This document shows positions 1 to 64,000 of a DNA stretch of 64,000 bases, one piece after another. The translations under genes were made by a program, and so were the position numbers. Under the pieces are notes generated by a model. That model saw only the letters and a list, made by a program, of their open reading frames with translations. It was not told the origin of the DNA and did not search any database. Position 1 is the first letter of the stretch. Each line of letters begins with the position of its first letter. The DNA lies in IMG/VR virus record IMGVR_UViG_3300023174_000042, positions 208,577-272,576 of that record; one strand, 5' to 3'.

Positions 1-5
1 ATAAT

Positions 6-236
6 TTATGCATTTACTTTGTGTTTTGACATTAATTCAGTTGCTTTTTCTGTTGCGGTCACTTTATTTGAAAATCCGTGTTGAATTAATTTTTTTGAAT
101 GATAAATTAAATATTCGGTTTTAGCAACCTGTGGTTTTGATCCACGACCTGATTGGGGTTTCATTGTGTCTTTTGCGTAGATATCATAAAAACCAACTTT
201 ACAAATATAACGCCCTTTAGTTTGTCCTTTACTCAT
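6..236 (-). CDS. hypothetical protein
   Basis: 76-aa ORF, co-oriented with neighbours. Confidence 0.6.
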   Translation of the reverse strand: MSKGQTKGRYICKVGFYDIYAKDTMKPQSGRGSKPQVAKTEYLIYHSKKLIQHGFSNKVTATEKATELMSKHKVNA

Positions 237-272
237 TTTTTTTCTTTTTTTTTAATTAAACAATATTTTTTG

Positions 273-359
273 CGGTCTCGAAGGGAGTCGAACCCTCTTT
301 TTCGTTTACCTACTTGCTACCGTGACAGGGTAGTGCACCAACCATTATGCGCCGAGACC
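273..359 (-). tRNA. tRNA-Asp(GTC) with unusually long variable region
   Basis: Acceptor GGTCTCG/CGAGACC, anticodon arm CTACC-CTGTCAC-GGTAG, T arm GAGGG-TTCGACT-CCCTT, G73; no encoded CCA. Confidence 0.85.
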
Positions 360-364
360 AATTA

Positions 365-643
365 TTATATCAAAGCGTCCCATTCAGACACAATAAATTC
401 AAGTTTTAAAAGACCCTCAACTGAAATGTAGGTTACATGAAAACCTCCTGAAGCAACATCTGTTTCACTTTCTATTGCTTGAGTTAAAAGTTGTCTTGCT
501 TTTTCTCTAATTTCACCTTGACAAGGAATTTTTTCTTCACTACCTACCCATTCCCAACGAAGAGCTTTCATAGTTTTATGAACTTTTTCAAAGTCAAACC
601 AATCCATAATGTTGTCTATCGCTTTTCTTTGTTCTTCTGTCAT
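365..643 (-). CDS. hypothetical phage protein
   Basis: 92-aa ORF. Confidence 0.7.
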   Translation of the reverse strand: MTEEQRKAIDNIMDWFDFEKVHKTMKALRWEWVGSEEKIPCQGEIREKARQLLTQAIESETDVASGGFHVTYISVEGLLKLEFIVSEWDALI

Positions 644-666
644 GTTTTAAACATAATAATATTTTT

Positions 667-1137
667 TTATAATGATTGCACTTGTTCCATAATTTCTGAT
701 ACTTCATGAGGTTCTAAATAACCAATCACATCGTTTGTCACAGAAGTTTCATAAGTTAGTTTTCCATCTTTATCTAAAACAGCAACTTCAAACAAACCAT
801 CTTTACCACCGTAAGAAAATGTGTGAGACACAACACTAACACCAAATCCATTATCAAACTGTAGTCTTGCTTGTTTTCCAACCATGTGTGGAGCATCATC
901 AAGCATTTCAAATTCCAGATCTTCAAATTTTTTCATAACTTTTATTTTTTTTGTTTCTTTTAATACTGTTTTTGCACAAGCTTTGCCAAATGAAAATCCA
1001 CCTTGACTTTCATGATTTGTAGGAAAACTATTTGAGTCATAATAATTTCCGTCAGTTAAAGATAATTCTAACCAAACGGCAGTTTTTGGATTTATCTTGT
1101 CTCCACATTTTTCACAATAAATTATTTTGTCATTCAT
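667..1137 (-). CDS. hypothetical protein; N-terminal CxxC module in frame with a second module (possible internal start MKKFEDL at 936)
   Basis: ORF directly downstream of a Bacteroidetes-type promoter. Confidence 0.65.
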   Translation of the reverse strand: MNDKIIYCEKCGDKINPKTAVWLELSLTDGNYYDSNSFPTNHESQGGFSFGKACAKTVLKETKKIKVMKKFEDLEFEMLDDAPHMVGKQARLQFDNGFGVSVVSHTFSYGGKDGLFEVAVLDKDGKLTYETSVTNDVIGYLEPHEVSEIMEQVQSL

Positions 1138-1141
1138 TAAA

Positions 1142-1173
1142 CAAAGATAAATAGAATATTTTATACTATCAAA
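1142..1173 (-). promoter_or_regulatory. Bacteroidetes-type housekeeping promoter (-33 TTTG, -7 TATCTTTG)
   Basis: TTTG-N20-TATCTTTG 4 nt before ATG at 1137. Confidence 0.75.
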
Positions 1174-1208
1174 TTTTTTACAAAAAAAAATTTACAATTT
1201 AAGGTTTG

Positions 1209-1280
1209 TAGCCCATCCCGGTAACGCTCCGAGATTTGTTGGATGAAAACCAACTGTCCTTACTTTTAGACGAATGGGCC
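1209..1280 (-). tRNA. tRNA-Glu(TTC), non-canonical T loop
   Basis: Acceptor GGCCCAT/ATGGGCT, anticodon arm GTTGG-TTTTCAT-CCAAC, T arm CTCGG-AGCGTTA-CCGGG. Confidence 0.8.
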
Positions 1281-1286
1281 GTAAAT

Positions 1287-1349
1287 TAGGGTAGACACGG
1301 GCTTAGCTAGCCGTCTTTCAGGAAAAGCCCTTTTTCATATTCTACCCTA
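1287..1349 (-). ncRNA. putative structured RNA between tRNA-fMet and tRNA-Glu
   Basis: 9-bp outer stem TAGGGTAGA/TCTACCCTA enclosing 6-bp GGGCTT/AAGCCC stem; GC-rich in AT-rich context. Confidence 0.45.
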
Positions 1350-1353
1350 CTTG

Positions 1354-1426
<73 letters not shown>

Positions 1427-1431
1427 ATGTG

Positions 1432-1505
1432 TAGTTAATACTGGACTCGAACCAATGACCTATTCCGTATCAGGGAATCGCTCTAACCAACTGAGCTAAT
1501 TAACT
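1432..1505 (-). tRNA. tRNA-Ile(GAT)
   Basis: Canonical cloverleaf, ATTCC-CTGATAC-GGAAT. Confidence 0.92.
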
Positions 1506-1518
1506 ATTAATATTTTCG

Positions 1519-1599
1519 TACTGACGGTTGGATTCGAACCAACGTTTTCAACTTACCACTACAGGTATAGATGATATAAGCATCCACTGGTACGCCAGC
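1519..1599 (-). tRNA. atypical tRNA-like gene lacking D arm, UAU anticodon-like loop
   Basis: Acceptor GCTGGCG/CGTCAGT, T arm GTTGG-TTCGAAT-CCAAC, hairpin GGATG-CTTATAT-CATCT, long extra segment. Confidence 0.6.
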
Positions 1600-1606
1600 T
1601 TATTTG

Positions 1607-1678
1607 TGGTATGGGAGTGGATTCGAACCACCGGCACAAGTTTTTCACACTTTGCTCTACCTACTGAGCTACCACACC
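1607..1678 (-). tRNA. tRNA-Phe(GAA), slightly irregular anticodon stem
   Basis: GCTC/GAGC D stem, AAGT-GTGAAAA-ACTT, GGTGG-TTCGAAT-CCACT. Confidence 0.8.
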
Positions 1679-1685
1679 ATTTTTT

Positions 1686-1775
1686 TGTAATTAATAGTTG
1701 ATACACACTCTCGTTTCACCATCTTGTATCAACAGGTTAATGTACTTTACGAGTTTCCCTTTTCTTACAATCACA
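1686..1775 (-). ncRNA. putative structured RNA at head of tRNA cluster
   Basis: Closing stem TGTGATTG/TAATTACA, perfect 9-bp GTTGATACA/TGTATCAAC hairpin, possible CTCGT/ACGAG pseudoknot. Confidence 0.45.
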
Positions 1776-1858
1776 ATATTTTTAAATCAAAGAACTTTTT
1801 CCCTTTTGTGGTGGGGGTGAGACCACCATCACACTTTCTCACCCCCTTGTTTGTTATA

Positions 1859-1890
1859 CAAATATATGTAGTTTATTTTAAACTGACAAA
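1859..1890 (-). promoter_or_regulatory. Bacteroidetes-type promoter upstream of the tRNA cluster
   Basis: TTTG-N20-TATATTTG, followed by a 10-bp GC hairpin at 1813-1846. Confidence 0.7.
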
Positions 1891-1926
1891 TCTTTATTAA
1901 ACTTTTTTTTAATTTGTCTAAAAATA

Positions 1927-1957
1927 AAAAACCCCACCTCTTTTCGAAGATGGGGTC
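1927..1957 (-). terminator. intrinsic terminator
   Basis: ACCCC/GGGGT hairpin followed by T run on minus strand, downstream of ORF 1979-2728. Confidence 0.6.
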
Positions 1958-1978
1958 GTAAAAGGTCATAAATAAAAT

Positions 1979-2728
1979 TTAAATAACTTCTCTTGTGTCA
2001 ATATGTGCCTCATACATTAATCTTCTTGTTGATAAAGATCTGTAATAATAATAGTCTTCCAAAATAGACTCAAACAAACCGCTCACAAATCCTGATGCCG
2101 CATCCCAAGCATTTGAAAGTCCTTTCCCAACTGCCTGTGCCCCGCTTTGAATAGCGCTTCCTACCGCTTGAGCTCCTTTTTTAATTCCTTGTCCTACAGC
2201 TTGAACACCACCTTTAACAAAGTTGTATGCTTTATTCAACATGTTTCCTGCAAATTGTTTTACGTAAGACCAAAGTTCAGCAATTTTTGAGGCGGCGATA
2301 ACTGCGGCCCCCCAAGCGGCTTGTCCTAATTTCCATATGGCATCAAACATAGATTTAAAAAATTGTAATATGTTTGTAGATGCTTTACTGATAAAACTAG
2401 AAATTTGATTTGCGGTATATTTAATGGTTTGAGCGGCACCAATTACTATACCTTTAACTTGTTTTGCAAGTGCGGTTAAAAAACTCAAAATAACATTTCC
2501 AATTGCCTGTGCCACTTTAAAAGTAGCCTGACCAAGTTTAATTCCAACAATTGCAGGAAGAAAAATGATTGTCAATGAAATTTGACCAATTTTAATTACC
2601 GTTTGTTTGACAGCTTTACCAGCCTGAAAGCCAGCTTTGAATGCCGCGCTTTGGACATTTTGTTCTGAAATAACTTGTTTGATAACTTTTATCAAATCAT
2701 TTTCAGTTAATTTTATTACCTTTTTCAT
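1979..2728 (-). CDS. leader-bearing Ala/Gly-rich amphipathic helical protein
   Basis: N-term MKKVIKLTENDLIKVIKQVISE; GAQAVG repeats; TATTTAT upstream. Confidence 0.8.
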   Translation of the reverse strand: MKKVIKLTENDLIKVIKQVISEQNVQSAAFKAGFQAGKAVKQTVIKIGQISLTIIFLPAIVGIKLGQATFKVAQAIGNVILSFLTALAKQVKGIVIGAAQTIKYTANQISSFISKASTNILQFFKSMFDAIWKLGQAAWGAAVIAASKIAELWSYVKQFAGNMLNKAYNFVKGGVQAVGQGIKKGAQAVGSAIQSGAQAVGKGLSNAWDAASGFVSGLFESILEDYYYYRSLSTRRLMYEAHIDTREVI

Positions 2729-2784
2729 AACTTTTTTTATTTATAAATACATCGTAAGTTGAAAAAATTTTGCAAAAGAAAAAA

Positions 2785-3240
2785 TCATCGACAATGGTAA
2801 TCTGCAGCTCTTGTTGCGATTTGATTATCAGGTTTTATATTTGCCTTATAACCCAATGACGTAACCAATCCAACGGCAGGAGATACGAGTTTTGAACTAA
2901 AATGTTTTTCTTGTGAATTATAGTCCAAATCGATCTCAATTTTTACACTTATTTTACTTGACAACCAATTTGCGACCTCAACAGAATGTTCACATTCAGT
3001 CCAAAGACGTGTCCATTTATCTTTTATTTTTCTTACCTTTTGTTTATGATAAATGTAATGAACACCCCTGTTTCCAAATCTATATGCAATTGCTGTTACA
3101 TATACAGTATTTCTTCTGTGATTTTGTGAATCAGTTCCTATATGGATTTCTACATATGGACATTCTTTTAAAATATCAATTGTATGATTTACTATATCAA
3201 AAACAGCGTCTCCTTCTACTTTTTTAAATACCCTGTTCAT
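2785..3240 (-). CDS. RNase H-like YkuK family protein
   Basis: IHIGTDSQ motif, RLWxE, C-terminal AADY. Confidence 0.75.
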   Translation of the reverse strand: MNRVFKKVEGDAVFDIVNHTIDILKECPYVEIHIGTDSQNHRRNTVYVTAIAYRFGNRGVHYIYHKQKVRKIKDKWTRLWTECEHSVEVANWLSSKISVKIEIDLDYNSQEKHFSSKLVSPAVGLVTSLGYKANIKPDNQIATRAADYHCR

Positions 3241-3341
3241 AAATTGATTTGGGTGAGAAAATTCAAAATTTTATTATAATTTCTGTTGTATGAAATATTT
3301 GACTATCGATCACTCCTTTTATAAATAGTATTAACAAAATA

Positions 3342-3950
3342 CTAATAAACAAAATCAACAAAAAAATAAAAAATTCCATTGTCATAAAAAACACAAGTTG
3401 CCGCAATTGTGTTTGATTTATATCCTTTATCTAAAAAGTAAGTGTTATGTAATAAAGATCTTTGTGTACATCGGTGCATATATGATTTTTCCCAACACAT
3501 AATCATGTGATCTGCCAATTGTTCATATGTATCCATTTTATATGTCGTATACCCACAATTTTCACTTAGAGTTAATTTAAATCCTTTGTTATTTGTTGGG
3601 TAAACTTCATCTAAAAATAAAAATTGATTATTTTTATCACTCCACCAAGATGATCTATCAACATGAAATAATTTTTTTTGTTTTACATTTTCAAGGGCAT
3701 TTGGTAAAACAATAGTATCATATAAAAGTTCTGACCAAATAAGTTTCATCAACTGATTGTTATTTTCCAACATAGGCCAAGCGGATAAAAGATTTTTACC
3801 ATAACCAGTTGTAGTTATGGTGTCTCTGAAAGCGTTTAACTTGTCGAATAAAACTTTCGATGCGTGTTTAGAATCAAAATTGTTGTAGTCAATATTTTGT
3901 GAAAAAGAAATGTGACCAATAAAAAGAAGGATTGTTAGGATATTTTTCAT
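3342..3950 (-). CDS. secreted protein, possibly CAP/SCP-like
   Basis: Signal peptide; LNAFR...SENC...WEKSYMH pattern. Confidence 0.5.
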   Translation of the reverse strand: MKNILTILLFIGHISFSQNIDYNNFDSKHASKVLFDKLNAFRDTITTTGYGKNLLSAWPMLENNNQLMKLIWSELLYDTIVLPNALENVKQKKLFHVDRSSWWSDKNNQFLFLDEVYPTNNKGFKLTLSENCGYTTYKMDTYEQLADHMIMCWEKSYMHRCTQRSLLHNTYFLDKGYKSNTIAATCVFYDNGIFYFFVDFVY

Positions 3951-3967
3951 ATTACAAATAAAAAAAA

Positions 3968-4465
3968 TTATTTTACTTCAAAAGCACATCTCATAATTTT
4001 TTTTGTTTTAACAGAATCCTCGAAGTTTCCTATAACAACACCATCTTTGATTGTAAATGCGTGTTGTCTAACTAAAACAAAAAATGTACCTTTTGGGTTT
4101 TGTTTAATAAAAGTCCCAACGGTCATTTGTCTTAATTTGGTTTCACCTTTGATTGTAACATTATAAGACAAAGAATTAATCAATGTAGAACTTTTCCTTA
4201 CTCCAACTGTGTGAATTTTTTTATTATTGATTAATGTATTATTATCAACCATTTTTAAAAGTTTTGTTATAGTCCCAAAAGTTCCTTTTTTTGGTTTTCT
4301 TTGAAATTCTTTTGCGACATATTTGTGAGCGTCATCATAAGGAATTTCAAATGAAGATGCAAATGCTCTAACAACACAATCGTTTGTTTCTGATTTTGCG
4401 ATTACAGATTCAGAATATCCTTGAATCGCTTTTGATGTGGCTTCGTATGGGAGTTTGTTTTTCAT
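3968..4465 (-). CDS. conserved-looking phage protein (NDCVVRA...HAFTIKDG; possible Cys/His peptidase-like)
   Basis: Start reassigned to 4465, just after TATCTTTG promoter element. Confidence 0.6.
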   Translation of the reverse strand: MKNKLPYEATSKAIQGYSESVIAKSETNDCVVRAFASSFEIPYDDAHKYVAKEFQRKPKKGTFGTITKLLKMVDNNTLINNKKIHTVGVRKSSTLINSLSYNVTIKGETKLRQMTVGTFIKQNPKGTFFVLVRQHAFTIKDGVVIGNFEDSVKTKKIMRCAFEVK

Positions 4466-4597
4466 ACTACAAAGATACAAAAAATTTTTAAATCAAACCA
4501 TATTGGTGTAATTCATATAAAAATTTTTCATATTCCTCTGAGTTTATAAACTCTTCATGTAGTTGATAAAATATTTCTTCCATAATTTTAATATTTG

Positions 4598-4874
4598 TGA
4601 TCCCGAATGGATTCGAACCATTGACCTACTGCTTAGACATACCACTATAGTTTTCACTACCAACTTAATTGTTGTTTGTGGTCTGGACTTTCTCTTTACC
4701 TTATCTTTCGACTTAGGCACTCACCGTCAAGTCTCTACACCTTCTTCTTTTCAGAAGCTTGGCTCGGGATTACCATTTTACAGGCTTCCCCGAATTTGAT
4801 GAGTTCTATTTAATCGTTTCCAACTAAACGCCCCCTTTGAGGCAGTTGCTCTATTCCAGCTGAGCTACGGGACC
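4598..4874 (-). tRNA. tRNA-Arg(TCT) interrupted by group I intron
   Basis: Exons 4874-4840 and 4637-4598 splice to ACTGC-CT^TCT-AA-GCAGT with acceptor GGTCCCG/CGGGATC. Confidence 0.92.
4638..4839 (-). mobile_element. self-splicing group I intron (202 nt, no ORF)
   Basis: Inserted after U33; P1 with U-G wobble; AAATTCGGGGAA, AATCCCGAGCC, GTAGAGACTTGACGG, AAGAGAAAGTCC core elements; terminal G. Confidence 0.92.
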
Positions 4875-4889
4875 ATATTTTACATTTAG

Positions 4890-4974
4890 CAGAGGAGGAG
4901 GGATTCGAACCCCCGGATCCGTAAAGATCAACGGTTTTCAAGACCGCCTCATTCGACCGCTCTGACACTCCTCT
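4890..4974 (-). tRNA. tRNA-Ser(TGA)
   Basis: GCGGT-CTTGAAA-ACCGT, long variable arm, G73. Confidence 0.93.
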
Positions 4975-5012
4975 AACATTTTCAAAGAACACTAACCTAC
5001 TTGATAAGTATA

Positions 5013-5777
5013 CTAGTTATTATATAAAATATCAATCACTTCTCTATCAATAGGTGCATATTCTGTGTTACTATTTGAATTTTGATAGAAAATGCTTTCT
5101 GGATATTTTTCTGAATCATTAAAAAATCCTAATGATTGTGTAAGTTCTTCTCGTAAAATACTTTTTTGTGAAATTGTATCATCACCAGACCCAACCATTT
5201 CAACATACATTACAGATCCAGACGAAGGATATACTTCAAAATATCCCCAATTTCCTCTTAGATTTTCTTCTTGAATTTGTGGATATAAAGTTTTGAACCC
5301 TTCTTTTGAGCCTAAGAAAATAAATGTGTTTGCTTCACTACGATTTTTTACAATCTTGATTTCAATCGTATTAATAATTTCATTGAGGTCTTTCACAATT
5401 TTATCTAATTCATCCATCATGTATTGAGGACAAGATCCATGAACATAGATTTTAACGTCTCTTTTCCATTTGAACGCTTTATTTACACCACCGTATTCAT
5501 CACGAAGACATATTTCTTTATAGTAATCCAATGCTTCCGAGGAATACGAATGTTGGTTTTGATTTTTTTGATAATCAAATGAATCTAATGAACTTCCATT
5601 TGATTTTGATAATTCTTTTTCTGTTGTTTCTAAAACACGCCTAAGAGATCCTTCATTTAAATTGAATAAAACTTCGCCAGACTTGAGGACGCGATTTTTT
5701 ATTTCTTTTGTTGATAAACAGAAAGCAATTACCATAATTGCTATTAATCCTAAACTGTAGTTTACTAAATTTTTCAT
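5013..5777 (-). CDS. DUF2927-like membrane-anchored protein
   Basis: N-terminal TM; EELTQSLG..ND...SIFY...D..IL.Y pattern. Confidence 0.6.
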   Translation of the reverse strand: MKNLVNYSLGLIAIMVIAFCLSTKEIKNRVLKSGEVLFNLNEGSLRRVLETTEKELSKSNGSSLDSFDYQKNQNQHSYSSEALDYYKEICLRDEYGGVNKAFKWKRDVKIYVHGSCPQYMMDELDKIVKDLNEIINTIEIKIVKNRSEANTFIFLGSKEGFKTLYPQIQEENLRGNWGYFEVYPSSGSVMYVEMVGSGDDTISQKSILREELTQSLGFFNDSEKYPESIFYQNSNSNTEYAPIDREVIDILYNN

Positions 5778-5829
5778 ATTTGTTTGTTTTTATTTCTACA
5801 AATATAGGAAGTTTCTTGATACAAAAAAA

Positions 5830-6963
5830 TTAAAACCTGAATTTTTTTAGTTCTTCATTTAAAAAAATATTAATCTTTTTCTCAATTGAACTTTCTTTGA
5901 TATTTCCATATTTTGCTTTACCTACGACTCTTCGTAAATTAGCAATTCCATAAGGACCACCATTAAGTTTGATTCTATCAAATTCATCTTCTAAACCAAA
6001 AATACCACCAATTTTTGGGGATTCACATCTTAAAGCGATAAATTTATTTTTAAACAAATCAACACCACAGTCTCTTGCTGTGTCTGAAGTTATACAATTA
6101 TAAAGTTTTTTGATCGTTGTTCTACAGGTTTTTTTATCAGGATATAATATTTCATTCATAGGATAAATTACATCATTATCTCTTCCAACACCAGCTTGAG
6201 AGGTTAAAGCTGGCCAATCATTTTTAATGTCTTTGAAATAAAACGAATATTTATTTTCATCCGACTCCGGATTTTCAGGTTCAGTAGTTGTAAAGTTTTG
6301 TTTTGTTAACATGGATTCAATCTGATCCATTTTACCTTGTGTTGTTTGTTTTAAACCAACTTTTCTCCACAAATATCCAGGTCCAGTATAATTAGGTAAA
6401 ATAGGTTGTCCAGTACTTGTGTTTTTCAAATCTTTATATAATACTTCTTCGTATTGACTTGGATTTTTTGGATCAAACCTGACATAAACTCCGCCAGAAT
6501 TATCAACAAATTCTTGTAATGTTGCCTCATCTTTTGGACCTAATGATGCAATTCCTAAATTCTCAAGTGCCTTTAATTGTTCACATTGACTTCCTAACCC
6601 ATTAGGAACCCTACTTGCAGGCTTATCATATGTTATTCTATAGGATAGAAGTGCTGTTTGAGGTGCTTTATCATCTTTAACACCAAATACCATATAATAA
6701 TCACCTTGACCTCCTGTTGGTTGACTTGATATATAAAAGGCACTTTCTAAACCTTTACTTTGTAATTCTGGAAAATAACTCCAATATTTTTTTTCTAATT
6801 CTTTGATTGGTCTGTTTTTTAAAAAATCTAAAAAAGAACAATTGTCTCGAACACCTTCTAACATTCTTTTTTGATCGTTATAGTCTAGACCTTTAACGGT
6901 TTTGTTTTTTTGAAGTTCATCGTCTTCTAATAAAACTTTTCGAATAATTTTTGAAATTTCCAT
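5830..6963 (-). CDS. leader-bearing hypothetical protein
   Basis: MEISKIIRKVLLE leader; leader-like tail IKESSIEKKINIFLNEE. Confidence 0.75.
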   Translation of the reverse strand: MEISKIIRKVLLEDDELQKNKTVKGLDYNDQKRMLEGVRDNCSFLDFLKNRPIKELEKKYWSYFPELQSKGLESAFYISSQPTGGQGDYYMVFGVKDDKAPQTALLSYRITYDKPASRVPNGLGSQCEQLKALENLGIASLGPKDEATLQEFVDNSGGVYVRFDPKNPSQYEEVLYKDLKNTSTGQPILPNYTGPGYLWRKVGLKQTTQGKMDQIESMLTKQNFTTTEPENPESDENKYSFYFKDIKNDWPALTSQAGVGRDNDVIYPMNEILYPDKKTCRTTIKKLYNCITSDTARDCGVDLFKNKFIALRCESPKIGGIFGLEDEFDRIKLNGGPYGIANLRRVVGKAKYGNIKESSIEKKINIFLNEELKKFRF

Positions 6964-6966
6964 TTT

Positions 6967-8085
6967 TTATAATTCTGCTAATGTTGACCCCAAACCTGAC
7001 CTACAAATATATTTTATGTCGTCTTTGGTAAAAGATATTTGATTTATTTTTTTTGATAATGCGGTTTCCGTTTCTTTATTGAATAACCCTGTTACTTTAA
7101 CACCCAAACAAGATTGTGCTTTAGATATTAAATCTTCAGACCCTTTTGGTGTTTTACACCCAATATAATATTCTTTTGTGCAATCTCTATAAACATTACC
7201 GTCTTCATCGGTTATTTGTGTTGGATCATCATCACTTGATCCTTTTTTTACACAATCATTTTTTTCAACACTAAACTCATAACCTTCTTGTTCACATTCT
7301 ATTTTGGTATTTCCTTTTTTCTTGAAAAAAAGATACCAAACCCCAACACCAATACCTGTTAAAAGTGCTAATTTGATAAGTGCTTTGGCTTTAATAACTC
7401 TTTTAACAGGATCCCAAATGCCTCGTCTTTCTAACCAATCTAAAACTTTATTTGGTTTTTTATCTATTTCTTTTTTCAAGTCAATAATCTCTTCTTTAGT
7501 TGGTGGAACTTCTTCTATGGGTTTTGGTTCAGGTTTTGGTTCAGGTTTTGGTAAATCACGTTCACCTTTCCAAGTATCCAAGTCTTTTAGTCGTCTTTCA
7601 TTTGCATCAAAAATGGCCTTTAATTGTTCATCGGGAAGCTTTGGATTTTTTTGTTTTAATTTTAAAAACCTATCACCACTAGTCCCAAAAGAATAATTAT
7701 CTTTAAATGTTTTTGTATCAACAATGTCTTCAGCAATTGCCGAAATTAATTTTTTATTTTTTGTATTGGTGTATACACTCCACTTTACTTTCATTCGTTC
7801 GGCGTTGGATAATTTACCATCTTTAAGTGCTCCTATAATTTCATCAATACTTTTGAGACTTTTTCCGTCTTTAGTCATTACACCACCAAATTTTAGAAGT
7901 TGTTTCTCAACTGATTGTAGTTCGGTTCTAAATTCTCTTGCTAATTCGGCATCTCCACGTAAAGCATCAATCAATCCTCTTACTTGTTCGGATATAATTG
8001 TAAAATTTTCTTTGGATGTTTTTGATAAATCATATCCACTTAAAAATTTAATCCTGTTAATTTCCTCTATTATAATATTTTTCAT
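6967..8085 (-). CDS. leader-bearing membrane protein with PKPE repeats and C-terminal peptidoglycan-binding-like module
   Basis: EEINRIKFL..IISE leader, TM segment, AQSCLGVKVTGLFNKETE. Confidence 0.75.
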   Translation of the reverse strand: MKNIIIEEINRIKFLSGYDLSKTSKENFTIISEQVRGLIDALRGDAELAREFRTELQSVEKQLLKFGGVMTKDGKSLKSIDEIIGALKDGKLSNAERMKVKWSVYTNTKNKKLISAIAEDIVDTKTFKDNYSFGTSGDRFLKLKQKNPKLPDEQLKAIFDANERRLKDLDTWKGERDLPKPEPKPEPKPIEEVPPTKEEIIDLKKEIDKKPNKVLDWLERRGIWDPVKRVIKAKALIKLALLTGIGVGVWYLFFKKKGNTKIECEQEGYEFSVEKNDCVKKGSSDDDPTQITDEDGNVYRDCTKEYYIGCKTPKGSEDLISKAQSCLGVKVTGLFNKETETALSKKINQISFTKDDIKYICRSGLGSTLAEL

Positions 8086-8092
8086 AATTTTT

Positions 8093-9289
8093 TTATTTTA
8101 TATACGCACTGAAATCATCTTCTCCTTTATTTTTTTCTAATGCTGCGATTAATTCTTTTTCATCAGATTTATTTGATGCAACTTGTTTTTCTTTTTGATA
8201 TTCCCCATATGTTCCTATAGCAGACAACAAACCTAAATTAATTAAAACGGGTTTAAGTGCTGGACTTTTGAACAAACTTTTAATACCATTTATAATTGTT
8301 TTAATAAAACTTGAAATACCAGAAAGTGCCTTTGAAAATAATTTTGAAAAGAAGGTTCCCTCCTTGAAGTATTTAGCAGCACTTGTAAACTTTGATGGTA
8401 AAGATTTTAGAGCATCAATTCCTGTTTTTAACATTTCCATAAATCCTCTGTTTTTTGCTAAAGATTTCCCAACTTCCCCACTTGCTTTAGCGGCACTAAT
8501 CGCACCTTTTGCGGATATTTTGGCCGCTTTTGCGGCACTTCCAGCAAAAACTAAACCAATTACATCTATAATAAAAAATACAATTCTCATCCACATTGGT
8601 TCGGTTGGATCTTCATAGTCTCCTGTAACTAGTTCATATATATCTAAACCTACGACTATTGCCCAAACAACTAACTGAGGCACTTTACCTATACCAGTCG
8701 CAACTAAAATAGTATCTATAATAATACCAACAGGACTATAAACTGCTTGTCTAATTTTTCTAGCCAACCATTTAGCACCTTTTTTTGCCAACATTAAAAT
8801 TTCGTTCCAATCCCCTTTAGATATGGCCAATCCTAATTTTTTTATACCATCCCAAGAATCAACAACAAAATCAGAAACGCCTTTTACTGTTGATTTTGCG
8901 GTATCAGAAACCCAACTTGTAAAGTTATCCCACAAATTTTCTTGTAGATAACTTTTTACTAATGGTTTTATTGAAGATAGATCAACATCATTTTCGACCA
9001 ATAAAAGGTTGTCAAAAACATTTCTTGCCTCTTCTTTTATTGATTTTTTTAAACTTGAAACTCTAAAGGTGTGTTCTAAAAAAAGAATTAAATTGTCAGG
9101 TCTTTCCCAAATATTTCCTAAACTTTTTCCTTCTTTAAGATCAATAAGATCATCTAAAAAAATTACATATCTTTCATCAGGAGACAACCAATCCGTAAAA
9201 ACCAAATTTTCCAACATAATATCTTTAGTATTTACATACTTAGATAAAATTCGTTGTTTTTCAGATTCTTGAATTATTATTTTTTTCAT
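8093..9289 (-). CDS. leader-bearing multi-helix membrane protein
   Basis: MKKIIIQESEKQRIL leader; several hydrophobic segments. Confidence 0.75.
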   Translation of the reverse strand: MKKIIIQESEKQRILSKYVNTKDIMLENLVFTDWLSPDERYVIFLDDLIDLKEGKSLGNIWERPDNLILFLEHTFRVSSLKKSIKEEARNVFDNLLLVENDVDLSSIKPLVKSYLQENLWDNFTSWVSDTAKSTVKGVSDFVVDSWDGIKKLGLAISKGDWNEILMLAKKGAKWLARKIRQAVYSPVGIIIDTILVATGIGKVPQLVVWAIVVGLDIYELVTGDYEDPTEPMWMRIVFFIIDVIGLVFAGSAAKAAKISAKGAISAAKASGEVGKSLAKNRGFMEMLKTGIDALKSLPSKFTSAAKYFKEGTFFSKLFSKALSGISSFIKTIINGIKSLFKSPALKPVLINLGLLSAIGTYGEYQKEKQVASNKSDEKELIAALEKNKGEDDFSAYIK

Positions 9290-9318
9290 TTTCTTTTATA
9301 AATATCAATATTAATGGA

Positions 9319-9552
9319 TTATAATAAAGTATTTGCTTTACCTCTTGTAATTTTATTTAAGTCTTTCCACTTAGCCTTATAATCTATTTGGTTTGCAACA
9401 CCCCTTGTCAAACCCGTTTCCCATTTTGTTACAGTAGGATAAGTTGTTCCTCCTGCTCCACCAGCATCACCTTGTTCATCTATTTCAGAATTTTTTTGTT
9501 TTTCTGAACGAGTATATGTTTTCAATAAATAAATAATTTCGTCTAAATCCAT
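9319..9552 (-). CDS. hypothetical protein
   Basis: TATTTAT upstream; internal IDE followed by short TRG-x-AN repeats. Confidence 0.65.
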   Translation of the reverse strand: MDLDEIIYLLKTYTRSEKQKNSEIDEQGDAGGAGGTTYPTVTKWETGLTRGVANQIDYKAKWKDLNKITRGKANTLL

Positions 9553-9613
9553 TTTTTTTATAAATATTATAATTAGAATAAAAAAATATTTATATTTGTA
9601 GAAAGAAACAATT

Positions 9614-10117
9614 ATGAAAAATTTATTTTATTTATCGGTATTGGTTTTGGTTTTTTCATCTTGTATGAAATACGCAGAACCACAATTATTAAGTCTAAGT
9701 GGTGAGTATCGAATTGACAAAATTACTTATGAAAATAGAGATAACTCTGGTTTGAATCAGGTGTTTTATCCTGGTGATTTATATGTTAATCAAAGTGAAA
9801 CCAAACCTTTAGACTCAATTTCAGTCGGGTTTACTCGTATGGCGTTAGACTATTCTGTGATTTATTTTAATCCGATTGATGATCCAAGCACCGGATCAAC
9901 AACATGGACCAAAAAGTTCACATATACAATTCAAGGACACCATAGCGTTTATGATTTAGGATATATTGTATTTAATTACGACGGCACAAGACGTGTATGG
10001 AAAATTATCGATGATGGAACTGAAAGTCTTGTAATTAGAACTTCGGGAAGTTATGATTATGGAAACAGCACCAGTGGAGAAACAACCACAATGTATTTAA
10101 CTCGAGTTGGTCCTTAA
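9614..10117 (+). CDS. lipoprotein, lipocalin-like
   Basis: Lipobox FSSC; LSGEYRI; TATATTTG at 9591-9598. Confidence 0.7.
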   Translation: MKNLFYLSVLVLVFSSCMKYAEPQLLSLSGEYRIDKITYENRDNSGLNQVFYPGDLYVNQSETKPLDSISVGFTRMALDYSVIYFNPIDDPSTGSTTWTKKFTYTIQGHHSVYDLGYIVFNYDGTRRVWKIIDDGTESLVIRTSGSYDYGNSTSGETTTMYLTRVGP

Positions 10118-10413
10118 ATCAAGTCAATTTTTGGTAATTTGTCAGGATAAACAATATAGTATTCATTTAGAAATGATATTAAATTGTCTTCGTCGATTGA
10201 TGTTGATTCGCCCCAAAAAAATTCATCATCTTCTTCTTCGTCACCCATATCATGATCTTCCAAAATCAAGTCAAAACCAAAATCATTAACATCTGATAAA
10301 TTAATTATGTCCAATCTAATTTCTTCTTCTGAGTCCGTGATTAAACGAAACTGAACTTCTATTGTATTATCAATTTCATGTAAATAATAAAATATTAGTT
10401 CAGAAACTTCCAT
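10114..10413 (-). CDS. acidic hypothetical protein
   Basis: 99-aa ORF. Confidence 0.65.
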   Translation of the reverse strand: MEVSELIFYYLHEIDNTIEVQFRLITDSEEEIRLDIINLSDVNDFGFDLILEDHDMGDEEEDDEFFWGESTSIDEDNLISFLNEYYIVYPDKLPKIDLI

Positions 10414-10417
10414 CTTT

Positions 10418-11011
10418 TTAATTGTATTTTTTAAATCTTTTAAACATGTCTAAAGATTCGTTTAATTTTGAAATAAAGTCAGGTAATATTTCTTCATCAA
10501 TATTTGAATACATTTCTGAATCATCAAATTCTTCTTCTTCGGTCTCTTCAAGTTCTTTTGACATGTCTTCCGAAGAATAATCTTCTAACTGGTCAATATC
10601 GTATTCGTATTGATCTTCGTTGTTGTCTAATTCATCTGTCATATTACCAAAAGAAATGTATTCTTCTTCATTCTCATTTGGTGACGGATAGATATCGTGC
10701 ATAAATTGAGTATTTCTGTTGTCAGTATCTTCATAACTATCAATATCTACCGTTCCATTTTTTAAATCCATAGGGCCATCACCAATACGATCTAATGGTT
10801 GTTCGTTAATTCTAAAATTTGTGTAGTTTCCAATAGTTCCATCATTTTTTAATGAAATTCCATTTTTATCATTTGCCAAATCCTGAACATATAAAGGATA
10901 TTGATTACTTTGTTGGTTATATTTTGTAACATACCCATCATAAACATGTTTATGTTGGTCTAAAATATTTTCTTTTTCTTGTTTATTCATTTTGAAAAAA
11001 TATGCATTCAT
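10418..11011 (-). CDS. acidic protein with EKENILDQH-type leader
   Basis: Start reassigned to 11011 after TATTTAT; INE/LNES sites. Confidence 0.7.
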   Translation of the reverse strand: MNAYFFKMNKQEKENILDQHKHVYDGYVTKYNQQSNQYPLYVQDLANDKNGISLKNDGTIGNYTNFRINEQPLDRIGDGPMDLKNGTVDIDSYEDTDNRNTQFMHDIYPSPNENEEEYISFGNMTDELDNNEDQYEYDIDQLEDYSSEDMSKELEETEEEEFDDSEMYSNIDEEILPDFISKLNESLDMFKRFKKYN

Positions 11012-11124
11012 AAGTTCTTTTTTTTTTATAAATATCATTTGGTTCAACAAATATTTGAAATATTAATAATTGTTCTATTTTTAATTGAAATAAACTTTGT
11101 TTTGTTTAGATATTTATTATTGAT

Positions 11125-11745
11125 ATGAAAATAATTTTAACTGAGGATCAATATATTTCATTACTTAAAGAAGAAAAAGAAAATGAAATTGAACAAACTT
11201 TTACAAACTCAAAAAAATTTACAAAAAGATTATTAAGGGATGTTAAAAATCAATATGGGATTGATTTTAATTTTGCTTTAACTTGGGGTTCTGTAATCGG
11301 TGGTTTTGTTGGTCCAATATCAAAATACTTAGAAGGAAAATATACAAATCTTTCAAAAACTGATATTACATTAATTTGTTTTGGAATAGTTCTAACTTTT
11401 TTTTCTGAAAACAAAGAAAAATTACACAAAGTATTAGAATTAATAAAGGAAAACAAATTAATTACTTTTTTTGATCATGCTTTAATGAAAGCTTACGATT
11501 TAAAAGATGCGTTTTTTAATTTTTTGGAGTCTTTAAATATGACATTTTCAAAAGTTTCAAATATGGTCGCTTATACTTTTTTGGTCCCTCTGATTCCCTT
11601 ATTAAAAAATTTGGCAGATATGGATTTATCTTCAGATCAAATTCATTTATTGTCGATGGGCGTGTCCCACTATACAGGAACAATAATTTCTTCAAAAATA
11701 ATTACCGAATTAATCAAAAAAATAATTAAAAGATTTAGATCTTAG
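11125..11745 (+). CDS. leader-bearing membrane protein
   Basis: MKIILTEDQYISLLKEE; TATTTAT upstream. Confidence 0.75.
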   Translation: MKIILTEDQYISLLKEEKENEIEQTFTNSKKFTKRLLRDVKNQYGIDFNFALTWGSVIGGFVGPISKYLEGKYTNLSKTDITLICFGIVLTFFSENKEKLHKVLELIKENKLITFFDHALMKAYDLKDAFFNFLESLNMTFSKVSNMVAYTFLVPLIPLLKNLADMDLSSDQIHLLSMGVSHYTGTIISSKIITELIKKIIKRFRS

Positions 11746-12340
11746 AATTGTAATCTAAAATCATTTTAATAATATTTTGTTCTTCTTCGTTTGACAGGTG
11801 GTGAATGTCTTTGTGAGTTCTAAACCAATTTCTTACCAACTCTTCAAATGGTCTCTTGGTTATTTTTTTCATTCTTCTAAATCCATAAACTTGAGCATCA
11901 ATTTCTTCAGGACTAGAATAATATTCAAAAGGTGTTCTATCATCATTATTATTCAAATCAAACATTTCGGTATCTCTTTGATGTAAATGTCTTAATTCGT
12001 GTGAAACTAATTCATTTAATTCACCAATTAAATCATAAAGCAATTGATTTTTGTTTTTAGGGTTATATACGATTTTAATAGCGATAATATCATCATTTTT
12101 GTAAAATTCGGCATTTACCATAAATCCATCTATGTCATAATCTTGTTCAATAATTAATTCAATTGAAATGGATATGTCTGAAAAGTTGTATTCAATTTCA
12201 TCTTCTTTGATTTCTTCAGGAAGATAATATTCACCTTCAGATTCTTTTTTGAAAACACTTATAATGTCTCTAACAATTTCTCTAATTAATGAATCGTTTT
12301 TTGAAGTTTCTAATATTAAACTTTTTTTAATTTCAATCAT
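11735..12340 (-). CDS. putative zinc metallopeptidase-like protein
   Basis: HELRHLHQ...YYSSPEEIDA. Confidence 0.6.
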   Translation of the reverse strand: MIEIKKSLILETSKNDSLIREIVRDIISVFKKESEGEYYLPEEIKEDEIEYNFSDISISIELIIEQDYDIDGFMVNAEFYKNDDIIAIKIVYNPKNKNQLLYDLIGELNELVSHELRHLHQRDTEMFDLNNNDDRTPFEYYSSPEEIDAQVYGFRRMKKITKRPFEELVRNWFRTHKDIHHLSNEEEQNIIKMILDYNSKI

Positions 12341-12398
12341 ATTGATAAATATTGGTTTATAGTTTATTATTAGTATAAATAAAATGTAATTTAATTGT

Positions 12399-13367
12399 AT
12401 GAAAAAAAAATTTGATTTTGAAAATATAACCTTGATTCCAAATTATAGTTATGTAGAAAGTAGAAGTGAGTGCAAAACAACTATTAAATTTGGTCATTTA
12501 GAGTTTAAATTACCAATAGTTCCTTCAAATATGGAAAGTATTATAGATTCTAATTTGGCTATCAAATTGGCGAAAAACAATTATTTTTATATAATGCACA
12601 GATTTAACATAAACCCTGTTGAATTTACAAGTCAAATGCATCGTCTTGGTTTATATTCTTCAGTGTCTATTGGTGTTAATGAAGACTCTTACGAATATAT
12701 TAATCAATTTGTAGAGTTAGGTCTTTGTCCTGAATACATTACAATTGATATTGCTCATGGTCATTGTGTTAAGATGAAAAAAATGGTGAAATACATTAAA
12801 GAAAATTTACCAAATACATTTTTAATTGGTGGGAATGTTTCTACACCAGATGCGGTGGAAGATTTACAAAAGTGGGGTTGTGATGCGATCAAATGTGGTA
12901 TTGGTGGTGGATCGGCATGCACAACATACCATTCGACAGGTTTCGGAAATAGGGGATGGCAAGCAAATATGATTTTGGATTGTTCTAAAGTTTCAAAAGT
13001 TCCGATCATCGCCGATGGGTCAATTAAAGAACATTCCGACATTGTAAAAAGTTTGGTTTTAGGAGCAACTATGGTAATGGTTGGGGGAATGTTATCCGGT
13101 TATGTTGATTCACCTGGAGAGAAGGTTAAAAACTTGGTGGATGGTCTATGGTATAAAGAATTTTGGGGGAGTGCTTCATCATCACAATCAGGAAAAACAA
13201 ATAGAATCGAGGGTATTAGAAAATTAGTTCCATTCAAGGATTACTCAATATTCACCAAACTAACTCAAATTGAAGAATCTTTACAAAGTGCTATATCATA
13301 CGCAGGAGGGAATCACTCTAATTTAGAGTCTTTTAATAAGGTCGAATATTGTATTAAAATGAATTAA
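12399..13367 (+). CDS. guaC: GMP reductase
   Basis: SNMESII, ITIDIAHGH, GIGGGSACTT, IIADG, LQSAISYAGG. Confidence 0.9.
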   Translation: MKKKFDFENITLIPNYSYVESRSECKTTIKFGHLEFKLPIVPSNMESIIDSNLAIKLAKNNYFYIMHRFNINPVEFTSQMHRLGLYSSVSIGVNEDSYEYINQFVELGLCPEYITIDIAHGHCVKMKKMVKYIKENLPNTFLIGGNVSTPDAVEDLQKWGCDAIKCGIGGGSACTTYHSTGFGNRGWQANMILDCSKVSKVPIIADGSIKEHSDIVKSLVLGATMVMVGGMLSGYVDSPGEKVKNLVDGLWYKEFWGSASSSQSGKTNRIEGIRKLVPFKDYSIFTKLTQIEESLQSAISYAGGNHSNLESFNKVEYCIKMN

Positions 13368-13369
13368 AA

Positions 13370-13957
13370 TTACCACGCTTTGCAGCTCCAATATCTTGCT
13401 TTCCATCTTGGTCCAGGATTATCACAATTCATTCTTGCTCTAAAAGATTTTCTTCTTGCCGGATTATTTTTTTTGATAACCATTCGTTTTCCGTGTGCAG
13501 ATTTACCACCAAAACCAAAATTTACTTTAACAACATTTCCTTTGTCGTTTTTTACATATACTTTGAATTTTTTTATGTCTCCTTGCATTATCTTTCCAAG
13601 TTTTACTTCTCGACCTTTATATTTTGCTTCAGATAAATAAATTGGATCCTCCATAGGGATTTCTAAATAAACAACTTGACCATTTTCTAAAATAACTTTT
13701 TTACCTAAGTCAGACTCAACAATAAATCTGTCTTCATCATTTAAATCAATAAAATCAAAATTGTATAATCTTCTTACTTCGTTAATTAAGTTTATAAAGG
13801 ATTTTGAATAATCTTTAAGCGGTGTTTCGCATAAAGGTATTTTTTTATCCAAGTGATATTTTAATTGATCTGAAACTTTAACATTTTCTTTAAGTTTCAT
13901 AGGGTGATAAAAGATTTTTTCTAAAGATCTCCTAACAATATTTTCAACTATTTTCAT
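13370..13957 (-). CDS. leader-bearing protein with C-terminal basic Cys/Trp module
   Basis: LSE followed by AKYKGREVKL...RRKSFRARMNC...ARYWSC. Confidence 0.75.
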   Translation of the reverse strand: MKIVENIVRRSLEKIFYHPMKLKENVKVSDQLKYHLDKKIPLCETPLKDYSKSFINLINEVRRLYNFDFIDLNDEDRFIVESDLGKKVILENGQVVYLEIPMEDPIYLSEAKYKGREVKLGKIMQGDIKKFKVYVKNDKGNVVKVNFGFGGKSAHGKRMVIKKNNPARRKSFRARMNCDNPGPRWKARYWSCKAW

Positions 13958-14011
13958 ACTTAATGATATTTATTTATATAAATATTAAAAGTATTTAAAA
14001 TTTGATGAATT

Positions 14012-14542
14012 ATGAAAATAAAACAAATAACAGAAAGAGATATTAATAAAATTGTTAGATCTGTTCTTAAAGAAGATGATATGTCTTTTAAATCAAAAAA
14101 GAAAGATAAAAAACCAAGTTGTCTACCTGAGAATGTGATTCCTCTTGACGAAATTGTCGGAAGATCTGATGAATACTCAAGATATACTCCAGGAATTACT
14201 AAAAGAATATCAGGAGTAAATTCTATGGTAGACACATTAGGTATATTAAACAACTTACGATTGTTTAAAGATGTTAAAGATGGGGGATCTCATTTGGCTT
14301 ACGAAATGATGAATCATTTAAATAGATTCAGAAATAAAAATTATTACGACGAAACAACCGGAAATTGTCACAAAGCAATGGATAAGATAATTGAATTGTA
14401 TAAAGAAAATGAACACGGGACAGAATTAGTAAAAGATATTGAGAGAGTTTTGAACCTTCAAACAAGAGAAGACGAATATACTCCGTCACCAAGAGCAAAA
14501 GAATATTTAAAGCAATCTATAAACTTAGTAAAAGGAATGTAA
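14012..14542 (+). CDS. leader-bearing hypothetical protein
   Basis: MKIKQITERDINKIVRSVLKE. Confidence 0.75.
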   Translation: MKIKQITERDINKIVRSVLKEDDMSFKSKKKDKKPSCLPENVIPLDEIVGRSDEYSRYTPGITKRISGVNSMVDTLGILNNLRLFKDVKDGGSHLAYEMMNHLNRFRNKNYYDETTGNCHKAMDKIIELYKENEHGTELVKDIERVLNLQTREDEYTPSPRAKEYLKQSINLVKGM

Positions 14543-14543
14543 A

Positions 14544-14795
14544 ATGAAAAGATTAAAAAGAATTGCAAGTTCTTATTGGGCACCTACACCAAAAAAGTGG
14601 AGAAAATTCGGAGATTCTTTATTAGCGGTAGCATCAGTTTTAGCGGTTGGTGGATTATGGCAATTTGACAATCTAAAAGATATATTTTCGCCATTTGAAA
14701 TCAAAGCGATGATCGTTTCATCTATTATTTTAGGGGTTTGTGGTAAATTTATTACCAACTTTTTTAAAGAAGACACTACAGAAAACTCTAATTAA
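14544..14795 (+). CDS. small two-TM protein, possible holin
   Basis: PTPKKWRKFG then two hydrophobic helices. Confidence 0.5.
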   Translation: MKRLKRIASSYWAPTPKKWRKFGDSLLAVASVLAVGGLWQFDNLKDIFSPFEIKAMIVSSIILGVCGKFITNFFKEDTTENSN

Positions 14796-14798
14796 ATC

Positions 14799-14829
14799 AA
14801 AAAACCCCTTAAAATAAAGGGGTTTTTTT
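14799..14829. terminator. bidirectional intrinsic terminator
   Basis: A-run CCCCTT..AAGGGG T-run between convergent genes. Confidence 0.75.
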
Positions 14830-14882
14830 GTATATATGAAGACAAAAAAGACATTTTTTTGATCTTTTTTGAGGAGTTTTAC

Positions 14883-15176
14883 TTATTTTTTACCCATTTT
14901 TTTAGCAAATTCATTCATTCTTTGACTAAAATCAGTTAATTTATTGTCAAAATTACCCATTTGACCCCCAAAATTACCCATATTTTTGTAAAAATCCTCT
15001 AAATTACCTAAATTTTCCATGTTTTCCATGAAATTTTGTGGATTTTGCATGTTTTTTAGGTCTTTTAGTGTTGAAAATAATGTTTTTCCATATTTTTTCC
15101 ACCAAAATATAAATAAAATGATAAAAATTAGTATAATTATACTAAAAACGAGTAAAGAAATAGATAAAAGTGTCAT
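14883..15176 (-). CDS. single-TM protein
   Basis: N-terminal hydrophobic helix, Met/Asn-rich tail. Confidence 0.6.
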   Translation of the reverse strand: MTLLSISLLVFSIIILIFIILFIFWWKKYGKTLFSTLKDLKNMQNPQNFMENMENLGNLEDFYKNMGNFGGQMGNFDNKLTDFSQRMNEFAKKMGKK

Positions 15177-15220
15177 AATTTATGTGATTTTACTTAAAAA
15201 TAGGTGTTTTTTTTATAAAA

Positions 15221-15877
15221 TCAATAAAAAGACTTAATATACCACTGTAATATCTCTTTTGTGAGTCTATTTATCCTATTTGTTGCTGATTGCGGTGTAA
15301 TTTCTTTATTTTGTCGTTCTAAATCAGTAATTGACGCTGAAATCATAATATTTCTGACATTTTCACCCATATCTATGATTTTTTCGATCAATTCTTCGTC
15401 ATTATCGTCTAAATCTCGTTGCATTCGGTATAAATCGAAGTATTTTGTTAGATATTCTTTAGTTTGACCTAAAATTTGACCTGATTGTAGCATATTTACT
15501 ACTCCTAACTCTCTAATTGCCATTAAAAAGTCTAAAACATATTGTAAATCAGCCTTTTTAAACAATTTTGACCACTCATGGTGTCTAATTAGATCATCTA
15601 AGTCAGTAAAACGGGCTTCTTGGAGGTTTTTTTGATTAAATTCAGGATCTAACATCCAAATATCACCTTGTGGGAGTAAAGATAAAGAAGAAATGACATT
15701 TCCATTGTCATCATACCACTCTACATCATACTTATAATTAAATTCTGACCCAAAACCAGGTTGTTCACCAATTTTTTTTACCTTTCCTTTGGTTCCTGTA
15801 TCAAGATCTTCACCTGGCATGTATATTAATACAATACGATCACCTTCTTTTAACTTAGGATTTTGTTTTTTATTCAT
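15221..15877 (-). CDS. two-module hypothetical protein (SH3-like N module, helical C module, joined at NLQE)
   Basis: LKEGDRIVL...GTKGKV; IRELGVVNM. Confidence 0.65.
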   Translation of the reverse strand: MNKKQNPKLKEGDRIVLIYMPGEDLDTGTKGKVKKIGEQPGFGSEFNYKYDVEWYDDNGNVISSLSLLPQGDIWMLDPEFNQKNLQEARFTDLDDLIRHHEWSKLFKKADLQYVLDFLMAIRELGVVNMLQSGQILGQTKEYLTKYFDLYRMQRDLDDNDEELIEKIIDMGENVRNIMISASITDLERQNKEITPQSATNRINRLTKEILQWYIKSFY

Positions 15878-15892
15878 ATAAATAAATATCTT

Positions 15893-18340
15893 TTATCTGA
15901 TAAGTGTGAAATTTCCTAAAAACTCTTTAACTTCATCAGTTTTAGGAGATTTAAACCTTAATTTCCAAGTATATATCCCATCTTGACACATAAAATTGTT
16001 ATAAGTCCCATCCCAACCTTCATAGGGATTAAAAGATTCCCAAATAATTTGACCCCAACGATTATAAATAACAAAAGTATAGTTAAAAATGTCCACACCA
16101 CTAGTAATTACTGGTTTAAGTATATTATTTCTTTCATCACCGTCAGGAGTAAAGGCATTTGGTATGTAAAATATTTCATTTGGACACAATTCTAAAGTAA
16201 TTGTAAAGTTTTCTGGGTTAGAAACACAACCATTATTCCATCTAACCCCTTGAAAAGTAAAAATTCCATCTGTATTCCATGTATGTGTTAATATATTTGA
16301 AGTAATTGTGTCTCCAAACACATACCATTGGTTAAAACCTCCCCCAACTGACGATAAATTAAAGAAATCTGTTAGAGTGTCTCCTTCACAAATTTGATGA
16401 TAAGTAAAATTTTGATCAGAAATACCGTTTGTAATTGGTAAAACACTTGGTCTTGGGTAAACTTGAACATGAATGGAATCAAAAAACCAACATCCCGATT
16501 GATTATACATGTAATAAACGGTATCAATACCAATAAATCCGTTATCAGGACAATATTGACTATTCCAAACATTCAAACCATTAAAAATTCCACCTTGAGG
16601 AGTTGCATTTAGGTTAATACAGTTATTGTATTCGCAAAACGGACCCATAGGTGTTATATTTGGTATAACATTTAAGTCGTAAATTGTAAAAGTTTGTGGT
16701 TGAGATTGACAACCCAACTGATTAACACCAATAACTGATAAAGTATTTGCGTAAAGTCCGCTATTTACACCTGAAACATTTAAGTTTATTGAATTTGGAG
16801 ATTGACCTAAAGTTATAACCCCAATTTGTGAAGTCCAATTATATGTTAAATTTAAAAAATTACTTGTAACGTTGTATAAATTACTTGTAGAATTGAAACA
16901 CACTGTATCAAATCCAGTTATTGGGTTGATTGTAACTTGTGGTGGGTTATTTAATGTTGTTGTTTGATTAGAAACACACCCATTTAGGTCAGTAACAACA
17001 ACAGAATAGTTTCCAAAACATAAATTAGTCGCTGTTTGTGTTGTTTGACCATTACTCCATAAATAAGTATAAGGAGCAAGACCACTTATAGGGTTAACTG
17101 TTGCAGATCCATTACAATCATTAAAACAAACAGGATCTGTTGGCGTAATTGTTGGTTGTTGTAATGGTGGTGGATTATTTAAAGTTGTTGCTCCATTATA
17201 AACACAGCCGGATCCATCAGTTAATGTAAATGTATAGTTTCCCGAACAAAGGTTATTTAAAGTTAATGTGTTTCCACCCATATTCCAAATAATATTAAAT
17301 GGTTGAGTCCCCCCAATAGGAGTAACAACAACAGATCCGTTGCAACCATTATTACACAAAGGATCAATTGGTGTAATTGTAGGGGGTGGTAAATTAGGGG
17401 TTAAAGTGACATGAATTGTGTCAGGACCTAACCCTACACCAACATTACAAACGGACCACCCAGCATTACAAGTTGGATATACAGGAATACAAGTATAATA
17501 CGCTCCTTGTGGTGGAGGATTTACAACTATTGATAAACCCGTTCCAATTGAATTAACATTTCCAACCTGAAACCACGTATAAGTCGGAGTTACAGTTGGT
17601 CCTTGTGGTGTATAACGATAAGAGTTATTAATTGTCGACCATTGTGTTGAATTTCTTCCTGGAACTGTAACTGCTGACGTTCCTAATAAATCGTGAATAC
17701 CTTGAACTGCGGTTCCTCCTGCCCACTGCGGACAATTTGGTTTATTTGCAATATGATTTTCAATAATGTTTGTTGATTCATATATTACAATATGAAATGT
17801 TCCTTGTAGATTAGTGCATGAAAACATTGGGACTCCGACCCAACTAACAACTAATTTTCTACAAGGAGCTGTTCCTGAAACTTGATATTTAATTTGACCT
17901 CCAAGACCAGGATTCCAATCTTGCCAAGGTCCCATAATACAATTTTTTGGTATTGTAATTCCAGCATTCGGAATAGACGCTGATGTAAAAGTTGTTGGCT
18001 GATTTGAACTAAATGAAATCCACCCATTAGACCCGATATAAAATTGATTATAAGTCTGACCATAAAAACAAAAATTAAAACCAATGTTAAATGGACCTGT
18101 TTGCGAATCATCGGTTAAAAAAACGTTTGTTCCTGTATTATTTTGAGCAACATAAGGGATATTTGTTACTCCGTAAGATGTGGTTTGTTTTGGTTGAGAT
18201 CCAGGTCCACACTGAGATAAGTCGGCCGTTAATGTTGTTTGATTTACACCACAAGGTAAAGTTAAATCAGGCCCTAAATACGGACAATACTGTGAGTATA
18301 TAAAAAGGGGAAACAAAAATAGAATTAATAATTTTTTCAT
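15893..18340 (-). CDS. secreted SprB-repeat protein with T9SS type-B (gliding motility-associated) C-terminal domain
   Basis: Signal peptide; PYTYLWSNGQTTQTATNL..GNYSVVVTD.NGC repeats; FYIPNAFTPDGD..N..IYNRWGQ..GWDGT..G.FTLIR. Confidence 0.88.
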   Translation of the reverse strand: MKKLLILFLFPLFIYSQYCPYLGPDLTLPCGVNQTTLTADLSQCGPGSQPKQTTSYGVTNIPYVAQNNTGTNVFLTDDSQTGPFNIGFNFCFYGQTYNQFYIGSNGWISFSSNQPTTFTSASIPNAGITIPKNCIMGPWQDWNPGLGGQIKYQVSGTAPCRKLVVSWVGVPMFSCTNLQGTFHIVIYESTNIIENHIANKPNCPQWAGGTAVQGIHDLLGTSAVTVPGRNSTQWSTINNSYRYTPQGPTVTPTYTWFQVGNVNSIGTGLSIVVNPPPQGAYYTCIPVYPTCNAGWSVCNVGVGLGPDTIHVTLTPNLPPPTITPIDPLCNNGCNGSVVVTPIGGTQPFNIIWNMGGNTLTLNNLCSGNYTFTLTDGSGCVYNGATTLNNPPPLQQPTITPTDPVCFNDCNGSATVNPISGLAPYTYLWSNGQTTQTATNLCFGNYSVVVTDLNGCVSNQTTTLNNPPQVTINPITGFDTVCFNSTSNLYNVTSNFLNLTYNWTSQIGVITLGQSPNSINLNVSGVNSGLYANTLSVIGVNQLGCQSQPQTFTIYDLNVIPNITPMGPFCEYNNCINLNATPQGGIFNGLNVWNSQYCPDNGFIGIDTVYYMYNQSGCWFFDSIHVQVYPRPSVLPITNGISDQNFTYHQICEGDTLTDFFNLSSVGGGFNQWYVFGDTITSNILTHTWNTDGIFTFQGVRWNNGCVSNPENFTITLELCPNEIFYIPNAFTPDGDERNNILKPVITSGVDIFNYTFVIYNRWGQIIWESFNPYEGWDGTYNNFMCQDGIYTWKLRFKSPKTDEVKEFLGNFTLIR

Positions 18341-18407
18341 ATACGATTTACGATATTAAGTTTAGTAAGTTGTTTTTATATGTTAAATGAAAATCTATAA
18401 ATATTAA

Positions 18408-18590
18408 TTACTTTGACTTCCATTCAAGATAAATAGTATGAATAACCATTAAATTAATCAATAAACAAAGAGAAGTTTCTAAAGCCCAATGCCAATTAAC
18501 TTGTGTCATTCCTAAATGAACCCCAAACCACATAAATGATCCGTATTTGTTCATTACTGTAATATAAAAGTATCTTAAAAAATTTTTCAT
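18408..18590 (-). CDS. small membrane protein
   Basis: 60 aa, TATTTAT upstream. Confidence 0.5.
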   Translation of the reverse strand: MKNFLRYFYITVMNKYGSFMWFGVHLGMTQVNWHWALETSLCLLINLMVIHTIYLEWKSK

Positions 18591-18650
18591 TTAATTATAA
18601 ATATCATTTTACAAAAACATTTTTTAATAGTATGTTTATTAAAAAAAACT

Positions 18651-19076
18651 ATGAAAATTGTAGACGTAAACAGTTCCGTGACTGTTAATTACACGGGTAA
18701 ATTAGAAGATGGTTCAATTTTTGATTCTTCATTAAACGAAGGTCGTGAACCATTATCAGCAACTTTGGGTCAAGGTTCTTTAATTCCTGGGTTTGAAAAA
18801 GGATTACTTGGCATGACCGAAGGAGAAACCAAGACAATTACAATTCCTTTTTCTGAAGGTTATGGCGATATTAATCCTGATTTGATTGCTGAAGTCCCAA
18901 AAGACAGAGCACCTGAAGGCGTTACAGAAGGACAGATGCTTCAAACTATGACTAATCAAGGACCATTAAATGTTATTGTAAAAGAAATCAAAGAAGAAAG
19001 TTTGGTAATTGATGGTAACCACCCATTAGCAGGTAAAGATTTAATTTTTGATTTGGAGTTAATTTCCGTAGAGTAA
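18651..19076 (+). CDS. slyD: FKBP-type peptidyl-prolyl isomerase, SlyD-like
   Basis: YTGKLEDG..FDSS, LIPGFE, IDGNHPLAGKDLIF. Confidence 0.9.
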   Translation: MKIVDVNSSVTVNYTGKLEDGSIFDSSLNEGREPLSATLGQGSLIPGFEKGLLGMTEGETKTITIPFSEGYGDINPDLIAEVPKDRAPEGVTEGQMLQTMTNQGPLNVIVKEIKEESLVIDGNHPLAGKDLIFDLELISVE

Positions 19077-19139
19077 TTTTTTTATTTCAATTTATTTTTA
19101 TATATTTGTTTTATAACAACTATAAAAATATTTATTGAT

Positions 19140-19466
19140 ATGAATAATTTAAATAAAGAAATTGATTTATATAAAGACTTAAAAAAGAATGAACTAAAAA
19201 AAGTAATTCGACAATATAAATTTTTGTCTTTTACGAATAGTGAACTTTTTTATTTTTTATACACATTTCTTATATGTGGATTGGTTTTTTTCTTTTTTGT
19301 TGAGATATCTTTAAAGAATGTTTTTGTGTTAGTGTTATTTCACTATATTTTTATGTGGGAACTAATTTACAATTTAACAAAATTTAGATCTACAGATAAA
19401 AAAGAGAAAAAAGAGATAGATCAAATAATCCATACTCTTGAAAAATATCTTAAAGATAAAAATTAA
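19140..19466 (+). CDS. two-TM membrane protein
   Basis: Hydrophobic core; TATATTTG upstream. Confidence 0.6.
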   Translation: MNNLNKEIDLYKDLKKNELKKVIRQYKFLSFTNSELFYFLYTFLICGLVFFFFVEISLKNVFVLVLFHYIFMWELIYNLTKFRSTDKKEKKEIDQIIHTLEKYLKDKN

Positions 19467-19491
19467 AACCCCTTTTTAAGAGGGGTTTTTT
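19465..19491. terminator. bidirectional intrinsic terminator
   Basis: AAAACCCCT..AGGGGTTTT between convergent genes. Confidence 0.75.
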
Positions 19492-19492
19492 A

Positions 19493-20020
19493 TTATCTAC
19501 CTAATCTTGTGTCTCTATCTACTCGTCCTTTAAGCGCTAATAGTAATCCTGCAAATACCATTGCTGCGGATACTGGACCACCACCCATTTTGTCAACATA
19601 ATCATGAACTTGGATCATAAGTTCACCAGCGTCAGTATATCCCATTGCTTGACTAATCATACCCAAAGCACCGGCTCCCATCATACCTAATCCACCTCTC
19701 ATCATTGCTTTTTCTTTGAATGATTTCATTCTGTCTGAAATATCCTCTCTTAGAAACATTTCAGTTAAACCTTCAACTTCTTGATTGCTAACAATATCTT
19801 CCAAATCTTCAATTTCTTCGTCATCCAATCTTCTTAATTTCTTTTCGAAAAAGTCAGCAATTGTGTTTACTACTTCAGATTTATCCATTTTACTGTAATC
19901 ACTTTCATTATCCATTTCGTGATCATCAGATTCCATGCCCATTTCATTTTGAGTTTCGATAATAATTCTTTTGATTAAAGAATGAAACTCTGATTCTGTA
20001 AGTCTAATTTTTCTTCCCAT
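19493..20020 (-). CDS. leader-bearing protein with Gly-rich hydrophobic C-terminal hairpin
   Basis: MGRKIRLTESEFHSLIKRIIIE. Confidence 0.75.
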   Translation of the reverse strand: MGRKIRLTESEFHSLIKRIIIETQNEMGMESDDHEMDNESDYSKMDKSEVVNTIADFFEKKLRRLDDEEIEDLEDIVSNQEVEGLTEMFLREDISDRMKSFKEKAMMRGGLGMMGAGALGMISQAMGYTDAGELMIQVHDYVDKMGGGPVSAAMVFAGLLLALKGRVDRDTRLGR

Positions 20021-20073
20021 TTTTTTATTTTATTTATAAATATATTGTTATTTGAAATAAATTGGTATTTAAT

Positions 20074-20925
20074 TTATTTTTTTTGAATTGAGATTTTATA
20101 TTTGTATTCGTTTGCTACACCCAAATTCAAATTTTTCGATTTTCCCCATTTTTTAATTATTTGTTCAAGTTCTGAAACATAAATTTCAGGAACTTTGGTG
20201 GCAACTCTAATTTGTTTTACATTAGTTGGATTTGGTGTTGGATTTGGAATTATATCATTTTTTTTAGGAGCATTTTTTTGATATAAATAACCAGGAGTTC
20301 TTGTATTGTCACCAATGTCACCTTTAGGGTCAATATCTATCATTTTAGTTCCTGAAATAACCATATTAACATTTTGTGCAGTTTCTGGATTATCAAAATT
20401 TGAAACTTTAGCGGTGCCTTTTACAATCTTTACGTTTGGTAAATTCAAACTATTTAAATATGCGACCATGTTGTCTCTTCTTTTTGCGGCTAACTCTTCA
20501 TTTTTTTTCTTAGCCTCAGGAGATCCTGCTTTGAAATTACCCCATTGTGTATCGGAACTTGATCCGTTCACTGTCACAGTTCCACCTCCTTGTTGATTTA
20601 TATTTCGGATTTGAAAAACCGCATCTTTAACTTTTTGTGAATTCGGGTCGATTTGATCTTGTCCCGATTTAAAATTGTTACTACCTTCAACTTTTATAAC
20701 TTGTGGAATACTTCCTTTTTTTCCTAAAGCTCTCATTCTATCCACACTACTCATAGAACTATTTGGATAATTTGCGTAATCTGTTGTAGTCATCAGAGGC
20801 CCTTTGTAATTTTTGTCGAACATATTTGTTTTATCATCTTCTGTTATTGATTTGCCAGACTTTTTAAACTCATGTAGGAGTAAAATTCTTTTTTTTTCGT
20901 AATTATCAACTTTTAAACTTTTCAT
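20074..20925 (-). CDS. leader-bearing protein with OmpA-like domain
   Basis: F.SG...I; VTVNGSSS; NEELAAKRRDNMVAYL. Confidence 0.6.
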   Translation of the reverse strand: MKSLKVDNYEKKRILLLHEFKKSGKSITEDDKTNMFDKNYKGPLMTTTDYANYPNSSMSSVDRMRALGKKGSIPQVIKVEGSNNFKSGQDQIDPNSQKVKDAVFQIRNINQQGGGTVTVNGSSSDTQWGNFKAGSPEAKKKNEELAAKRRDNMVAYLNSLNLPNVKIVKGTAKVSNFDNPETAQNVNMVISGTKMIDIDPKGDIGDNTRTPGYLYQKNAPKKNDIIPNPTPNPTNVKQIRVATKVPEIYVSELEQIIKKWGKSKNLNLGVANEYKYKISIQKK

Positions 20926-20972
20926 ACTTTTGTTTTATAATAAATATTCAGAAATTTTTATTTATTTATTGT

Positions 20973-21464
20973 TTATAATAAATCATTAAGATTTTTCCAT
21001 TTTTTACATTTACTTTTTTTGGGAATCATGGCCACAATGATAATGATTAAAATAAAAATTCCAATCGCAATTAAAATTCCAGGAGAGACCGCAATTGTTC
21101 CTATCATAATTGCCTCAGTTAGTTGTTCTTTTACTTCTTCCTTTTTCTGAGATTTTTTTAATGATAAAAAGGCATCCTTAACTTTTTTGAATGTTTCTTT
21201 CAATTTTGTTTTATTTTGTGGGTCATGAGCCCAATCCCAAATTTTGGATAAAATTGTGTCATGTTCTTGATTTCCGGTTTTTGGAGGAGAGCAAATAGGA
21301 TTGGATTTATCCAAAACATTTTTAACTTCAACATTCAAACCTTCCAAATTTGACAAATTTTGTATTTTACTTAAATCCGATGCTTGATCTATTTTTGTTT
21401 CCTCTTCATTTAACAAACCCATCATTTGTCTAATTGTATTTATTTCATTTAATAAATTATTCAT
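20973..21464 (-). CDS. leader-bearing C-terminal TM protein
   Basis: MNNLLNEINTIRQMMGLLNEE. Confidence 0.75.
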   Translation of the reverse strand: MNNLLNEINTIRQMMGLLNEEETKIDQASDLSKIQNLSNLEGLNVEVKNVLDKSNPICSPPKTGNQEHDTILSKIWDWAHDPQNKTKLKETFKKVKDAFLSLKKSQKKEEVKEQLTEAIMIGTIAVSPGILIAIGIFILIIIIVAMIPKKSKCKKWKNLNDLL

Positions 21465-21486
21465 TTTGATTTTTTTTTAATAAATA

Positions 21487-21825
21487 TTACTTTTTTACAA
21501 AACAGAAAGGTTTTCCGTCTTTCATTATTGTAATACCAAGTTCGTCTGAAGGTGCTTTAGGATCAAATGTTAAATCAACATTATTAACTCTCTTACTTTC
21601 TTCATCTTTTAGAGAGTGTGTGTTGAAAGAAACCATGGTTGTATCTGACTTCATCATCATAGAAAAACAATCAGGAAGTATGTTAAAATCAGGAATAGGT
21701 CGTCTGTAATCCATTTTATCGGGCTGAACACCTGGTAGGTTAGAAAATTCCATTTCATTTATTAATTGTCCTCTTTTGTAGTCAAGAAGATATTTGATTT
21801 GAGACAGTTGTTCTTGGATATTCAT
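21487..21825 (-). CDS. leader-bearing hypothetical protein
   Basis: MNIQEQLSQIKYLL..LINE; start reassigned. Confidence 0.7.
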   Translation of the reverse strand: MNIQEQLSQIKYLLDYKRGQLINEMEFSNLPGVQPDKMDYRRPIPDFNILPDCFSMMMKSDTTMVSFNTHSLKDEESKRVNNVDLTFDPKAPSDELGITIMKDGKPFCFVKK

Positions 21826-21836
21826 ATAAATAAATA

Positions 21837-22160
21837 TCACAAAGGTAGTTCTTCAAAAAAGTCAATATATTCAACTCCTTTAAAAATCATTTGTTCTGAA
21901 TATCTTTCTTTAATCCAAATTGAAAATTGTTTAATAAATTCGTCTCGGTGAAGCGGAATAAAAGATGAAAAATCAAGTTCTATGTCCCTTAAAGTTTTAA
22001 TTTCTTTAGTAGAAGGGTAATAAACAATTAGAGGTGAATTTTTATTGTCTATTGTATAAAATATGAAAACCATTTTACCAAAAAATTTTGATTCTACGGG
22101 AAATAACTCACCGTAAACCAAATCAAATAATTTCATACTTGCCTTTTTCATTCTAAACAA
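21837..22160 (-). CDS. hypothetical protein
   Basis: TATATTTG upstream. Confidence 0.6.
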   Translation of the reverse strand: MFRMKKASMKLFDLVYGELFPVESKFFGKMVFIFYTIDNKNSPLIVYYPSTKEIKTLRDIELDFSSFIPLHRDEFIKQFSIWIKERYSEQMIFKGVEYIDFFEELPL

Positions 22161-22183
22161 ATATAAAATAAAAAAATCAAAAA

Positions 22184-22660
22184 TTAAACTTCTCTAATGT
22201 CGTCAATCCAATCATCAACCCAATCAGAATCGATTACTTCTGAATCAATTTCTTCACCATTATACGGTTCATAAAAACCATCAGATTGCATTTCTTGTAA
22301 CATACCTTTTGTTATTGGAATATAACTATCATATGTGTTTAAATATGTGTCTTGAATTCTTGCGTTTCTTTCGTAAACATGAGTAATTTCATAACTTTTC
22401 AACTTAGGTCTTTTGATTGGTTCAGTTGCGAACTCAGGATTTTCAAGTAAAATGTAAATAATGTAAGTAACATCTTCGAACTCAGATTCTAAACCAAAAG
22501 TTTCTAATTCTGATTCAATTGGTCCGTAAGCCTCAATAAACCTATCTTCATAATCTTCAAGTAGATCATCTAAAGACACACCTTTATTTTCTAATGTTTC
22601 AACTATACTAATTAAAATTGGTCTAAGCGCTTTATCGGGATATTGTTCTATTTTTCTCAT
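22184..22660 (-). CDS. acidic hypothetical protein
   Basis: 158-aa ORF. Confidence 0.7.
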   Translation of the reverse strand: MRKIEQYPDKALRPILISIVETLENKGVSLDDLLEDYEDRFIEAYGPIESELETFGLESEFEDVTYIIYILLENPEFATEPIKRPKLKSYEITHVYERNARIQDTYLNTYDSYIPITKGMLQEMQSDGFYEPYNGEEIDSEVIDSDWVDDWIDDIREV

Positions 22661-23058
22661 AAATTGTCATTAATATTTTTAATTTTTTCATCGTATTCTT
22701 CACTAAATTGTATTTTAACAATTTTAATTCCAATGTATTCATCACCAAAAAAATACGACATTTCTTCTCTAATTAAATTAGTCAAATAATTATTTAATCT
22801 ATAATCTTTATCTAAATTATTTTTTAATGCTTTAAACACATGAAAAATTTTTGTAGCTCTTTCATCACCATCAATAATTTCAACTAGCACATCTAAATAA
22901 TCTTGATATTCTCCAACAGAAATCATTCTTCTTTGACCTGTTATTATAAATTGAAATTGAAAATTTATTTTAAGATCAGTAACAATATCTCCGTCATAAT
23001 CAAAAACCATGTCTTTGATTACATTATTTATTTTTTTTATGTGTTTTTCTGAAATCAT
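22657..23058 (-). CDS. hypothetical protein
   Basis: 133-aa ORF. Confidence 0.7.
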   Translation of the reverse strand: MISEKHIKKINNVIKDMVFDYDGDIVTDLKINFQFQFIITGQRRMISVGEYQDYLDVLVEIIDGDERATKIFHVFKALKNNLDKDYRLNNYLTNLIREEMSYFFGDEYIGIKIVKIQFSEEYDEKIKNINDNL

Positions 23059-23063
23059 ATAAT

Positions 23064-23924
23064 TTACATAAACTTACTTATATAGTAATCAATCAATTCC
23101 TTAATTGGCTCGATTAACAATTTAGGATATTCATTATTTAAAAAATTAATTAGTTCTGAAATAGACTCAAAACTTTTTGGGGTATAACTTGTTTGAAAAC
23201 CTTGATTGTCATACATATCATAATAATCACCAGATTCCCTATCTTCAAAATATCCTCCTTCAACAGGAGTTCTACACTCACCATTCCAATAAGGTGTTGC
23301 AAACCCACTTAACATGTAGTCTGGATTGTAATATTCAAAAGTAATAGCACCACCAAAAGTGTCCCAATTTAGAACTAAATCTACAGTTCCGTCATCAAAA
23401 CTATGTTTTTTATTTACTAAATCAGTATAATTAAAAAGTATTCTAACTAATTTTTCAGCAAAATCACAATTAATATGCATTTTTTTATCTTTTAATAAAA
23501 AAATTATTTGTTCTAAAGATAATCCTGTCAATTCTGAAATTTCTTTAAAATCCATACCATCATTATACATTTTATAAATGAGTTTTGAATTTTTATCAAA
23601 AGTTGATTCATTAATATTTTTTTCTAAACGAGACATAAAGTAATCTTTAATTTTCGTGTAATATTCATTTGTAATATATCGTTGGGTTTGGTTTCTTAAT
23701 GTCACTTTTTCATCTCCTGTAAGTTTTGTTTGATTTGCAATTTCATTTGCTAATTTCATTACAACAGTGGATTCAAATGAACGGTAAAGTCTTTTGTCTA
23801 AAGGAGTGTTATAATTACCTTGTAAGTAACTGTAGACTAAATCCATAGTAGGATCAATTAATCTTTCAATTTCACCGATTCGTCTAATAAGACCAAGTTG
23901 ATTTTCTGAAATTAATATTTTCAT
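23064..23924 (-). CDS. leader-bearing two-module protein (joined at KNINES), second module begins HTH-like
   Basis: MKILISENQL; GMDFKEISELTGLS. Confidence 0.75.
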   Translation of the reverse strand: MKILISENQLGLIRRIGEIERLIDPTMDLVYSYLQGNYNTPLDKRLYRSFESTVVMKLANEIANQTKLTGDEKVTLRNQTQRYITNEYYTKIKDYFMSRLEKNINESTFDKNSKLIYKMYNDGMDFKEISELTGLSLEQIIFLLKDKKMHINCDFAEKLVRILFNYTDLVNKKHSFDDGTVDLVLNWDTFGGAITFEYYNPDYMLSGFATPYWNGECRTPVEGGYFEDRESGDYYDMYDNQGFQTSYTPKSFESISELINFLNNEYPKLLIEPIKELIDYYISKFM

Positions 23925-23980
23925 ATATTATAAATACAGTAGAAAACAAAAAACCCCACTTGTTATAAATGGTGCCAAAC

Positions 23981-24151
23981 TTAAAAAAAAATACTAAACA
24001 GAATATTTTTTAAATCAACCAAAATAAATGGAAAGTATCTATAAACTAAGTAAATTCCTAGTATGATTAAAATTACACGATAAAATTTTTTGATTAGGTA
24101 TCTAACTAAAAGAATTGCTAAAATTAAAAAAATGATAAGAGAAATTGACAT
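23981..24151 (-). CDS. small membrane protein (56 aa, below ORF-track cutoff)
   Basis: MSISLIIFLILAILLV..; TATATTTG upstream. Confidence 0.5.
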   Translation of the reverse strand: MSISLIIFLILAILLVRYLIKKFYRVILIILGIYLVYRYFPFILVDLKNILFSIFF

Positions 24152-24393
24152 TGTATGATTATATTTTTACAAATATAAATATTTTTTTTTATTCACAAAA
24201 AAAATCATTCATTTTTTTCATCATTATCGTTTCTGACATTTTTTTTCACGATTTTTTTAAATTTTTTAAACTTAAGTGTGTCTTTTGATATTCCTGATGA
24301 AGAGTGTTCTCTAATTTTTGGTTTTTTCATTTCATTAGATAATTTAACATTAAATATTTAAGATCATCAAATGTTTTATTTTTTAAAAAGACC

Positions 24394-24485
24394 AAAAAAA
24401 AACCCGAAGGGTTCAGGTCAAAAAATTTCCGACGTAGTCGGGAAGTGGTTTCCGGCACCCCACACAAAGGAAGAAAAATAAAAAA
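24394..24485. repeat. ~90-bp structured intergenic repeat, copy 1
   Basis: Similar to 25460-25549. Confidence 0.8.
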
Positions 24486-24506
24486 CCCCCAATAATAATT
24501 AAAAAT

Positions 24507-24665
24507 TTATGAATTATTTGATTTATCATATATAATCCAAAAAACCCAATATAAAATTTGATAACAACCAATTAAATTAATTATTTGTTTTGGCAAATAT
24601 ATAAAAGAAACAATTGTTAAAACAATTACAAAAAATATATATAAAAACTTTTTTAAAATCACCAT
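24507..24665 (-). CDS. small membrane protein (52 aa)
   Basis: MVILKKFLYIFFVIV..; start overlaps upstream stop. Confidence 0.45.
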   Translation of the reverse strand: MVILKKFLYIFFVIVLTIVSFIYLPKQIINLIGCYQILYWVFWIIYDKSNNS

Positions 24666-25069
24666 TTAATTCTTTTATTTTTTTTGACATTAAAATTGTA
24701 TTTGACTAACACAGGATTTCCTATAAGATCGGATTTTTTCTCATAAAAAAATTCAACACAATCAATATTAAGTTTTGTTTTTTCATTAACATAAGATAAA
24801 ATGGTTCTTGAAAACATTTTTTTTCTTGTGATAGCTTTTGATATAAAACTTTCAATTTCATCTAAGATGTCTGTAGAAACATACATATCTTTTTTGCAAC
24901 CTGGCATTCTTCCCGCTTTAGTATAAACTGTAAAAATATCCTCACCATCCTTTGATATTATATGAATTATACTATCCTTTTTTTTATATGAAATGTTTGG
25001 TCCATAAAAATTATCTAATAATTTAAAAACCACTTTTTTATATTGATCTTCTGTAACAATAATTTTCAT
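24659..25069 (-). CDS. leader-bearing hypothetical protein
   Basis: MKIIVTEDQY; start reassigned. Confidence 0.75.
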   Translation of the reverse strand: MKIIVTEDQYKKVVFKLLDNFYGPNISYKKKDSIIHIISKDGEDIFTVYTKAGRMPGCKKDMYVSTDILDEIESFISKAITRKKMFSRTILSYVNEKTKLNIDCVEFFYEKKSDLIGNPVLVKYNFNVKKNKRIKW

Positions 25070-25070
25070 A

Positions 25071-25394
25071 TTAATCTTTTGACATTTGTTTAACAAAATA
25101 AACATCTCGAATCGGATACCAAAACTTATTTTGAATCCAAATTTTAATAACTTCTTTTGCTTTTTCTTCATCCAAGTCTGAGGTCATATCTATTAATTCA
25201 TCAACATACTTTTTAAAAAAATAAACATCTTCACTTCTTTCACTATAAGTAAAAATTCTAATATCCCCAATATAATATAGTTTATAACCTCTTTCAGATT
25301 TTTCTTTATTTAATTCAATACCTTTAAGTATTAAATCCAAACTCTTCAAGTAGAATAACAGATTTAGTTGCGATTCTGAAATAATAATTTTCAT
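25071..25394 (-). CDS. leader-bearing hypothetical protein
   Basis: MKIIISESQL. Confidence 0.75.
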   Translation of the reverse strand: MKIIISESQLNLLFYLKSLDLILKGIELNKEKSERGYKLYYIGDIRIFTYSERSEDVYFFKKYVDELIDMTSDLDEEKAKEVIKIWIQNKFWYPIRDVYFVKQMSKD

Positions 25395-25459
25395 ATAAAT
25401 AAATATAGTGTTCGACCTCTTTTTTTAATGAACCATTTTAATAAGTTATAATATAAAAC

Positions 25460-25549
25460 AAAAAAACCCCGAAGGGTTTAAGTCAAAAATTTTCGACGAA
25501 GTCGTAGGGGGTTTCCGGCCCCCCACACAAAGGAAGAAAATAAAAAAAA
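25460..25549. repeat. ~90-bp structured intergenic repeat, copy 2
   Basis: Similar to 24394-24485. Confidence 0.8.
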
Positions 25550-25575
25550 GTATTTTATTTTTTTATAAAATAAAA

Positions 25576-25881
25576 TTAATAATCTTCACCCATTTCATCA
25601 CCCATAGGGTTTCTCAAACTTTCTGATCCCCAATTTGGATTTCTATGTTTGGAAGCAACTTCCATATTATTCATTTCTAGTTTGATTGCATGTTGTAAAG
25701 CCTTCAAATCATCCATAATTTCTTCAGGAGTTCTTGCCCCCAACATTCCACCTCTTTCTCTTAAAAAAGAATCTACCGCCTTCATAGCACTTGGTAAATT
25801 ACTCATTTCGCCACTTTCTTTAATTACACGTCTAACAATTCTTGTTAAATCTCTTTCGTTTAATCTTACAGTTCTTTTCAT
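25576..25881 (-). CDS. leader-bearing cassette protein
   Basis: MKRTVRLNERDLTRIVRRVIKE. Confidence 0.8.
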   Translation of the reverse strand: MKRTVRLNERDLTRIVRRVIKESGEMSNLPSAMKAVDSFLRERGGMLGARTPEEIMDDLKALQHAIKLEMNNMEVASKHRNPNWGSESLRNPMGDEMGEDY

Positions 25882-26059
25882 AACTTTATTTTTTTTTATT
25901 ATTTATTTATTTATAAATATATCATAAAATAAAAAACCCCCACTTTAAGGGAGAGGATTTAATTTTCAATTATCCGATATACGGTGTTTTTTTTAAAAAT
26001 TAGTAGAAATTTAAAATTGGTCTTTATATTTATCGATATCTGAAATAATTTGTTTTTTA

Positions 26060-26488
26060 CTAAAAATCTTGATCATCATCATTATACATATGATCTCCCC
26101 ACTGATAAGGTTTTTCACTTTCAACCCACATACGATTTTTACCGTGGGACCCCTTTCTAATTCCTATCTTTATACTTTTAATTCCATTTTTTGAAATACC
26201 TTTAACGATTTCAAAAAAAGTTTTTTTAACATCAGAAAAATCCATAGAAACCTTGTCTCTTTGATACATAATGTCAGCATCAGATTTATTCATATATGCG
26301 CCATATAAATCTTTAATAACATTTTTTAATTGTTGATCATTTGAATTTTCTACTTCATCCATGACATCTTCAATATCATCTTTTGAAGGTTCTCCCAAGA
26401 AGGTTCTTCTTAAAAAATTTGTTTCAGAAATAACACGTTTAACAATACGAGTTAAATCTCTTTCTGTTAGTCTTACAATTCTTTTCAT
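26060..26488 (-). CDS. leader-bearing cassette protein
   Basis: MKRIVRLTERDLTRIVKRVISE; start reassigned. Confidence 0.8.
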   Translation of the reverse strand: MKRIVRLTERDLTRIVKRVISETNFLRRTFLGEPSKDDIEDVMDEVENSNDQQLKNVIKDLYGAYMNKSDADIMYQRDKVSMDFSDVKKTFFEIVKGISKNGIKSIKIGIRKGSHGKNRMWVESEKPYQWGDHMYNDDDQDF

Positions 26489-26555
26489 AATATTTTTATT
26501 TATAAATATATTATAAAACAAAAAACCCCACTTTAAGGGAGGGGGGGTTTTTTTA

Positions 26556-26954
26556 TTATCCTTTATTAGCTGTTTTTTTAAATTTATAAGTTTTGTAATC
26601 TCCTAAATCTTTTAAAATTTTGTTGTGGTCTACAAGGTAATCAGGTGGTGATAAAGGGTATGTTTTATTTATTATGGTTTTTCCATTAACAGATACAATC
26701 AACTGTATCTTTTTAGAACTTGAGCTATAGTAGATATAAGCACCATTACTATCATCACCTTTACTTAAACCATTAAATACACCATCAGGACCAAGGACAC
26801 TACTAGCATTATTTAGTTTTTCAAACCCGTATGGGGTAAGTGCTTGAGCAAGATGATACATAGGACTATGTGTTCCACCTTCCATTTCTTCATTAATAAC
26901 TCGTCTTACAATTCGAGCCAAGTCTGATTCTGTTAATCTTACAATTCTTTTCAT
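26556..26954 (-). CDS. leader-bearing cassette protein
   Basis: MKRIVRLTESDLARIVRRVINEEM; start reassigned. Confidence 0.8.
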   Translation of the reverse strand: MKRIVRLTESDLARIVRRVINEEMEGGTHSPMYHLAQALTPYGFEKLNNASSVLGPDGVFNGLSKGDDSNGAYIYYSSSSKKIQLIVSVNGKTIINKTYPLSPPDYLVDHNKILKDLGDYKTYKFKKTANKG

Positions 26955-27018
26955 AATATTTTTATTTATAAATATATCAATCAAAAAAAAAAAACGATTT
27001 TTTTATAAAAATTTTTTT
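26882..27018. repeat. near-identical ~135-bp promoter+leader repeat, copy 1
   Basis: Nearly identical to 27399-27537; related copy 29694-29845. Confidence 0.9.
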
Positions 27019-27129
27019 TCAGTATTTGACCATATTTGAAATGGGGGGGTTAATTTATTTATAAATATATCATAAAATAAAAAACCCCACTGATGAGGTG
27101 GGGGATTTAATATGTTGTATGTTTAATTA

Positions 27130-27471
27130 TTATATTTTTGATGTTATTGTCGAATAAACTTTATCAACCACTCTATGATCTCCACTCACTGTACCATTTA
27201 CTCCAGGTTTACCGTATCTGAACACTCCTCTTAGATTCGATGGATTTTTAATATCAAAATGATAATATTGTACATAACTAGCATTTGGGTCTTTACCTTT
27301 TTGTAGCATTTCGTTTCCATCGGGATCTGTAGAATATTTAAACCCTTTAGGTTCATAATGGTTTCTTAATTTTTTCCAAACGCAATCAGCGTCGCATCCC
27401 ATTTCTTCATTAATAACTCGTCTTACAATTCGAGCCAAGTCTGATTCTGTTAATCTTATAATTCTTTTCAT
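27130..27471 (-). CDS. leader-bearing cassette protein
   Basis: MKRIIRLTESDLARIVRRVINEEM; start reassigned. Confidence 0.8.
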   Translation of the reverse strand: MKRIIRLTESDLARIVRRVINEEMGCDADCVWKKLRNHYEPKGFKYSTDPDGNEMLQKGKDPNASYVQYYHFDIKNPSNLRGVFRYGKPGVNGTVSGDHRVVDKVYSTITSKI

Positions 27472-27537
27472 AATATTTTTATTTATAAATATATCAGTCA
27501 AAAAAAAAAAACGATTTTTTTTATAAAAATTTTTTTT
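27399..27537. repeat. near-identical promoter+leader repeat, copy 2
   Basis: See 26882-27018. Confidence 0.9.
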
Positions 27538-27575
27538 GTATTTGGTGTTTATTTGAAAAGGTGGGGTTAATTTAT

Positions 27576-28034
27576 TTATAAATATCTTTCTCTTAGAGTT
27601 TCTCTAACAATTCTTTTAATTAAAGATTCATCAATCACACTTTCACCTTTTCTTTTTTCATCATAACCATAGACAGTTGTATAAACACTGAATGGTAGAT
27701 CCTCCAAATACTCAAGATAAAAATCATCTCTAAGTTCTTGAATATACCAAATGTCGTTATCATAACCACTATCGGCCCAAACAGGATAATAGTCCTCACC
27801 ATTTTTTGTTATAGAATCAATAATAGTATCTATATCACCAACGGCATCTATTCCTTCACCAATAACACTTCTAACGACAATATGAAATTTAAATTCATAG
27901 ATGATATCACCAAGAACATAGTTATATCCATCATAAACATCTTCAGTATCTGTGAGCGTCATTTCAAACTCCTTGTTTTCAAAGAGTTTCTTTAATAAAT
28001 TTTTTAGTTTTTTATTTCCAATATTTATTTTCAT
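27576..28034 (-). CDS. acidic protein with leader-like motif at C terminus
   Basis: Ends IDESLIKRIVRETLRE. Confidence 0.7.
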   Translation of the reverse strand: MKINIGNKKLKNLLKKLFENKEFEMTLTDTEDVYDGYNYVLGDIIYEFKFHIVVRSVIGEGIDAVGDIDTIIDSITKNGEDYYPVWADSGYDNDIWYIQELRDDFYLEYLEDLPFSVYTTVYGYDEKRKGESVIDESLIKRIVRETLRERYL

Positions 28035-28363
28035 GGATCAACAAAATTAAACACCCAAACTGCGGTCCATTTACCATCTTTCTTTGGGAATAATGACTCA
28101 AACATCTCATCAATATCATTTGTTATGGGTGAGTTATCTGATTCTCCATCATGAAATGATTGTTCATGATCATTTGTTTTAATATTAAACCTATACAACG
28201 GAACCTTATATGATTTCGGATGTCTAAACATAAATGGTTCAACTTTAACACCATCGATTCCTTCATACCAAGGATATTCAGATAGAATATAATCAATATA
28301 TTTTTCAAATACTTTGATCTTTCTAAGAGACTCCGCTTGATCTTCAGTTATAATGATTTTCAT
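28031..28363 (-). CDS. leader-bearing hypothetical protein
   Basis: MKIIITEDQ. Confidence 0.75.
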   Translation of the reverse strand: MKIIITEDQAESLRKIKVFEKYIDYILSEYPWYEGIDGVKVEPFMFRHPKSYKVPLYRFNIKTNDHEQSFHDGESDNSPITNDIDEMFESLFPKKDGKWTAVWVFNFVDP

Positions 28364-28755
28364 AAAAATAAATGAAATCCTCCGTTTAGTATTTGTTCAA
28401 CATTTTGATCATATCTTTTATTGAACCAATCAACTACCATTTGTTTATTAGGGATATAATCCATAATTGTGTTATATATATCTTCTCTAATATACAAACT
28501 TTTTGGATTTTCAATCGGCATAATTCTACTTTGTGGGTCATCTGAATCCCAATAGGAACTTTTAAATGGTTCTACAACTCTAAAGAGCATTTTTTTTAGA
28601 TGAGGATTATAATACCCAACACTAGTTTTATGAAAACTCCAAGGGTCTTTAATAACGTGAGATTCCAAATTATCTAAGTCCAAGTCAGAAAACATGGAGT
28701 CAAAGAATTTCTCAATAAGTGTTTCGTTAATAATTCTTTTAATTATATGATCCAT
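28360..28755 (-). CDS. leader-bearing hypothetical protein
   Basis: MDHIIKRIINE. Confidence 0.75.
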   Translation of the reverse strand: MDHIIKRIINETLIEKFFDSMFSDLDLDNLESHVIKDPWSFHKTSVGYYNPHLKKMLFRVVEPFKSSYWDSDDPQSRIMPIENPKSLYIREDIYNTIMDYIPNKQMVVDWFNKRYDQNVEQILNGGFHLFL

Positions 28756-28840
28756 AATGATAAATAGTTAGGATTTTCTAAAATTTTTTCTGGAAATTTT
28801 TTTTCAGTATTTGACCATAATTGAAATGGGGGGTCATGTT

Positions 28841-29260
28841 TTAGAAATCCTCTTCTTTAAAATACATATCAATAATATCTGAGAATCTTAAACCCATTAT
28901 TGCGATTCCAAGTTGTTCGGGTATTTCATTTTCAATATATATATTTCCATTCTCATCAATAAACTTCTCATGATCCCCCACATCTAAATAAAGATATTTT
29001 TTCCCGTCAAGTTCAAAAAGATACATAGGTCCATATTTGTTTAAATAACGATTAATCAATCCAGGTGAAATATATCCAGCAAATTCCATTGGAATATCAT
29101 AAGTTGAGGTTATTTGTTGAATGCCATTTGTAAAATCAATACCCAACTTGTTTTTTAAAAACTTTTTGTTTTTTTCTAACATAGAGTCATTTTCACTAAT
29201 CACTCGTTTAACGAGGTTAGTTAATTGTCCGTATTGATCTTCAGTTATAATGATTTTCAT
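28841..29260 (-). CDS. leader-bearing protein; paralog of one module of the 1018-aa polyprotein
   Basis: MKIIITEDQY..VKRVISE; EKNKKFLKNKLGIDF. Confidence 0.8.
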   Translation of the reverse strand: MKIIITEDQYGQLTNLVKRVISENDSMLEKNKKFLKNKLGIDFTNGIQQITSTYDIPMEFAGYISPGLINRYLNKYGPMYLFELDGKKYLYLDVGDHEKFIDENGNIYIENEIPEQLGIAIMGLRFSDIIDMYFKEEDF

Positions 29261-29333
29261 ATTAGATAAATATAATGGAAAATAAAAAACCCCACTCTTA
29301 TGAAGATGGGGGTTTAGTAATAACAATATGTTT

Positions 29334-29765
29334 TTAATTTAGTCCTTTAATTATTTTTTTTACTGTTGAGATAACATTTTGTGGGTTTGAGTAGTCTAAT
29401 GTAAGGTCGTCTGTATAATATTTACCGTCAAAACTAGGAGATTTACCGGTTAATGTTTCGTATGCATCGGCTGTGTCCTCGTCTTGAGTTCCAAACTTTA
29501 ATCTTTGGTCATCTGAGGATACGCTAATACCCCATGGTTTTTTTTTCCCTGCATCACTATGGTTTCCCCAATTTAATGATGTGATTTTTTTTCCTTCATA
29601 CGTAAAAGGAATTATTTTTGGGCTATTTCCTGATACATCGGTAAATGATTTTAAACCCGAATAAATAATTGGCCAATTATCAGTAGCACCTTTCATTTCT
29701 TCTTTAATAACTCTTTTAACAATTCTTGCTAAATCCGATTCTGTTAATCTTATAATTCTTTTCAT
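29334..29765 (-). CDS. leader-bearing cassette protein
   Basis: MKRIIRLTESDLARIVKRVIKEEM. Confidence 0.8.
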   Translation of the reverse strand: MKRIIRLTESDLARIVKRVIKEEMKGATDNWPIIYSGLKSFTDVSGNSPKIIPFTYEGKKITSLNWGNHSDAGKKKPWGISVSSDDQRLKFGTQDEDTADAYETLTGKSPSFDGKYYTDDLTLDYSNPQNVISTVKKIIKGLN

Positions 29766-30118
29766 AACTTTATTTTTTTTTATTATTTATTTATAAATAT
29801 ATCAATCAAAAAAAAAAAAAAAGATTTTTTTATAAAAATTTTTCCATAAATTTTTTTGTGAATACTTTATAGAGGGGATTGAACCCCCCTTTGCCCCTGA
29901 CAGAAAGTCACTTATGGGGGGGATACGGTAGGGGGGAGGGGGGTATATAATAAGGTAGGGGCCTATGCCAAACAAGAAGGGAGGGGATATGTAGGAAGGG
30001 GTTTTTATTAAAAGTTATAAACAATAAAGCATAAAAAAATTCCCCATCTATTAGAAAGAGATTAGATTTAAAGATCCCCTCGTTTGAGAATCATATGTAA
30101 TGTTGTTTTAAAAACCTC

Positions 30119-30210
30119 ATCTTATTTTTTACGTATCACTTGGATGACTAAATAACTAATTCCCAACTCCACTGGCGTGTCGGTCTTCGACACCGTGGGG
30201 AAAATAAGAT
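30119..30210 (-). ncRNA. putative three-way-junction RNA behind a TATTTAT motif
   Basis: 10-bp closing stem, GTGTCG/CGACAC hairpin, TATTTAT 8 nt upstream, no ORF. Confidence 0.45.
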
Positions 30211-30396
30211 TTCTATTAATAAATATATTATTGTTTTAAAAAAGATCAATGGTTTATTTGTTTATGTCAATTTTTTTATCTACCTTTATAATGACACTAA
30301 AAATAAAGGTTAAGTCGGGCTTGAGAGAACAACAAGATGGAGCTTCCATCAGAGGCAGCCTCTCTTATAATGTTTATTGTTAATCCCCAATGTTTT

Positions 30397-30705
30397 TTAC
30401 TGATTGTAGTTTTGAACTTGAGATAGTGAGTGATCACGTATTAGTTTATTAACTTCTTGAAGATTCTCACTTGACAGTGGGGAATTTAAGTGAATGAATT
30501 CTATAACATCCCCCATGTCTGTATTAGTAAGTAACAATGCTTTTTGTTTAAATCTTTTAACAGTCCCAAACAATTTTGGAGAATTATTTACATCAATTAG
30601 TTTATATTCACAATAACCTGTCAGTGTGTCATGTTTATAATTGACAAATATGGAACCATTATTTTCACTAACCTCTGTATCGAACTTTTCTATCAGGTGT
30701 ATCAT
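30397..30705 (-). CDS. hypothetical protein
   Basis: 102-aa ORF inside non-coding region. Confidence 0.5.
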   Translation of the reverse strand: MIHLIEKFDTEVSENNGSIFVNYKHDTLTGYCEYKLIDVNNSPKLFGTVKRFKQKALLLTNTDMGDVIEFIHLNSPLSSENLQEVNKLIRDHSLSQVQNYNQ

Positions 30706-31453
30706 TAAAGTTGGTTTTTAATATTATTTTTTTATTAAATACTTGAATATGTCAAAATGTCAGTCGGAGGGTTGAACACGACACAATCCCCTTCCCCACT
30801 TTTTTACCACAAACTCCCACAATAATCTACCACTATTTCCCACCATAATTGGTCCTGTTGCTATACTGAGAACAAAAAAATCCCTTTTCTTGCTATCTAC
30901 AGGACCACTTTTTTTACTACTCATGTTTTCCAGCTAAAAAAGTATAGTTATAGAACAAAGTGCGTGTATAGTCCTTTAGGACGTTAGAATACAACTTCAA
31001 CGACCACTTTAGTGATTTATTAAACCCCAACTTAGTGTCTTACTTAGATCCAACTTAACCTTCGACCCACAAATTATAGACACTTAATTAGACTTGTAAA
31101 CCACTTAATTATTCATATTCATCTTATGTCTATTGACATATAAATAATATAAAACATAAGTTACTAATTGATCTACTAAAACAAAGTGGTAGTAAGTGGG
31201 AACCACAATATATAAAACTTTATAAATAGATCACAAATTAGTCTTCTTTATTTCTGTCACTCTTTAATGGGGGTCTTTAATTTTGGTGGGGGGATTACAT
31301 TACTGTTTAATATATGTGGTAATTAGTGGGACATATCTTTTATAGAAATGTAAGAGTATAAGATAAATTTATGAGGTGAATTCTGAAACGGAGTGTAACG
31401 TAGTGAAAGACTATGAACCGAATGAATTGATCATATACTCTTACAATTACTTG

Positions 31454-32329
31454 TCATACAAAATATAACCTTAAATATTCTGATCTTATTGTATCTATGA
31501 TTGGGTAACCGCCAATTGAAGAAATTATAAGTTCTAATTCATTGTTTAAATCATTAAGTTCTCCTTTTTTTACGATTTCTCCTAGTAAAACTGGATTTTC
31601 GTCTTCCCATCCGCTGTTTGAAGGAAAAGGTTTATATTCATGATACTCTCTCCACCGTTTTTCTCCCCACTTTTCATCTACTTTTAATTTGCCGTGAATT
31701 GTTATTTTATGAAAGAATTCATCATAACTAATATGATTTATTTCTATTTTTTTAAACCACTTAAATTTTTTTGGTATTATTTTATTTATTACCGTTTCTA
31801 CATTAAAATCTTCTTCTGAATTTTTGGCTTCTTTTAATGTTTTATTTTTTTTTTTAACACAATTAGGGTATCTTTTACCAAACATAGTTTTCATTCCTTT
31901 TTGAGTATATCCTTTCCAACATTTTTCTGTAAGTTCGCCTTCTTTCATTTCTTGTTGGTTATCAGACATACTTCCCACTATTTGATTATATCTTTCTTTT
32001 ATTCTACTACCATAATGTCTAAGAAGTGGTTTTCTAATTTTATCATAATAGAAATCGTCGTCCTCAAAATATATACGGTTATCATTGGTGAAATAATCTT
32101 GTTCTAAATATGTTACCATCTCGTCAATAACAAATTTCGCAAATAACCATAGAGTGGTTCCTTTTTCTTTATATATAACAGAATTTGGGTTTTCCATTGA
32201 TTCACTCATTCTATCTAATGCGGATTCAAATGCCTCTTCTATAATTTCAGTTGATATTCTTCTTATAATAACAGGAGGTATATGTGTTTCTTCTCTTAAT
32301 ACTTTTCTGATATGTTCTTGTAGGTTCAT
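31454..32329 (-). CDS. leader-bearing three-module protein including CWKGY..PNCV peptide
   Basis: MNLQEHIRKVLREE; LTE-KCWKGY..NCVK..TLKE. Confidence 0.8.
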   Translation of the reverse strand: MNLQEHIRKVLREETHIPPVIIRRISTEIIEEAFESALDRMSESMENPNSVIYKEKGTTLWLFAKFVIDEMVTYLEQDYFTNDNRIYFEDDDFYYDKIRKPLLRHYGSRIKERYNQIVGSMSDNQQEMKEGELTEKCWKGYTQKGMKTMFGKRYPNCVKKKNKTLKEAKNSEEDFNVETVINKIIPKKFKWFKKIEINHISYDEFFHKITIHGKLKVDEKWGEKRWREYHEYKPFPSNSGWEDENPVLLGEIVKKGELNDLNNELELIISSIGGYPIIDTIRSEYLRLYFV

Positions 32330-32330
32330 A

Positions 32331-32768
32331 TTAACAATCTCCTATACCATAAAAAATGCAGTCAATAAGTTCTGCATCATTTTTATCCCATATATAAACC
32401 ATAGAATCATTATCATTCATTCTATCCCTACATAATCTATGGTGTCCATCTACTACAATTAGTTTTCCCTTGTGTTTGTATAAATGAATATCTTTTTTAT
32501 CATATGTTTCATCGGACATATCATTTACGTAGTCCATATTAATATCTTTTTGAAGACTATAAACTTTTTTTGTTGGTGACAATCTTTGTTTTTTTGGGTT
32601 AAGTGTGTGTATTAATTCATCACTATCATTTACCACCATATCAAAAATGTTTGTGGATTCTAAATCTTTTTTTAATTCAGGTTCGTATATAATTCCACAG
32701 TCTTTATGACTTTCGGTTATCATCCACATCATTGATTTCATTCTTGATATTTGTTCTTGTAGATTCAT
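32331..32768 (-). CDS. leader-bearing ParB/sulfiredoxin-like domain protein
   Basis: MNLQEQISRMK..ITE; IVVDGHHRL. Confidence 0.7.
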   Translation of the reverse strand: MNLQEQISRMKSMMWMITESHKDCGIIYEPELKKDLESTNIFDMVVNDSDELIHTLNPKKQRLSPTKKVYSLQKDINMDYVNDMSDETYDKKDIHLYKHKGKLIVVDGHHRLCRDRMNDNDSMVYIWDKNDAELIDCIFYGIGDC

Positions 32769-32769
32769 A

Positions 32770-33366
32770 TTATAAATCACTTTTAACCATATTATAGAAA
32801 TACTCACTAACCTTTTCAGGTGAGTTTATATTCATTCTTCTCATTTGATTTTTATGTTGTTGAACCATCATAGATACTTGTTGTATTGGAAGGTTCTTAT
32901 ACATTTGTGGTGATCTAAAATTTTTACTTATCAGATCTTTTTTTTGTAGTTGTCTTATTTTTCTTCCTGCGAACTCATCGGCAACTTCTTCTGTATGTTT
33001 CATAAAGTCGGCAGCTTCCTCATTGGATAGTTCCCCAATATAACAATCATACATTATATTTTCACCATACTTTTTAAATTGATATTGGTGAGAAATCTCG
33101 TGGAAGATAACAAATAACGCATCTTCCAATCTACGACTAAGAATTTGTTTGTTGATCAAAACAACATCGTGTAATGCCAAACCTAAAACAGGTATTTTGA
33201 AATTGGAAAACTCAATTTTTTTACAATCTGAATTCTCAATAAATTTAACAACCTCATCTTTTAACTCATCTGAAATATTAAAAGCATCGGACAACTCATT
33301 TATAAAACTTGATATTCCTTCAGTTTCTTCCTTTAATATTCTTCTTATTTGTTCTTGTAGGTTCAT
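32770..33366 (-). CDS. leader-bearing putative zinc metallopeptidase
   Basis: MNLQEQIRRILKEE; HEISHQYQ...EEVADEFA. Confidence 0.7.
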   Translation of the reverse strand: MNLQEQIRRILKEETEGISSFINELSDAFNISDELKDEVVKFIENSDCKKIEFSNFKIPVLGLALHDVVLINKQILSRRLEDALFVIFHEISHQYQFKKYGENIMYDCYIGELSNEEAADFMKHTEEVADEFAGRKIRQLQKKDLISKNFRSPQMYKNLPIQQVSMMVQQHKNQMRRMNINSPEKVSEYFYNMVKSDL

Positions 33367-33379
33367 ATCAAATAAATAT

Positions 33380-33637
33380 CTAAAAAACTTTAAATTGACA
33401 GGTGATATAAAAATCAAATGGAAACATATTTGACATATCTTCTTCTAATTGTTTTAGTATATTCAACTCTCTTCCTTTTGTTCCAAAAAACTTATGAGCT
33501 TTTTGTGCTGTATTGCAGTGCAAAGTAATAAAAACAATTTTTTGATTGTCGTTATATCTAAATTTTAAATCATCATAATCATGTGGAACAATTAACTTAA
33601 AATAATCTAATATGACTTTATCTAATTTATTTTCCAT
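33380..33637 (-). CDS. hypothetical protein (possible KH-like GxxG)
   Basis: FFGTKGREL. Confidence 0.55.
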   Translation of the reverse strand: MENKLDKVILDYFKLIVPHDYDDLKFRYNDNQKIVFITLHCNTAQKAHKFFGTKGRELNILKQLEEDMSNMFPFDFYITCQFKVF

Positions 33638-33924
33638 GATCCATATTTGTATTCTTTAATTATTGGTTTTATATCAATCTTTGGATAATTTATATATTCA
33701 ACCAATAATTTAACTTTAAAATTAGGTAAGTATTTTTTTATTTGAACTCTGACATATCTAATGTCATCTTCGCTATTGTATTTTGCGTTATCGTATTTTA
33801 TATTACTAAATTTAAGATCGTTAGTTAACACAATTTTATATGATCCATCTTCTTGTAAAGAAATTTGCATAGGTATATCAACGTCATCAAACAAGGATTC
33901 TATATATTTGGTTAAGTCTTTCAT
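33622..33924 (-). CDS. hypothetical protein
   Basis: 100-aa ORF. Confidence 0.6.
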   Translation of the reverse strand: MKDLTKYIESLFDDVDIPMQISLQEDGSYKIVLTNDLKFSNIKYDNAKYNSEDDIRYVRVQIKKYLPNFKVKLLVEYINYPKIDIKPIIKEYKYGSWKIN

Positions 33925-34030
33925 TATTGCTAAAATAAAAAAAATCCCCCAATTTTACAAGTGGAGGAATATAGTTATTTATCTTTTATTTTTTTGAAAC
34001 AAAAAAAATATTTCTTTACTGAAATTTATT

Positions 34031-34594
34031 TTAACTATCACGATCAAAATGATTTTTTATTTTTTGATAAGTTTTAGGAGAAAGAACCCATGAAATATTT
34101 TCCACCACATCTTCGGGTAACTCTTCTTCCATTTTATTATTTATTTCAGTATTTAAATAAGCCTTTATTCCATCAATAGAAAACCATTTAATATCGTCTT
34201 CATTAAAGTTTGATGTCATTCCGTATAAAACATCTATTTTTTGATTTTTAGGTAAGTTTTCCACATTCGGTAAATCGATATATTCTGATGTTAAATTTTC
34301 AATTAATTTATTAACTTCATCACATCTAACTTTTTTTACGTTACAATATTTTAGAATTTTTGATACTTCATCTTCATCAAGATCAAATGGATACTTATAT
34401 TTTTTTGATACATTTGTTCCATACTTTTGATCAAATTCTAATGCTGGTTTGCTATTAACATCAATCCAAGTTTCTTCATCCCAACTTGGTAAATCATCTT
34501 TTTTTGTTTTAAATAGATTTGAAACAAAATCAAAAATTCCTTCATTTAATCCCATTAACTCTCGGGTCCTTTTTAATTCTTCATTTAAATTCAT
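34031..34594 (-). CDS. leader-bearing hypothetical protein
   Basis: MNLNEELKRTRELMGLNE; start reassigned. Confidence 0.75.
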   Translation of the reverse strand: MNLNEELKRTRELMGLNEGIFDFVSNLFKTKKDDLPSWDEETWIDVNSKPALEFDQKYGTNVSKKYKYPFDLDEDEVSKILKYCNVKKVRCDEVNKLIENLTSEYIDLPNVENLPKNQKIDVLYGMTSNFNEDDIKWFSIDGIKAYLNTEINNKMEEELPEDVVENISWVLSPKTYQKIKNHFDRDS

Positions 34595-34622
34595 AACAAT
34601 AAATATCTTTAAAATTATTAAA

Positions 34623-37600
34623 CTAATCCCAATAACCAATTTGAATTGTTTCCATCATCCAAGAAAGAATTGATAATAACTCTTCATTAGTTAAGCTGTT
34701 AATTGTTGTTAGGTATTGGTCTTTTGTTATCCTCTGACCATAATTATCTTCATAATATTCCCATATTTCAACAGCAATTTGGTCGCTATCTTGAACCATA
34801 ATATCATAAATTAATTTGGTATTACTTAGTCGTATTTTTAGACCAAAAAGAGAACCACTATTTTTACTACTCATCCCATCATGTTCTAAAACATATTCTC
34901 TAATATATTGTTTAATTATTTTTTTTGGATTGTCTATTTTATTTAAAATTGATTTGACTTGATTGAAGTCTAATCCTGACATTTCAATAAAGTTGTATAA
35001 TCCGTCTTTTTCTATAATTTTTTGTAATGATTGTTTTTTATTATCCGATTCATTTATATTTTTATCAAAATGTATGTGATATTTGAAATTAAGTGGAAAT
35101 ATATCAAGATCCTCCATAACTTGTTTTCCTACTTTTTTAATAACTGAGTTAATTCCACCACCCAATTTGACGGACTCAACTGGATCAAAAAATATATTTA
35201 CAATAACATCATCAAATTGTTCATCGTAATATAACATGAATTTTTTTACACTCAGATATTCGTTGGAGTTTAAATAATCTTCTACATTTTGAATCAATTT
35301 ATTAAACTTTCTTTCTTGTTTAGATTCGTCAGATTCGTTTATAACATTACCTTCATCATCATATTTTATTTTTTGAACATCAATATAAAGGTCTGCATTT
35401 TTATATTTCCAATCCCAACCGTAACCCCACCATGGAGATAAAATAACACCATCTCCTGTCAGTTCCATAATTTCATCTATTATTTTATGTGTAAACCAAT
35501 TATCGTAGTTTGCTGCGGTATCTTCCACATCATGAAAGACTTTGATAAGTGGTTTTCCTTGATAATTTGTATCGACTTCAATAAATTCAACCTCATCAAA
35601 AAGATTATAAATCATTTCTTTTACTAACTTAAGTTTTTTATCTTCTGATTTATTTTCTGATTCCATCAAATCATCTATTTTTTGACATTTTGTTGTGTCA
35701 TACGCTAAATAAAGATTATCAACAATTGGAAAAAAATCTTTTATCATTTTTTTTATCTCGGTTCTTGTTTCGTGAAATGTAAAAGGTCTAAATTTGTTTT
35801 TTTTGTATTTTAGAATCAATCTTAAAGAAGGTTTTTCAGAATATTTTGAATCAAAAAAACTATCTATTTCAATCCCACATAACAATTCTTTATCAACGAC
35901 ACTGTATACCATGTCATTTAAAAGTTTTTCATATTTTGAAAAGTCATTATGTTCAAATTTACTTTCTGATTCCACAAGTTCTGAATCTTCCCTTAATGTT
36001 CTTCTATTAGGTGAATCTTCAGGCCAAGAATTTAAAATATCTTCACTACTTCCTGTCCCTTCATATTTTAAAGTTATCGCCTCTTTTGGGATATCTTGAA
36101 ATGTTACAATATGTTTTGACCTTGACTCAAAATGTCTATCTTTAAACCATTTAACATCTGGAATCTTTGTTGTGTCAATAAACCAAATGTCGTCATCATA
36201 TGTTGAATCAAACCAAGCTCTTTTGTTTGTTGAGTTGGTTGCAAAAATTGCTGGTTTACATTTAACCCCATAACCCACATATATTTTATAACATTCTCCG
36301 GCTCTTACTTTAAGACCGTTTTCCATTATCTTATCTCTGAACTTTGGATTGGATTTATGGACAACAATCTGATTGGGTTTTACTTCTTTACCCGCCGGAC
36401 TATAATCTTCGTTTTCGTTTAATACTTCATCAGAATTTTCTTCATTAAAAAATAAATCCACAATAGTTTTAAGTGAAATTCCTGTGTGGTCAATTTTAAT
36501 TTTTTCTGTATATTCTCGGTCTGTATAATTTAAACCGTCTTCACTATCTATAACTAAACCTTCATCACCATTACCCGTAATATATAAAGGATTGTATAAG
36601 ATATATTCTTTATTAATTTTCATTAGATAACAAGGACCATGATTGTTCATAAATCGGTTTAACCAATCATTTGAAATAAAATTAAAAGTTTGCCACGGTA
36701 AATCCCAAGCACTTTGAACTAATTCTATTTTACCATCGAAATCAATTCCTAATTTGTTTTTTATAAAATTCTTATTTTTTTCTTCTAACTTATTTTCATT
36801 TAAAAAACTATTTTCTTCTTCATTACAGTTCGAAGTTTGTTCTCCACGAACACCAATTACTACTCCTGTATAAGTTGCAATTTCTTTTGAAATGTCATCT
36901 AAAACTTCAATATACATGTTTCTTATACCTTGTGTCATGGGCCAAAGTTTTGTTCCGTAACCTCCAATAAATAAAACTGTAACTTCAGGTATATTAAAAA
37001 CTTCGTTTAATGTGATTTCATAAGAACAAATGATATGATTATATTCAGGAAGTATTAGGTCTTCCATAATCATTTTTGTTATTTTTAAAAGTTTTTTTAA
37101 ATCCTTTTCACTTTTGTTTGAACTTTCATTTAAACTTTCAGATTCACCATAAAGTTTGTTGTGTATTCTTATCACATCTTTTTTTGAAAAAGAATATTCA
37201 TCCTCATGTATATCGACATCTTTTCCGTTTATTTGTTTAATATCAAAATAATTGGAGTCTTTAAAATTAAGTGTTTTTGTTTTTATTTTTCCTGTGGTAT
37301 TATCGTTTTGAATTACGGCGATTATGGATTTTAAAGTTTCATTTTCACTTGGACTTAATTTATCTTCGTCATAAATAAGATTTAATTCAGGCCAAGAATT
37401 TGTTTCCGATATATTTTTTCTAATGTTTATTATTTCATACTGAAGTGGAAATACGATAGGTTTTGGGTCTCTGAAATAATCATATACTGAAAAATCAACA
37501 ACACCTGTTAAATCATCTAATATTTCAGAAAATTCAGGATCATTCTTGAATGCTTTTTTGAGGTTTTTTAATCCTCCAACCATGTCAATAGCATCAAAGA

Positions 37601-37679
37601 TACCATTATCTTCAATAACTTGTTTCAACTCTTGTTGGAGTCTATTTTCTTTTAAGATATGTCTAATCAGTTCTCTCAT
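34623..37679 (-). CDS. leader-bearing modular polyprotein (~8 modules joined by I/L-x-E linkers), includes ART-fold-like module
   Basis: MRELIRHILKE; linkers SLNES, FLNEN, VLNEN, LVES, LMES, VINES, NINES. Confidence 0.8.
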   Translation of the reverse strand: MRELIRHILKENRLQQELKQVIEDNGIFDAIDMVGGLKNLKKAFKNDPEFSEILDDLTGVVDFSVYDYFRDPKPIVFPLQYEIINIRKNISETNSWPELNLIYDEDKLSPSENETLKSIIAVIQNDNTTGKIKTKTLNFKDSNYFDIKQINGKDVDIHEDEYSFSKKDVIRIHNKLYGESESLNESSNKSEKDLKKLLKITKMIMEDLILPEYNHIICSYEITLNEVFNIPEVTVLFIGGYGTKLWPMTQGIRNMYIEVLDDISKEIATYTGVVIGVRGEQTSNCNEEENSFLNENKLEEKNKNFIKNKLGIDFDGKIELVQSAWDLPWQTFNFISNDWLNRFMNNHGPCYLMKINKEYILYNPLYITGNGDEGLVIDSEDGLNYTDREYTEKIKIDHTGISLKTIVDLFFNEENSDEVLNENEDYSPAGKEVKPNQIVVHKSNPKFRDKIMENGLKVRAGECYKIYVGYGVKCKPAIFATNSTNKRAWFDSTYDDDIWFIDTTKIPDVKWFKDRHFESRSKHIVTFQDIPKEAITLKYEGTGSSEDILNSWPEDSPNRRTLREDSELVESESKFEHNDFSKYEKLLNDMVYSVVDKELLCGIEIDSFFDSKYSEKPSLRLILKYKKNKFRPFTFHETRTEIKKMIKDFFPIVDNLYLAYDTTKCQKIDDLMESENKSEDKKLKLVKEMIYNLFDEVEFIEVDTNYQGKPLIKVFHDVEDTAANYDNWFTHKIIDEIMELTGDGVILSPWWGYGWDWKYKNADLYIDVQKIKYDDEGNVINESDESKQERKFNKLIQNVEDYLNSNEYLSVKKFMLYYDEQFDDVIVNIFFDPVESVKLGGGINSVIKKVGKQVMEDLDIFPLNFKYHIHFDKNINESDNKKQSLQKIIEKDGLYNFIEMSGLDFNQVKSILNKIDNPKKIIKQYIREYVLEHDGMSSKNSGSLFGLKIRLSNTKLIYDIMVQDSDQIAVEIWEYYEDNYGQRITKDQYLTTINSLTNEELLSILSWMMETIQIGYWD

Positions 37680-38323
37680 TAATATAATCCTCTTAATCTA
37701 TCATACTCAACGTTACGAAGTTTTTCTAAATATGTTTTTTCAATCCATCCTGGACTTTCTTCTTCTTGTTTCATTATGGCATCTCTTCTAAAAAGTGTGG
37801 TTTTAAGAATAAGTTCTATCATATCCTCCTCAGTCACGCCTTCAGGTTTTGTCATTGGTGGAACACAAGTTTGAGCATCTCTATCATCTATATTAAATTC
37901 AGAAATATGAATGTCATTTCTACCCATCTTACTTTGAATTTCACCTAAATAGGTGTCGTCAAACCATTCTTCAAAAAGGTATTTTAAGTAACTTGCTCTA
38001 ACAGGAATATCAGACATCAACTCTTTAAATATATCATTTGGAATATAAATTGAACCTGATTCAAAATCTCTTTCTTCAGTTTTTCTTCTATCGTCAAAAA
38101 CATCACTATTATCTTCAAAAAATAATATAAATTTCATTATTTCTTTTCCATGATTACACCATTCAAAATCATGTCTTGTTTCCCACGATTTGTCATGATA
38201 CATTTTTGCACCATCAAAATAGTTGTTTAACCACCTATAAACAAGTTGTTCTACCTTTGGTGTAGGTTTAGAATATTTTCTAGTAACCTCATCTTCTAAT
38301 ATTAATTTAATTAAATTTCTCAT
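37679..38323 (-). CDS. leader-bearing hypothetical protein
   Basis: MRNLIKLILE. Confidence 0.75.
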   Translation of the reverse strand: MRNLIKLILEDEVTRKYSKPTPKVEQLVYRWLNNYFDGAKMYHDKSWETRHDFEWCNHGKEIMKFILFFEDNSDVFDDRRKTEERDFESGSIYIPNDIFKELMSDIPVRASYLKYLFEEWFDDTYLGEIQSKMGRNDIHISEFNIDDRDAQTCVPPMTKPEGVTEEDMIELILKTTLFRRDAIMKQEEESPGWIEKTYLEKLRNVEYDRLRGLY

Positions 38324-38757
38324 CTAAATTTAAATCTATCTGGTTCTAATTTTTTTATATCGTTAAATTGATCTTTAACCGTTAAATGCTCAGGAAGCAT
38401 TTCATAAATGTCATTTAATTCTTGTTTTATTTTTTTATAATCTTCAAACATTTCATCACTTGTCATTTCATTTTTAATATTTAATATTGAAACGGCATAT
38501 GGATAATCTTCGTTGGATAATTCATTTTGGTATCTTTTGTGATAGGGGTTTAAGTCACTATTATAAAATTCTTTTAGTTTTTTTATATCACAAATAATAT
38601 TAATATCAATTGAAAAATTACCATCATTACCTAATTCCCACCCAATGATAAATGGATAAGTTTTTTTTATTATTTTAATTACAAGGTCAATTCCTTTTTC
38701 AAGAGTTTTTGAATCATCCGTTTCTTCTTTTAATATATGTCTAATCAGTTCTTTCAT
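38320..38757 (-). CDS. leader-bearing hypothetical protein
   Basis: MKELIRHILKEET. Confidence 0.75.
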   Translation of the reverse strand: MKELIRHILKEETDDSKTLEKGIDLVIKIIKKTYPFIIGWELGNDGNFSIDINIICDIKKLKEFYNSDLNPYHKRYQNELSNEDYPYAVSILNIKNEMTSDEMFEDYKKIKQELNDIYEMLPEHLTVKDQFNDIKKLEPDRFKFR

Positions 38758-39079
38758 TACACATTACTTGTTCTAAAAACTTTTTAATTGTTCTAACTAT
38801 TTTTTGTCTGTCAGGATCATTCTCATTTGAGAAATTATCAACAGGTTCAATAACATTATTTTCTTGTAACATATTCAAAATTTTTTGTATTTGTCTTTTT
38901 TTATTATCAAAATTAGAAATTGAGTAATATTTATCATCTATATTAAAGTAAATTGTTTCGAATTTGAATGTTTCGAGATCAATTTCTTTTTTTTGATATC
39001 TTCGAAGCAAAAAATTCATAACTATCTGATCAATCTCTTCAGTTTCTTCTTTTAATATATGTCTAATTAACTCTTTCAT
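38741..39079 (-). CDS. leader-bearing hypothetical protein
   Basis: MKELIRHILKEET. Confidence 0.75.
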   Translation of the reverse strand: MKELIRHILKEETEEIDQIVMNFLLRRYQKKEIDLETFKFETIYFNIDDKYYSISNFDNKKRQIQKILNMLQENNVIEPVDNFSNENDPDRQKIVRTIKKFLEQVMCNERTD

Positions 39080-39513
39080 TATGCGTCGTATTCGTCTTGA
39101 AATAATATAAACTCTAAAGTTATCATAAATGGTTCATCGCCGTAACTATTCCATTTCATAGCAATTGGCATGCAACTCATAAACCAATCATTGTCAGGTC
39201 CTCTTTTTATTAAACCACCACTTTCAGTGAATGTATATTGTCCTTGTATTTTATAAACTTCGTCTTCCAATTTATCAATATGTTTTGCAATACCTCCAAA
39301 ATCATGGTCTTCATAGTATGATTTTACAATAAGTTTTCCTTCAATATAAGGATGTTTTAAAATAAAACTAATATCTTTTATTTCTATAGAATCAATTTTA
39401 GAAGAAACATTACTTTCAAATATGTATTGAAGTTTTTGCATAGAGTTTTTGAACCTTTCTTCAAGATTGTTATCCTCATCTTCTTTTAATATATTTTTAA
39501 TTAATTTTTTCAT
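39079..39513 (-). CDS. leader-bearing hypothetical protein
   Basis: MKKLIKNILKE. Confidence 0.75.
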   Translation of the reverse strand: MKKLIKNILKEDEDNNLEERFKNSMQKLQYIFESNVSSKIDSIEIKDISFILKHPYIEGKLIVKSYYEDHDFGGIAKHIDKLEDEVYKIQGQYTFTESGGLIKRGPDNDWFMSCMPIAMKWNSYGDEPFMITLEFILFQDEYDA

Positions 39514-39564
39514 ATTTTATAAATACTTGAAATTATATAAAAACAAAAAAATCAATTTATGATT

Positions 39565-41061
39565 CTAACTGATTTGTCTAATAGCACTTTCTACTTTATC
39601 TTGATTTTTTAACTTGGTATTTTTTCTATCTTTGATTGCCAATTCAATTAATTGTTGATCCGATAGTCCGTTTTTGATTCCATTTTCCAAACTTTCAGCA
39701 AATTTTTTGAAAAACCCCGGTCCATTCCAACAAGCATATGACATATGAAGAGTTAAACCTGGTATTGATTGAATTTTTTCTTTAGTTTTTGGATCTTTTA
39801 CAAAATTTGACATATTTTTGTCAAAAGATCTTTTCATTATTTTAACTGCCAAATTTTTCAAAGATTGTTCTTTGTCTCCACCTCGATATAACCATTTCCA
39901 TTCTTTACAAAAGTCATCCATGTTTGACCAAGTGGTATTTGGTCCAACACCATTTGATTTAGCCCCAGCACCATATTTTTCTCCATCTATAATTTGAAAA
40001 AATTCTTTACCTTCAGGTGATGACTCAATATTTCCGTTATATCTGTCCAATCCAAACATTGTTTCTGTAGATTTTCCCATATTACCACCTGGATGCTTAC
40101 AAAACGGATTCCAATATCCGCCTTCAAACTTATCAATCACAATTTTTGTAACATTTTCAAAATTTGACAAATCAACAGCAGATAAATTGTTTTCATCAGA
40201 TTGACTTTCCTTACATATCTTTTGAACATCAGATACGTTAAATTCTTTTTTTCCTGTTTTTTCTTCCATAGCACTTTGAGTTTTAGGTCCAAAATATCCA
40301 TCTTGATTTATACCCAAGCAACCTTGCACTTGATATATAATTCCATTAGTATTTGGAGATTTATATTTAGTTCCGACATCTTTACAACCTTTTTTAAAAT
40401 TTGGTCCATCACAATCGGAGTATTTTTTTAATTTATCTGATATATCACTAACACTAGAACCACCACCTATAAGTGATATATCGTCACTTGTTTCGATTTC
40501 AGTTGGTTTGTCTGTCCTATTATATTCACCTTTACCTTCATGTGGAGGATAGTTTTTTGGTAAAGAATATTTGTAAAAAAATTGTCTAATATAAACACCA
40601 TCAGGGTTTTTGAAGTCTAATACTAATTTGATGTTTTCTGCGTCTTTTTTTTCTAATTTTCTAGTCAAATCATTTATTTGTCTTTCTGCTCTTATGTCTG
40701 CTCTGTTTCCTGCGGATCCTCGTGTAGAGATTCCCATATAAGCAATTCCATCTTTACTTTCATCAATAGTTGCTTCCCAATTTACAGTATAATTTGTAGA
40801 ATCAACTTTTATATTCAAATTTGTAATGTCGGGATTAATTCCAGCATCGTAAACTTCTTTTAATTTTTCATTTATTTTTGTTGACATTTTTCCTCCAAAA
40901 CCATCTGATTTTCTACTTTCAAATGAATGTAATGCGTCCGCATCTCCTTTTGGTGCTGTATAACCACCTTTAACAACAATAGGTAATGAAATTGTTTGTT
41001 CTTTTAACAGTCCCATTATTGATTTAATTCTAAAAATTTCTTCGTTAATATAAGGTTTCAT
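39565..41061 (-). CDS. leader-bearing multidomain protein: peptidoglycan-binding-like module plus lysozyme-fold (GH108-like) domain
   Basis: VQGCLGINQDGYFGPKT; IDKFEGGY..ETMFGLD. Confidence 0.65.
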   Translation of the reverse strand: MKPYINEEIFRIKSIMGLLKEQTISLPIVVKGGYTAPKGDADALHSFESRKSDGFGGKMSTKINEKLKEVYDAGINPDITNLNIKVDSTNYTVNWEATIDESKDGIAYMGISTRGSAGNRADIRAERQINDLTRKLEKKDAENIKLVLDFKNPDGVYIRQFFYKYSLPKNYPPHEGKGEYNRTDKPTEIETSDDISLIGGGSSVSDISDKLKKYSDCDGPNFKKGCKDVGTKYKSPNTNGIIYQVQGCLGINQDGYFGPKTQSAMEEKTGKKEFNVSDVQKICKESQSDENNLSAVDLSNFENVTKIVIDKFEGGYWNPFCKHPGGNMGKSTETMFGLDRYNGNIESSPEGKEFFQIIDGEKYGAGAKSNGVGPNTTWSNMDDFCKEWKWLYRGGDKEQSLKNLAVKIMKRSFDKNMSNFVKDPKTKEKIQSIPGLTLHMSYACWNGPGFFKKFAESLENGIKNGLSDQQLIELAIKDRKNTKLKNQDKVESAIRQIS

Positions 41062-41093
41062 TTACATAATAAATATAATTATTTTTCAAGTTT

Positions 41094-42548
41094 TTATACA
41101 GAATAAACAAACCTTTCATTTCCACAATTAAAAATTCTATAATATCCCAAAGTATTCATAATTTCCCGTTCAGTAAGTTTAGAATCATATCCCATTTTAA
41201 CTAATTTATGTTTTTGATAATTAATTCTATTTTTACGAACTTTATTTATGACATAACTATAGTTTGGTGGAGTAAAACCATGGGTTTCAAACCCTAACTT
41301 TTTATATAACTCCCCTGTTGCCCAAGAAATATCACAATAAGATAGGATTTTTTTTGGTTGATGATTGTTTAAAAAACATTTAAATAGTTTTGAAGCACCA
41401 CCAACAACAGAAATTCCAAGTTTATTACAAAATCTCACCAATTCATATTCACCTTCCTTTTGATTTTTATCTAATACTTTTCTAGTTTTCATAAATGTCA
41501 TCAAAGACACTAATTCACCTTCATAAAACAACCCATAATTAATATTAGTATTCACAAATCCTTGTAAATGGTTTTTATTTAGAAAATCCTTAATAACATG
41601 TTTTTCATCTATCTTCCTTATTGTTGTTTTTCTAGCAAAGATTTTTTTTGATTTTTTTATAACATTTGATATTATTGATTTTATAATGTCTAATTTGAAA
41701 TCAAAATCGTCTTCGTAAATGTGTATCAATTTGATGCCATATTTTTCACATAACTTTGTTTTTTCCAAATGATAATTTTTATTTACGTATAATTCTGAAT
41801 GCCATCTCATTCCATTGAATTCAAATCCCAATTTAAATTCTGGTAAATAGATATCAATTTCTTTTCTTTCGATTTTGAATGAATTAATTATTTCTCCATC
41901 ATAAATCTCTCCAATAATTTTATTTAATAAGACTTCTTTACCTGAAATGTTTTTTTCAACAGGTTTACACTTTGAACATAGTTCAGTTTTTATAATTTTT
42001 CTATTTGAAAATACAGATTTTTTAATTTTGGTTGGTCCGTGGATTTTACAATTAACGACAAAATTTTCTTCATCTTGATCAACAACATCAGGATTATTTT
42101 TTAAAAAAAGTTTAAAAATTGTTTCAACACGTTTTTGTTTTTCACTATTTAGGTTTTCAACTTTCCACTTGTTACTTTGCCTAAAATGCTCTGAACCCCA
42201 CTTTTTTAAAAAGGTTTTTTTGGTTTTTTCTTTAAAATTATCTGTTTTGAATACACACTTATCTCCGTATTTAAGTTCAAATGTTTTTTCTTTTTTGTTT
42301 TTTGAACATTTTGAAGAGCAAGTATAGTAACCCCCTTTATTTACAGATTGATTGTATCGTCGATATTGAATTTTTACTTCTTTGTTACAAACATCACATT
42401 TTGCATCAACAAGCAAATGACTTTTGGGATTTACTAATTCTATAGGTATTATATTAACTTCATTTAAAACTATATCAATATTGTTTTTTTTATAATATTG
42501 AGCAACATTCCCAACAATTCTAATTTTTAATTTTTTTGTTAAAAGCAT
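41094..42548 (-). CDS. putative free-standing endonuclease (Zn-binding repeats, PD-(D/E)XK/Vsr-like core, GNAT-like C-terminal domain)
   Basis: KCDVC, EIDIYLPEFKLGFEFNG..WHS, ELVRFC..GGASKLF. Confidence 0.7.
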   Translation of the reverse strand: MLLTKKLKIRIVGNVAQYYKKNNIDIVLNEVNIIPIELVNPKSHLLVDAKCDVCNKEVKIQYRRYNQSVNKGGYYTCSSKCSKNKKEKTFELKYGDKCVFKTDNFKEKTKKTFLKKWGSEHFRQSNKWKVENLNSEKQKRVETIFKLFLKNNPDVVDQDEENFVVNCKIHGPTKIKKSVFSNRKIIKTELCSKCKPVEKNISGKEVLLNKIIGEIYDGEIINSFKIERKEIDIYLPEFKLGFEFNGMRWHSELYVNKNYHLEKTKLCEKYGIKLIHIYEDDFDFKLDIIKSIISNVIKKSKKIFARKTTIRKIDEKHVIKDFLNKNHLQGFVNTNINYGLFYEGELVSLMTFMKTRKVLDKNQKEGEYELVRFCNKLGISVVGGASKLFKCFLNNHQPKKILSYCDISWATGELYKKLGFETHGFTPPNYSYVINKVRKNRINYQKHKLVKMGYDSKLTEREIMNTLGYYRIFNCGNERFVYSV

Positions 42549-42612
42549 GGTTAATATTTTTCTATAAATATAGTAAAATATTCATTTGTGTCCACCATTC
42601 AAGTTGATTTTT

Positions 42613-44202
42613 TTACCTATTTTCAGGTCTAAATCTATATGGATTGGCTTTGATTGCCGCTTTTGAAAAATAAGTCCCTTGTCCTTGTCGTCTGGCATTT
42701 TTTAATGATCTACCATATTCATTCATTTCGACTTCAAAATCAGGTTCGTAACGTTCATCATTTGATTGTTTAATTTTATCTCTTAAAGTTACAAAAAACT
42801 CCCTAGCCAATCTTTTCATGAATTTAACGTATTCAGCGTCTTCATCATCTTTTTTCTTATAGTATTTACTAACAGGAGGTCTTTTTGACCTATCTAAATA
42901 ACTTAAACCTGAAATATTAGTAATACATTTGTGTCCCCCACTGTTGGCTAAAATTAAATCCCAAGCAGATATTGTTATTTTGTCTAACACTTCACGTTGT
43001 TTATCTGTTAATGAATTAAATGGTTTTGACATAATAGAATCCAACATTTTGATATAAGAATCCGATCCTTCTTGTTTATCAAAAGAATTTGGATAAAGAG
43101 CCGTAAAGTCTTTTAATGTAAAACCAACAGATCCTTCACCAAAATCTTTGCTGTTTTCAGATATCCATTTAATTGTTGATAAAGGTATTTTTTTATTTTT
43201 TAATTCAGTTTCAAATTTCTTTAGAACTTCATCTTTAACTTCACCCAAATTAACACCTTTCAATGCTCTTTCTTTTTTAAATGGATTACAAGATGCTTGA
43301 ATCATTCCCATTGGCCAAACAAGAAGTAAAAAGTCTGCGTCAGGATTGTTTTTAAATGGTGTATAACGATCATAAGATCCTACGTCAAAAAGGTTACCTC
43401 CGCCATATTGAGTAATAATTCCATCAATTACCTTCACATTAGGAGAAGTTTTTTGTCTTTCAACATAAGATTCTTTATTTTTTTCTAATTGTTGTATATC
43501 CAAATAACCATTATTTTTCATCCAATCTTTAATATTTAAAAGAATATTCAAAAGTGAAGGTTTTGACTTCATTACAAGTTGTGTTAAAAAACCTTTCTTG
43601 TTTTTAAATGCCAATAGCAACTTGTTTGCCACAAGTCCCATCATTTTTTTATTTCCTTTAACATCTCTTTCTCGATCAATTTTGAATAAATAGTTCATGA
43701 CCTCACTTGGTGTTATATCATATTTAGCAAAATCTGCTGAGTCCACCATATTAATCAATTCAACATCTTCTTGAGTGAAAATATCTTTTGGTGATAATAC
43801 TTGAGAAATTGTTTCAACGTTAGATCTTGATGGTCTAAAACTTGTTGCGGTTCCACTTTCAACCCCTGCTTGTGTATCATGGTGATCGGTATGAATTACA
43901 TACATAGGTTTACCATGGGCAAAGTCAACCAAAACAGGCATAATTTCACCCTCACCTTCAGGTTTTTTTACAGCAAATTCTTTATCTCCATATTGTATTG
44001 TTTCAGCATCAACAACTTTAATTCCATTTTTTTCCAAATAGTCTTTCATAGCCAAGGCAGTTGTTACCCCATCTAAATCCATGTGAAAATAGATTTTAGC
44101 CATTTTATATCTTTTTGCTAGATCTTTGATACCTCTAATACCACTTTCATTCAATAATTTTGTGGTTTCTTCTTTTATTATTCGTCTTATTAAGTTTTTC
44201 AT
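42613..44202 (-). CDS. leader-bearing DHH-family phosphoesterase
   Basis: HMDLDG, VDF, TDHH, GGH; MKNLIRRIIKEE..LLNES leader. Confidence 0.8.
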   Translation of the reverse strand: MKNLIRRIIKEETTKLLNESGIRGIKDLAKRYKMAKIYFHMDLDGVTTALAMKDYLEKNGIKVVDAETIQYGDKEFAVKKPEGEGEIMPVLVDFAHGKPMYVIHTDHHDTQAGVESGTATSFRPSRSNVETISQVLSPKDIFTQEDVELINMVDSADFAKYDITPSEVMNYLFKIDRERDVKGNKKMMGLVANKLLLAFKNKKGFLTQLVMKSKPSLLNILLNIKDWMKNNGYLDIQQLEKNKESYVERQKTSPNVKVIDGIITQYGGGNLFDVGSYDRYTPFKNNPDADFLLLVWPMGMIQASCNPFKKERALKGVNLGEVKDEVLKKFETELKNKKIPLSTIKWISENSKDFGEGSVGFTLKDFTALYPNSFDKQEGSDSYIKMLDSIMSKPFNSLTDKQREVLDKITISAWDLILANSGGHKCITNISGLSYLDRSKRPPVSKYYKKKDDEDAEYVKFMKRLAREFFVTLRDKIKQSNDERYEPDFEVEMNEYGRSLKNARRQGQGTYFSKAAIKANPYRFRPENR

Positions 44203-44220
44203 TTATAATAAATATCTTAC

Positions 44221-45438
44221 TTAAACAAAAACTTGAGGAATATCATCCCAAGACGTTGTATATTTTTGTGTAATGTAATCTTGTTTCATTTCCCAATCAT
44301 GTGTTTGATTAACAGGAGACTTAATAATTTCAACCTGATCAAAAAATAATGACGTTTGAATAACGTTATCTGGTGTTAGTTCATTAAATACAATTCCACA
44401 TTTTTTATACTTTTCAGATTTATTACAAATTATTTTAAATTGTTCATATATCTGAGACCAAATTATATCAGCGTCTCTTGTTGGCGTTTGTAGTTTAATT
44501 ACTTTTGAATAATGATATTTATCTCCTTTATGATAATTACCTGACACAAATATTGTTGCTTTATTTGCCAACAATTTGTTTTGAGTTAATTTTTTTACAC
44601 CATTTTTAATATATGTATACATTGCTTCTCCAAGTTGATCAAACTCTGACACATCTTTTCCAAATGACCTTGTGGATGCAATATTTTTTTTAGGTTTTAG
44701 TGTTTTTAAAATTGGATAACAATATAACCCTTGAAGTTCTAATTGTGTTCTAATTCCATTTATATTCATTAATTTTTTTACAGTATATTCATGTGTGTTA
44801 ATAAATTGACCTACCGATTCTACTTCAATATTTTTTAGTTTTTTTGCCCATTTTCTTCCAATTCCCCAAACTTCATCAACGTCAATTTGATAACAAAGAC
44901 TTCTAAAGTTTTTAATATCCCAATAAGAACACACACCATTATAACTTGGTGATTTTTTTGCTAAATATGATGTGAGTTTTGCCAATGTTTTATTTGGTCC
45001 AACACCAATTGATACAGGAATACCTACTTTTCTTTTAACTTCTTCTTTAATTAACAAAAGTGTGTCATTTAGTTCTTCTTTTGGTATGTTTGAAAAATCA
45101 ACGAAAGCCTCATCAATCGAATATACTTCAATATCATTTCCAAACTCAGAGATTACTTTCATTACTCTATCAGACATATCACCATACAAATTGTAATTTG
45201 ATGAATACACACAAAATCTATGTTGATTCATAAATTCTCTACTTTGAAAAAATGGTTCTCCCATTTTAATTCCAAGGTCTTTTGCTTCTTGAGATCTAGC
45301 AATTACACACCCATCGTTGTTTGATAAAACAACCGTAGGTCTTCCAATCGATTCGGGATTAAATAATCTTTCACAACTAACATAAAAGTTGTTACAATCA
45401 ATAATTCCAATTTTTTTTAAGTTTTCTTTAATATCCAT
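44221..45438 (-). CDS. umuC: Y-family DNA polymerase V catalytic subunit
   Basis: IDCNNFYVSCER, VLSNNDGCVIARS, YSIDEAF, C-terminal WEMKQ..YTTSWDD. Confidence 0.92.
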   Translation of the reverse strand: MDIKENLKKIGIIDCNNFYVSCERLFNPESIGRPTVVLSNNDGCVIARSQEAKDLGIKMGEPFFQSREFMNQHRFCVYSSNYNLYGDMSDRVMKVISEFGNDIEVYSIDEAFVDFSNIPKEELNDTLLLIKEEVKRKVGIPVSIGVGPNKTLAKLTSYLAKKSPSYNGVCSYWDIKNFRSLCYQIDVDEVWGIGRKWAKKLKNIEVESVGQFINTHEYTVKKLMNINGIRTQLELQGLYCYPILKTLKPKKNIASTRSFGKDVSEFDQLGEAMYTYIKNGVKKLTQNKLLANKATIFVSGNYHKGDKYHYSKVIKLQTPTRDADIIWSQIYEQFKIICNKSEKYKKCGIVFNELTPDNVIQTSLFFDQVEIIKSPVNQTHDWEMKQDYITQKYTTSWDDIPQVFV

Positions 45439-45734
45439 GTGACCTTGCCCCATAAGTTTTTTTGTTCTTTGTATTCTCTAAGTTTAAAAAATGTTTTTTC
45501 TGTTAAGACAACCAAATCCCCGATTTTGGGTTCTTCATTTTTATCTATTACAAGAGTATCTCCTTGTTTTACACCAAAAACTTCTGGACCTGAATATTTA
45601 AAATAAAAAGTTGTATAAAAGTCTTTAACAATAAGTTCATTAAGGTCCAATCTTTTATCAACATAAGTTTCTGCAGGTGAAGCAAATCCTGTTGTTGTAG
45701 AATTAATTTGAATAGGATTTTTGTGTCTTAACAT
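45417..45734 (-). CDS. umuD: UmuD-like subunit, apparently protease-dead
   Basis: GFASPA..Y...LDLN.LI, GDTLVID, WGKVT; adjacent to umuC. Confidence 0.8.
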   Translation of the reverse strand: MLRHKNPIQINSTTTGFASPAETYVDKRLDLNELIVKDFYTTFYFKYSGPEVFGVKQGDTLVIDKNEEPKIGDLVVLTEKTFFKLREYKEQKNLWGKVTWILKKT

Positions 45735-45776
45735 ATACTAAAATATAGTAAATGTAAATGATAAAAAAAAGAATTT

Positions 45777-46127
45777 TTACTTATTTTTTACAACTTTAAA
45801 TAATGCTTTTTCTATTGAATAACCGTTATTAATAAAGTATTTTAGACTATCAACGTTGCAGTGCGCATACACAATTTTTTCAGTGTCATGAATTTTTGAA
45901 TCTCTATAATTCCATAACAATTTATATATTCCTCTGTTTCTATAATCGTCTAATACAAAAGCATGACACAGATATATTACAGAGTCGTGCTCAACATAAG
46001 AAACAATACCTACTAATTTATCTTTAATATAACACCCATAATAAGTTGCGTGTTCATCTAATAGATCTGGTTTTACTTCTTTGAAGTTTTTATAAACCTC
46101 ATCATAATTTACTTTTGTAATTTCCAT
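45777..46127 (-). CDS. GNAT-family acetyltransferase
   Basis: FVLDDYRNRGIYKLL. Confidence 0.8.
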   Translation of the reverse strand: MEITKVNYDEVYKNFKEVKPDLLDEHATYYGCYIKDKLVGIVSYVEHDSVIYLCHAFVLDDYRNRGIYKLLWNYRDSKIHDTEKIVYAHCNVDSLKYFINNGYSIEKALFKVVKNK

Positions 46128-46261
46128 TTTATTGATATTATGTTTAATTTAATTGAATTTAAATTAATTTTGTATAGTTACAAGTTATAATTTTTGGTCT
46201 TATAAAAATATAGCATCAATAAAAGTTATTGAATGAAAAAAAATTTGATTATATTTGTATT

Positions 46262-47536
46262 GTGATTACAGAAAAACTTTCAAACATACCACAATCTAGC
46301 GGTTGTTACCTTTTTAAAAACAAGAAGGGTCAGATCATCTATGTTGGAAAATCAAAGTTTCTTCCTAAACGAGTAAAGTCTTATTTTCAAAAAAACCACA
46401 AAGATCAAAAGACTTTGTCTTTGGTAGGTGAGATTGTTGATGTTGAGTTTATGACTACTAATGATGAAAGTCAGGCTTTGTTATTAGAAGATGAACTTAT
46501 CAAATCACACAAACCAAAATACAATATCAAAGCAAAAGATGACAGATCTCGTCAATGGTTTATTACTTTGACTAACGAAGATTTTCCAAGACTTTTGGTT
46601 TGTAATCCTTCTAACTTTACTGGTGAAGTTCTTTTGAAATCCACAAGTTCCAATTCTTGTTATGAAATTTATGAAATGGTTCATGACATTTTTAATCTTA
46701 GATCTTGTTCTTACAACTTGACTGAAGAAAATATTTCAAACGAAAAGTTCAAAACCTGTTTGGAGTTTCATCTTGGTCGTTGTAATGCTCCTTGCGTTTC
46801 CTTGATTCAAAAATTTTCATATTTGAAGATTGTAAATGAGATGAAAGATATATTTTCTTTTAAGTTTGATACTGTTAGAAATCGTTTGAAAAAATTTATG
46901 AAACACCATTCTGATCAAATGGAATTTGAAATTGCTCAAAACTTCAAAAACAAAATTGATGTTGTTGATTTATTGGAAAAGAAACTTGAACCTTTTCGTG
47001 TTCGAAAATATAATGATGTTGCAAGATCATTTAAAGAACAATTTGGTTTACTTAATATCCCTACTTTAATTGAGGCGTTTGATAACTCTCATACATCTGG
47101 TGATTGTCAGGTGTCTGCTCTTGTTCGTTACAAAAATGGTAAAACTGATAAATCAAACTATCGTAAGTTTAATATCAAATCTGTTGAAGGTCCTGATGAT
47201 TATGCGTCCTTTGATGAGGTATTAAATCGTCGATTCAAGAGACTATTAAATGAGAAACAAGAGTTACCTTCACTTGTTATTATTGATGGTGGTAAAGGTC
47301 AGTTGGGTGTTGCCAAGAAAGTATTTGAGGGTCTTGGTTTATTAAATCGAATTGACTTGATCTCTATTTCAAAAGATGACAAACACAGATCATCCACAAT
47401 CCACAAGATTGATGGATCAAGTTTTGATATTCCAAGAACTGACTTTGGGTTTTTGTTGGCCGAGATTCAAAATGAGGTTCACCGATTTGTTATTACTTTT
47501 CACCGTCAAAAACGTAATAAATCTGTTATAGGATAA
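46262..47536 (+). CDS. uvrC: UvrC-like excinuclease (GIY-YIG + UVR + RNase H-like; no C-terminal HhH)
   Basis: GCYLFK..IIYVGKS..RVKSYF, EAFDNSH, IIDGGKGQL, DE/NEVHRF; GTG start after TATATTTG. Confidence 0.88.
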   Translation: MITEKLSNIPQSSGCYLFKNKKGQIIYVGKSKFLPKRVKSYFQKNHKDQKTLSLVGEIVDVEFMTTNDESQALLLEDELIKSHKPKYNIKAKDDRSRQWFITLTNEDFPRLLVCNPSNFTGEVLLKSTSSNSCYEIYEMVHDIFNLRSCSYNLTEENISNEKFKTCLEFHLGRCNAPCVSLIQKFSYLKIVNEMKDIFSFKFDTVRNRLKKFMKHHSDQMEFEIAQNFKNKIDVVDLLEKKLEPFRVRKYNDVARSFKEQFGLLNIPTLIEAFDNSHTSGDCQVSALVRYKNGKTDKSNYRKFNIKSVEGPDDYASFDEVLNRRFKRLLNEKQELPSLVIIDGGKGQLGVAKKVFEGLGLLNRIDLISISKDDKHRSSTIHKIDGSSFDIPRTDFGFLLAEIQNEVHRFVITFHRQKRNKSVIG

Positions 47537-48185
47537 ATTTATTATTATAATAAGTTGCAATCCAATCAGCCTTCAGTAAAGGTTCTTGATTTAATATTGT
47601 GTCAATACCGACATAATATTTTTCAGTTTCGTAATAAGTTTCTCTTCGATATAAATAATTGTCTATATATTCTTCAACAGCATCTCCAACATCGGTTTTT
47701 TCCCCATTTAAAGTTGCTGATATTGGTTCTACTTTGTTGTCGATATAGTAAGTTTCACTATCCTCAAAATATAATTTCATACCAACAGATTCTATATTAA
47801 TCACATACTTATTATAACCAATAAATGGAGTTCCTGTTGTAAATTCAATTTTTCTTACAGAGTCAAAAACTTTTTGTATTTTGTTTCTTGTTTTGTTGCT
47901 AAGATAAAATTTAGGTAAATCATTCCACATAACTTCAACAAAAAACTCATAACTAACAAATTGTCCATATTCAATAACAATATCATCTAATAGTTCTTCA
48001 ATGATTGAATAATAATAAGAAACTTTATTTGGGTTTTTAATTACGAATTGAATTGGATAAAAACTTTTATTATTTTTTTTTGTTTCTTCTCCAACTCTAA
48101 CAGGGATACATTTTAACCCGTAAAGATCTATTTCATCTCCAGCAAAGTTTTTAAATAATTTTAATATTTTTTCTTGATTCATCAC
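47526..48185 (-). CDS. hypothetical protein
   Basis: 219-aa ORF. Confidence 0.7.
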   Translation of the reverse strand: MMNQEKILKLFKNFAGDEIDLYGLKCIPVRVGEETKKNNKSFYPIQFVIKNPNKVSYYYSIIEELLDDIVIEYGQFVSYEFFVEVMWNDLPKFYLSNKTRNKIQKVFDSVRKIEFTTGTPFIGYNKYVINIESVGMKLYFEDSETYYIDNKVEPISATLNGEKTDVGDAVEEYIDNYLYRRETYYETEKYYVGIDTILNQEPLLKADWIATYYNNKFIL

Positions 48186-49099
48186 GCAAACATTTTGTAT
48201 TCTCTTTCTCGTCTTGGTTTTAATCCAGGATAGTTATCAAATAAATTTTCACTAGTAACCAATATTTCTTTTTTTGCACCCTCAATGTCCCCTTTTTTTA
48301 GAAGTTGGATAAAATTTGATGTTCTTATTCCAGGACCCATATTAAATGTTATTGACACCATTGCGTCATACATACCTTGAGTTATCTGTGGTTTTATTCC
48401 TTTTTCTTCCCAATCATCAAGTATTTTATTAATTATATTTTCAGCTTTTTCAATATCATCTTTTAACAAAATCTCTGCCTGATCTTTTGTGATTTTTGTT
48501 TTACCTGAAATTATTTTGTTATAGTTTGGAAGAAAATCATATCCTTCTTTTTCTTTTTTGAATACAGCATGTCCATATCCGATTGTTTTTGCCTTATCCC
48601 CCAAATTATAAGCAACTAAAACTGGCTCACCTTTGTGTTTTAATGAACCTTCTTCCCATTTTAAATGATTATATAAGTCTTTTGAAGATTTTCTAATTTT
48701 TAGATCTTGTATTGGTTTTGTTAAAACTTCTTTTTCAAATTTTATTGCTTTTTCTACTGGAGGGTCAAGATAATTTTTTATTTGACCAACACTTAAAAGT
48801 CCGACCAGTGAAAATATGACATACTGAAATATTTTTCTTTTAACTTTGGATGGTAGATTTTTTATTTTATTAGATAGGGTATTTAAAAATTCTTTCGCAT
48901 CTTCTTTTGTTTTAACCCAATTTTTTGATTTGTCAATATCTTTTTTAACATCAGTAAAATCCCACTCCATATCAGGTTCAGTTTTACCATCATCTTCAGA
49001 AATTAAAGACAATTTGAAAACAAGATCATCAAGAACTTGTTCATAAATTAATTTAGATTGTATTGAGATATATTGATCTTCGGTTATTAAAACTTTCAT
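48182..49099 (-). CDS. leader-bearing phage lysozyme (GH24-like) with TM segment
   Basis: WEEG..AY..D..TIGYGH, YDAMVSITFNMG, GLKPRREREY. Confidence 0.85.
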   Translation of the reverse strand: MKVLITEDQYISIQSKLIYEQVLDDLVFKLSLISEDDGKTEPDMEWDFTDVKKDIDKSKNWVKTKEDAKEFLNTLSNKIKNLPSKVKRKIFQYVIFSLVGLLSVGQIKNYLDPPVEKAIKFEKEVLTKPIQDLKIRKSSKDLYNHLKWEEGSLKHKGEPVLVAYNLGDKAKTIGYGHAVFKKEKEGYDFLPNYNKIISGKTKITKDQAEILLKDDIEKAENIINKILDDWEEKGIKPQITQGMYDAMVSITFNMGPGIRTSNFIQLLKKGDIEGAKKEILVTSENLFDNYPGLKPRREREYKMFA

Positions 49100-49120
49100 A
49101 TTAATAAATATAAAAGAATT

Positions 49121-49483
49121 CTAAACATACTGAATCTTTGAAATACAGACTCCATTAATTCCGAAAAACTCTAATTCGTCTGATAACAATTTTTCATTTG
49201 CCCAGTTTCTGAGTCGATCATTTAATCTTCTTCTATTACTTCCAATATAAAAAGGAAATCTTGTGTTTTTCAAATCCACTTTGACATCAACTTCATAACA
49301 ATATTTTTGATTATTGAGGTAAGACCATCTGTTGAGATATTTTCTAATATTTACAACCTCACATTCAACTTCATCTTTCCAAATTTTAAAAGTAAGCTGA
49401 ATTGTTTTTTTCTTTAAAAGTTTTTTAACTCTTTTAATATGTTCATCTTTAATTATATAACCTTCTTTATGTCTGTGTTCCAT
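49121..49483 (-). CDS. hypothetical protein
   Basis: TATCTTTG upstream. Confidence 0.65.
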   Translation of the reverse strand: MEHRHKEGYIIKDEHIKRVKKLLKKKTIQLTFKIWKDEVECEVVNIRKYLNRWSYLNNQKYCYEVDVKVDLKNTRFPFYIGSNRRRLNDRLRNWANEKLLSDELEFFGINGVCISKIQYV

Positions 49484-49510
49484 AGAACAAAGATAAGAAA
49501 AAAAATTAAA

Positions 49511-50464
49511 TCAACGAATTTTTTTTTTCAAATTTTCAAGTTTTGCTTTTTTTAATGCGCTTTCCAAAACTGAAATTTGTTGAGTGGAAGTTAATTGATT
49601 GATTTTATTGTAATCAATGGTTTTTATTTCTTTTGGTTTTATTTCCTTTGGTCCATTTTGAAAAATAACATTTAGCATTTTATGTTTTTTTTCTTTAATG
49701 TCCTGTTCTAAACTAATTTTGTCAATCACATCTTCGACTATTGGATCTGACAATGTTTGAGTTTCTTTATTATAGATCTGATAACTTCCAGTTTTTAATT
49801 CATCAAGAATTGGTTGGTTTTTTTTGTTCTTACTTAAAGTAAAATATCTACCCCTAAGTTGTGAAGCATATCCAGTGTCAGGTCTCATTGTTAAACTTTG
49901 AGAATGTAATCTCCTATGAAATAAAATTTCAGAAGTCAAATGAACTTTTCTTTTAGCACCATATAATCTGGCCATAAAATCAGAATCAGCGGCAACTTTC
50001 CAACCTTCAAAGCCGTTCATTGCCAAAAATAAGTCTTTTTTTATCCCAAAAACTCCCTCACCATATAAATTATGTCCTTCTATGTATTCTCTTTTGTTTT
50101 CGTTATCTTTAAAATTCACAAATTTTGGTTTGACACATTCAAAATTATTTAACTTTTCACTAACAATTTTTAATAAGTTTGGCATCATAACATCATCTGA
50201 ATCAAAGAAAAAAATCTTATCGTATTTAGATAACTCACTCAAAGTGTTTTTTATAATATACGGACCATAATTTTCAATAAAATAAAAAAATTTAAAGTTG
50301 TCGGGGTAATTTCTTCCCTTTACATAAGTTAAAGTGCTAACACAACTATCAATACCAAATAAAACTTCATATTCACCATTAAAATTGTTTTTTAAAATTG
50401 AATTTATTAACTCATCTAAAAAATCAACAGAATTAAAGGTTGGTATTATAATACTTAAACTCAT
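49511..50464 (-). CDS. glycosyltransferase family 2
   Basis: LSIIIPTFN, FFDSDD, GF..W...ADSDF. Confidence 0.85.
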   Translation of the reverse strand: MSLSIIIPTFNSVDFLDELINSILKNNFNGEYEVLFGIDSCVSTLTYVKGRNYPDNFKFFYFIENYGPYIIKNTLSELSKYDKIFFFDSDDVMMPNLLKIVSEKLNNFECVKPKFVNFKDNENKREYIEGHNLYGEGVFGIKKDLFLAMNGFEGWKVAADSDFMARLYGAKRKVHLTSEILFHRRLHSQSLTMRPDTGYASQLRGRYFTLSKNKKNQPILDELKTGSYQIYNKETQTLSDPIVEDVIDKISLEQDIKEKKHKMLNVIFQNGPKEIKPKEIKTIDYNKINQLTSTQQISVLESALKKAKLENLKKKIR

Positions 50465-51378
50465 CTGTTTCTTTTTTTGTTTTTAGATAAAATTTTATTT
50501 AAAAATTCAGTATTTGTTTTTGAATTATTTGATCTGTTTTCCTGTGGTTTAGACACAATAGATACATGTCTTTGAGCATTGAATATTTGATTTACTTTAT
50601 CATAGTTTATTTCTTTTTTTGTCCTTTCTAAAGTTTTTTTGATTTGTATTTCTTCTCGTTCTTGTTTAATTGACCTGATAAGATCATCTTTATTTTCATT
50701 TTGCGGGTTAAAGATTTCATTGACAATTTTTGTTTGTATGCCATCAGATTTTGATTCAGTATCATAAATTGTTGATTTTTGAGGTTGATACTTTAAAAAA
50801 TCACCTGAATGCGTTATACAGATTATTTCAATATTATTTTCAATACAATATTTCCCAATCCAAATATCCGCCATATTTGGATACAAGAAAAAATTTATTG
50901 GTATTTTCATCAAATTGGTATGAAAACACATCACACCTGTCCCTCCAAACTGAACTAAAACATTTTTTCTTTGTGGTTTAAGACAATGATAATTTTCAGA
51001 ATAAGAATTATAATATGAGTTTATCGGAAATGATGGGAAGTTTCTACCATGTAGAGTTATAACTCTTTTATTCGAGTATTCTTTACATCTACTTACCATA
51101 TAATTCACATAATTAGGAGGATATATTAAATCATCATCAATTGTTAGATAATAACCATCCGACTCCATTAATTTACCAAATTTTAAAGCATCACCATAAC
51201 TATTGTCGGAAAAAAATAAATTTATCTTACTATCTAATAATTTTTCAGGTATTTCACCTATATGATCATTTAAAAAAATATTAATCTCGTCACATTGATC
51301 GTATATTGAATTTATTGTATTTACTAAACTACCGATTCTATTATATGATGCAACATTTACTATAGTTTTTTCACTCAT
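50461..51378 (-). CDS. GT-A fold glycosyltransferase
   Basis: TIDDDLIYP, GTGVMCF, NMADIW. Confidence 0.8.
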   Translation of the reverse strand: MSEKTIVNVASYNRIGSLVNTINSIYDQCDEINIFLNDHIGEIPEKLLDSKINLFFSDNSYGDALKFGKLMESDGYYLTIDDDLIYPPNYVNYMVSRCKEYSNKRVITLHGRNFPSFPINSYYNSYSENYHCLKPQRKNVLVQFGGTGVMCFHTNLMKIPINFFLYPNMADIWIGKYCIENNIEIICITHSGDFLKYQPQKSTIYDTESKSDGIQTKIVNEIFNPQNENKDDLIRSIKQEREEIQIKKTLERTKKEINYDKVNQIFNAQRHVSIVSKPQENRSNNSKTNTEFLNKILSKNKKRNR

Positions 51379-52067
51379 GAAGTAATTAATTTATTTTTCT
51401 CTCTTTCGACTTTATTCATTTTAGACTCGTGATTTCCGTGATTAACTAATGAATTTTTAACGTGATATAAAAATTTACCACTACTATTTAATCTTTGGGT
51501 TATTTGATGTCCAACACCAGAACTTATATTTGGATTATTTAACCATCTACTTTCATTAATTTTATCAATCCTATAATTAAGTGTTTCAAAAAATTTTTTT
51601 TCACAAATAAAACATAAATCATTCCATTGTGTTTGTAAAAACTCACCAAAATCTTTAGGGTTACTATATCCCCAATGTGATCTTTTGATTCTATCATCTG
51701 TGAGTATACTTAAACATATTTTTTTTGTTGATGTTATTGAATCGTAGATACGTTTGGATTCATCAAAAAAATTATTAACTAAAGAAACATCATCAGGAAG
51801 ATAAATAAAATACTTAGAGTTTATGTTTTTAACAAAGCTAAATGTTGCGTTAAAAGTAACATAATATTTTCTTTTTCCCATATTTGGAAAAATTCCAATT
51901 TTGATAACATCTCTATTAGTAAAATCCAATTTTTCAGTGCTTCCATCATCAAAAACAACAACAAGAACTTTATAATTTTTTTTATTAGATTCAATATCAT
52001 CTAATAACCTATATAACATTTCAGGTCTATTGTAAGTTGTAATTAAAACACAAAAATCATATTCCAT
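51375..52067 (-). CDS. glycosyltransferase family 2-like
   Basis: LITTYNRP, FDDGS, LPDD. Confidence 0.8.
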   Translation of the reverse strand: MEYDFCVLITTYNRPEMLYRLLDDIESNKKNYKVLVVVFDDGSTEKLDFTNRDVIKIGIFPNMGKRKYYVTFNATFSFVKNINSKYFIYLPDDVSLVNNFFDESKRIYDSITSTKKICLSILTDDRIKRSHWGYSNPKDFGEFLQTQWNDLCFICEKKFFETLNYRIDKINESRWLNNPNISSGVGHQITQRLNSSGKFLYHVKNSLVNHGNHESKMNKVEREKNKLITS

Positions 52068-52069
52068 AA

Positions 52070-52690
52070 TCATCCATTTAATATTAAATTGCATTTATTA
52101 ATAAAATAAACATCTTTTTTACCAAATCTTGATTCAAAAGCGTGGTATGTGTTATTACTGTAAGTAGTTCCATAACCAAAACTATGATTCCCATCAAGAT
52201 CAAAATTAACTATCTCAGCGTGATTTGGTAATAATAAATTAACAGGTAAACCTTTTTCTTTTGCAATGTGTGACAGTTCTCCACCACAGTCAGATCTTTG
52301 GGTCGTATTAAATGATGGTCTACCCAATATATTATAAGTTCTAATACTAAAAACCAAAAATGATGGGGCAGCATAAATAAATTTATTATGTGGGAATTTA
52401 AGTTTTGGGGCAACTTGAGCGTTACCAAATAACCCATCGTTTTTTTTTGCCCAATCAACAGCAAGAGGTATTATTTTTTTATTTAATGGAATTGCATCAA
52501 TATCAAATAAAACAATAATTTTATCAGGATCATTTATATTTTTTAAATAATTGTCAACCGCATCACCATGTGTCGTCCAGTTATCAACCATCATTTGATT
52601 TATTGTAAAACCATATCTTTCAAAAACTCTTCTTTGTAAATCAACAATTAATGGTTTTATTTTTTTGTCGTAAAATGTTATAATTTCCAT
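52070..52690 (-). CDS. GT-A fold glycosyltransferase-like protein
   Basis: LFDIDAIPL DxD motif. Confidence 0.65.
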   Translation of the reverse strand: MEIITFYDKKIKPLIVDLQRRVFERYGFTINQMMVDNWTTHGDAVDNYLKNINDPDKIIVLFDIDAIPLNKKIIPLAVDWAKKNDGLFGNAQVAPKLKFPHNKFIYAAPSFLVFSIRTYNILGRPSFNTTQRSDCGGELSHIAKEKGLPVNLLLPNHAEIVNFDLDGNHSFGYGTTYSNNTYHAFESRFGKKDVYFINKCNLILNG

Positions 52691-53437
52691 CTATCTTAAA
52701 TATTCTTTTATTTTTTCTAACCAATTTTCTTTTTGAGAATATTTGGTGTTTTTACCAGGATTTTGATTTTTGATAAAAGGTGTGTCTTTCCAAAGAATTA
52801 AGATGTCTTTATTCATAGCACCCGCACAATGGGCTAATCCAGTATCATTTGATATGATTTTTTTAGCATCTCTAACAAGTGATAACGATTTTCTAATATT
52901 ACCTATTTCTATCTTATCACATATTTTTTCCATCCATGGATTTTGTTTCATATCCGATTCAGATCCTGTAAAATAAATTGGTAAATTGCTATTCTCTTTT
53001 ATTGTGTTGAATATTTCTTCAGGAATTTCTTTCTTACCATACCATTTTGGTTTAGGGTCATTGTCATCAAGCGATAAACCACCTAGACCATTTAATAATA
53101 ACAAATAATCTTCATCATTTTTTGGTATCTCTATTGCATTATCAACATATGTGTGATATTTTTCAGACCATTTTTCCCCAATCATTAATTCAAATGTATA
53201 TTGGTAGTCAGGGACATTTAAGTTAATCATTTTTGATGAGAATGTTGGCGGTCTATGCAATCTACCAATATGGTTCATAAAATTACAATCAATAAAACAT
53301 TCTTTAACGTAAGGTATGGTAAAATAAACATCAATTTTTTGACCAATTTTTTCAGATAACTTTTTTATCCCTGGAGTTAACATAATAAAATTACCTAAAG
53401 CGTATCCTGAATTTTGTTCGATTAATGGTCTTTTCAT
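52691..53437 (-). CDS. glycosyltransferase family 9-like (heptosyltransferase-like)
   Basis: LGNFIMLTP, ISNDTGLAHCAGA; start reassigned. Confidence 0.8.
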   Translation of the reverse strand: MKRPLIEQNSGYALGNFIMLTPGIKKLSEKIGQKIDVYFTIPYVKECFIDCNFMNHIGRLHRPPTFSSKMINLNVPDYQYTFELMIGEKWSEKYHTYVDNAIEIPKNDEDYLLLLNGLGGLSLDDNDPKPKWYGKKEIPEEIFNTIKENSNLPIYFTGSESDMKQNPWMEKICDKIEIGNIRKSLSLVRDAKKIISNDTGLAHCAGAMNKDILILWKDTPFIKNQNPGKNTKYSQKENWLEKIKEYLR

Positions 53438-53520
53438 ATTTTTATTATAATAAAATTCTTTTTTTAATATATACAAATAAATAATTTTTACATTCAAAAT
53501 AATTAAAGTAAAATTCATTT

Positions 53521-54102
53521 ATGTTAAATATTATTGCAGTAACTTATAACCATAAAGAATCCTTGAAGTGTTTTATCAATTCAATAAAAAATCAAACTAA
53601 TAATAATTGGACACTTTTTATTATTCACGACGGATTAAACCACACCCTTAAAGAAGAATTAACTAATGAAAATTATTTAAACGATAAAGTAATTTTTATT
53701 GAGCATCCAGTAAGAACTCAAAATTATGGTCATATACTTCGTAAGTGGTCTTTGGAAAATTTGAATCTAAATGGTAGAGTATTATTAACTAATGCAGATA
53801 ATTATTATACGCCAAATTTAGTTGATGAAGTTCTTAGCTATAGTGAAGATTTTATTTATTTCAATGTGATTCATTCTCATAAAAATAAAACCAATCATAA
53901 TAAATCAAACTATGGTTTTATGAACACAAAATTAGAACAAAGTAAAATAGATATGGGTTGTGTTGTGGTAAAATCTGAAATAGCAAAAAAAGTAGGTTTT
54001 AATTCGACTTCTTATGAAGCCGATTGGCATTATTTCGATGAAATATTAAAAACTAACCCGAGTATTTTAAAAATTGATAAAGTTTTATTTGTCCATAATT
54101 AA
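53521..54102 (+). CDS. glycosyltransferase family 2
   Basis: AVTYN, IIHDG, NADNYY, IDMG, ADW. Confidence 0.8.
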   Translation: MLNIIAVTYNHKESLKCFINSIKNQTNNNWTLFIIHDGLNHTLKEELTNENYLNDKVIFIEHPVRTQNYGHILRKWSLENLNLNGRVLLTNADNYYTPNLVDEVLSYSEDFIYFNVIHSHKNKTNHNKSNYGFMNTKLEQSKIDMGCVVVKSEIAKKVGFNSTSYEADWHYFDEILKTNPSILKIDKVLFVHN

Positions 54103-54416
54103 TTAGACTTATTTTTTTTCTTTCTCCCCTGACAATGCGCTCTCTGACTAAATCCTTTTGGGTTATTACAGTTGATTGATCTTTTATATTTTTCAGACCA
54201 CTTTTCTTCAATCGGTTCTTTAGATAATTTATTCTTCCAAAACTTGAATAGGTTTTCTTTATCATATTTACCCTTTTTTTGATCCCACCCACAATCATGG
54301 CAAAGAAAAGAATGTTTGTCATCATTCTCTTTTTTCCAAGAGTGTTCACACTTTTCACATTCAATCTTTTCGTTGAATATTCTATCTGCCTGTTTTTCTG
54401 AAATTAGTATTTTCAT
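54099..54416 (-). CDS. leader-bearing zinc-ribbon protein with C-terminal basic Cys peptide
   Basis: MKILISEKQ; CEKC..CHDC; IEE-KWSEKYKRSINCNNPKGFSQRAHC. Confidence 0.75.
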   Translation of the reverse strand: MKILISEKQADRIFNEKIECEKCEHSWKKENDDKHSFLCHDCGWDQKKGKYDKENLFKFWKNKLSKEPIEEKWSEKYKRSINCNNPKGFSQRAHCQGRKKKNKSN

Positions 54417-54709
54417 CTTCTTTTTTTAACTTTATTAAAACCATTTCTAATTTTTTCATTAAATTGACCACTAGATAACAATAAAAAATCAAATTTATCA
54501 GGTATTATCTTTGAATTTCTATATTCAAACTCCCTTCTAACTCTACTAATAATCCAATTTTCATAAACCCCAAAATTATCAGGTTTATTACCTGGTCCTC
54601 CTTTTTTAATATCATTATTAAGTTCAATAATAACCTCATCAATGATTTGACCTATTTCGGTTAATCTTCGTAATAATTTTATTTGATCTTCTGTTAATAC
54701 TATTTTCAT
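54413..54709 (-). CDS. leader-bearing hypothetical protein
   Basis: MKIVLTEDQIKLLRR. Confidence 0.75.
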   Translation of the reverse strand: MKIVLTEDQIKLLRRLTEIGQIIDEVIIELNNDIKKGGPGNKPDNFGVYENWIISRVRREFEYRNSKIIPDKFDFLLLSSGQFNEKIRNGFNKVKKRR

Positions 54710-55032
54710 TAGTAACAATTTTCAACTAAGTCATTATAAATACCAACTAAATAGTTATAGTATTTTTTGTCCATATAGTTTTCTACCTCATCACGAACTT
54801 CTACCATTGCTGGTGATGGTCCATCATAATCCTCATCTTCATCGTCTTCATCACAATATCCTTCATCACAGTAATAAAAATGAATTCCCTGCCCAATGCA
54901 AAAATCGGCGTAATCATCTTCATCTTCAAAATCACAAGGATCTTGTATTTCTGTTTGATATTCTATTATATCACCAATCTTTTCTAACTCAACACCTCGC
55001 CTAAGTAATCTAATAGGTATATCTAAATTCAT
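54709..55032 (-). CDS. acidic hypothetical protein
   Basis: 107-aa ORF. Confidence 0.65.
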   Translation of the reverse strand: MNLDIPIRLLRRGVELEKIGDIIEYQTEIQDPCDFEDEDDYADFCIGQGIHFYYCDEGYCDEDDEDEDYDGPSPAMVEVRDEVENYMDKKYYNYLVGIYNDLVENCY

Positions 55033-55895
55033 AACTTAATTTTTTCTTTGGTTTTATTGTCATAAATAGTAAATGGATTAGCAATTACCACCCAATCAAC
55101 ATGAGGATATTCATCTTCAGGTCTCCAAGCATATTTGTTAGTTTTAACTTGTATAGTTTTTAACCCAAAGTCAGGATGAGACATAATCAAATCAGTTCCA
55201 AATACCATATCAATTAAATCACCATTTCCACCACTATATTCCTCCGTAAACCCTTTTTTCTCCAATTCCTCTCTTACTTTATTTTCAGCCTCTTCACCAC
55301 TCTTAGTTGTTCCAAGAGTATTTTTTGTGTAATCGTTGAAAACTCTGGGATCGTCAAAATATTTATTGATTAATCTTTTAATAAAAGGTTTTAATTTGCT
55401 TAGTTCTTCTTTTGGATTTTCTATGACTTTTTGAATTATTGGTTGAGCTCTATTTCCTCCCATAAAAAGTAAATCGGTTACCAATTCACCCAAATCATAA
55501 TAGTTTGTGTTTAGTTTATTAATTGGTTGCCATTCTCCGTTGAAATAAACCAATTTACCTCCCATAACTTTATTTTCAATAAAATTGTTTTTTTCTTCTT
55601 CAGTAATTTTTCCTGCCGATTGTAACAAATTAGCACCTTCAATAAACTTTTTTTTCAATTCATCAGGTATATCTGTTTTTAAGTCTTTGATCTTATCTTG
55701 AATTATATTATTTAGATCCAAACCATAATACTTGTGAAGCCAAGATTTTAAAGTTATAATACTTTGACATAAATTATGTTTTTGTGACTTTTCGGGATAT
55801 CTTTGACAAGCACGATATTCTGATTCTGTAATTAATGGTGGAAGACCCATCAACTCACCAATTCTTGTTATTTCTTCGTTAATTAATTTATTCAT
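55029..55895 (-). CDS. leader-bearing protein with C-terminal PD-(D/E)XK-like nuclease motif
   Basis: EEITRIGELMGL..LITE; GEEAE..DMVFGTDLI..TIQVK. Confidence 0.6.
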   Translation of the reverse strand: MNKLINEEITRIGELMGLPPLITESEYRACQRYPEKSQKHNLCQSIITLKSWLHKYYGLDLNNIIQDKIKDLKTDIPDELKKKFIEGANLLQSAGKITEEEKNNFIENKVMGGKLVYFNGEWQPINKLNTNYYDLGELVTDLLFMGGNRAQPIIQKVIENPKEELSKLKPFIKRLINKYFDDPRVFNDYTKNTLGTTKSGEEAENKVREELEKKGFTEEYSGGNGDLIDMVFGTDLIMSHPDFGLKTIQVKTNKYAWRPEDEYPHVDWVVIANPFTIYDNKTKEKIKL

Positions 55896-56633
55896 TTATT
55901 TGAATGAAAAAGATTTATAGAAGTCTTCAACTTCATCTTCAATGTTTTGATAATGAGTTATTGTTAAAGTTTGATCTTCAAAATTGAATTTAATGTTTCC
56001 ACTTGATCCTTCATTTATTTCCCACCCAGCATGAAACAATTCTAAGACTTCATATGCAATATTTTCAAGTTCATTATTCATACCTTTACTTCCTTCATCA
56101 CTATCCACTTGGTCTTGAATCCAACCACTATCACCACTTCCGTCATAACTCATTTCAACATAAGAACCATATAAGTTTTTCATCTCATTTAAAAAATTTT
56201 CATCAGCAAGTTTTTTTACTTCTTGTTCTCCTCTTCTCCAAGAATTACTCATTTCAGATAAATCTTTGAATGATTTTTCTATCCTACTATCTTCATTTAT
56301 CATTGTGTAATAATAGTATTTCACAATCAACAGTTTCTTTTCAGCATTCACATATATCTGAAGACCTCCATTATAGTTGTCGTAGTAATCATTATAAAAA
56401 AGATCTGTATCAAAATTGTCTTTTATTTCTTCAAACAAAGGCCCTATTGATCCTGGTATAAAATCTAATTCATCTTTTACATTTTTATTTCTGTAATAAG
56501 GTCCTTCAGGTTCATAACCCTCCCACTCATCATAGTGTCTATACACATATTCAACACCATCTTCCATGTTTAAGGAATTCAATATTAAAGAAAATCTTCT
56601 TAAATCATTTTTTTGTTTGTCCGTTAATTCCAT
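55896..56633 (-). CDS. DUF6878-like protein
   Basis: YDGSGDSG..GWEINEGSSG. Confidence 0.6.
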   Translation of the reverse strand: MELTDKQKNDLRRFSLILNSLNMEDGVEYVYRHYDEWEGYEPEGPYYRNKNVKDELDFIPGSIGPLFEEIKDNFDTDLFYNDYYDNYNGGLQIYVNAEKKLLIVKYYYYTMINEDSRIEKSFKDLSEMSNSWRRGEQEVKKLADENFLNEMKNLYGSYVEMSYDGSGDSGWIQDQVDSDEGSKGMNNELENIAYEVLELFHAGWEINEGSSGNIKFNFEDQTLTITHYQNIEDEVEDFYKSFSFK

Positions 56634-56656
56634 CTAAACTTTTATTATAAATACTT

Positions 56657-57007
56657 TTAATCTTCAAACTTCAAATCGACCGTTCTTAACATCCACATTG
56701 GTTTTTCTTTAACATCCAAATTCATTACCCATTCTTTGGCTGATGGTATATAATTATAAAGATCTTCACGACAATGATCCTCACCGACATATCTAGTATA
56801 AACCGTTTTACCATCACTGTTTATGAATGACTCTCCAAATCTTTTTTCACATTCAAATATACCTTCCGAATGGTGTCTCCACATTCTGTGTAATGAATTT
56901 CCATACCAGCTCTTGGTCTCATCAAACCAATTATGTATATGAATGTAGTCTTCTATTTTTCCTCCGTATTTTTTAACGGAACTTTTTGCATGAATTAAAG
57001 GGTGCAT
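56657..57007 (-). CDS. DUF6915-like protein
   Basis: HPLIHAKSS.K.YGG..IHNWFD..HR..RHHSEGIF. Confidence 0.65.
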   Translation of the reverse strand: MHPLIHAKSSVKKYGGKIEDYIHIHNWFDETKSWYGNSLHRMWRHHSEGIFECEKRFGESFINSDGKTVYTRYVGEDHCREDLYNYIPSAKEWVMNLDVKEKPMWMLRTVDLKFED

Positions 57008-57011
57008 AGTT

Positions 57012-57779
57012 TTATATTTTTATTAGTTTATTTGATTTTTTCAAATTATCCTCTTTCCATAGTGGTTGTAAGTTTGTATAATGACACAATTTATATACCT
57101 CTTCTTCAGAATTGGCGGATGATAGTGGAATTATATGGTCAATGTGCCACTCATTTCTATTTTCCCAAGTCATACCATTTGAGAATTGTTTTTCTAAATG
57201 TTCTTTTAATTCTTTTGGGAAACAACCAATAATTTCAAAAGTTTTATTTTTTTTTGACATATTTTTTGTTTTCAAAAATTGGAGGAGTCTACCCCTACAT
57301 CTTCTTATTAAGTTTACTATCATGTCATTTTGATTTCTTTCGTAATTATACTTATTAATGTGTTCTCTATTATTTTTGTTCCATATTTTTTTGTAATTTT
57401 TTTTCCGTTCTTTATTTTTTTCAGACCATAATTTTACTCTTTTTTTATGATACTCTAAGTTATTGTAATAATATTTTTTTAATGTTTTTTTGACTTTTTC
57501 AGGGTTTTTTTTTCTATATTCAACACTTATTTTTATAAATTTATCAGGATTTTCGTTATAATATTTTTTTCTATAATTTTTTACTTTTTCTTGGTTTTCA
57601 TCCCTCCATTTTTTTTGTATTTCGTTCCGTATTTTTCTATTATTTTTGGAGTAATCTCTACTGTATTCATTTACACATAATTTACATTTTGATCTAAAAC
57701 CATTTTTAGTTTTAGAACATTTATGAAACTCACAAACTTCCTTAATAATACCACATTTACTACATTTTTTTGTTTCCAT
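57012..57779 (-). CDS. HNH homing endonuclease-like protein
   Basis: KKCSKC..CKLC, basic helical repeats, WHIDHIIPL..HYTNLQPLW..NL.K. Confidence 0.85.
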   Translation of the reverse strand: METKKCSKCGIIKEVCEFHKCSKTKNGFRSKCKLCVNEYSRDYSKNNRKIRNEIQKKWRDENQEKVKNYRKKYYNENPDKFIKISVEYRKKNPEKVKKTLKKYYYNNLEYHKKRVKLWSEKNKERKKNYKKIWNKNNREHINKYNYERNQNDMIVNLIRRCRGRLLQFLKTKNMSKKNKTFEIIGCFPKELKEHLEKQFSNGMTWENRNEWHIDHIIPLSSANSEEEVYKLCHYTNLQPLWKEDNLKKSNKLIKI

Positions 57780-57906
57780 AATGTTCTTGTAATAGTCTAT
57801 TTATTAATGCAGATTTATTGGTAAGATCTTTTTCTAATTTTTCATAAATCTCTATATTGAGAGTTATTGAGATTTTCTTTTTTGTAATTTTACCTTTTGT
57901 CTTCAT
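57760..57906 (-). CDS. small ribbon-helix-helix-like protein (48 aa, below ORF-track cutoff)
   Basis: MKTKGKITKKKISITLNIEIYEKLEKDLTNKSALINRLLQEHY; overlaps HNH start; TATTTAT upstream. Confidence 0.65.
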   Translation of the reverse strand: MKTKGKITKKKISITLNIEIYEKLEKDLTNKSALINRLLQEHYGNKKM

Positions 57907-58032
57907 ATATTATAAATATCTACTAGTTATGTAAAAATCATACTTTACATACTTTTTTAATTAATAATTGATAATTTTTATTATTATATTATTATAAAAT
58001 ATAAACTATTTATTTCAAAAAAGAAATTAATA

Positions 58033-58863
58033 ATGGACCCTACAAAAATTCTTTTACTTGTAAAATATACTAAACAAATTCACAAATCTTTAAAGGATTT
58101 TTCAAATTCTGATATTTTTAATACTATTGCAGACATCAGAAATAAAATCTATAATGATGAGTTCTTGAGTTTATATCTTTCTAAATTAAATGGTTCTGAG
58201 GAATTATACTTGTTTTTTTCAATTTATCTTTATCATAAAAATGGTGACGCTGCAAAATCAGTAAAGTATGTTTTAGAAAATTTAAAAGGATATTTTTTTT
58301 CAGAATTTGAAAATGATGGATATAAATTAGAAGAGTGTGGAAATTGCTATGGTTACGGAAGAGAAGATTGTGACTATTGCGATGGATCAGGAACTGAAGA
58401 ATGTAGAGAATGTAGTGGTGAAGGAGTTGTTACTTGTGATGACTGTGGTGGTTCAGGTGAAGATGAAGATGGACAAAGATGCGAAACTTGTAATGGAGAT
58501 AGTCACGTAACTTGTGAAGATTGCCAAGGTCGTGGTTCTTCTACATGTAATAGTTGTGGTGGTGATGGTCATTTTGAATGTAATGATTGTAATGGTTCAG
58601 GCGAAGTAGAAACTGACGAACTATTAGTTAATGAAGTAAATTCTTCAGTTTACACACTAAATAATTTGGACTTAATTTTTGATGAAGGTGAATTGATAAA
58701 TGAAAAAGTCTATGAAACTAGAGTCTTAATACAGCCTTATTTTAGAATAGCAAAATGGTCAGGTGATTATACAGTTGATGAAATTGAATATGAATTTGAT
58801 TTAGAAAATTTGGACTTTTCAAATGGTTATCTTGTTTTATATAACGGAAGATTACCTGTTTAA
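58033..58863 (+). CDS. protein with eight DnaJ-type CxxCxGx(G) zinc-finger repeats, no J domain
   Basis: CGNCYGYG, CDYCDGSG, CRECSGEG etc. Confidence 0.8.
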   Translation: MDPTKILLLVKYTKQIHKSLKDFSNSDIFNTIADIRNKIYNDEFLSLYLSKLNGSEELYLFFSIYLYHKNGDAAKSVKYVLENLKGYFFSEFENDGYKLEECGNCYGYGREDCDYCDGSGTEECRECSGEGVVTCDDCGGSGEDEDGQRCETCNGDSHVTCEDCQGRGSSTCNSCGGDGHFECNDCNGSGEVETDELLVNEVNSSVYTLNNLDLIFDEGELINEKVYETRVLIQPYFRIAKWSGDYTVDEIEYEFDLENLDFSNGYLVLYNGRLPV

Positions 58864-59361
58864 AAACTTCAACTTATACATTGTTGAATAGATCAATTCT
58901 TGAATTCCATCAATTTGATTTTGAATGTAAGTATCTTCACAACAATCTCTTTTTTCTTCTATTGTGTTTAATAAACTTGTAAAGTATTTTAAAACTTGAT
59001 TTTTGTTTTTATAAGTTTGATTTTTATATGACTTATAATTTTTTAAAAGTCCGTATTTTCCTTGAAAAGATTCAATTAAACTATCAACAAGCTCATCAAT
59101 TCCTTCATAGTATTTTTGAAGAGATTTGTGTTCTGCATATGAATTTGTTCCTAAATGGAAAATATGAACTTGTGTTTGTGAATGTAATAATTGACAAACC
59201 ATTTCACAAAAATCTTCGTTATGACTTGAAGAAGTTTGATCTTCATTTTCATCAGTATCATCGTTTTCTTTTTGGTCATCATCGTCATCTTCTTCTTGTT
59301 CCCAAAGATTTCTTCTTTTTAATTCTTCTTTTAGTTTTTCTGTCAAATCAAACTTATTCAT
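58852..59361 (-). CDS. leader-bearing ferritin/Dps-like protein (DUF5856-like)
   Basis: HIFHL.T.SYAEHKSL..YY..D.LIE.FQG, YKLKFL. Confidence 0.75.
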   Translation of the reverse strand: MNKFDLTEKLKEELKRRNLWEQEEDDDDDQKENDDTDENEDQTSSSHNEDFCEMVCQLLHSQTQVHIFHLGTNSYAEHKSLQKYYEGIDELVDSLIESFQGKYGLLKNYKSYKNQTYKNKNQVLKYFTSLLNTIEEKRDCCEDTYIQNQIDGIQELIYSTMYKLKFLNR

Positions 59362-59400
59362 AATATATTTTTATTATAAATATATCTAAAATAAAATTAG

Positions 59401-60093
59401 TTATAAAAAACTAACCTCATTTGTTATTGGGTTCCAATCAATGTGCCATGGCAATTGAGAATATAGGTATCGTTCATTCAATACTGACGCATTAAAGAAA
59501 TGTGTATTTCCGTCATAATAATGTCCGTAACCACTATGAATGTGACCACAGATATGAATCTTTGGCTTAATTTGTTTGATTCGTTCAGCAAGTAACTCAC
59601 AACCCAAATGTTGTCCTCGACGACCTTCAACATCATCTAACATACCCCAAGCCGGACCGTGAGTAATTAAAATATCTATGTCATCAGGAATCATATCCCA
59701 AACCTTTTTCAATTCTTCACCGTTTCGTTCTAAGTTAAATGCCCAATTATAGAACTCAGGTTGCCAAGGACTACCCCAAATTTTAATTTCAGGTCCATCA
59801 CCATCTTGGATGATCATTAACTCATCTTCAAGATATTCAATAGTTTTGTAACCTGTAAGTAATCCTTTAATTTTTTCAACATTATTTTGAAACCCCCAGT
59901 CGTGGTTACCAGCAATAAAAACTTTAGTAGTGTAGTTGTTTAAACCGTCATACCATTTAGCAAATTCTTTGATCTCATGCTCATACCCCATAGAAGAAAT
60001 ATCTCCGGCATGTAAAAGCAAATCACCACCCTTCAAATCACCTGTAACGTGTTTGTGTTTGTTGTGAGTATCAGAAATTATTGAAATTCGCAT
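59401..60093 (-). CDS. calcineurin-like metallophosphoesterase
   Basis: ISDTH, HAGD, IAGNHD, THGP, GHIH. Confidence 0.9.
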   Translation of the reverse strand: MRISIISDTHNKHKHVTGDLKGGDLLLHAGDISSMGYEHEIKEFAKWYDGLNNYTTKVFIAGNHDWGFQNNVEKIKGLLTGYKTIEYLEDELMIIQDGDGPEIKIWGSPWQPEFYNWAFNLERNGEELKKVWDMIPDDIDILITHGPAWGMLDDVEGRRGQHLGCELLAERIKQIKPKIHICGHIHSGYGHYYDGNTHFFNASVLNERYLYSQLPWHIDWNPITNEVSFL

Positions 60094-60113
60094 TGTTTTT
60101 ATTTTTTATATTA

Positions 60114-60144
60114 CAAATATAATAAAAATTAAATTTATAACAAA
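60114..60144 (-). promoter_or_regulatory. Bacteroidetes-type promoter
   Basis: TTTG-N19-TATATTTG. Confidence 0.7.
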
Positions 60145-60201
60145 TACTTTTTTATATTAAAAAAAAGTTTTATGTTTGTAAAAATTAACTAAATCTGTAA
60201 T

Positions 60202-60654
60202 ATGACAAAAGAAAAAATTAATCACAATCTAAGAAGACTTAGAAGAAAAACATCTCTAATTTTCAACAAACTTTTAAATCCTTCACATCACGAAAGAAAG
60301 GTAAAAAAACCTTTAAACATGACTGAAAGTGAGTCTCAAGCAGTTCGCATTTGGACCAAAGTAGTTCATCATAAAGATAGCGAACTAATGTATAACCCTA
60401 AAACTCATGACTCTTACGCTGTTTGGGAATCTCCAAACGGAATGATTTATCTTTTTTTAGAAAAAGAAAAAATGAGAATTATAAATACTGTTGTTGGTTA
60501 CGATGTAAAATTAAGTGACAAAGTTGATCATTGGTGTTCATCTATATTTGCAAGAGAAGTCGATAAAAGAAGAACCAAATTTAAAATGGATGCTGAGTCG
60601 AAAGTTACTCACTCTTTGGATTCTTTAGAAAGTAGATTAAATCTACCAAATTAA
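60202..60654 (+). CDS. hypothetical protein
   Basis: TATGTTTG upstream. Confidence 0.7.
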   Translation: MTKEKINHNLRRLRRKTSLIFNKLLNPSHHERKVKKPLNMTESESQAVRIWTKVVHHKDSELMYNPKTHDSYAVWESPNGMIYLFLEKEKMRIINTVVGYDVKLSDKVDHWCSSIFAREVDKRRTKFKMDAESKVTHSLDSLESRLNLPN

Positions 60655-60658
60655 AACA

Positions 60659-60693
60659 AAAAAAGGTAAGAATTAATCTTACCTTTTTTTTTT
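60659..60693. terminator. bidirectional intrinsic terminator
   Basis: AAAAGGTAAGA/TCTTACCTTTT inverted repeat between convergent genes. Confidence 0.75.
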
Positions 60694-60705
60694 AATCTTT
60701 TTTTA

Positions 60706-61590
60706 TTATAGACTAAGTAACATGTCAATTAGTTCTTGTTGAGGGAACATATCGGTTTTGTCCTTTCTTGTGTTTGTATGTGTCCACATCCCTTTGACTT
60801 TTCCGTAATAAGCATTTTCGTTAAAATCAAATGCCTTTACACCATTCTTTTTAATTTCTGAAATTAAACCTGAATGAATATCAATATTATCTCTTTTTGC
60901 AACAAACAAAATAAGTTCTTTCAATGTTGAAAGTTGTTTATCTGAATATCTGTGCCAAGTTTTATGTCCTCTAAACACTTGGTTTAATTCAACAATTTGT
61001 TTTGGGTCTGCTTTTTGTCCTGAATAAGTTTTTCCTTCATTTATCGGTCCAAAATTACAAGTTTCAATACCAACAGAATGTGAATGCATGTATTCAGATC
61101 CATTATCACCTAAATGCCATGCGTAACCTCCTTCTGGAAATGCTTGAACAATTGTTCCGTCATAAGTTTCATCTCCATTAAAAACAGATTGACCTCCTAA
61201 TACAAACTCTGTTGCAATTCTTCCTCTTGTGTCGTTATTCCACATTGTAACCACTTGATAAGGATTATTACCTCCAGCGGTGTGATGTAAAAATAAATAT
61301 TCTTTTTTTGTTGGTCCTTTAAGATATTCGTCTTTATCTAAATACTTTTGATTGAAAATAAGTTTATTAGATGAATCAAATGATTCAGAAAGATCTGTTG
61401 TAATTTCAAATCCCATCACATTCCAAGTTTTTTCATCAACTTGACCTGTTTCTTTTAATTTATTTTCTTTTTGGAATTTTTTAACGGCCTCTTCTGTTTT
61501 TTTTCCAAAATCTCCATCAACTTTGATTTTTAAAAATCTTTGTAGTTGTTCTACTTTTTTTCCTTTTGATCCTAATTCCAATGTTTTCAT
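60706..61590 (-). CDS. N-acetylmuramoyl-L-alanine amidase with N-terminal peptidoglycan-binding domain (endolysin)
   Basis: LGSKG..V..LQ..L..DGDFG..TE.AVKKFQ; LHHTAG, AWHLG, SVGIE, TH..R.DK.D. Confidence 0.88.
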   Translation of the reverse strand: MKTLELGSKGKKVEQLQRFLKIKVDGDFGKKTEEAVKKFQKENKLKETGQVDEKTWNVMGFEITTDLSESFDSSNKLIFNQKYLDKDEYLKGPTKKEYLFLHHTAGGNNPYQVVTMWNNDTRGRIATEFVLGGQSVFNGDETYDGTIVQAFPEGGYAWHLGDNGSEYMHSHSVGIETCNFGPINEGKTYSGQKADPKQIVELNQVFRGHKTWHRYSDKQLSTLKELILFVAKRDNIDIHSGLISEIKKNGVKAFDFNENAYYGKVKGMWTHTNTRKDKTDMFPQQELIDMLLSL

Positions 61591-61613
61591 TTTTTTATTT
61601 TTAAATTTATTTT

Positions 61614-61952
61614 TTAATTTTCTCTGTCGTAAGATTGAAATACACAAACAAAAATTAAGTCTTGTTTGCTTCCACTTTTATTAAATACTTTATGAAAAGC
61701 CCCGTCAGGAATCATAACAATATCTCCTGAACTAACTTCAAAAGTTTCTTCATCTAATTGCATGGTTCCACTTCCACTTTTAAAAAAGTAAATTTCTTCT
61801 AATCCTTCATGTAAATGTCCTGATGTTTGTTTGTTTGGATGTAAAATAGTTTTGGACAAAACCATGTTGTTTAATTTTCTGTTGTCTTCTACAACATAAA
61901 CGTCATTATCTCTAATAATGTTTCCTAATAAATTATCTGTTGTTACTTTCAT
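61614..61952 (-). CDS. cupin domain protein
   Basis: H.H..EEIY..G.G..GD...IP.G.FH. Confidence 0.85.
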   Translation of the reverse strand: MKVTTDNLLGNIIRDNDVYVVEDNRKLNNMVLSKTILHPNKQTSGHLHEGLEEIYFFKSGSGTMQLDEETFEVSSGDIVMIPDGAFHKVFNKSGSKQDLIFVCVFQSYDREN

Positions 61953-62194
61953 TTTTTTGTTTCAATTTCTTCAATATTAATATCTGAAGAATTAAAGTTT
62001 AATTGTTTTTTCCAATCACCCAAATTAAGTGTTGTCCAAACTTGTTTTTCTTTGTTATATAAAGTAACCATAAGATAATTTAGTTCTGAAATAAATATTT
62101 TTTCTAAAATATATTTTTTATTTATATTTTTTTTAAATGAAGGAAAGTCTCCGTCTGATAATTGTGGGTCATCCCACGATGTGTCTCTATTCAT
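61949..62194 (-). CDS. hypothetical protein
   Basis: 81-aa ORF. Confidence 0.55.
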   Translation of the reverse strand: MNRDTSWDDPQLSDGDFPSFKKNINKKYILEKIFISELNYLMVTLYNKEKQVWTTLNLGDWKKQLNFNSSDINIEEIETKK

Positions 62195-62198
62195 AATT

Positions 62199-62324
62199 TT
62201 ATTTTTTTAATCTATAACCAATAAACCATAAATCAACTCTGAAAAACCAATTACCGTCGTGTTTTCCAAAACCAATTCTAATCATCCGATTATTGTGGTT
62301 AAGTTTTATTTTATCAATTTTCAT
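62199..62324 (-). CDS. small hypothetical protein (41 aa)
   Basis: Fills the gap between thyA and the next gene; MKIDKIKLNHNNRMIRIGFGKH.. Confidence 0.45.
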   Translation of the reverse strand: MKIDKIKLNHNNRMIRIGFGKHDGNWFFRVDLWFIGYRLKK

Positions 62325-62326
62325 TT

Positions 62327-63358
62327 TTAATTTGAAAGCGGCATTTTGATAGTCGGGTGTGATTGGTAGTTCTCTAACGTAATATCATCCAAAGTATATT
62401 CTGAAATATCATTAACATCTCTATCGGATAATTTTACTGTTGGTAATTCATATGGTTTTCTTGTTAATTGTTCTTTAATTGGTTCAATGTGATTACGATA
62501 TAAATGAACGTCTCCTCCATTGTAAATCAATTCGTCAGGAACCATATTAACTTGTTTGGCAATAATCATCAATAATAATCCGTATGATGATAAATTAAAA
62601 CTCAACCCCAATCCTACGTCGGTACTTCTCATATTAAACATTAAAGATATTGCTCGTTTAGGGACTGGATATAATTCATTAATTTCCTCATGAGTGCATT
62701 TATTAAAATCAAACGGGTCAAATACTTTATATGTTTTAGAGGCCAAATCAAATCGTTCTTTAATAGATAACTCTCTTGTATAAACTTGAAATCCATAGTG
62801 ACATGGTGGTAACACTTGATGTGGCAAATCCGATGCGTTCCACGCTGACAAGAGTAGCCTGCGACTATCAGGATTTGTTTTAAGATCGTTGATTAGATTT
62901 TGGATTTGGTCTATACCTTTATTACCAAATTCATCATCAGACTTACCATTCCAGTTACGCCAGCCGTGACCATAGATTTTTCCTAATTCGCCCCATTGTT
63001 TAGCAAACTCATTATCTGTTTTGATTCTATCCACAAACATTTTTTCATCCAAATGTGGTTCCCAAGGTTGGACTTTGTTTGAATAATTTTTATAAGCATC
63101 ACCATTCCAAATATGACAATCATTATCAACAAGGAACTTAATGTTTGTATCACCACGAAGAAACCATAATAACTCGGTCACCATAGTCTTCCAAGCCATT
63201 TTCTTTGTTGTAAGAAGTGGAAATTTACCATCTTTAAATTTGTATCTAATAGACCGTCCAAATACACTTAAAACTTCACCATTACGTGTATTCTTTTTAA
63301 TACCATTATCCAAAATGTCTTGAAGTAATGCTAAGTATTGTTTATCTAGTTCGTTCAT
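62327..63358 (-). CDS. thyA: thymidylate synthase
   Basis: FPLLTTKK, ELLWFLRG, PDSRR, LPPCH, RS.D..LG..FN, DVHLY.NH. Confidence 0.95.
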   Translation of the reverse strand: MNELDKQYLALLQDILDNGIKKNTRNGEVLSVFGRSIRYKFKDGKFPLLTTKKMAWKTMVTELLWFLRGDTNIKFLVDNDCHIWNGDAYKNYSNKVQPWEPHLDEKMFVDRIKTDNEFAKQWGELGKIYGHGWRNWNGKSDDEFGNKGIDQIQNLINDLKTNPDSRRLLLSAWNASDLPHQVLPPCHYGFQVYTRELSIKERFDLASKTYKVFDPFDFNKCTHEEINELYPVPKRAISLMFNMRSTDVGLGLSFNLSSYGLLLMIIAKQVNMVPDELIYNGGDVHLYRNHIEPIKEQLTRKPYELPTVKLSDRDVNDISEYTLDDITLENYQSHPTIKMPLSN

Positions 63359-63554
63359 ATTCTTTTTGTTTTAAATCTAATTCACTTTCATAAAAATAAG
63401 GACAACACCATTTTCTTTCATCACAATTAAGCTTAATCATTTTTCCATTATAACAACCCACTTGAGTTACTGTAGCCCAACCACTATATCTAGTTTTAAC
63501 TCTGTCACCTACTTTTAAGTCACTAAATGTCATTGTTCTCTTATTATTTCCCAT
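63342..63554 (-). CDS. small SH3-like hypothetical protein
   Basis: LKVGDRVK. Confidence 0.55.
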   Translation of the reverse strand: MGNNKRTMTFSDLKVGDRVKTRYSGWATVTQVGCYNGKMIKLNCDERKWCCPYFYESELDLKQKEYERTR

Positions 63555-63733
63555 TTAAAATTATATGTCTGACCTATTGTATCACCAACATCATTAGAAT
63601 GCAGGATAAGCATAGTGTTTTCTTTATCATTTAATAGTGAAGTAAACCACTCTAATTCTTCTTCATCACTATGTGAATACCAGGTATCTTCATCAAACTC
63701 AATTTCTGCCTCAATTTTTATTTTTGCTTTCAT
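63530..63733 (-). CDS. hypothetical protein
   Basis: 67-aa ORF. Confidence 0.6.
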   Translation of the reverse strand: MKAKIKIEAEIEFDEDTWYSHSDEEELEWFTSLLNDKENTMLILHSNDVGDTIGQTYNFKWEIIREQ

Positions 63734-63828
63734 ATCATTTCTATTTAGTTAATGTGGCAAAATTTACCCCTTATCCTTTATTGATTTGTTCTTGTTGTTT
63801 AGTTAATAAATTACGCCATTAAAACGGC

Positions 63829-63880
63829 GGATAACAGTCGGTAAGCACCATTAAAACGGATGCATACCTTTATGTTATAC
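63829..63880 (-). other. attC-like imperfect palindrome
   Basis: GTATAAC...GTTATCC ends with internal bulged stem, 6 nt after a stop codon. Confidence 0.45.
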
Positions 63881-63886
63881 ACAATA

Positions 63887-64000
63887 CTAATCCATATATT
63901 TTCGACCAATACCTAAAATTTCTTCTCGTGAAACAGCACTTAATGATGTTAATACCTCAAATAGAAATCTTTTGTTATGGATAGTCCCATTAAAACAATT
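63887..64000 (-). CDS. 3' end of a gene running in from beyond the window
   Basis: Open frame ending ..EEILGIGRKYMD*. Confidence 0.5.
   Translation of the reverse strand, partial: NCFNGTIHNKRFLFEVLTSLSAVSREEILGIGRKYMD

What the first reader, a model, noticed from the sequence alone, without database searches (positions are those of the whole stretch)
39565..59361. Recognisable enzymes have acquired the leader
Seen: the leader precedes a GH108-like domain (39565), a DHH phosphoesterase (42613), a GH24 lysozyme (48182), a PD-(D/E)XK-like domain (55029) and a ferritin/Dps-like domain (58852). Earlier in the window it precedes HExxH proteins (11735, 32770) and a ParB/Srx-like domain (32331). The amidase at 60706 has no leader. 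Inference: leader-bearing muramidases are virion entry enzymes and the amidase is the endolysin. The DHH enzyme could degrade nucleotide signals of host defence at the moment of infection.
Basis: partly seen in the sequence, partly recalled or inferred. Interest (0 to 1): 0.65.

Follow-up and report, generated by a model that had tools for sequence, protein, structure and literature searches.

The report
Capsid-targeting leaders on phage enzymes
A 272-kb T4-like freshwater phage puts a short, modular N-terminal leader ending in the cutting motif of its own head protease on at least 44 unrelated proteins, several of them enzymes, which most likely marks them for packing into the capsid and injection into the host.

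Summary
The window is the last 64 kb of a 272,576-bp freshwater T4-like jumbo phage that has a Gp23 capsid protein and a gp21-type (S77) prohead protease. At least 44 of about 323 genes, 31 of them in the window, start with a 7-25 residue amphipathic leader. There is a family of related leader types, not one leader. All end in (L/I)-x-E, the cleavage motif of T4 gp21.

The leader is modular. Orthologues swap leader types. In four cargo families the variable leader meets the conserved domain exactly at (L/I)-x-E. One 22-residue leader precedes 47 unrelated sequence clusters in other viral contigs, and conservation collapses right after its terminal Glu. Many leader genes share an upstream TATTTAT motif with the structural genes.

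Domain calls:
- Confirmed: GH24 lysozyme, DUF5856 (ferritin-like).
- Supported by motifs and fold: DHH/DHHA1.
- Corrected: "GH108-like" is a lysozyme-superfamily domain, not a Pfam GH108 member.
- Motif-level only: PD-(D/E)XK, ParB/Srx, HExxH.

The best explanation is a greatly expanded version of T4's capsid targeting sequence. No proteomics exists, so packaging and cleavage are inferred. The proposed role of the DHH enzyme in degrading nucleotide signals is speculation. Its only cellular homologue carries a secretion signal, and some phage homologues are fused to cell-wall hydrolases.

The parts
39565..41061 (-). 498-aa protein: type B leader ending L-K-E (residue 21), unknown N-domain, PG_binding-like repeat, and a C-terminal lysozyme-superfamily domain with an invariant E-G-G-Y motif
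   Evidence: AF2 pLDDT 89.9. VIA-align: GH24 endolysins Z 8.6/8.3, VgrG3 Z 8.0, GH108 2ikb Z 6.2. No Pfam GH108 hit. Orthologues keep (L/I)xE before a conserved x-I-S-L-P-I.
42613..44202 (-). 529-aa protein: type A leader (L-K-E-like site at residue 11 and L-N-E at 19), DHH/DHHA1-type phosphoesterase, basic C-terminal tail
   Evidence: Pfam DHH 0.0034, below cut-off. Invariant DxD, D, DHH and GGH motifs. Foldseek top hits are PggH, RecJ/Cdc45, NrnA and GdpP. In 64 orthologues the peptide before S-G-[IL]-R always ends [LIV]xE.
48182..49099 (-). 305-aa protein: type C leader (I-T-E at residue 7), about 80-aa spacer, hydrophobic helix at residues 89-107, GH24 lysozyme at 162-300
   Evidence: PF00959 1e-18 and phrog_7. 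Hydrophobic window. Shorter GH24 relatives carry a different leader.
54099..54416 (-). 105-aa protein: type C leader, CxxC...CxxC zinc-ribbon-like motif, C-terminal 'C-N-N-P-K-G-F-S' module also found on DHH homologues
54413..54709 (-). 98-aa protein with type C leader
55029..55895 (-). 288-aa protein: type B leader (I-N-E at residue 7, I-T-E at 24) and a C-terminal candidate PD-(D/E)XK-like domain (invariant E204, D226, D229, D235, Q249-x-K251)
   Evidence: Alignment A3. Atlas leads to Hjc, TaqI, MjaI and Mrr families, all below 0.9. No Pfam or PDB hit.
58852..59361 (-). 169-aa protein: N-terminal helix ending L-W-E, acidic linker, DUF5856 (ferritin-like) domain at 69-164
   Evidence: PF19174 2.4e-22 and phrog_858. 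Orthologues keep (L/I/F/M)xE-Q at the same place. The Ackermannviridae homologue is leaderless and annotated as a structural protein.
34623..39513 (-). Tandem array of five type A leader genes (1018, 214, 145, 112 and 144 aa), cargo unknown
31454..34594 (-). Four leader genes in an array with non-leader ORFs: 31454-32329 (hybrid), 32331-32768 (type B, D-G-H-H-R motif), 32770-33366 (hybrid, H-E-I-S-H motif), 34031-34594 (type B)
   Evidence: No Pfam support for ParB or a metalloprotease.
24659..29765 (-). Cluster of ten small leader genes: type D (25576, 26060, 26556, 27130, 29334), type C (24659, 25071, 28031, 28841) and a short type A-like (28360)
19493..23924 (-). Further leader genes: 19493-20020 (D), 20074-20925, 20973-21464 (B), 21487-21825, 23064-23924 (C)
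1979..12340 (.). Further leader genes: 1979-2728 (D), 5830-6963, 6967-8085 (B, with membrane helix and PG-binding-like repeat), 8093-9289, 11125-11745 (+ strand, C), 11735-12340 (weak leader, H-E-L-R-H motif)
60706..61647 (-). PG_binding_1 + Amidase_2 protein with no leader and no TATTTAT motif; the likely true start is the internal Met at M-K-T-L-E-L

Best explanation
The leaders are capsid-targeting propeptides of the T4 type.

Proposed sequence of events:
1. Leader genes are transcribed with the structural genes from a TATTTAT-type late promoter.
2. The N-terminal amphipathic helix docks the precursor onto the scaffolding core of the assembling prohead.
3. The gp21-like S77 prohead protease cuts after the (L/I)-x-E that ends the leader.
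4. The freed cargo stays inside the capsid with the DNA and is ejected into the host at infection.

Proposed cargos: two lysozyme-type enzymes, a DHH/DHHA1 phosphoesterase, a nuclease-like protein, a ferritin-like protein and dozens of small proteins of unknown function.

Shown here: the leaders exist and are restricted to N-termini; they are modular; (L/I)xE lies at the leader/cargo boundary; the protease is present with its catalytic residues; the leader genes share an upstream motif with structural genes.

Inferred by analogy with T4 IPI-III, Alt, gp24, gp67 and gp68: docking, cleavage, packaging and ejection.
For: 1. The phage is T4-like. It has Pfam Gp23 (1.4e-64) and Peptidase_S77 (9.9e-24). 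The protease is 35% identical to T4 gp21 and keeps the E-L-N-H-P and S-S-R-G catalytic motifs. The capsid protein has F-L-I-N-E|A where T4 gp23 has its F-L-T-E|A maturation site.
2. gp21 cuts after L/I-X-E, and a 10-residue N-terminal CTS is sufficient for packaging (PMC9026906; PMC5694885).
3. 43 of 44 leader genes have [LI]xE in the first 25 residues, against 89 of 279 other genes. This is partly circular, because the leader definition itself includes an acidic end.
4. Independent boundary evidence:
- In 64 DHH orthologues the variable peptide always ends [LIV]xE directly before the conserved S-G-I-R.
- The same holds in the 39565, 55029 and DUF5856 families.
- Among 71 distinct type D proteins from other viral contigs, positions 13-22, which the search pattern did not fix, stay conserved (E22 in 65 of 71). 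Entropy jumps from at most 1.7 bits to 2.9 bits or more right after E22. The downstream parts form 47 unrelated clusters.
5. Orthologues swap leader types or gain and lose them.
6. T4's own processed head proteins start much like the short leader: M-E-L-I-T-E (Alt), M-E-G-L-I-E (gp67), M-A-K-I-N-E-L-L-R-E (gp24). DHH homologues in 640-kb phages start with K-Y-x-Q-F-I-N-E, close to T4's Y-Q-E-F-I-A-E.
7. TATTTAT lies 4-20 nt upstream of 83 genes (24-fold enriched). These include portal, protease, scaffold, terminase and tail genes and 23 of 44 leader genes (Fisher p 5e-4); others sit in operon-like arrays behind such a gene. The same motif precedes structural genes of Flavobacterium phage immuto.
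8. Both 100%-complete genomes that carry the type D leader encode S77.
9. In the AF2 model of the DHH protein the leader is a separate helix (residues 2-14) followed by a low-confidence linker that holds L-N-E.
10. A DUF5856 homologue is probably the 13-kDa 'unknown structural protein' found by MS in LIMEstone1 virions.
Against: - There is no virion proteomics or N-terminal sequencing for this phage or any close relative.
- The leaders are not sequence homologues of the T4 IP leader.
- 44 or more packaged species (14% of genes) far exceeds T4.
- Two leader proteins (48182, 6967) have membrane helices. That fits some ejection proteins but also fits non-virion membrane proteins.
- (L/I)xE is common in this Glu/Ile/Leu-rich proteome (32% of other N-termini).
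- The 7-residue type C leader could partly reflect a preference for A/T-rich early codons.
- The major capsid gene itself lacks a nearby TATTTAT.
- The protease-leader co-fold gave no verdict.
Confidence: 0.6

Rival explanations
1. The leader is a shared N-terminal interaction helix, used for oligomerisation, chaperone docking or localisation in the infected cell. It has nothing to do with the capsid, and the proteins act inside the producing cell and are not cleaved.
For: The leaders are amphipathic helices. The number of carriers is very large. Most cargos are small proteins of unknown function. No proteomics exists.
Against: This does not explain why conservation stops exactly at (L/I)xE in several unrelated families. 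It does not explain why leader types are interchangeable in front of one enzyme. It does not explain the upstream motif shared with structural genes or the resemblance to T4 head-protein N-termini.
Confidence: 0.17
2. The leader targets proteins to the virion or to assembly, but to another compartment (tail, baseplate, neck) or as removable assembly factors. Alternatively it works mainly as a protease-removed inhibitory prosegment (zymogen control) rather than as a packaging signal.
For: Cell-wall hydrolases of myoviruses are usually baseplate-borne (T4 gp5, established knowledge). A leader protein (G000 178439-179209) lies beside the capsid gene, and 8093-9289 has a weak tape-measure-like PHROG hit.
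Against: The only known activity site of the S77 protease is the prohead interior (PMC9026906). Cargo diversity (47 clusters behind one leader) fits free internal proteins better than fixed structural positions.
Confidence: 0.13
3. The shared N-termini are a nucleotide- or translation-level feature (A/T-rich start region, recombination hot spot, recent duplications of one gene) and not a functional peptide.
For: The genome has 28% G+C. M-K-[KI]-I-I uses AAA/ATT codons. Many leader genes are tandem neighbours.
Against: Copies differ at synonymous sites while the peptide is kept. The conserved peptide runs to 22 residues with helical periodicity. The downstream sequences are unrelated folds: DHH, lysozyme-like, ferritin-like. 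The motif is kept across contigs from many samples.
Confidence: 0.04

Closest known systems
T4 capsid targeting sequence of internal proteins IPI, IPII and IPIII (Mullaney and Black 1996; reviewed in PMC9026906 and PMC3012670)
   Same: A short N-terminal peptide sits on otherwise unrelated, fast-evolving proteins. It ends in L/I-x-E. The phage has a gp21-type protease and a Gp23 capsid. The cargos are hypervariable behind a conserved leader. In T4 the cargos are injected anti-defence proteins.
   Different: The leader sequence differs and comes in at least four or five interchangeable types, some with two (L/I)xE sites. There are 44 or more carriers instead of three to a handful. The cargos include recognisable enzymes. 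The host is probably a freshwater member of the Bacteroidota. Nothing has been shown experimentally.
N-terminal propeptides of T4 Alt, gp24, gp67 and gp68
   Same: The first residues M-E-L-I-T-E, M-E-G-L-I-E and M-L-L-I-P-E resemble the minimal leader M-K-K-L-I-x-E / M-K-I-I-I-T-E. Alt is an enzyme packaged and injected.
   Different: In T4 these are single conserved head components, not a family of swappable leaders.
Propeptide-bearing ejection and inner-body proteins of giant phages phiKZ, 201phi2-1 and SPN3US (PMC5694885, PMC7411985)
   Same: Jumbo phages pack tens of different proteins. A diverged gp21-like protease cuts after Glu. Paralogues share identical N-termini. Some ejection proteins have membrane helices.
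   Different: Their motif is S/A-x-E. Their propeptides are mostly more than 100 residues. Their capsid and protease are only remotely T4-like. Here the leaders are 7-25 residues with L/I-x-E.
Phage P1 Dar anti-restriction proteins packed in the head (PMC9024508)
   Same: Accessory proteins are loaded into the capsid through N-terminal targeting regions and injected with the DNA.
   Different: P1 uses hierarchical protein-protein loading, not a short shared protease-cleaved leader.
Encapsulin cargo-loading peptides (established knowledge)
   Same: A short modular peptide specifies encapsidation of diverse enzymes, including ferritin-like proteins, in an HK97-fold shell.
   Different: The peptide is usually C-terminal and is not cleaved, and the system is not a virus.

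Membership tests
T4-type capsid targeting / gp21-processed propeptide | Short peptide at the extreme N-terminus of otherwise unrelated proteins | tested here: met
   N-terminal restriction (26 of 31 motif hits in the first 11 residues). 151 similar N-terminal pairs against 13 in the control. Cargos have different folds.
T4-type capsid targeting / gp21-processed propeptide | Leader ends in the protease motif L/I-x-E, at the boundary with the mature protein | tested here: met
   43 of 44 leader genes. 64 of 64 DHH orthologues. E22 in 65 of 71 type D proteins, with an entropy jump after it. Boundaries in the 39565, 55029 and DUF5856 families.
T4-type capsid targeting / gp21-processed propeptide | Genome encodes a gp21-type (S77) prohead protease with a catalytic His/Ser pair, and a capsid protein with a matching maturation site | tested here: met
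   PF03420 at 81 bits. 35% identity to T4 gp21 with both motifs kept. F-L-I-N-E|A aligned to T4 F-L-T-E|A.
T4-type capsid targeting / gp21-processed propeptide | Sequence similarity to the T4 IP leader (M-K-T-Y-Q-E-F-I-A-E) | tested here: inconclusive
   The window's leaders differ in sequence and resemble the Alt, gp67 and gp24 N-termini more. DHH homologues of 640-kb phages carry K-Y-x-Q-F-I-N-E.
T4-type capsid targeting / gp21-processed propeptide | Protein present in the virion with the leader removed; leader sufficient to load a foreign protein | not testable with these tools
   Needs virion proteomics or N-terminomics and reporter fusions. The only indirect hint is the LIMEstone1 MS hit for a DUF5856 homologue.
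DHH/DHHA1 phosphoesterases (gene 42613) | Motifs I-IV (DxD, D, DHH, GGGH-like) in order | tested here: met
   D42/D44, D93, D106-H107-H108 and G422-G423-H424 are invariant or nearly so in 25 homologues. The motif definitions come from established knowledge of the family.
DHH/DHHA1 phosphoesterases (gene 42613) | Pfam DHH/DHHA1 above the gathering threshold | tested here: not met
   PF01368 at 18.1 bits against a cut-off of 28.1. No DHHA1 hit. No PDB sequence hit, even with a profile.
DHH/DHHA1 phosphoesterases (gene 42613) | Two-domain DHH fold | tested here: met
   The top 14 Foldseek hits are nearly all DHH-family proteins (PggH 1.3e-4, RecJ/Cdc45, PAP phosphatase, DhhP), with NrnA and GdpP further down. 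Model pLDDT is 69.5 and TM-scores are low because of domain placement.
GH108 lysozymes (gene 39565, residues 290-498) | Match to Pfam Glyco_hydro_108 | tested here: not met
   No hit for the protein or for any of 27 homologues at E<=1.
GH108 lysozymes (gene 39565, residues 290-498) | Lysozyme-like fold with catalytic Glu in an E-G-G-Y/W motif | tested here: inconclusive
   E24-G25-G26-Y27 is invariant. The fold is lysozyme-superfamily, but the best matches are GH24 endolysins (Z 8.6, 8.3), VgrG3 (Z 8.0), SagA and chitosanase. The GH108 structure 2ikb scores Z 6.2. The Atlas lead is T6SS_VgrG3-like_C.
GH24 lysozymes (gene 48182) | Match to Pfam Phage_lysozyme above the cut-off | tested here: met
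   68.3 bits against a cut-off of 22.3, residues 162-300. phrog_7 endolysin 2.4e-23.
PD-(D/E)XK nucleases (gene 55029) | Core motif D...(D/E)-x-K on a restriction-endonuclease-like fold | tested here: inconclusive
   Invariant D235...Q249-x-K251 (Gln in place of Asp/Glu) and E204. The only leads are language-model hits below 0.9 to Hjc, TaqI, MjaI and Mrr. No Pfam or PDB hit.
Ferritin-like DUF5856 (gene 58852) | Match to Pfam PF19174 above the cut-off | tested here: met
   80.2 bits against a cut-off of 34.6, residues 69-164. phrog_858 9.3e-25.
ParB/Srx (32331) and zinc metallopeptidases (11735, 32770) | Family profile match beyond the short D-G-H-H-R or H-E-x-x-H motif | tested here: not met
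   No Pfam hit, even at E<=5. HExxH occurs 5 times in the proteome (1.1 expected), 3 of them in leader proteins.

The most novel reading that the evidence does not exclude
A widespread clade of uncultured freshwater T4-like jumbo phages uses a small set of interchangeable protease-cleaved leader peptides as a general cargo-loading code. With it, each phage packs dozens of different proteins (about one gene in seven) into the capsid and injects them with the DNA. These include phosphoesterases, nucleases, cell-wall hydrolases and ferritin-like proteins. If so, the leader would be a sequence tag that reads out the injected proteome, and candidate anti-defence factors, directly from metagenomes.
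Probability: 0.35. Interest if true: 0.8.

Novelty: new variant of a known kind. Interest (0 to 1): 0.62.

Why it matters
Proteins that a phage injects with its DNA act before any phage gene is expressed. They are therefore prime candidates for counter-defence and take-over functions, and outside T4, P1 and a few giant phages they are almost unknown.

If these leaders are capsid-targeting signals, a simple N-terminal motif plus (L/I)xE would identify the injected proteome of thousands of uncultured phages. The DHH family alone gave more than 3,700 hits, and the type D leader occurs in 90 viral-contig stretches. The motif would point to new enzyme activities delivered at entry. It would also offer natural tags for loading foreign proteins into capsids of phages that infect non-model hosts.

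Tried and rejected
- Megablast of 21 kb against GenBank phages found no match.
- PHROGs gave nothing for most leader proteins or for most head-module neighbours; Pfam gave nothing usable for most leader proteins.
- PDB sequence searches gave nothing usable, whether with single proteins or with profiles of the DHH, lysozyme-like and 55029 families.
- Foldseek with the 39565 domain gave only non-significant lysozyme hits. The exhaustive VIA-align search was needed.
- The co-fold of the prohead protease with the first 40 residues of the DHH protein gave no verdict: score 0.00, controls not run. It is not evidence either way.
- RNA runs: none of the listed holders of this DNA is an RNA run, so expression timing could not be checked and read laying was not used.
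- Considered and rejected: a Sec/Tat or lipoprotein signal (the leaders are charged and amphipathic, with no hydrophobic core or Cys); a recently duplicated paralogue family (the cargos are unrelated); a purely nucleotide-level element (synonymous variation).
- The big representative-protein search was not used. The word search had already given thousands of relatives, and the library carries no names or genomic context.

Full report
WHAT THE WINDOW IS

The window is G000:C1:208577-272576, the last 64 kb of a 272,576-bp IMG/VR virus record that is rated 93% complete. G+C is about 28%. The genome encodes a Pfam Gp23 major capsid protein (1.4e-64) and a Peptidase_S77 prohead protease (9.9e-24). 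The protease is 35% identical to T4 gp21 and keeps the E-L-N-H-P and S-S-R-G catalytic motifs.

The nearest cultured capsid relatives share about 41-44% identity. They are Microcystis phage Mel-JY01 and the Flavobacterium phage immuto group. Near-identical DNA occurs in lake and freshwater metagenomes of at least five studies. This is therefore a recurrent freshwater T4-like jumbo phage. Its host is probably a member of the Bacteroidota; that inference rests on the relatives and on the style of the signal peptides.

THE OBSERVATION

Genome-wide, the four core motifs fall in the first 11 residues in 26 of 31 occurrences, where about 1.3 would be expected. The first 17 residues of 323 crude gene calls give 151 similar pairs, against 13 for a control segment at residues 42-58. 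A permissive definition finds 44 carriers. Of these, 31 are in the window and 42 are on the minus strand. The similarity graph suggests about 60.

The leader is a family, not a single sequence:
- Type A is the M-K-E-L-I-R-H-I-L-K-E-E kind.
- Type B is N-E-E-I-x-R-I-K-x-x-M-G-L followed by (L/I)xE.
- Type C is M-K-I-I-I-T-E-D-Q.
- Type D is type C joined to type A (M-K-R-I-I-R-L-T-E-S-D-L-x-R-I-V-R-R-V-I-x-E).
- Hybrids and a further 'E-K-x-x-I-x-x-L-[HY]' variant also occur.

Codons differ between copies, so selection acts on the peptide.

THE CARGO DOMAINS
- 48182 is a GH24 lysozyme at residues 162-300 (PF00959, 1e-18). It lies behind a spacer and a hydrophobic helix at residues 89-107.
- 58852 is DUF5856 (2.4e-22), which matches a PHROG family annotated as starvation-inducible regulator (Dps-like).
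- 42613 scores below Pfam's DHH cut-off. All four DHH motifs are nevertheless invariant in 25 homologues. Its AF2 model finds PggH, RecJ/Cdc45, NrnA, GdpP and other DHH proteins as best structural matches.
- The C-terminal domain of 39565 has an invariant E-G-G-Y and a confident model (pLDDT 89.9). The model aligns to the lysozyme superfamily: GH24 endolysins at Z 8.6 and 8.3, VgrG3 at Z 8.0, SagA, chitosanases, and the GH108 protein 2ikb at Z 6.2. It has no Pfam GH108 match. I therefore call it lysozyme-superfamily of the VgrG3/GH108 kind, not a GH108 member.
- 55029 has an invariant E...D...Q-x-K pattern and weak language-model leads to PD-(D/E)XK families, and nothing more.
- 32331, 32770 and 11735 have only their short motifs.
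- The amidase at 60706 (PG_binding_1 + Amidase_2) has no leader.

MODULARITY AND THE BOUNDARY

The word search returned more than 3,700 hits for the DHH enzyme. The contexts inspected are phage-like. In 64 orthologues fetched from viral contigs, the peptide before the conserved S-G-[IL]-R varies. It ranges from a 6-8 residue M-K-K-L-I-x-E to 19-residue type A leaders, and one homologue (P0009) carries a type C leader. In every case it ends in [LIV]-x-E.

The lysozyme-like domain of 39565 occurs behind type B, type D and other leaders, joined by acidic or Ser-rich linkers. The 39565, 55029 and DUF5856 families all place (L/I)xE at the junction with the conserved part. The protein at 54709 lacks a leader that its orthologues have.

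A degenerate DNA pattern for the first 12 residues of type D found 90 stretches in IMG/VR. Among the 71 distinct proteins, positions 13-22 were not fixed by the pattern yet remain conserved (E22 in 65 of 71). Entropy rises from at most 1.7 bits to at least 2.9 bits immediately after E22. The downstream parts form 47 unrelated clusters. The leader is thus a discrete unit that stops at I-x-E.

THE LINK TO HEAD ASSEMBLY

T4 gp21 cuts after L/I-X-E, and the 10-residue N-terminal CTS of IPIII is sufficient for packaging (PMC9026906; PMC3012670; PMC5694885). Read from the T4 record, the processed head proteins begin as follows:
- IPII and IPIII: M-K-T-Y-Q-E-F-I-A-E
- gp24: M-A-K-I-N-E-L-L-R-E
- Alt: M-E-L-I-T-E
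- gp67: M-E-G-L-I-E
- gp68: M-L-L-I-P-E

The short leaders here look like the last three. The capsid protein of this phage has F-L-I-N-E|A aligned with T4's F-L-T-E|A site.

TATTTAT lies 4-20 nt upstream of 83 genes, a 24-fold enrichment. These genes include portal, protease, scaffold, terminase and many tail genes, and 23 of 44 leader genes. Further leader genes follow such a gene in overlapping arrays. The same motif precedes the structural genes of phage immuto, which also has leader-like N-termini next to its head genes.

Both 100%-complete genomes that carry the type D leader encode S77. DHH homologues in two 640-kb phages start with K-Y-x-Q-F-I-N-E, close to the T4 leader, and those genomes have weak S77-like matches.

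A leaderless DUF5856 homologue in Ackermannviridae is annotated as an unknown structural protein after phage LIMEstone1, whose virion MS lists a 13.15-kDa protein of that kind. The mapping is probable but not verified residue by residue (PMC3296691).

A profile scan covered one genome from each of 185,579 prokaryote species and found three relatives of the DHH enzyme. Two lie on 3-kb contigs of 32-33% G+C inside Aquiluna and Thiobacillus MAGs. They carry phage leaders, and I take them for mis-binned phage DNA. The third lies on a 60-kb contig of 68% G+C in a Myxococcales MAG. It is 33% identical (2e-76) from residue 29 on, and it has a classical Sec-type signal peptide where the phage has its leader.

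It also suggests that this enzyme family works outside the cytoplasm. Phage homologues fused to the lysozyme-like domain (P0051) or to a PG-binding module (P0096) point the same way, as does a DHH gene followed directly by a leader-GH24 gene.

VERDICT

The best-supported reading, at about 0.6, is a much expanded and diversified T4-type capsid-targeting and propeptide system. Docking, cleavage, packaging and ejection are inferred, not shown. The rival readings are these: a non-virion interaction helix (0.17), targeting to another virion compartment or zymogen control (0.13), and a nucleotide-level artefact (0.04).

Whether the muramidases are entry enzymes and the amidase is the endolysin cannot be decided from sequence. 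The nucleotide-signal idea for the DHH enzyme is one option among several.

Among the 19 library papers since 2019 that mention the capsid targeting sequence, none appeared from its title or abstract to describe such a leader family. I rate the finding a new variant of a known kind.

Noticed in passing
window-wide, e.g. upstream of 44202, 41061, 49099, 59361; G000 182170-191732: A TATTTAT motif lies 4-20 nt before the start codon of 83 of 323 genes (24-fold enriched). These include portal, protease, scaffold, terminase and tail genes. The same motif occurs in Flavobacterium phage immuto. It is probably the late promoter of this phage group, with very short 5' leaders.
   Followed up: partly
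window 41094-42548 (-): A 484-aa homing-endonuclease-like gene (phrog_3339, 2.8e-100) sits between the lysozyme-like and DHH leader genes.
   Followed up: no
window 44221-45734 (-): A UmuC-like Y-family polymerase (IMS, IMS_C, DUF4113) overlaps a 105-aa ORF that looks UmuD-like by eye. This would be a translesion-synthesis pair in a phage.
   Followed up: no
window 42613-42720 (C-terminus of DHH), 54099-54200; L029:11432-12580; P0021, P0032: Two small basic or Cys-containing modules shuffle among leader proteins. One is W-S-x-K-Y-K-x-S-I-x-C-x-N-P-K-G-F-S; the other is A-R-R-Q-G-x-G-x-x-F-x-K-x-A-[IV]-K...R-F-R. They occur at the DHH C-terminus, on the 54099 protein and in front of a GH24 domain in a relative. 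Their function is unknown.
   Followed up: partly
L187:4827-6491 (Myxococcales MAG contig JAGQIK010000452.1): This is the only cellular homologue of the phage DHH-like enzyme found in 185,579 species genomes. It carries a Sec-type signal peptide, so the family may act in the envelope or outside the cell.
   Followed up: partly
L185, L186 (3-kb contigs in Aquiluna and Thiobacillus MAGs): These low-GC (32-33%) contigs encode the phage DHH gene with a phage leader. They are probably phage DNA mis-binned into bacterial MAGs.
   Followed up: partly
window 49511-54102: A block of glycosyltransferase-like genes lies among the leader genes, with no leader. GT2 was confirmed by Pfam only for 53521-54102 on the plus strand; the others were judged by eye.
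   Followed up: no
L092:845-1390 (phage CBA120 orf109): The neighbour of the leaderless DUF5856 gene in Ackermannviridae starts M-K-P-F-I-E-Y-F-K-E, very like the T4 IP leader. Its size matches a 20.3-kDa unknown structural protein of LIMEstone1.
   Followed up: partly
window 11735-12340, 32770-33366; G000 18256-19506: Three of the five HExxH motifs in the whole proteome (1.1 expected) are in leader-bearing proteins. No metallopeptidase profile matches any of them.
   Followed up: partly
window 6967-8085 (-): This type B leader protein has a Pro/Glu/Lys-rich repeat, a membrane helix and a C-terminal PG-binding-like repeat. It is another possible envelope-acting cargo.
   Followed up: no
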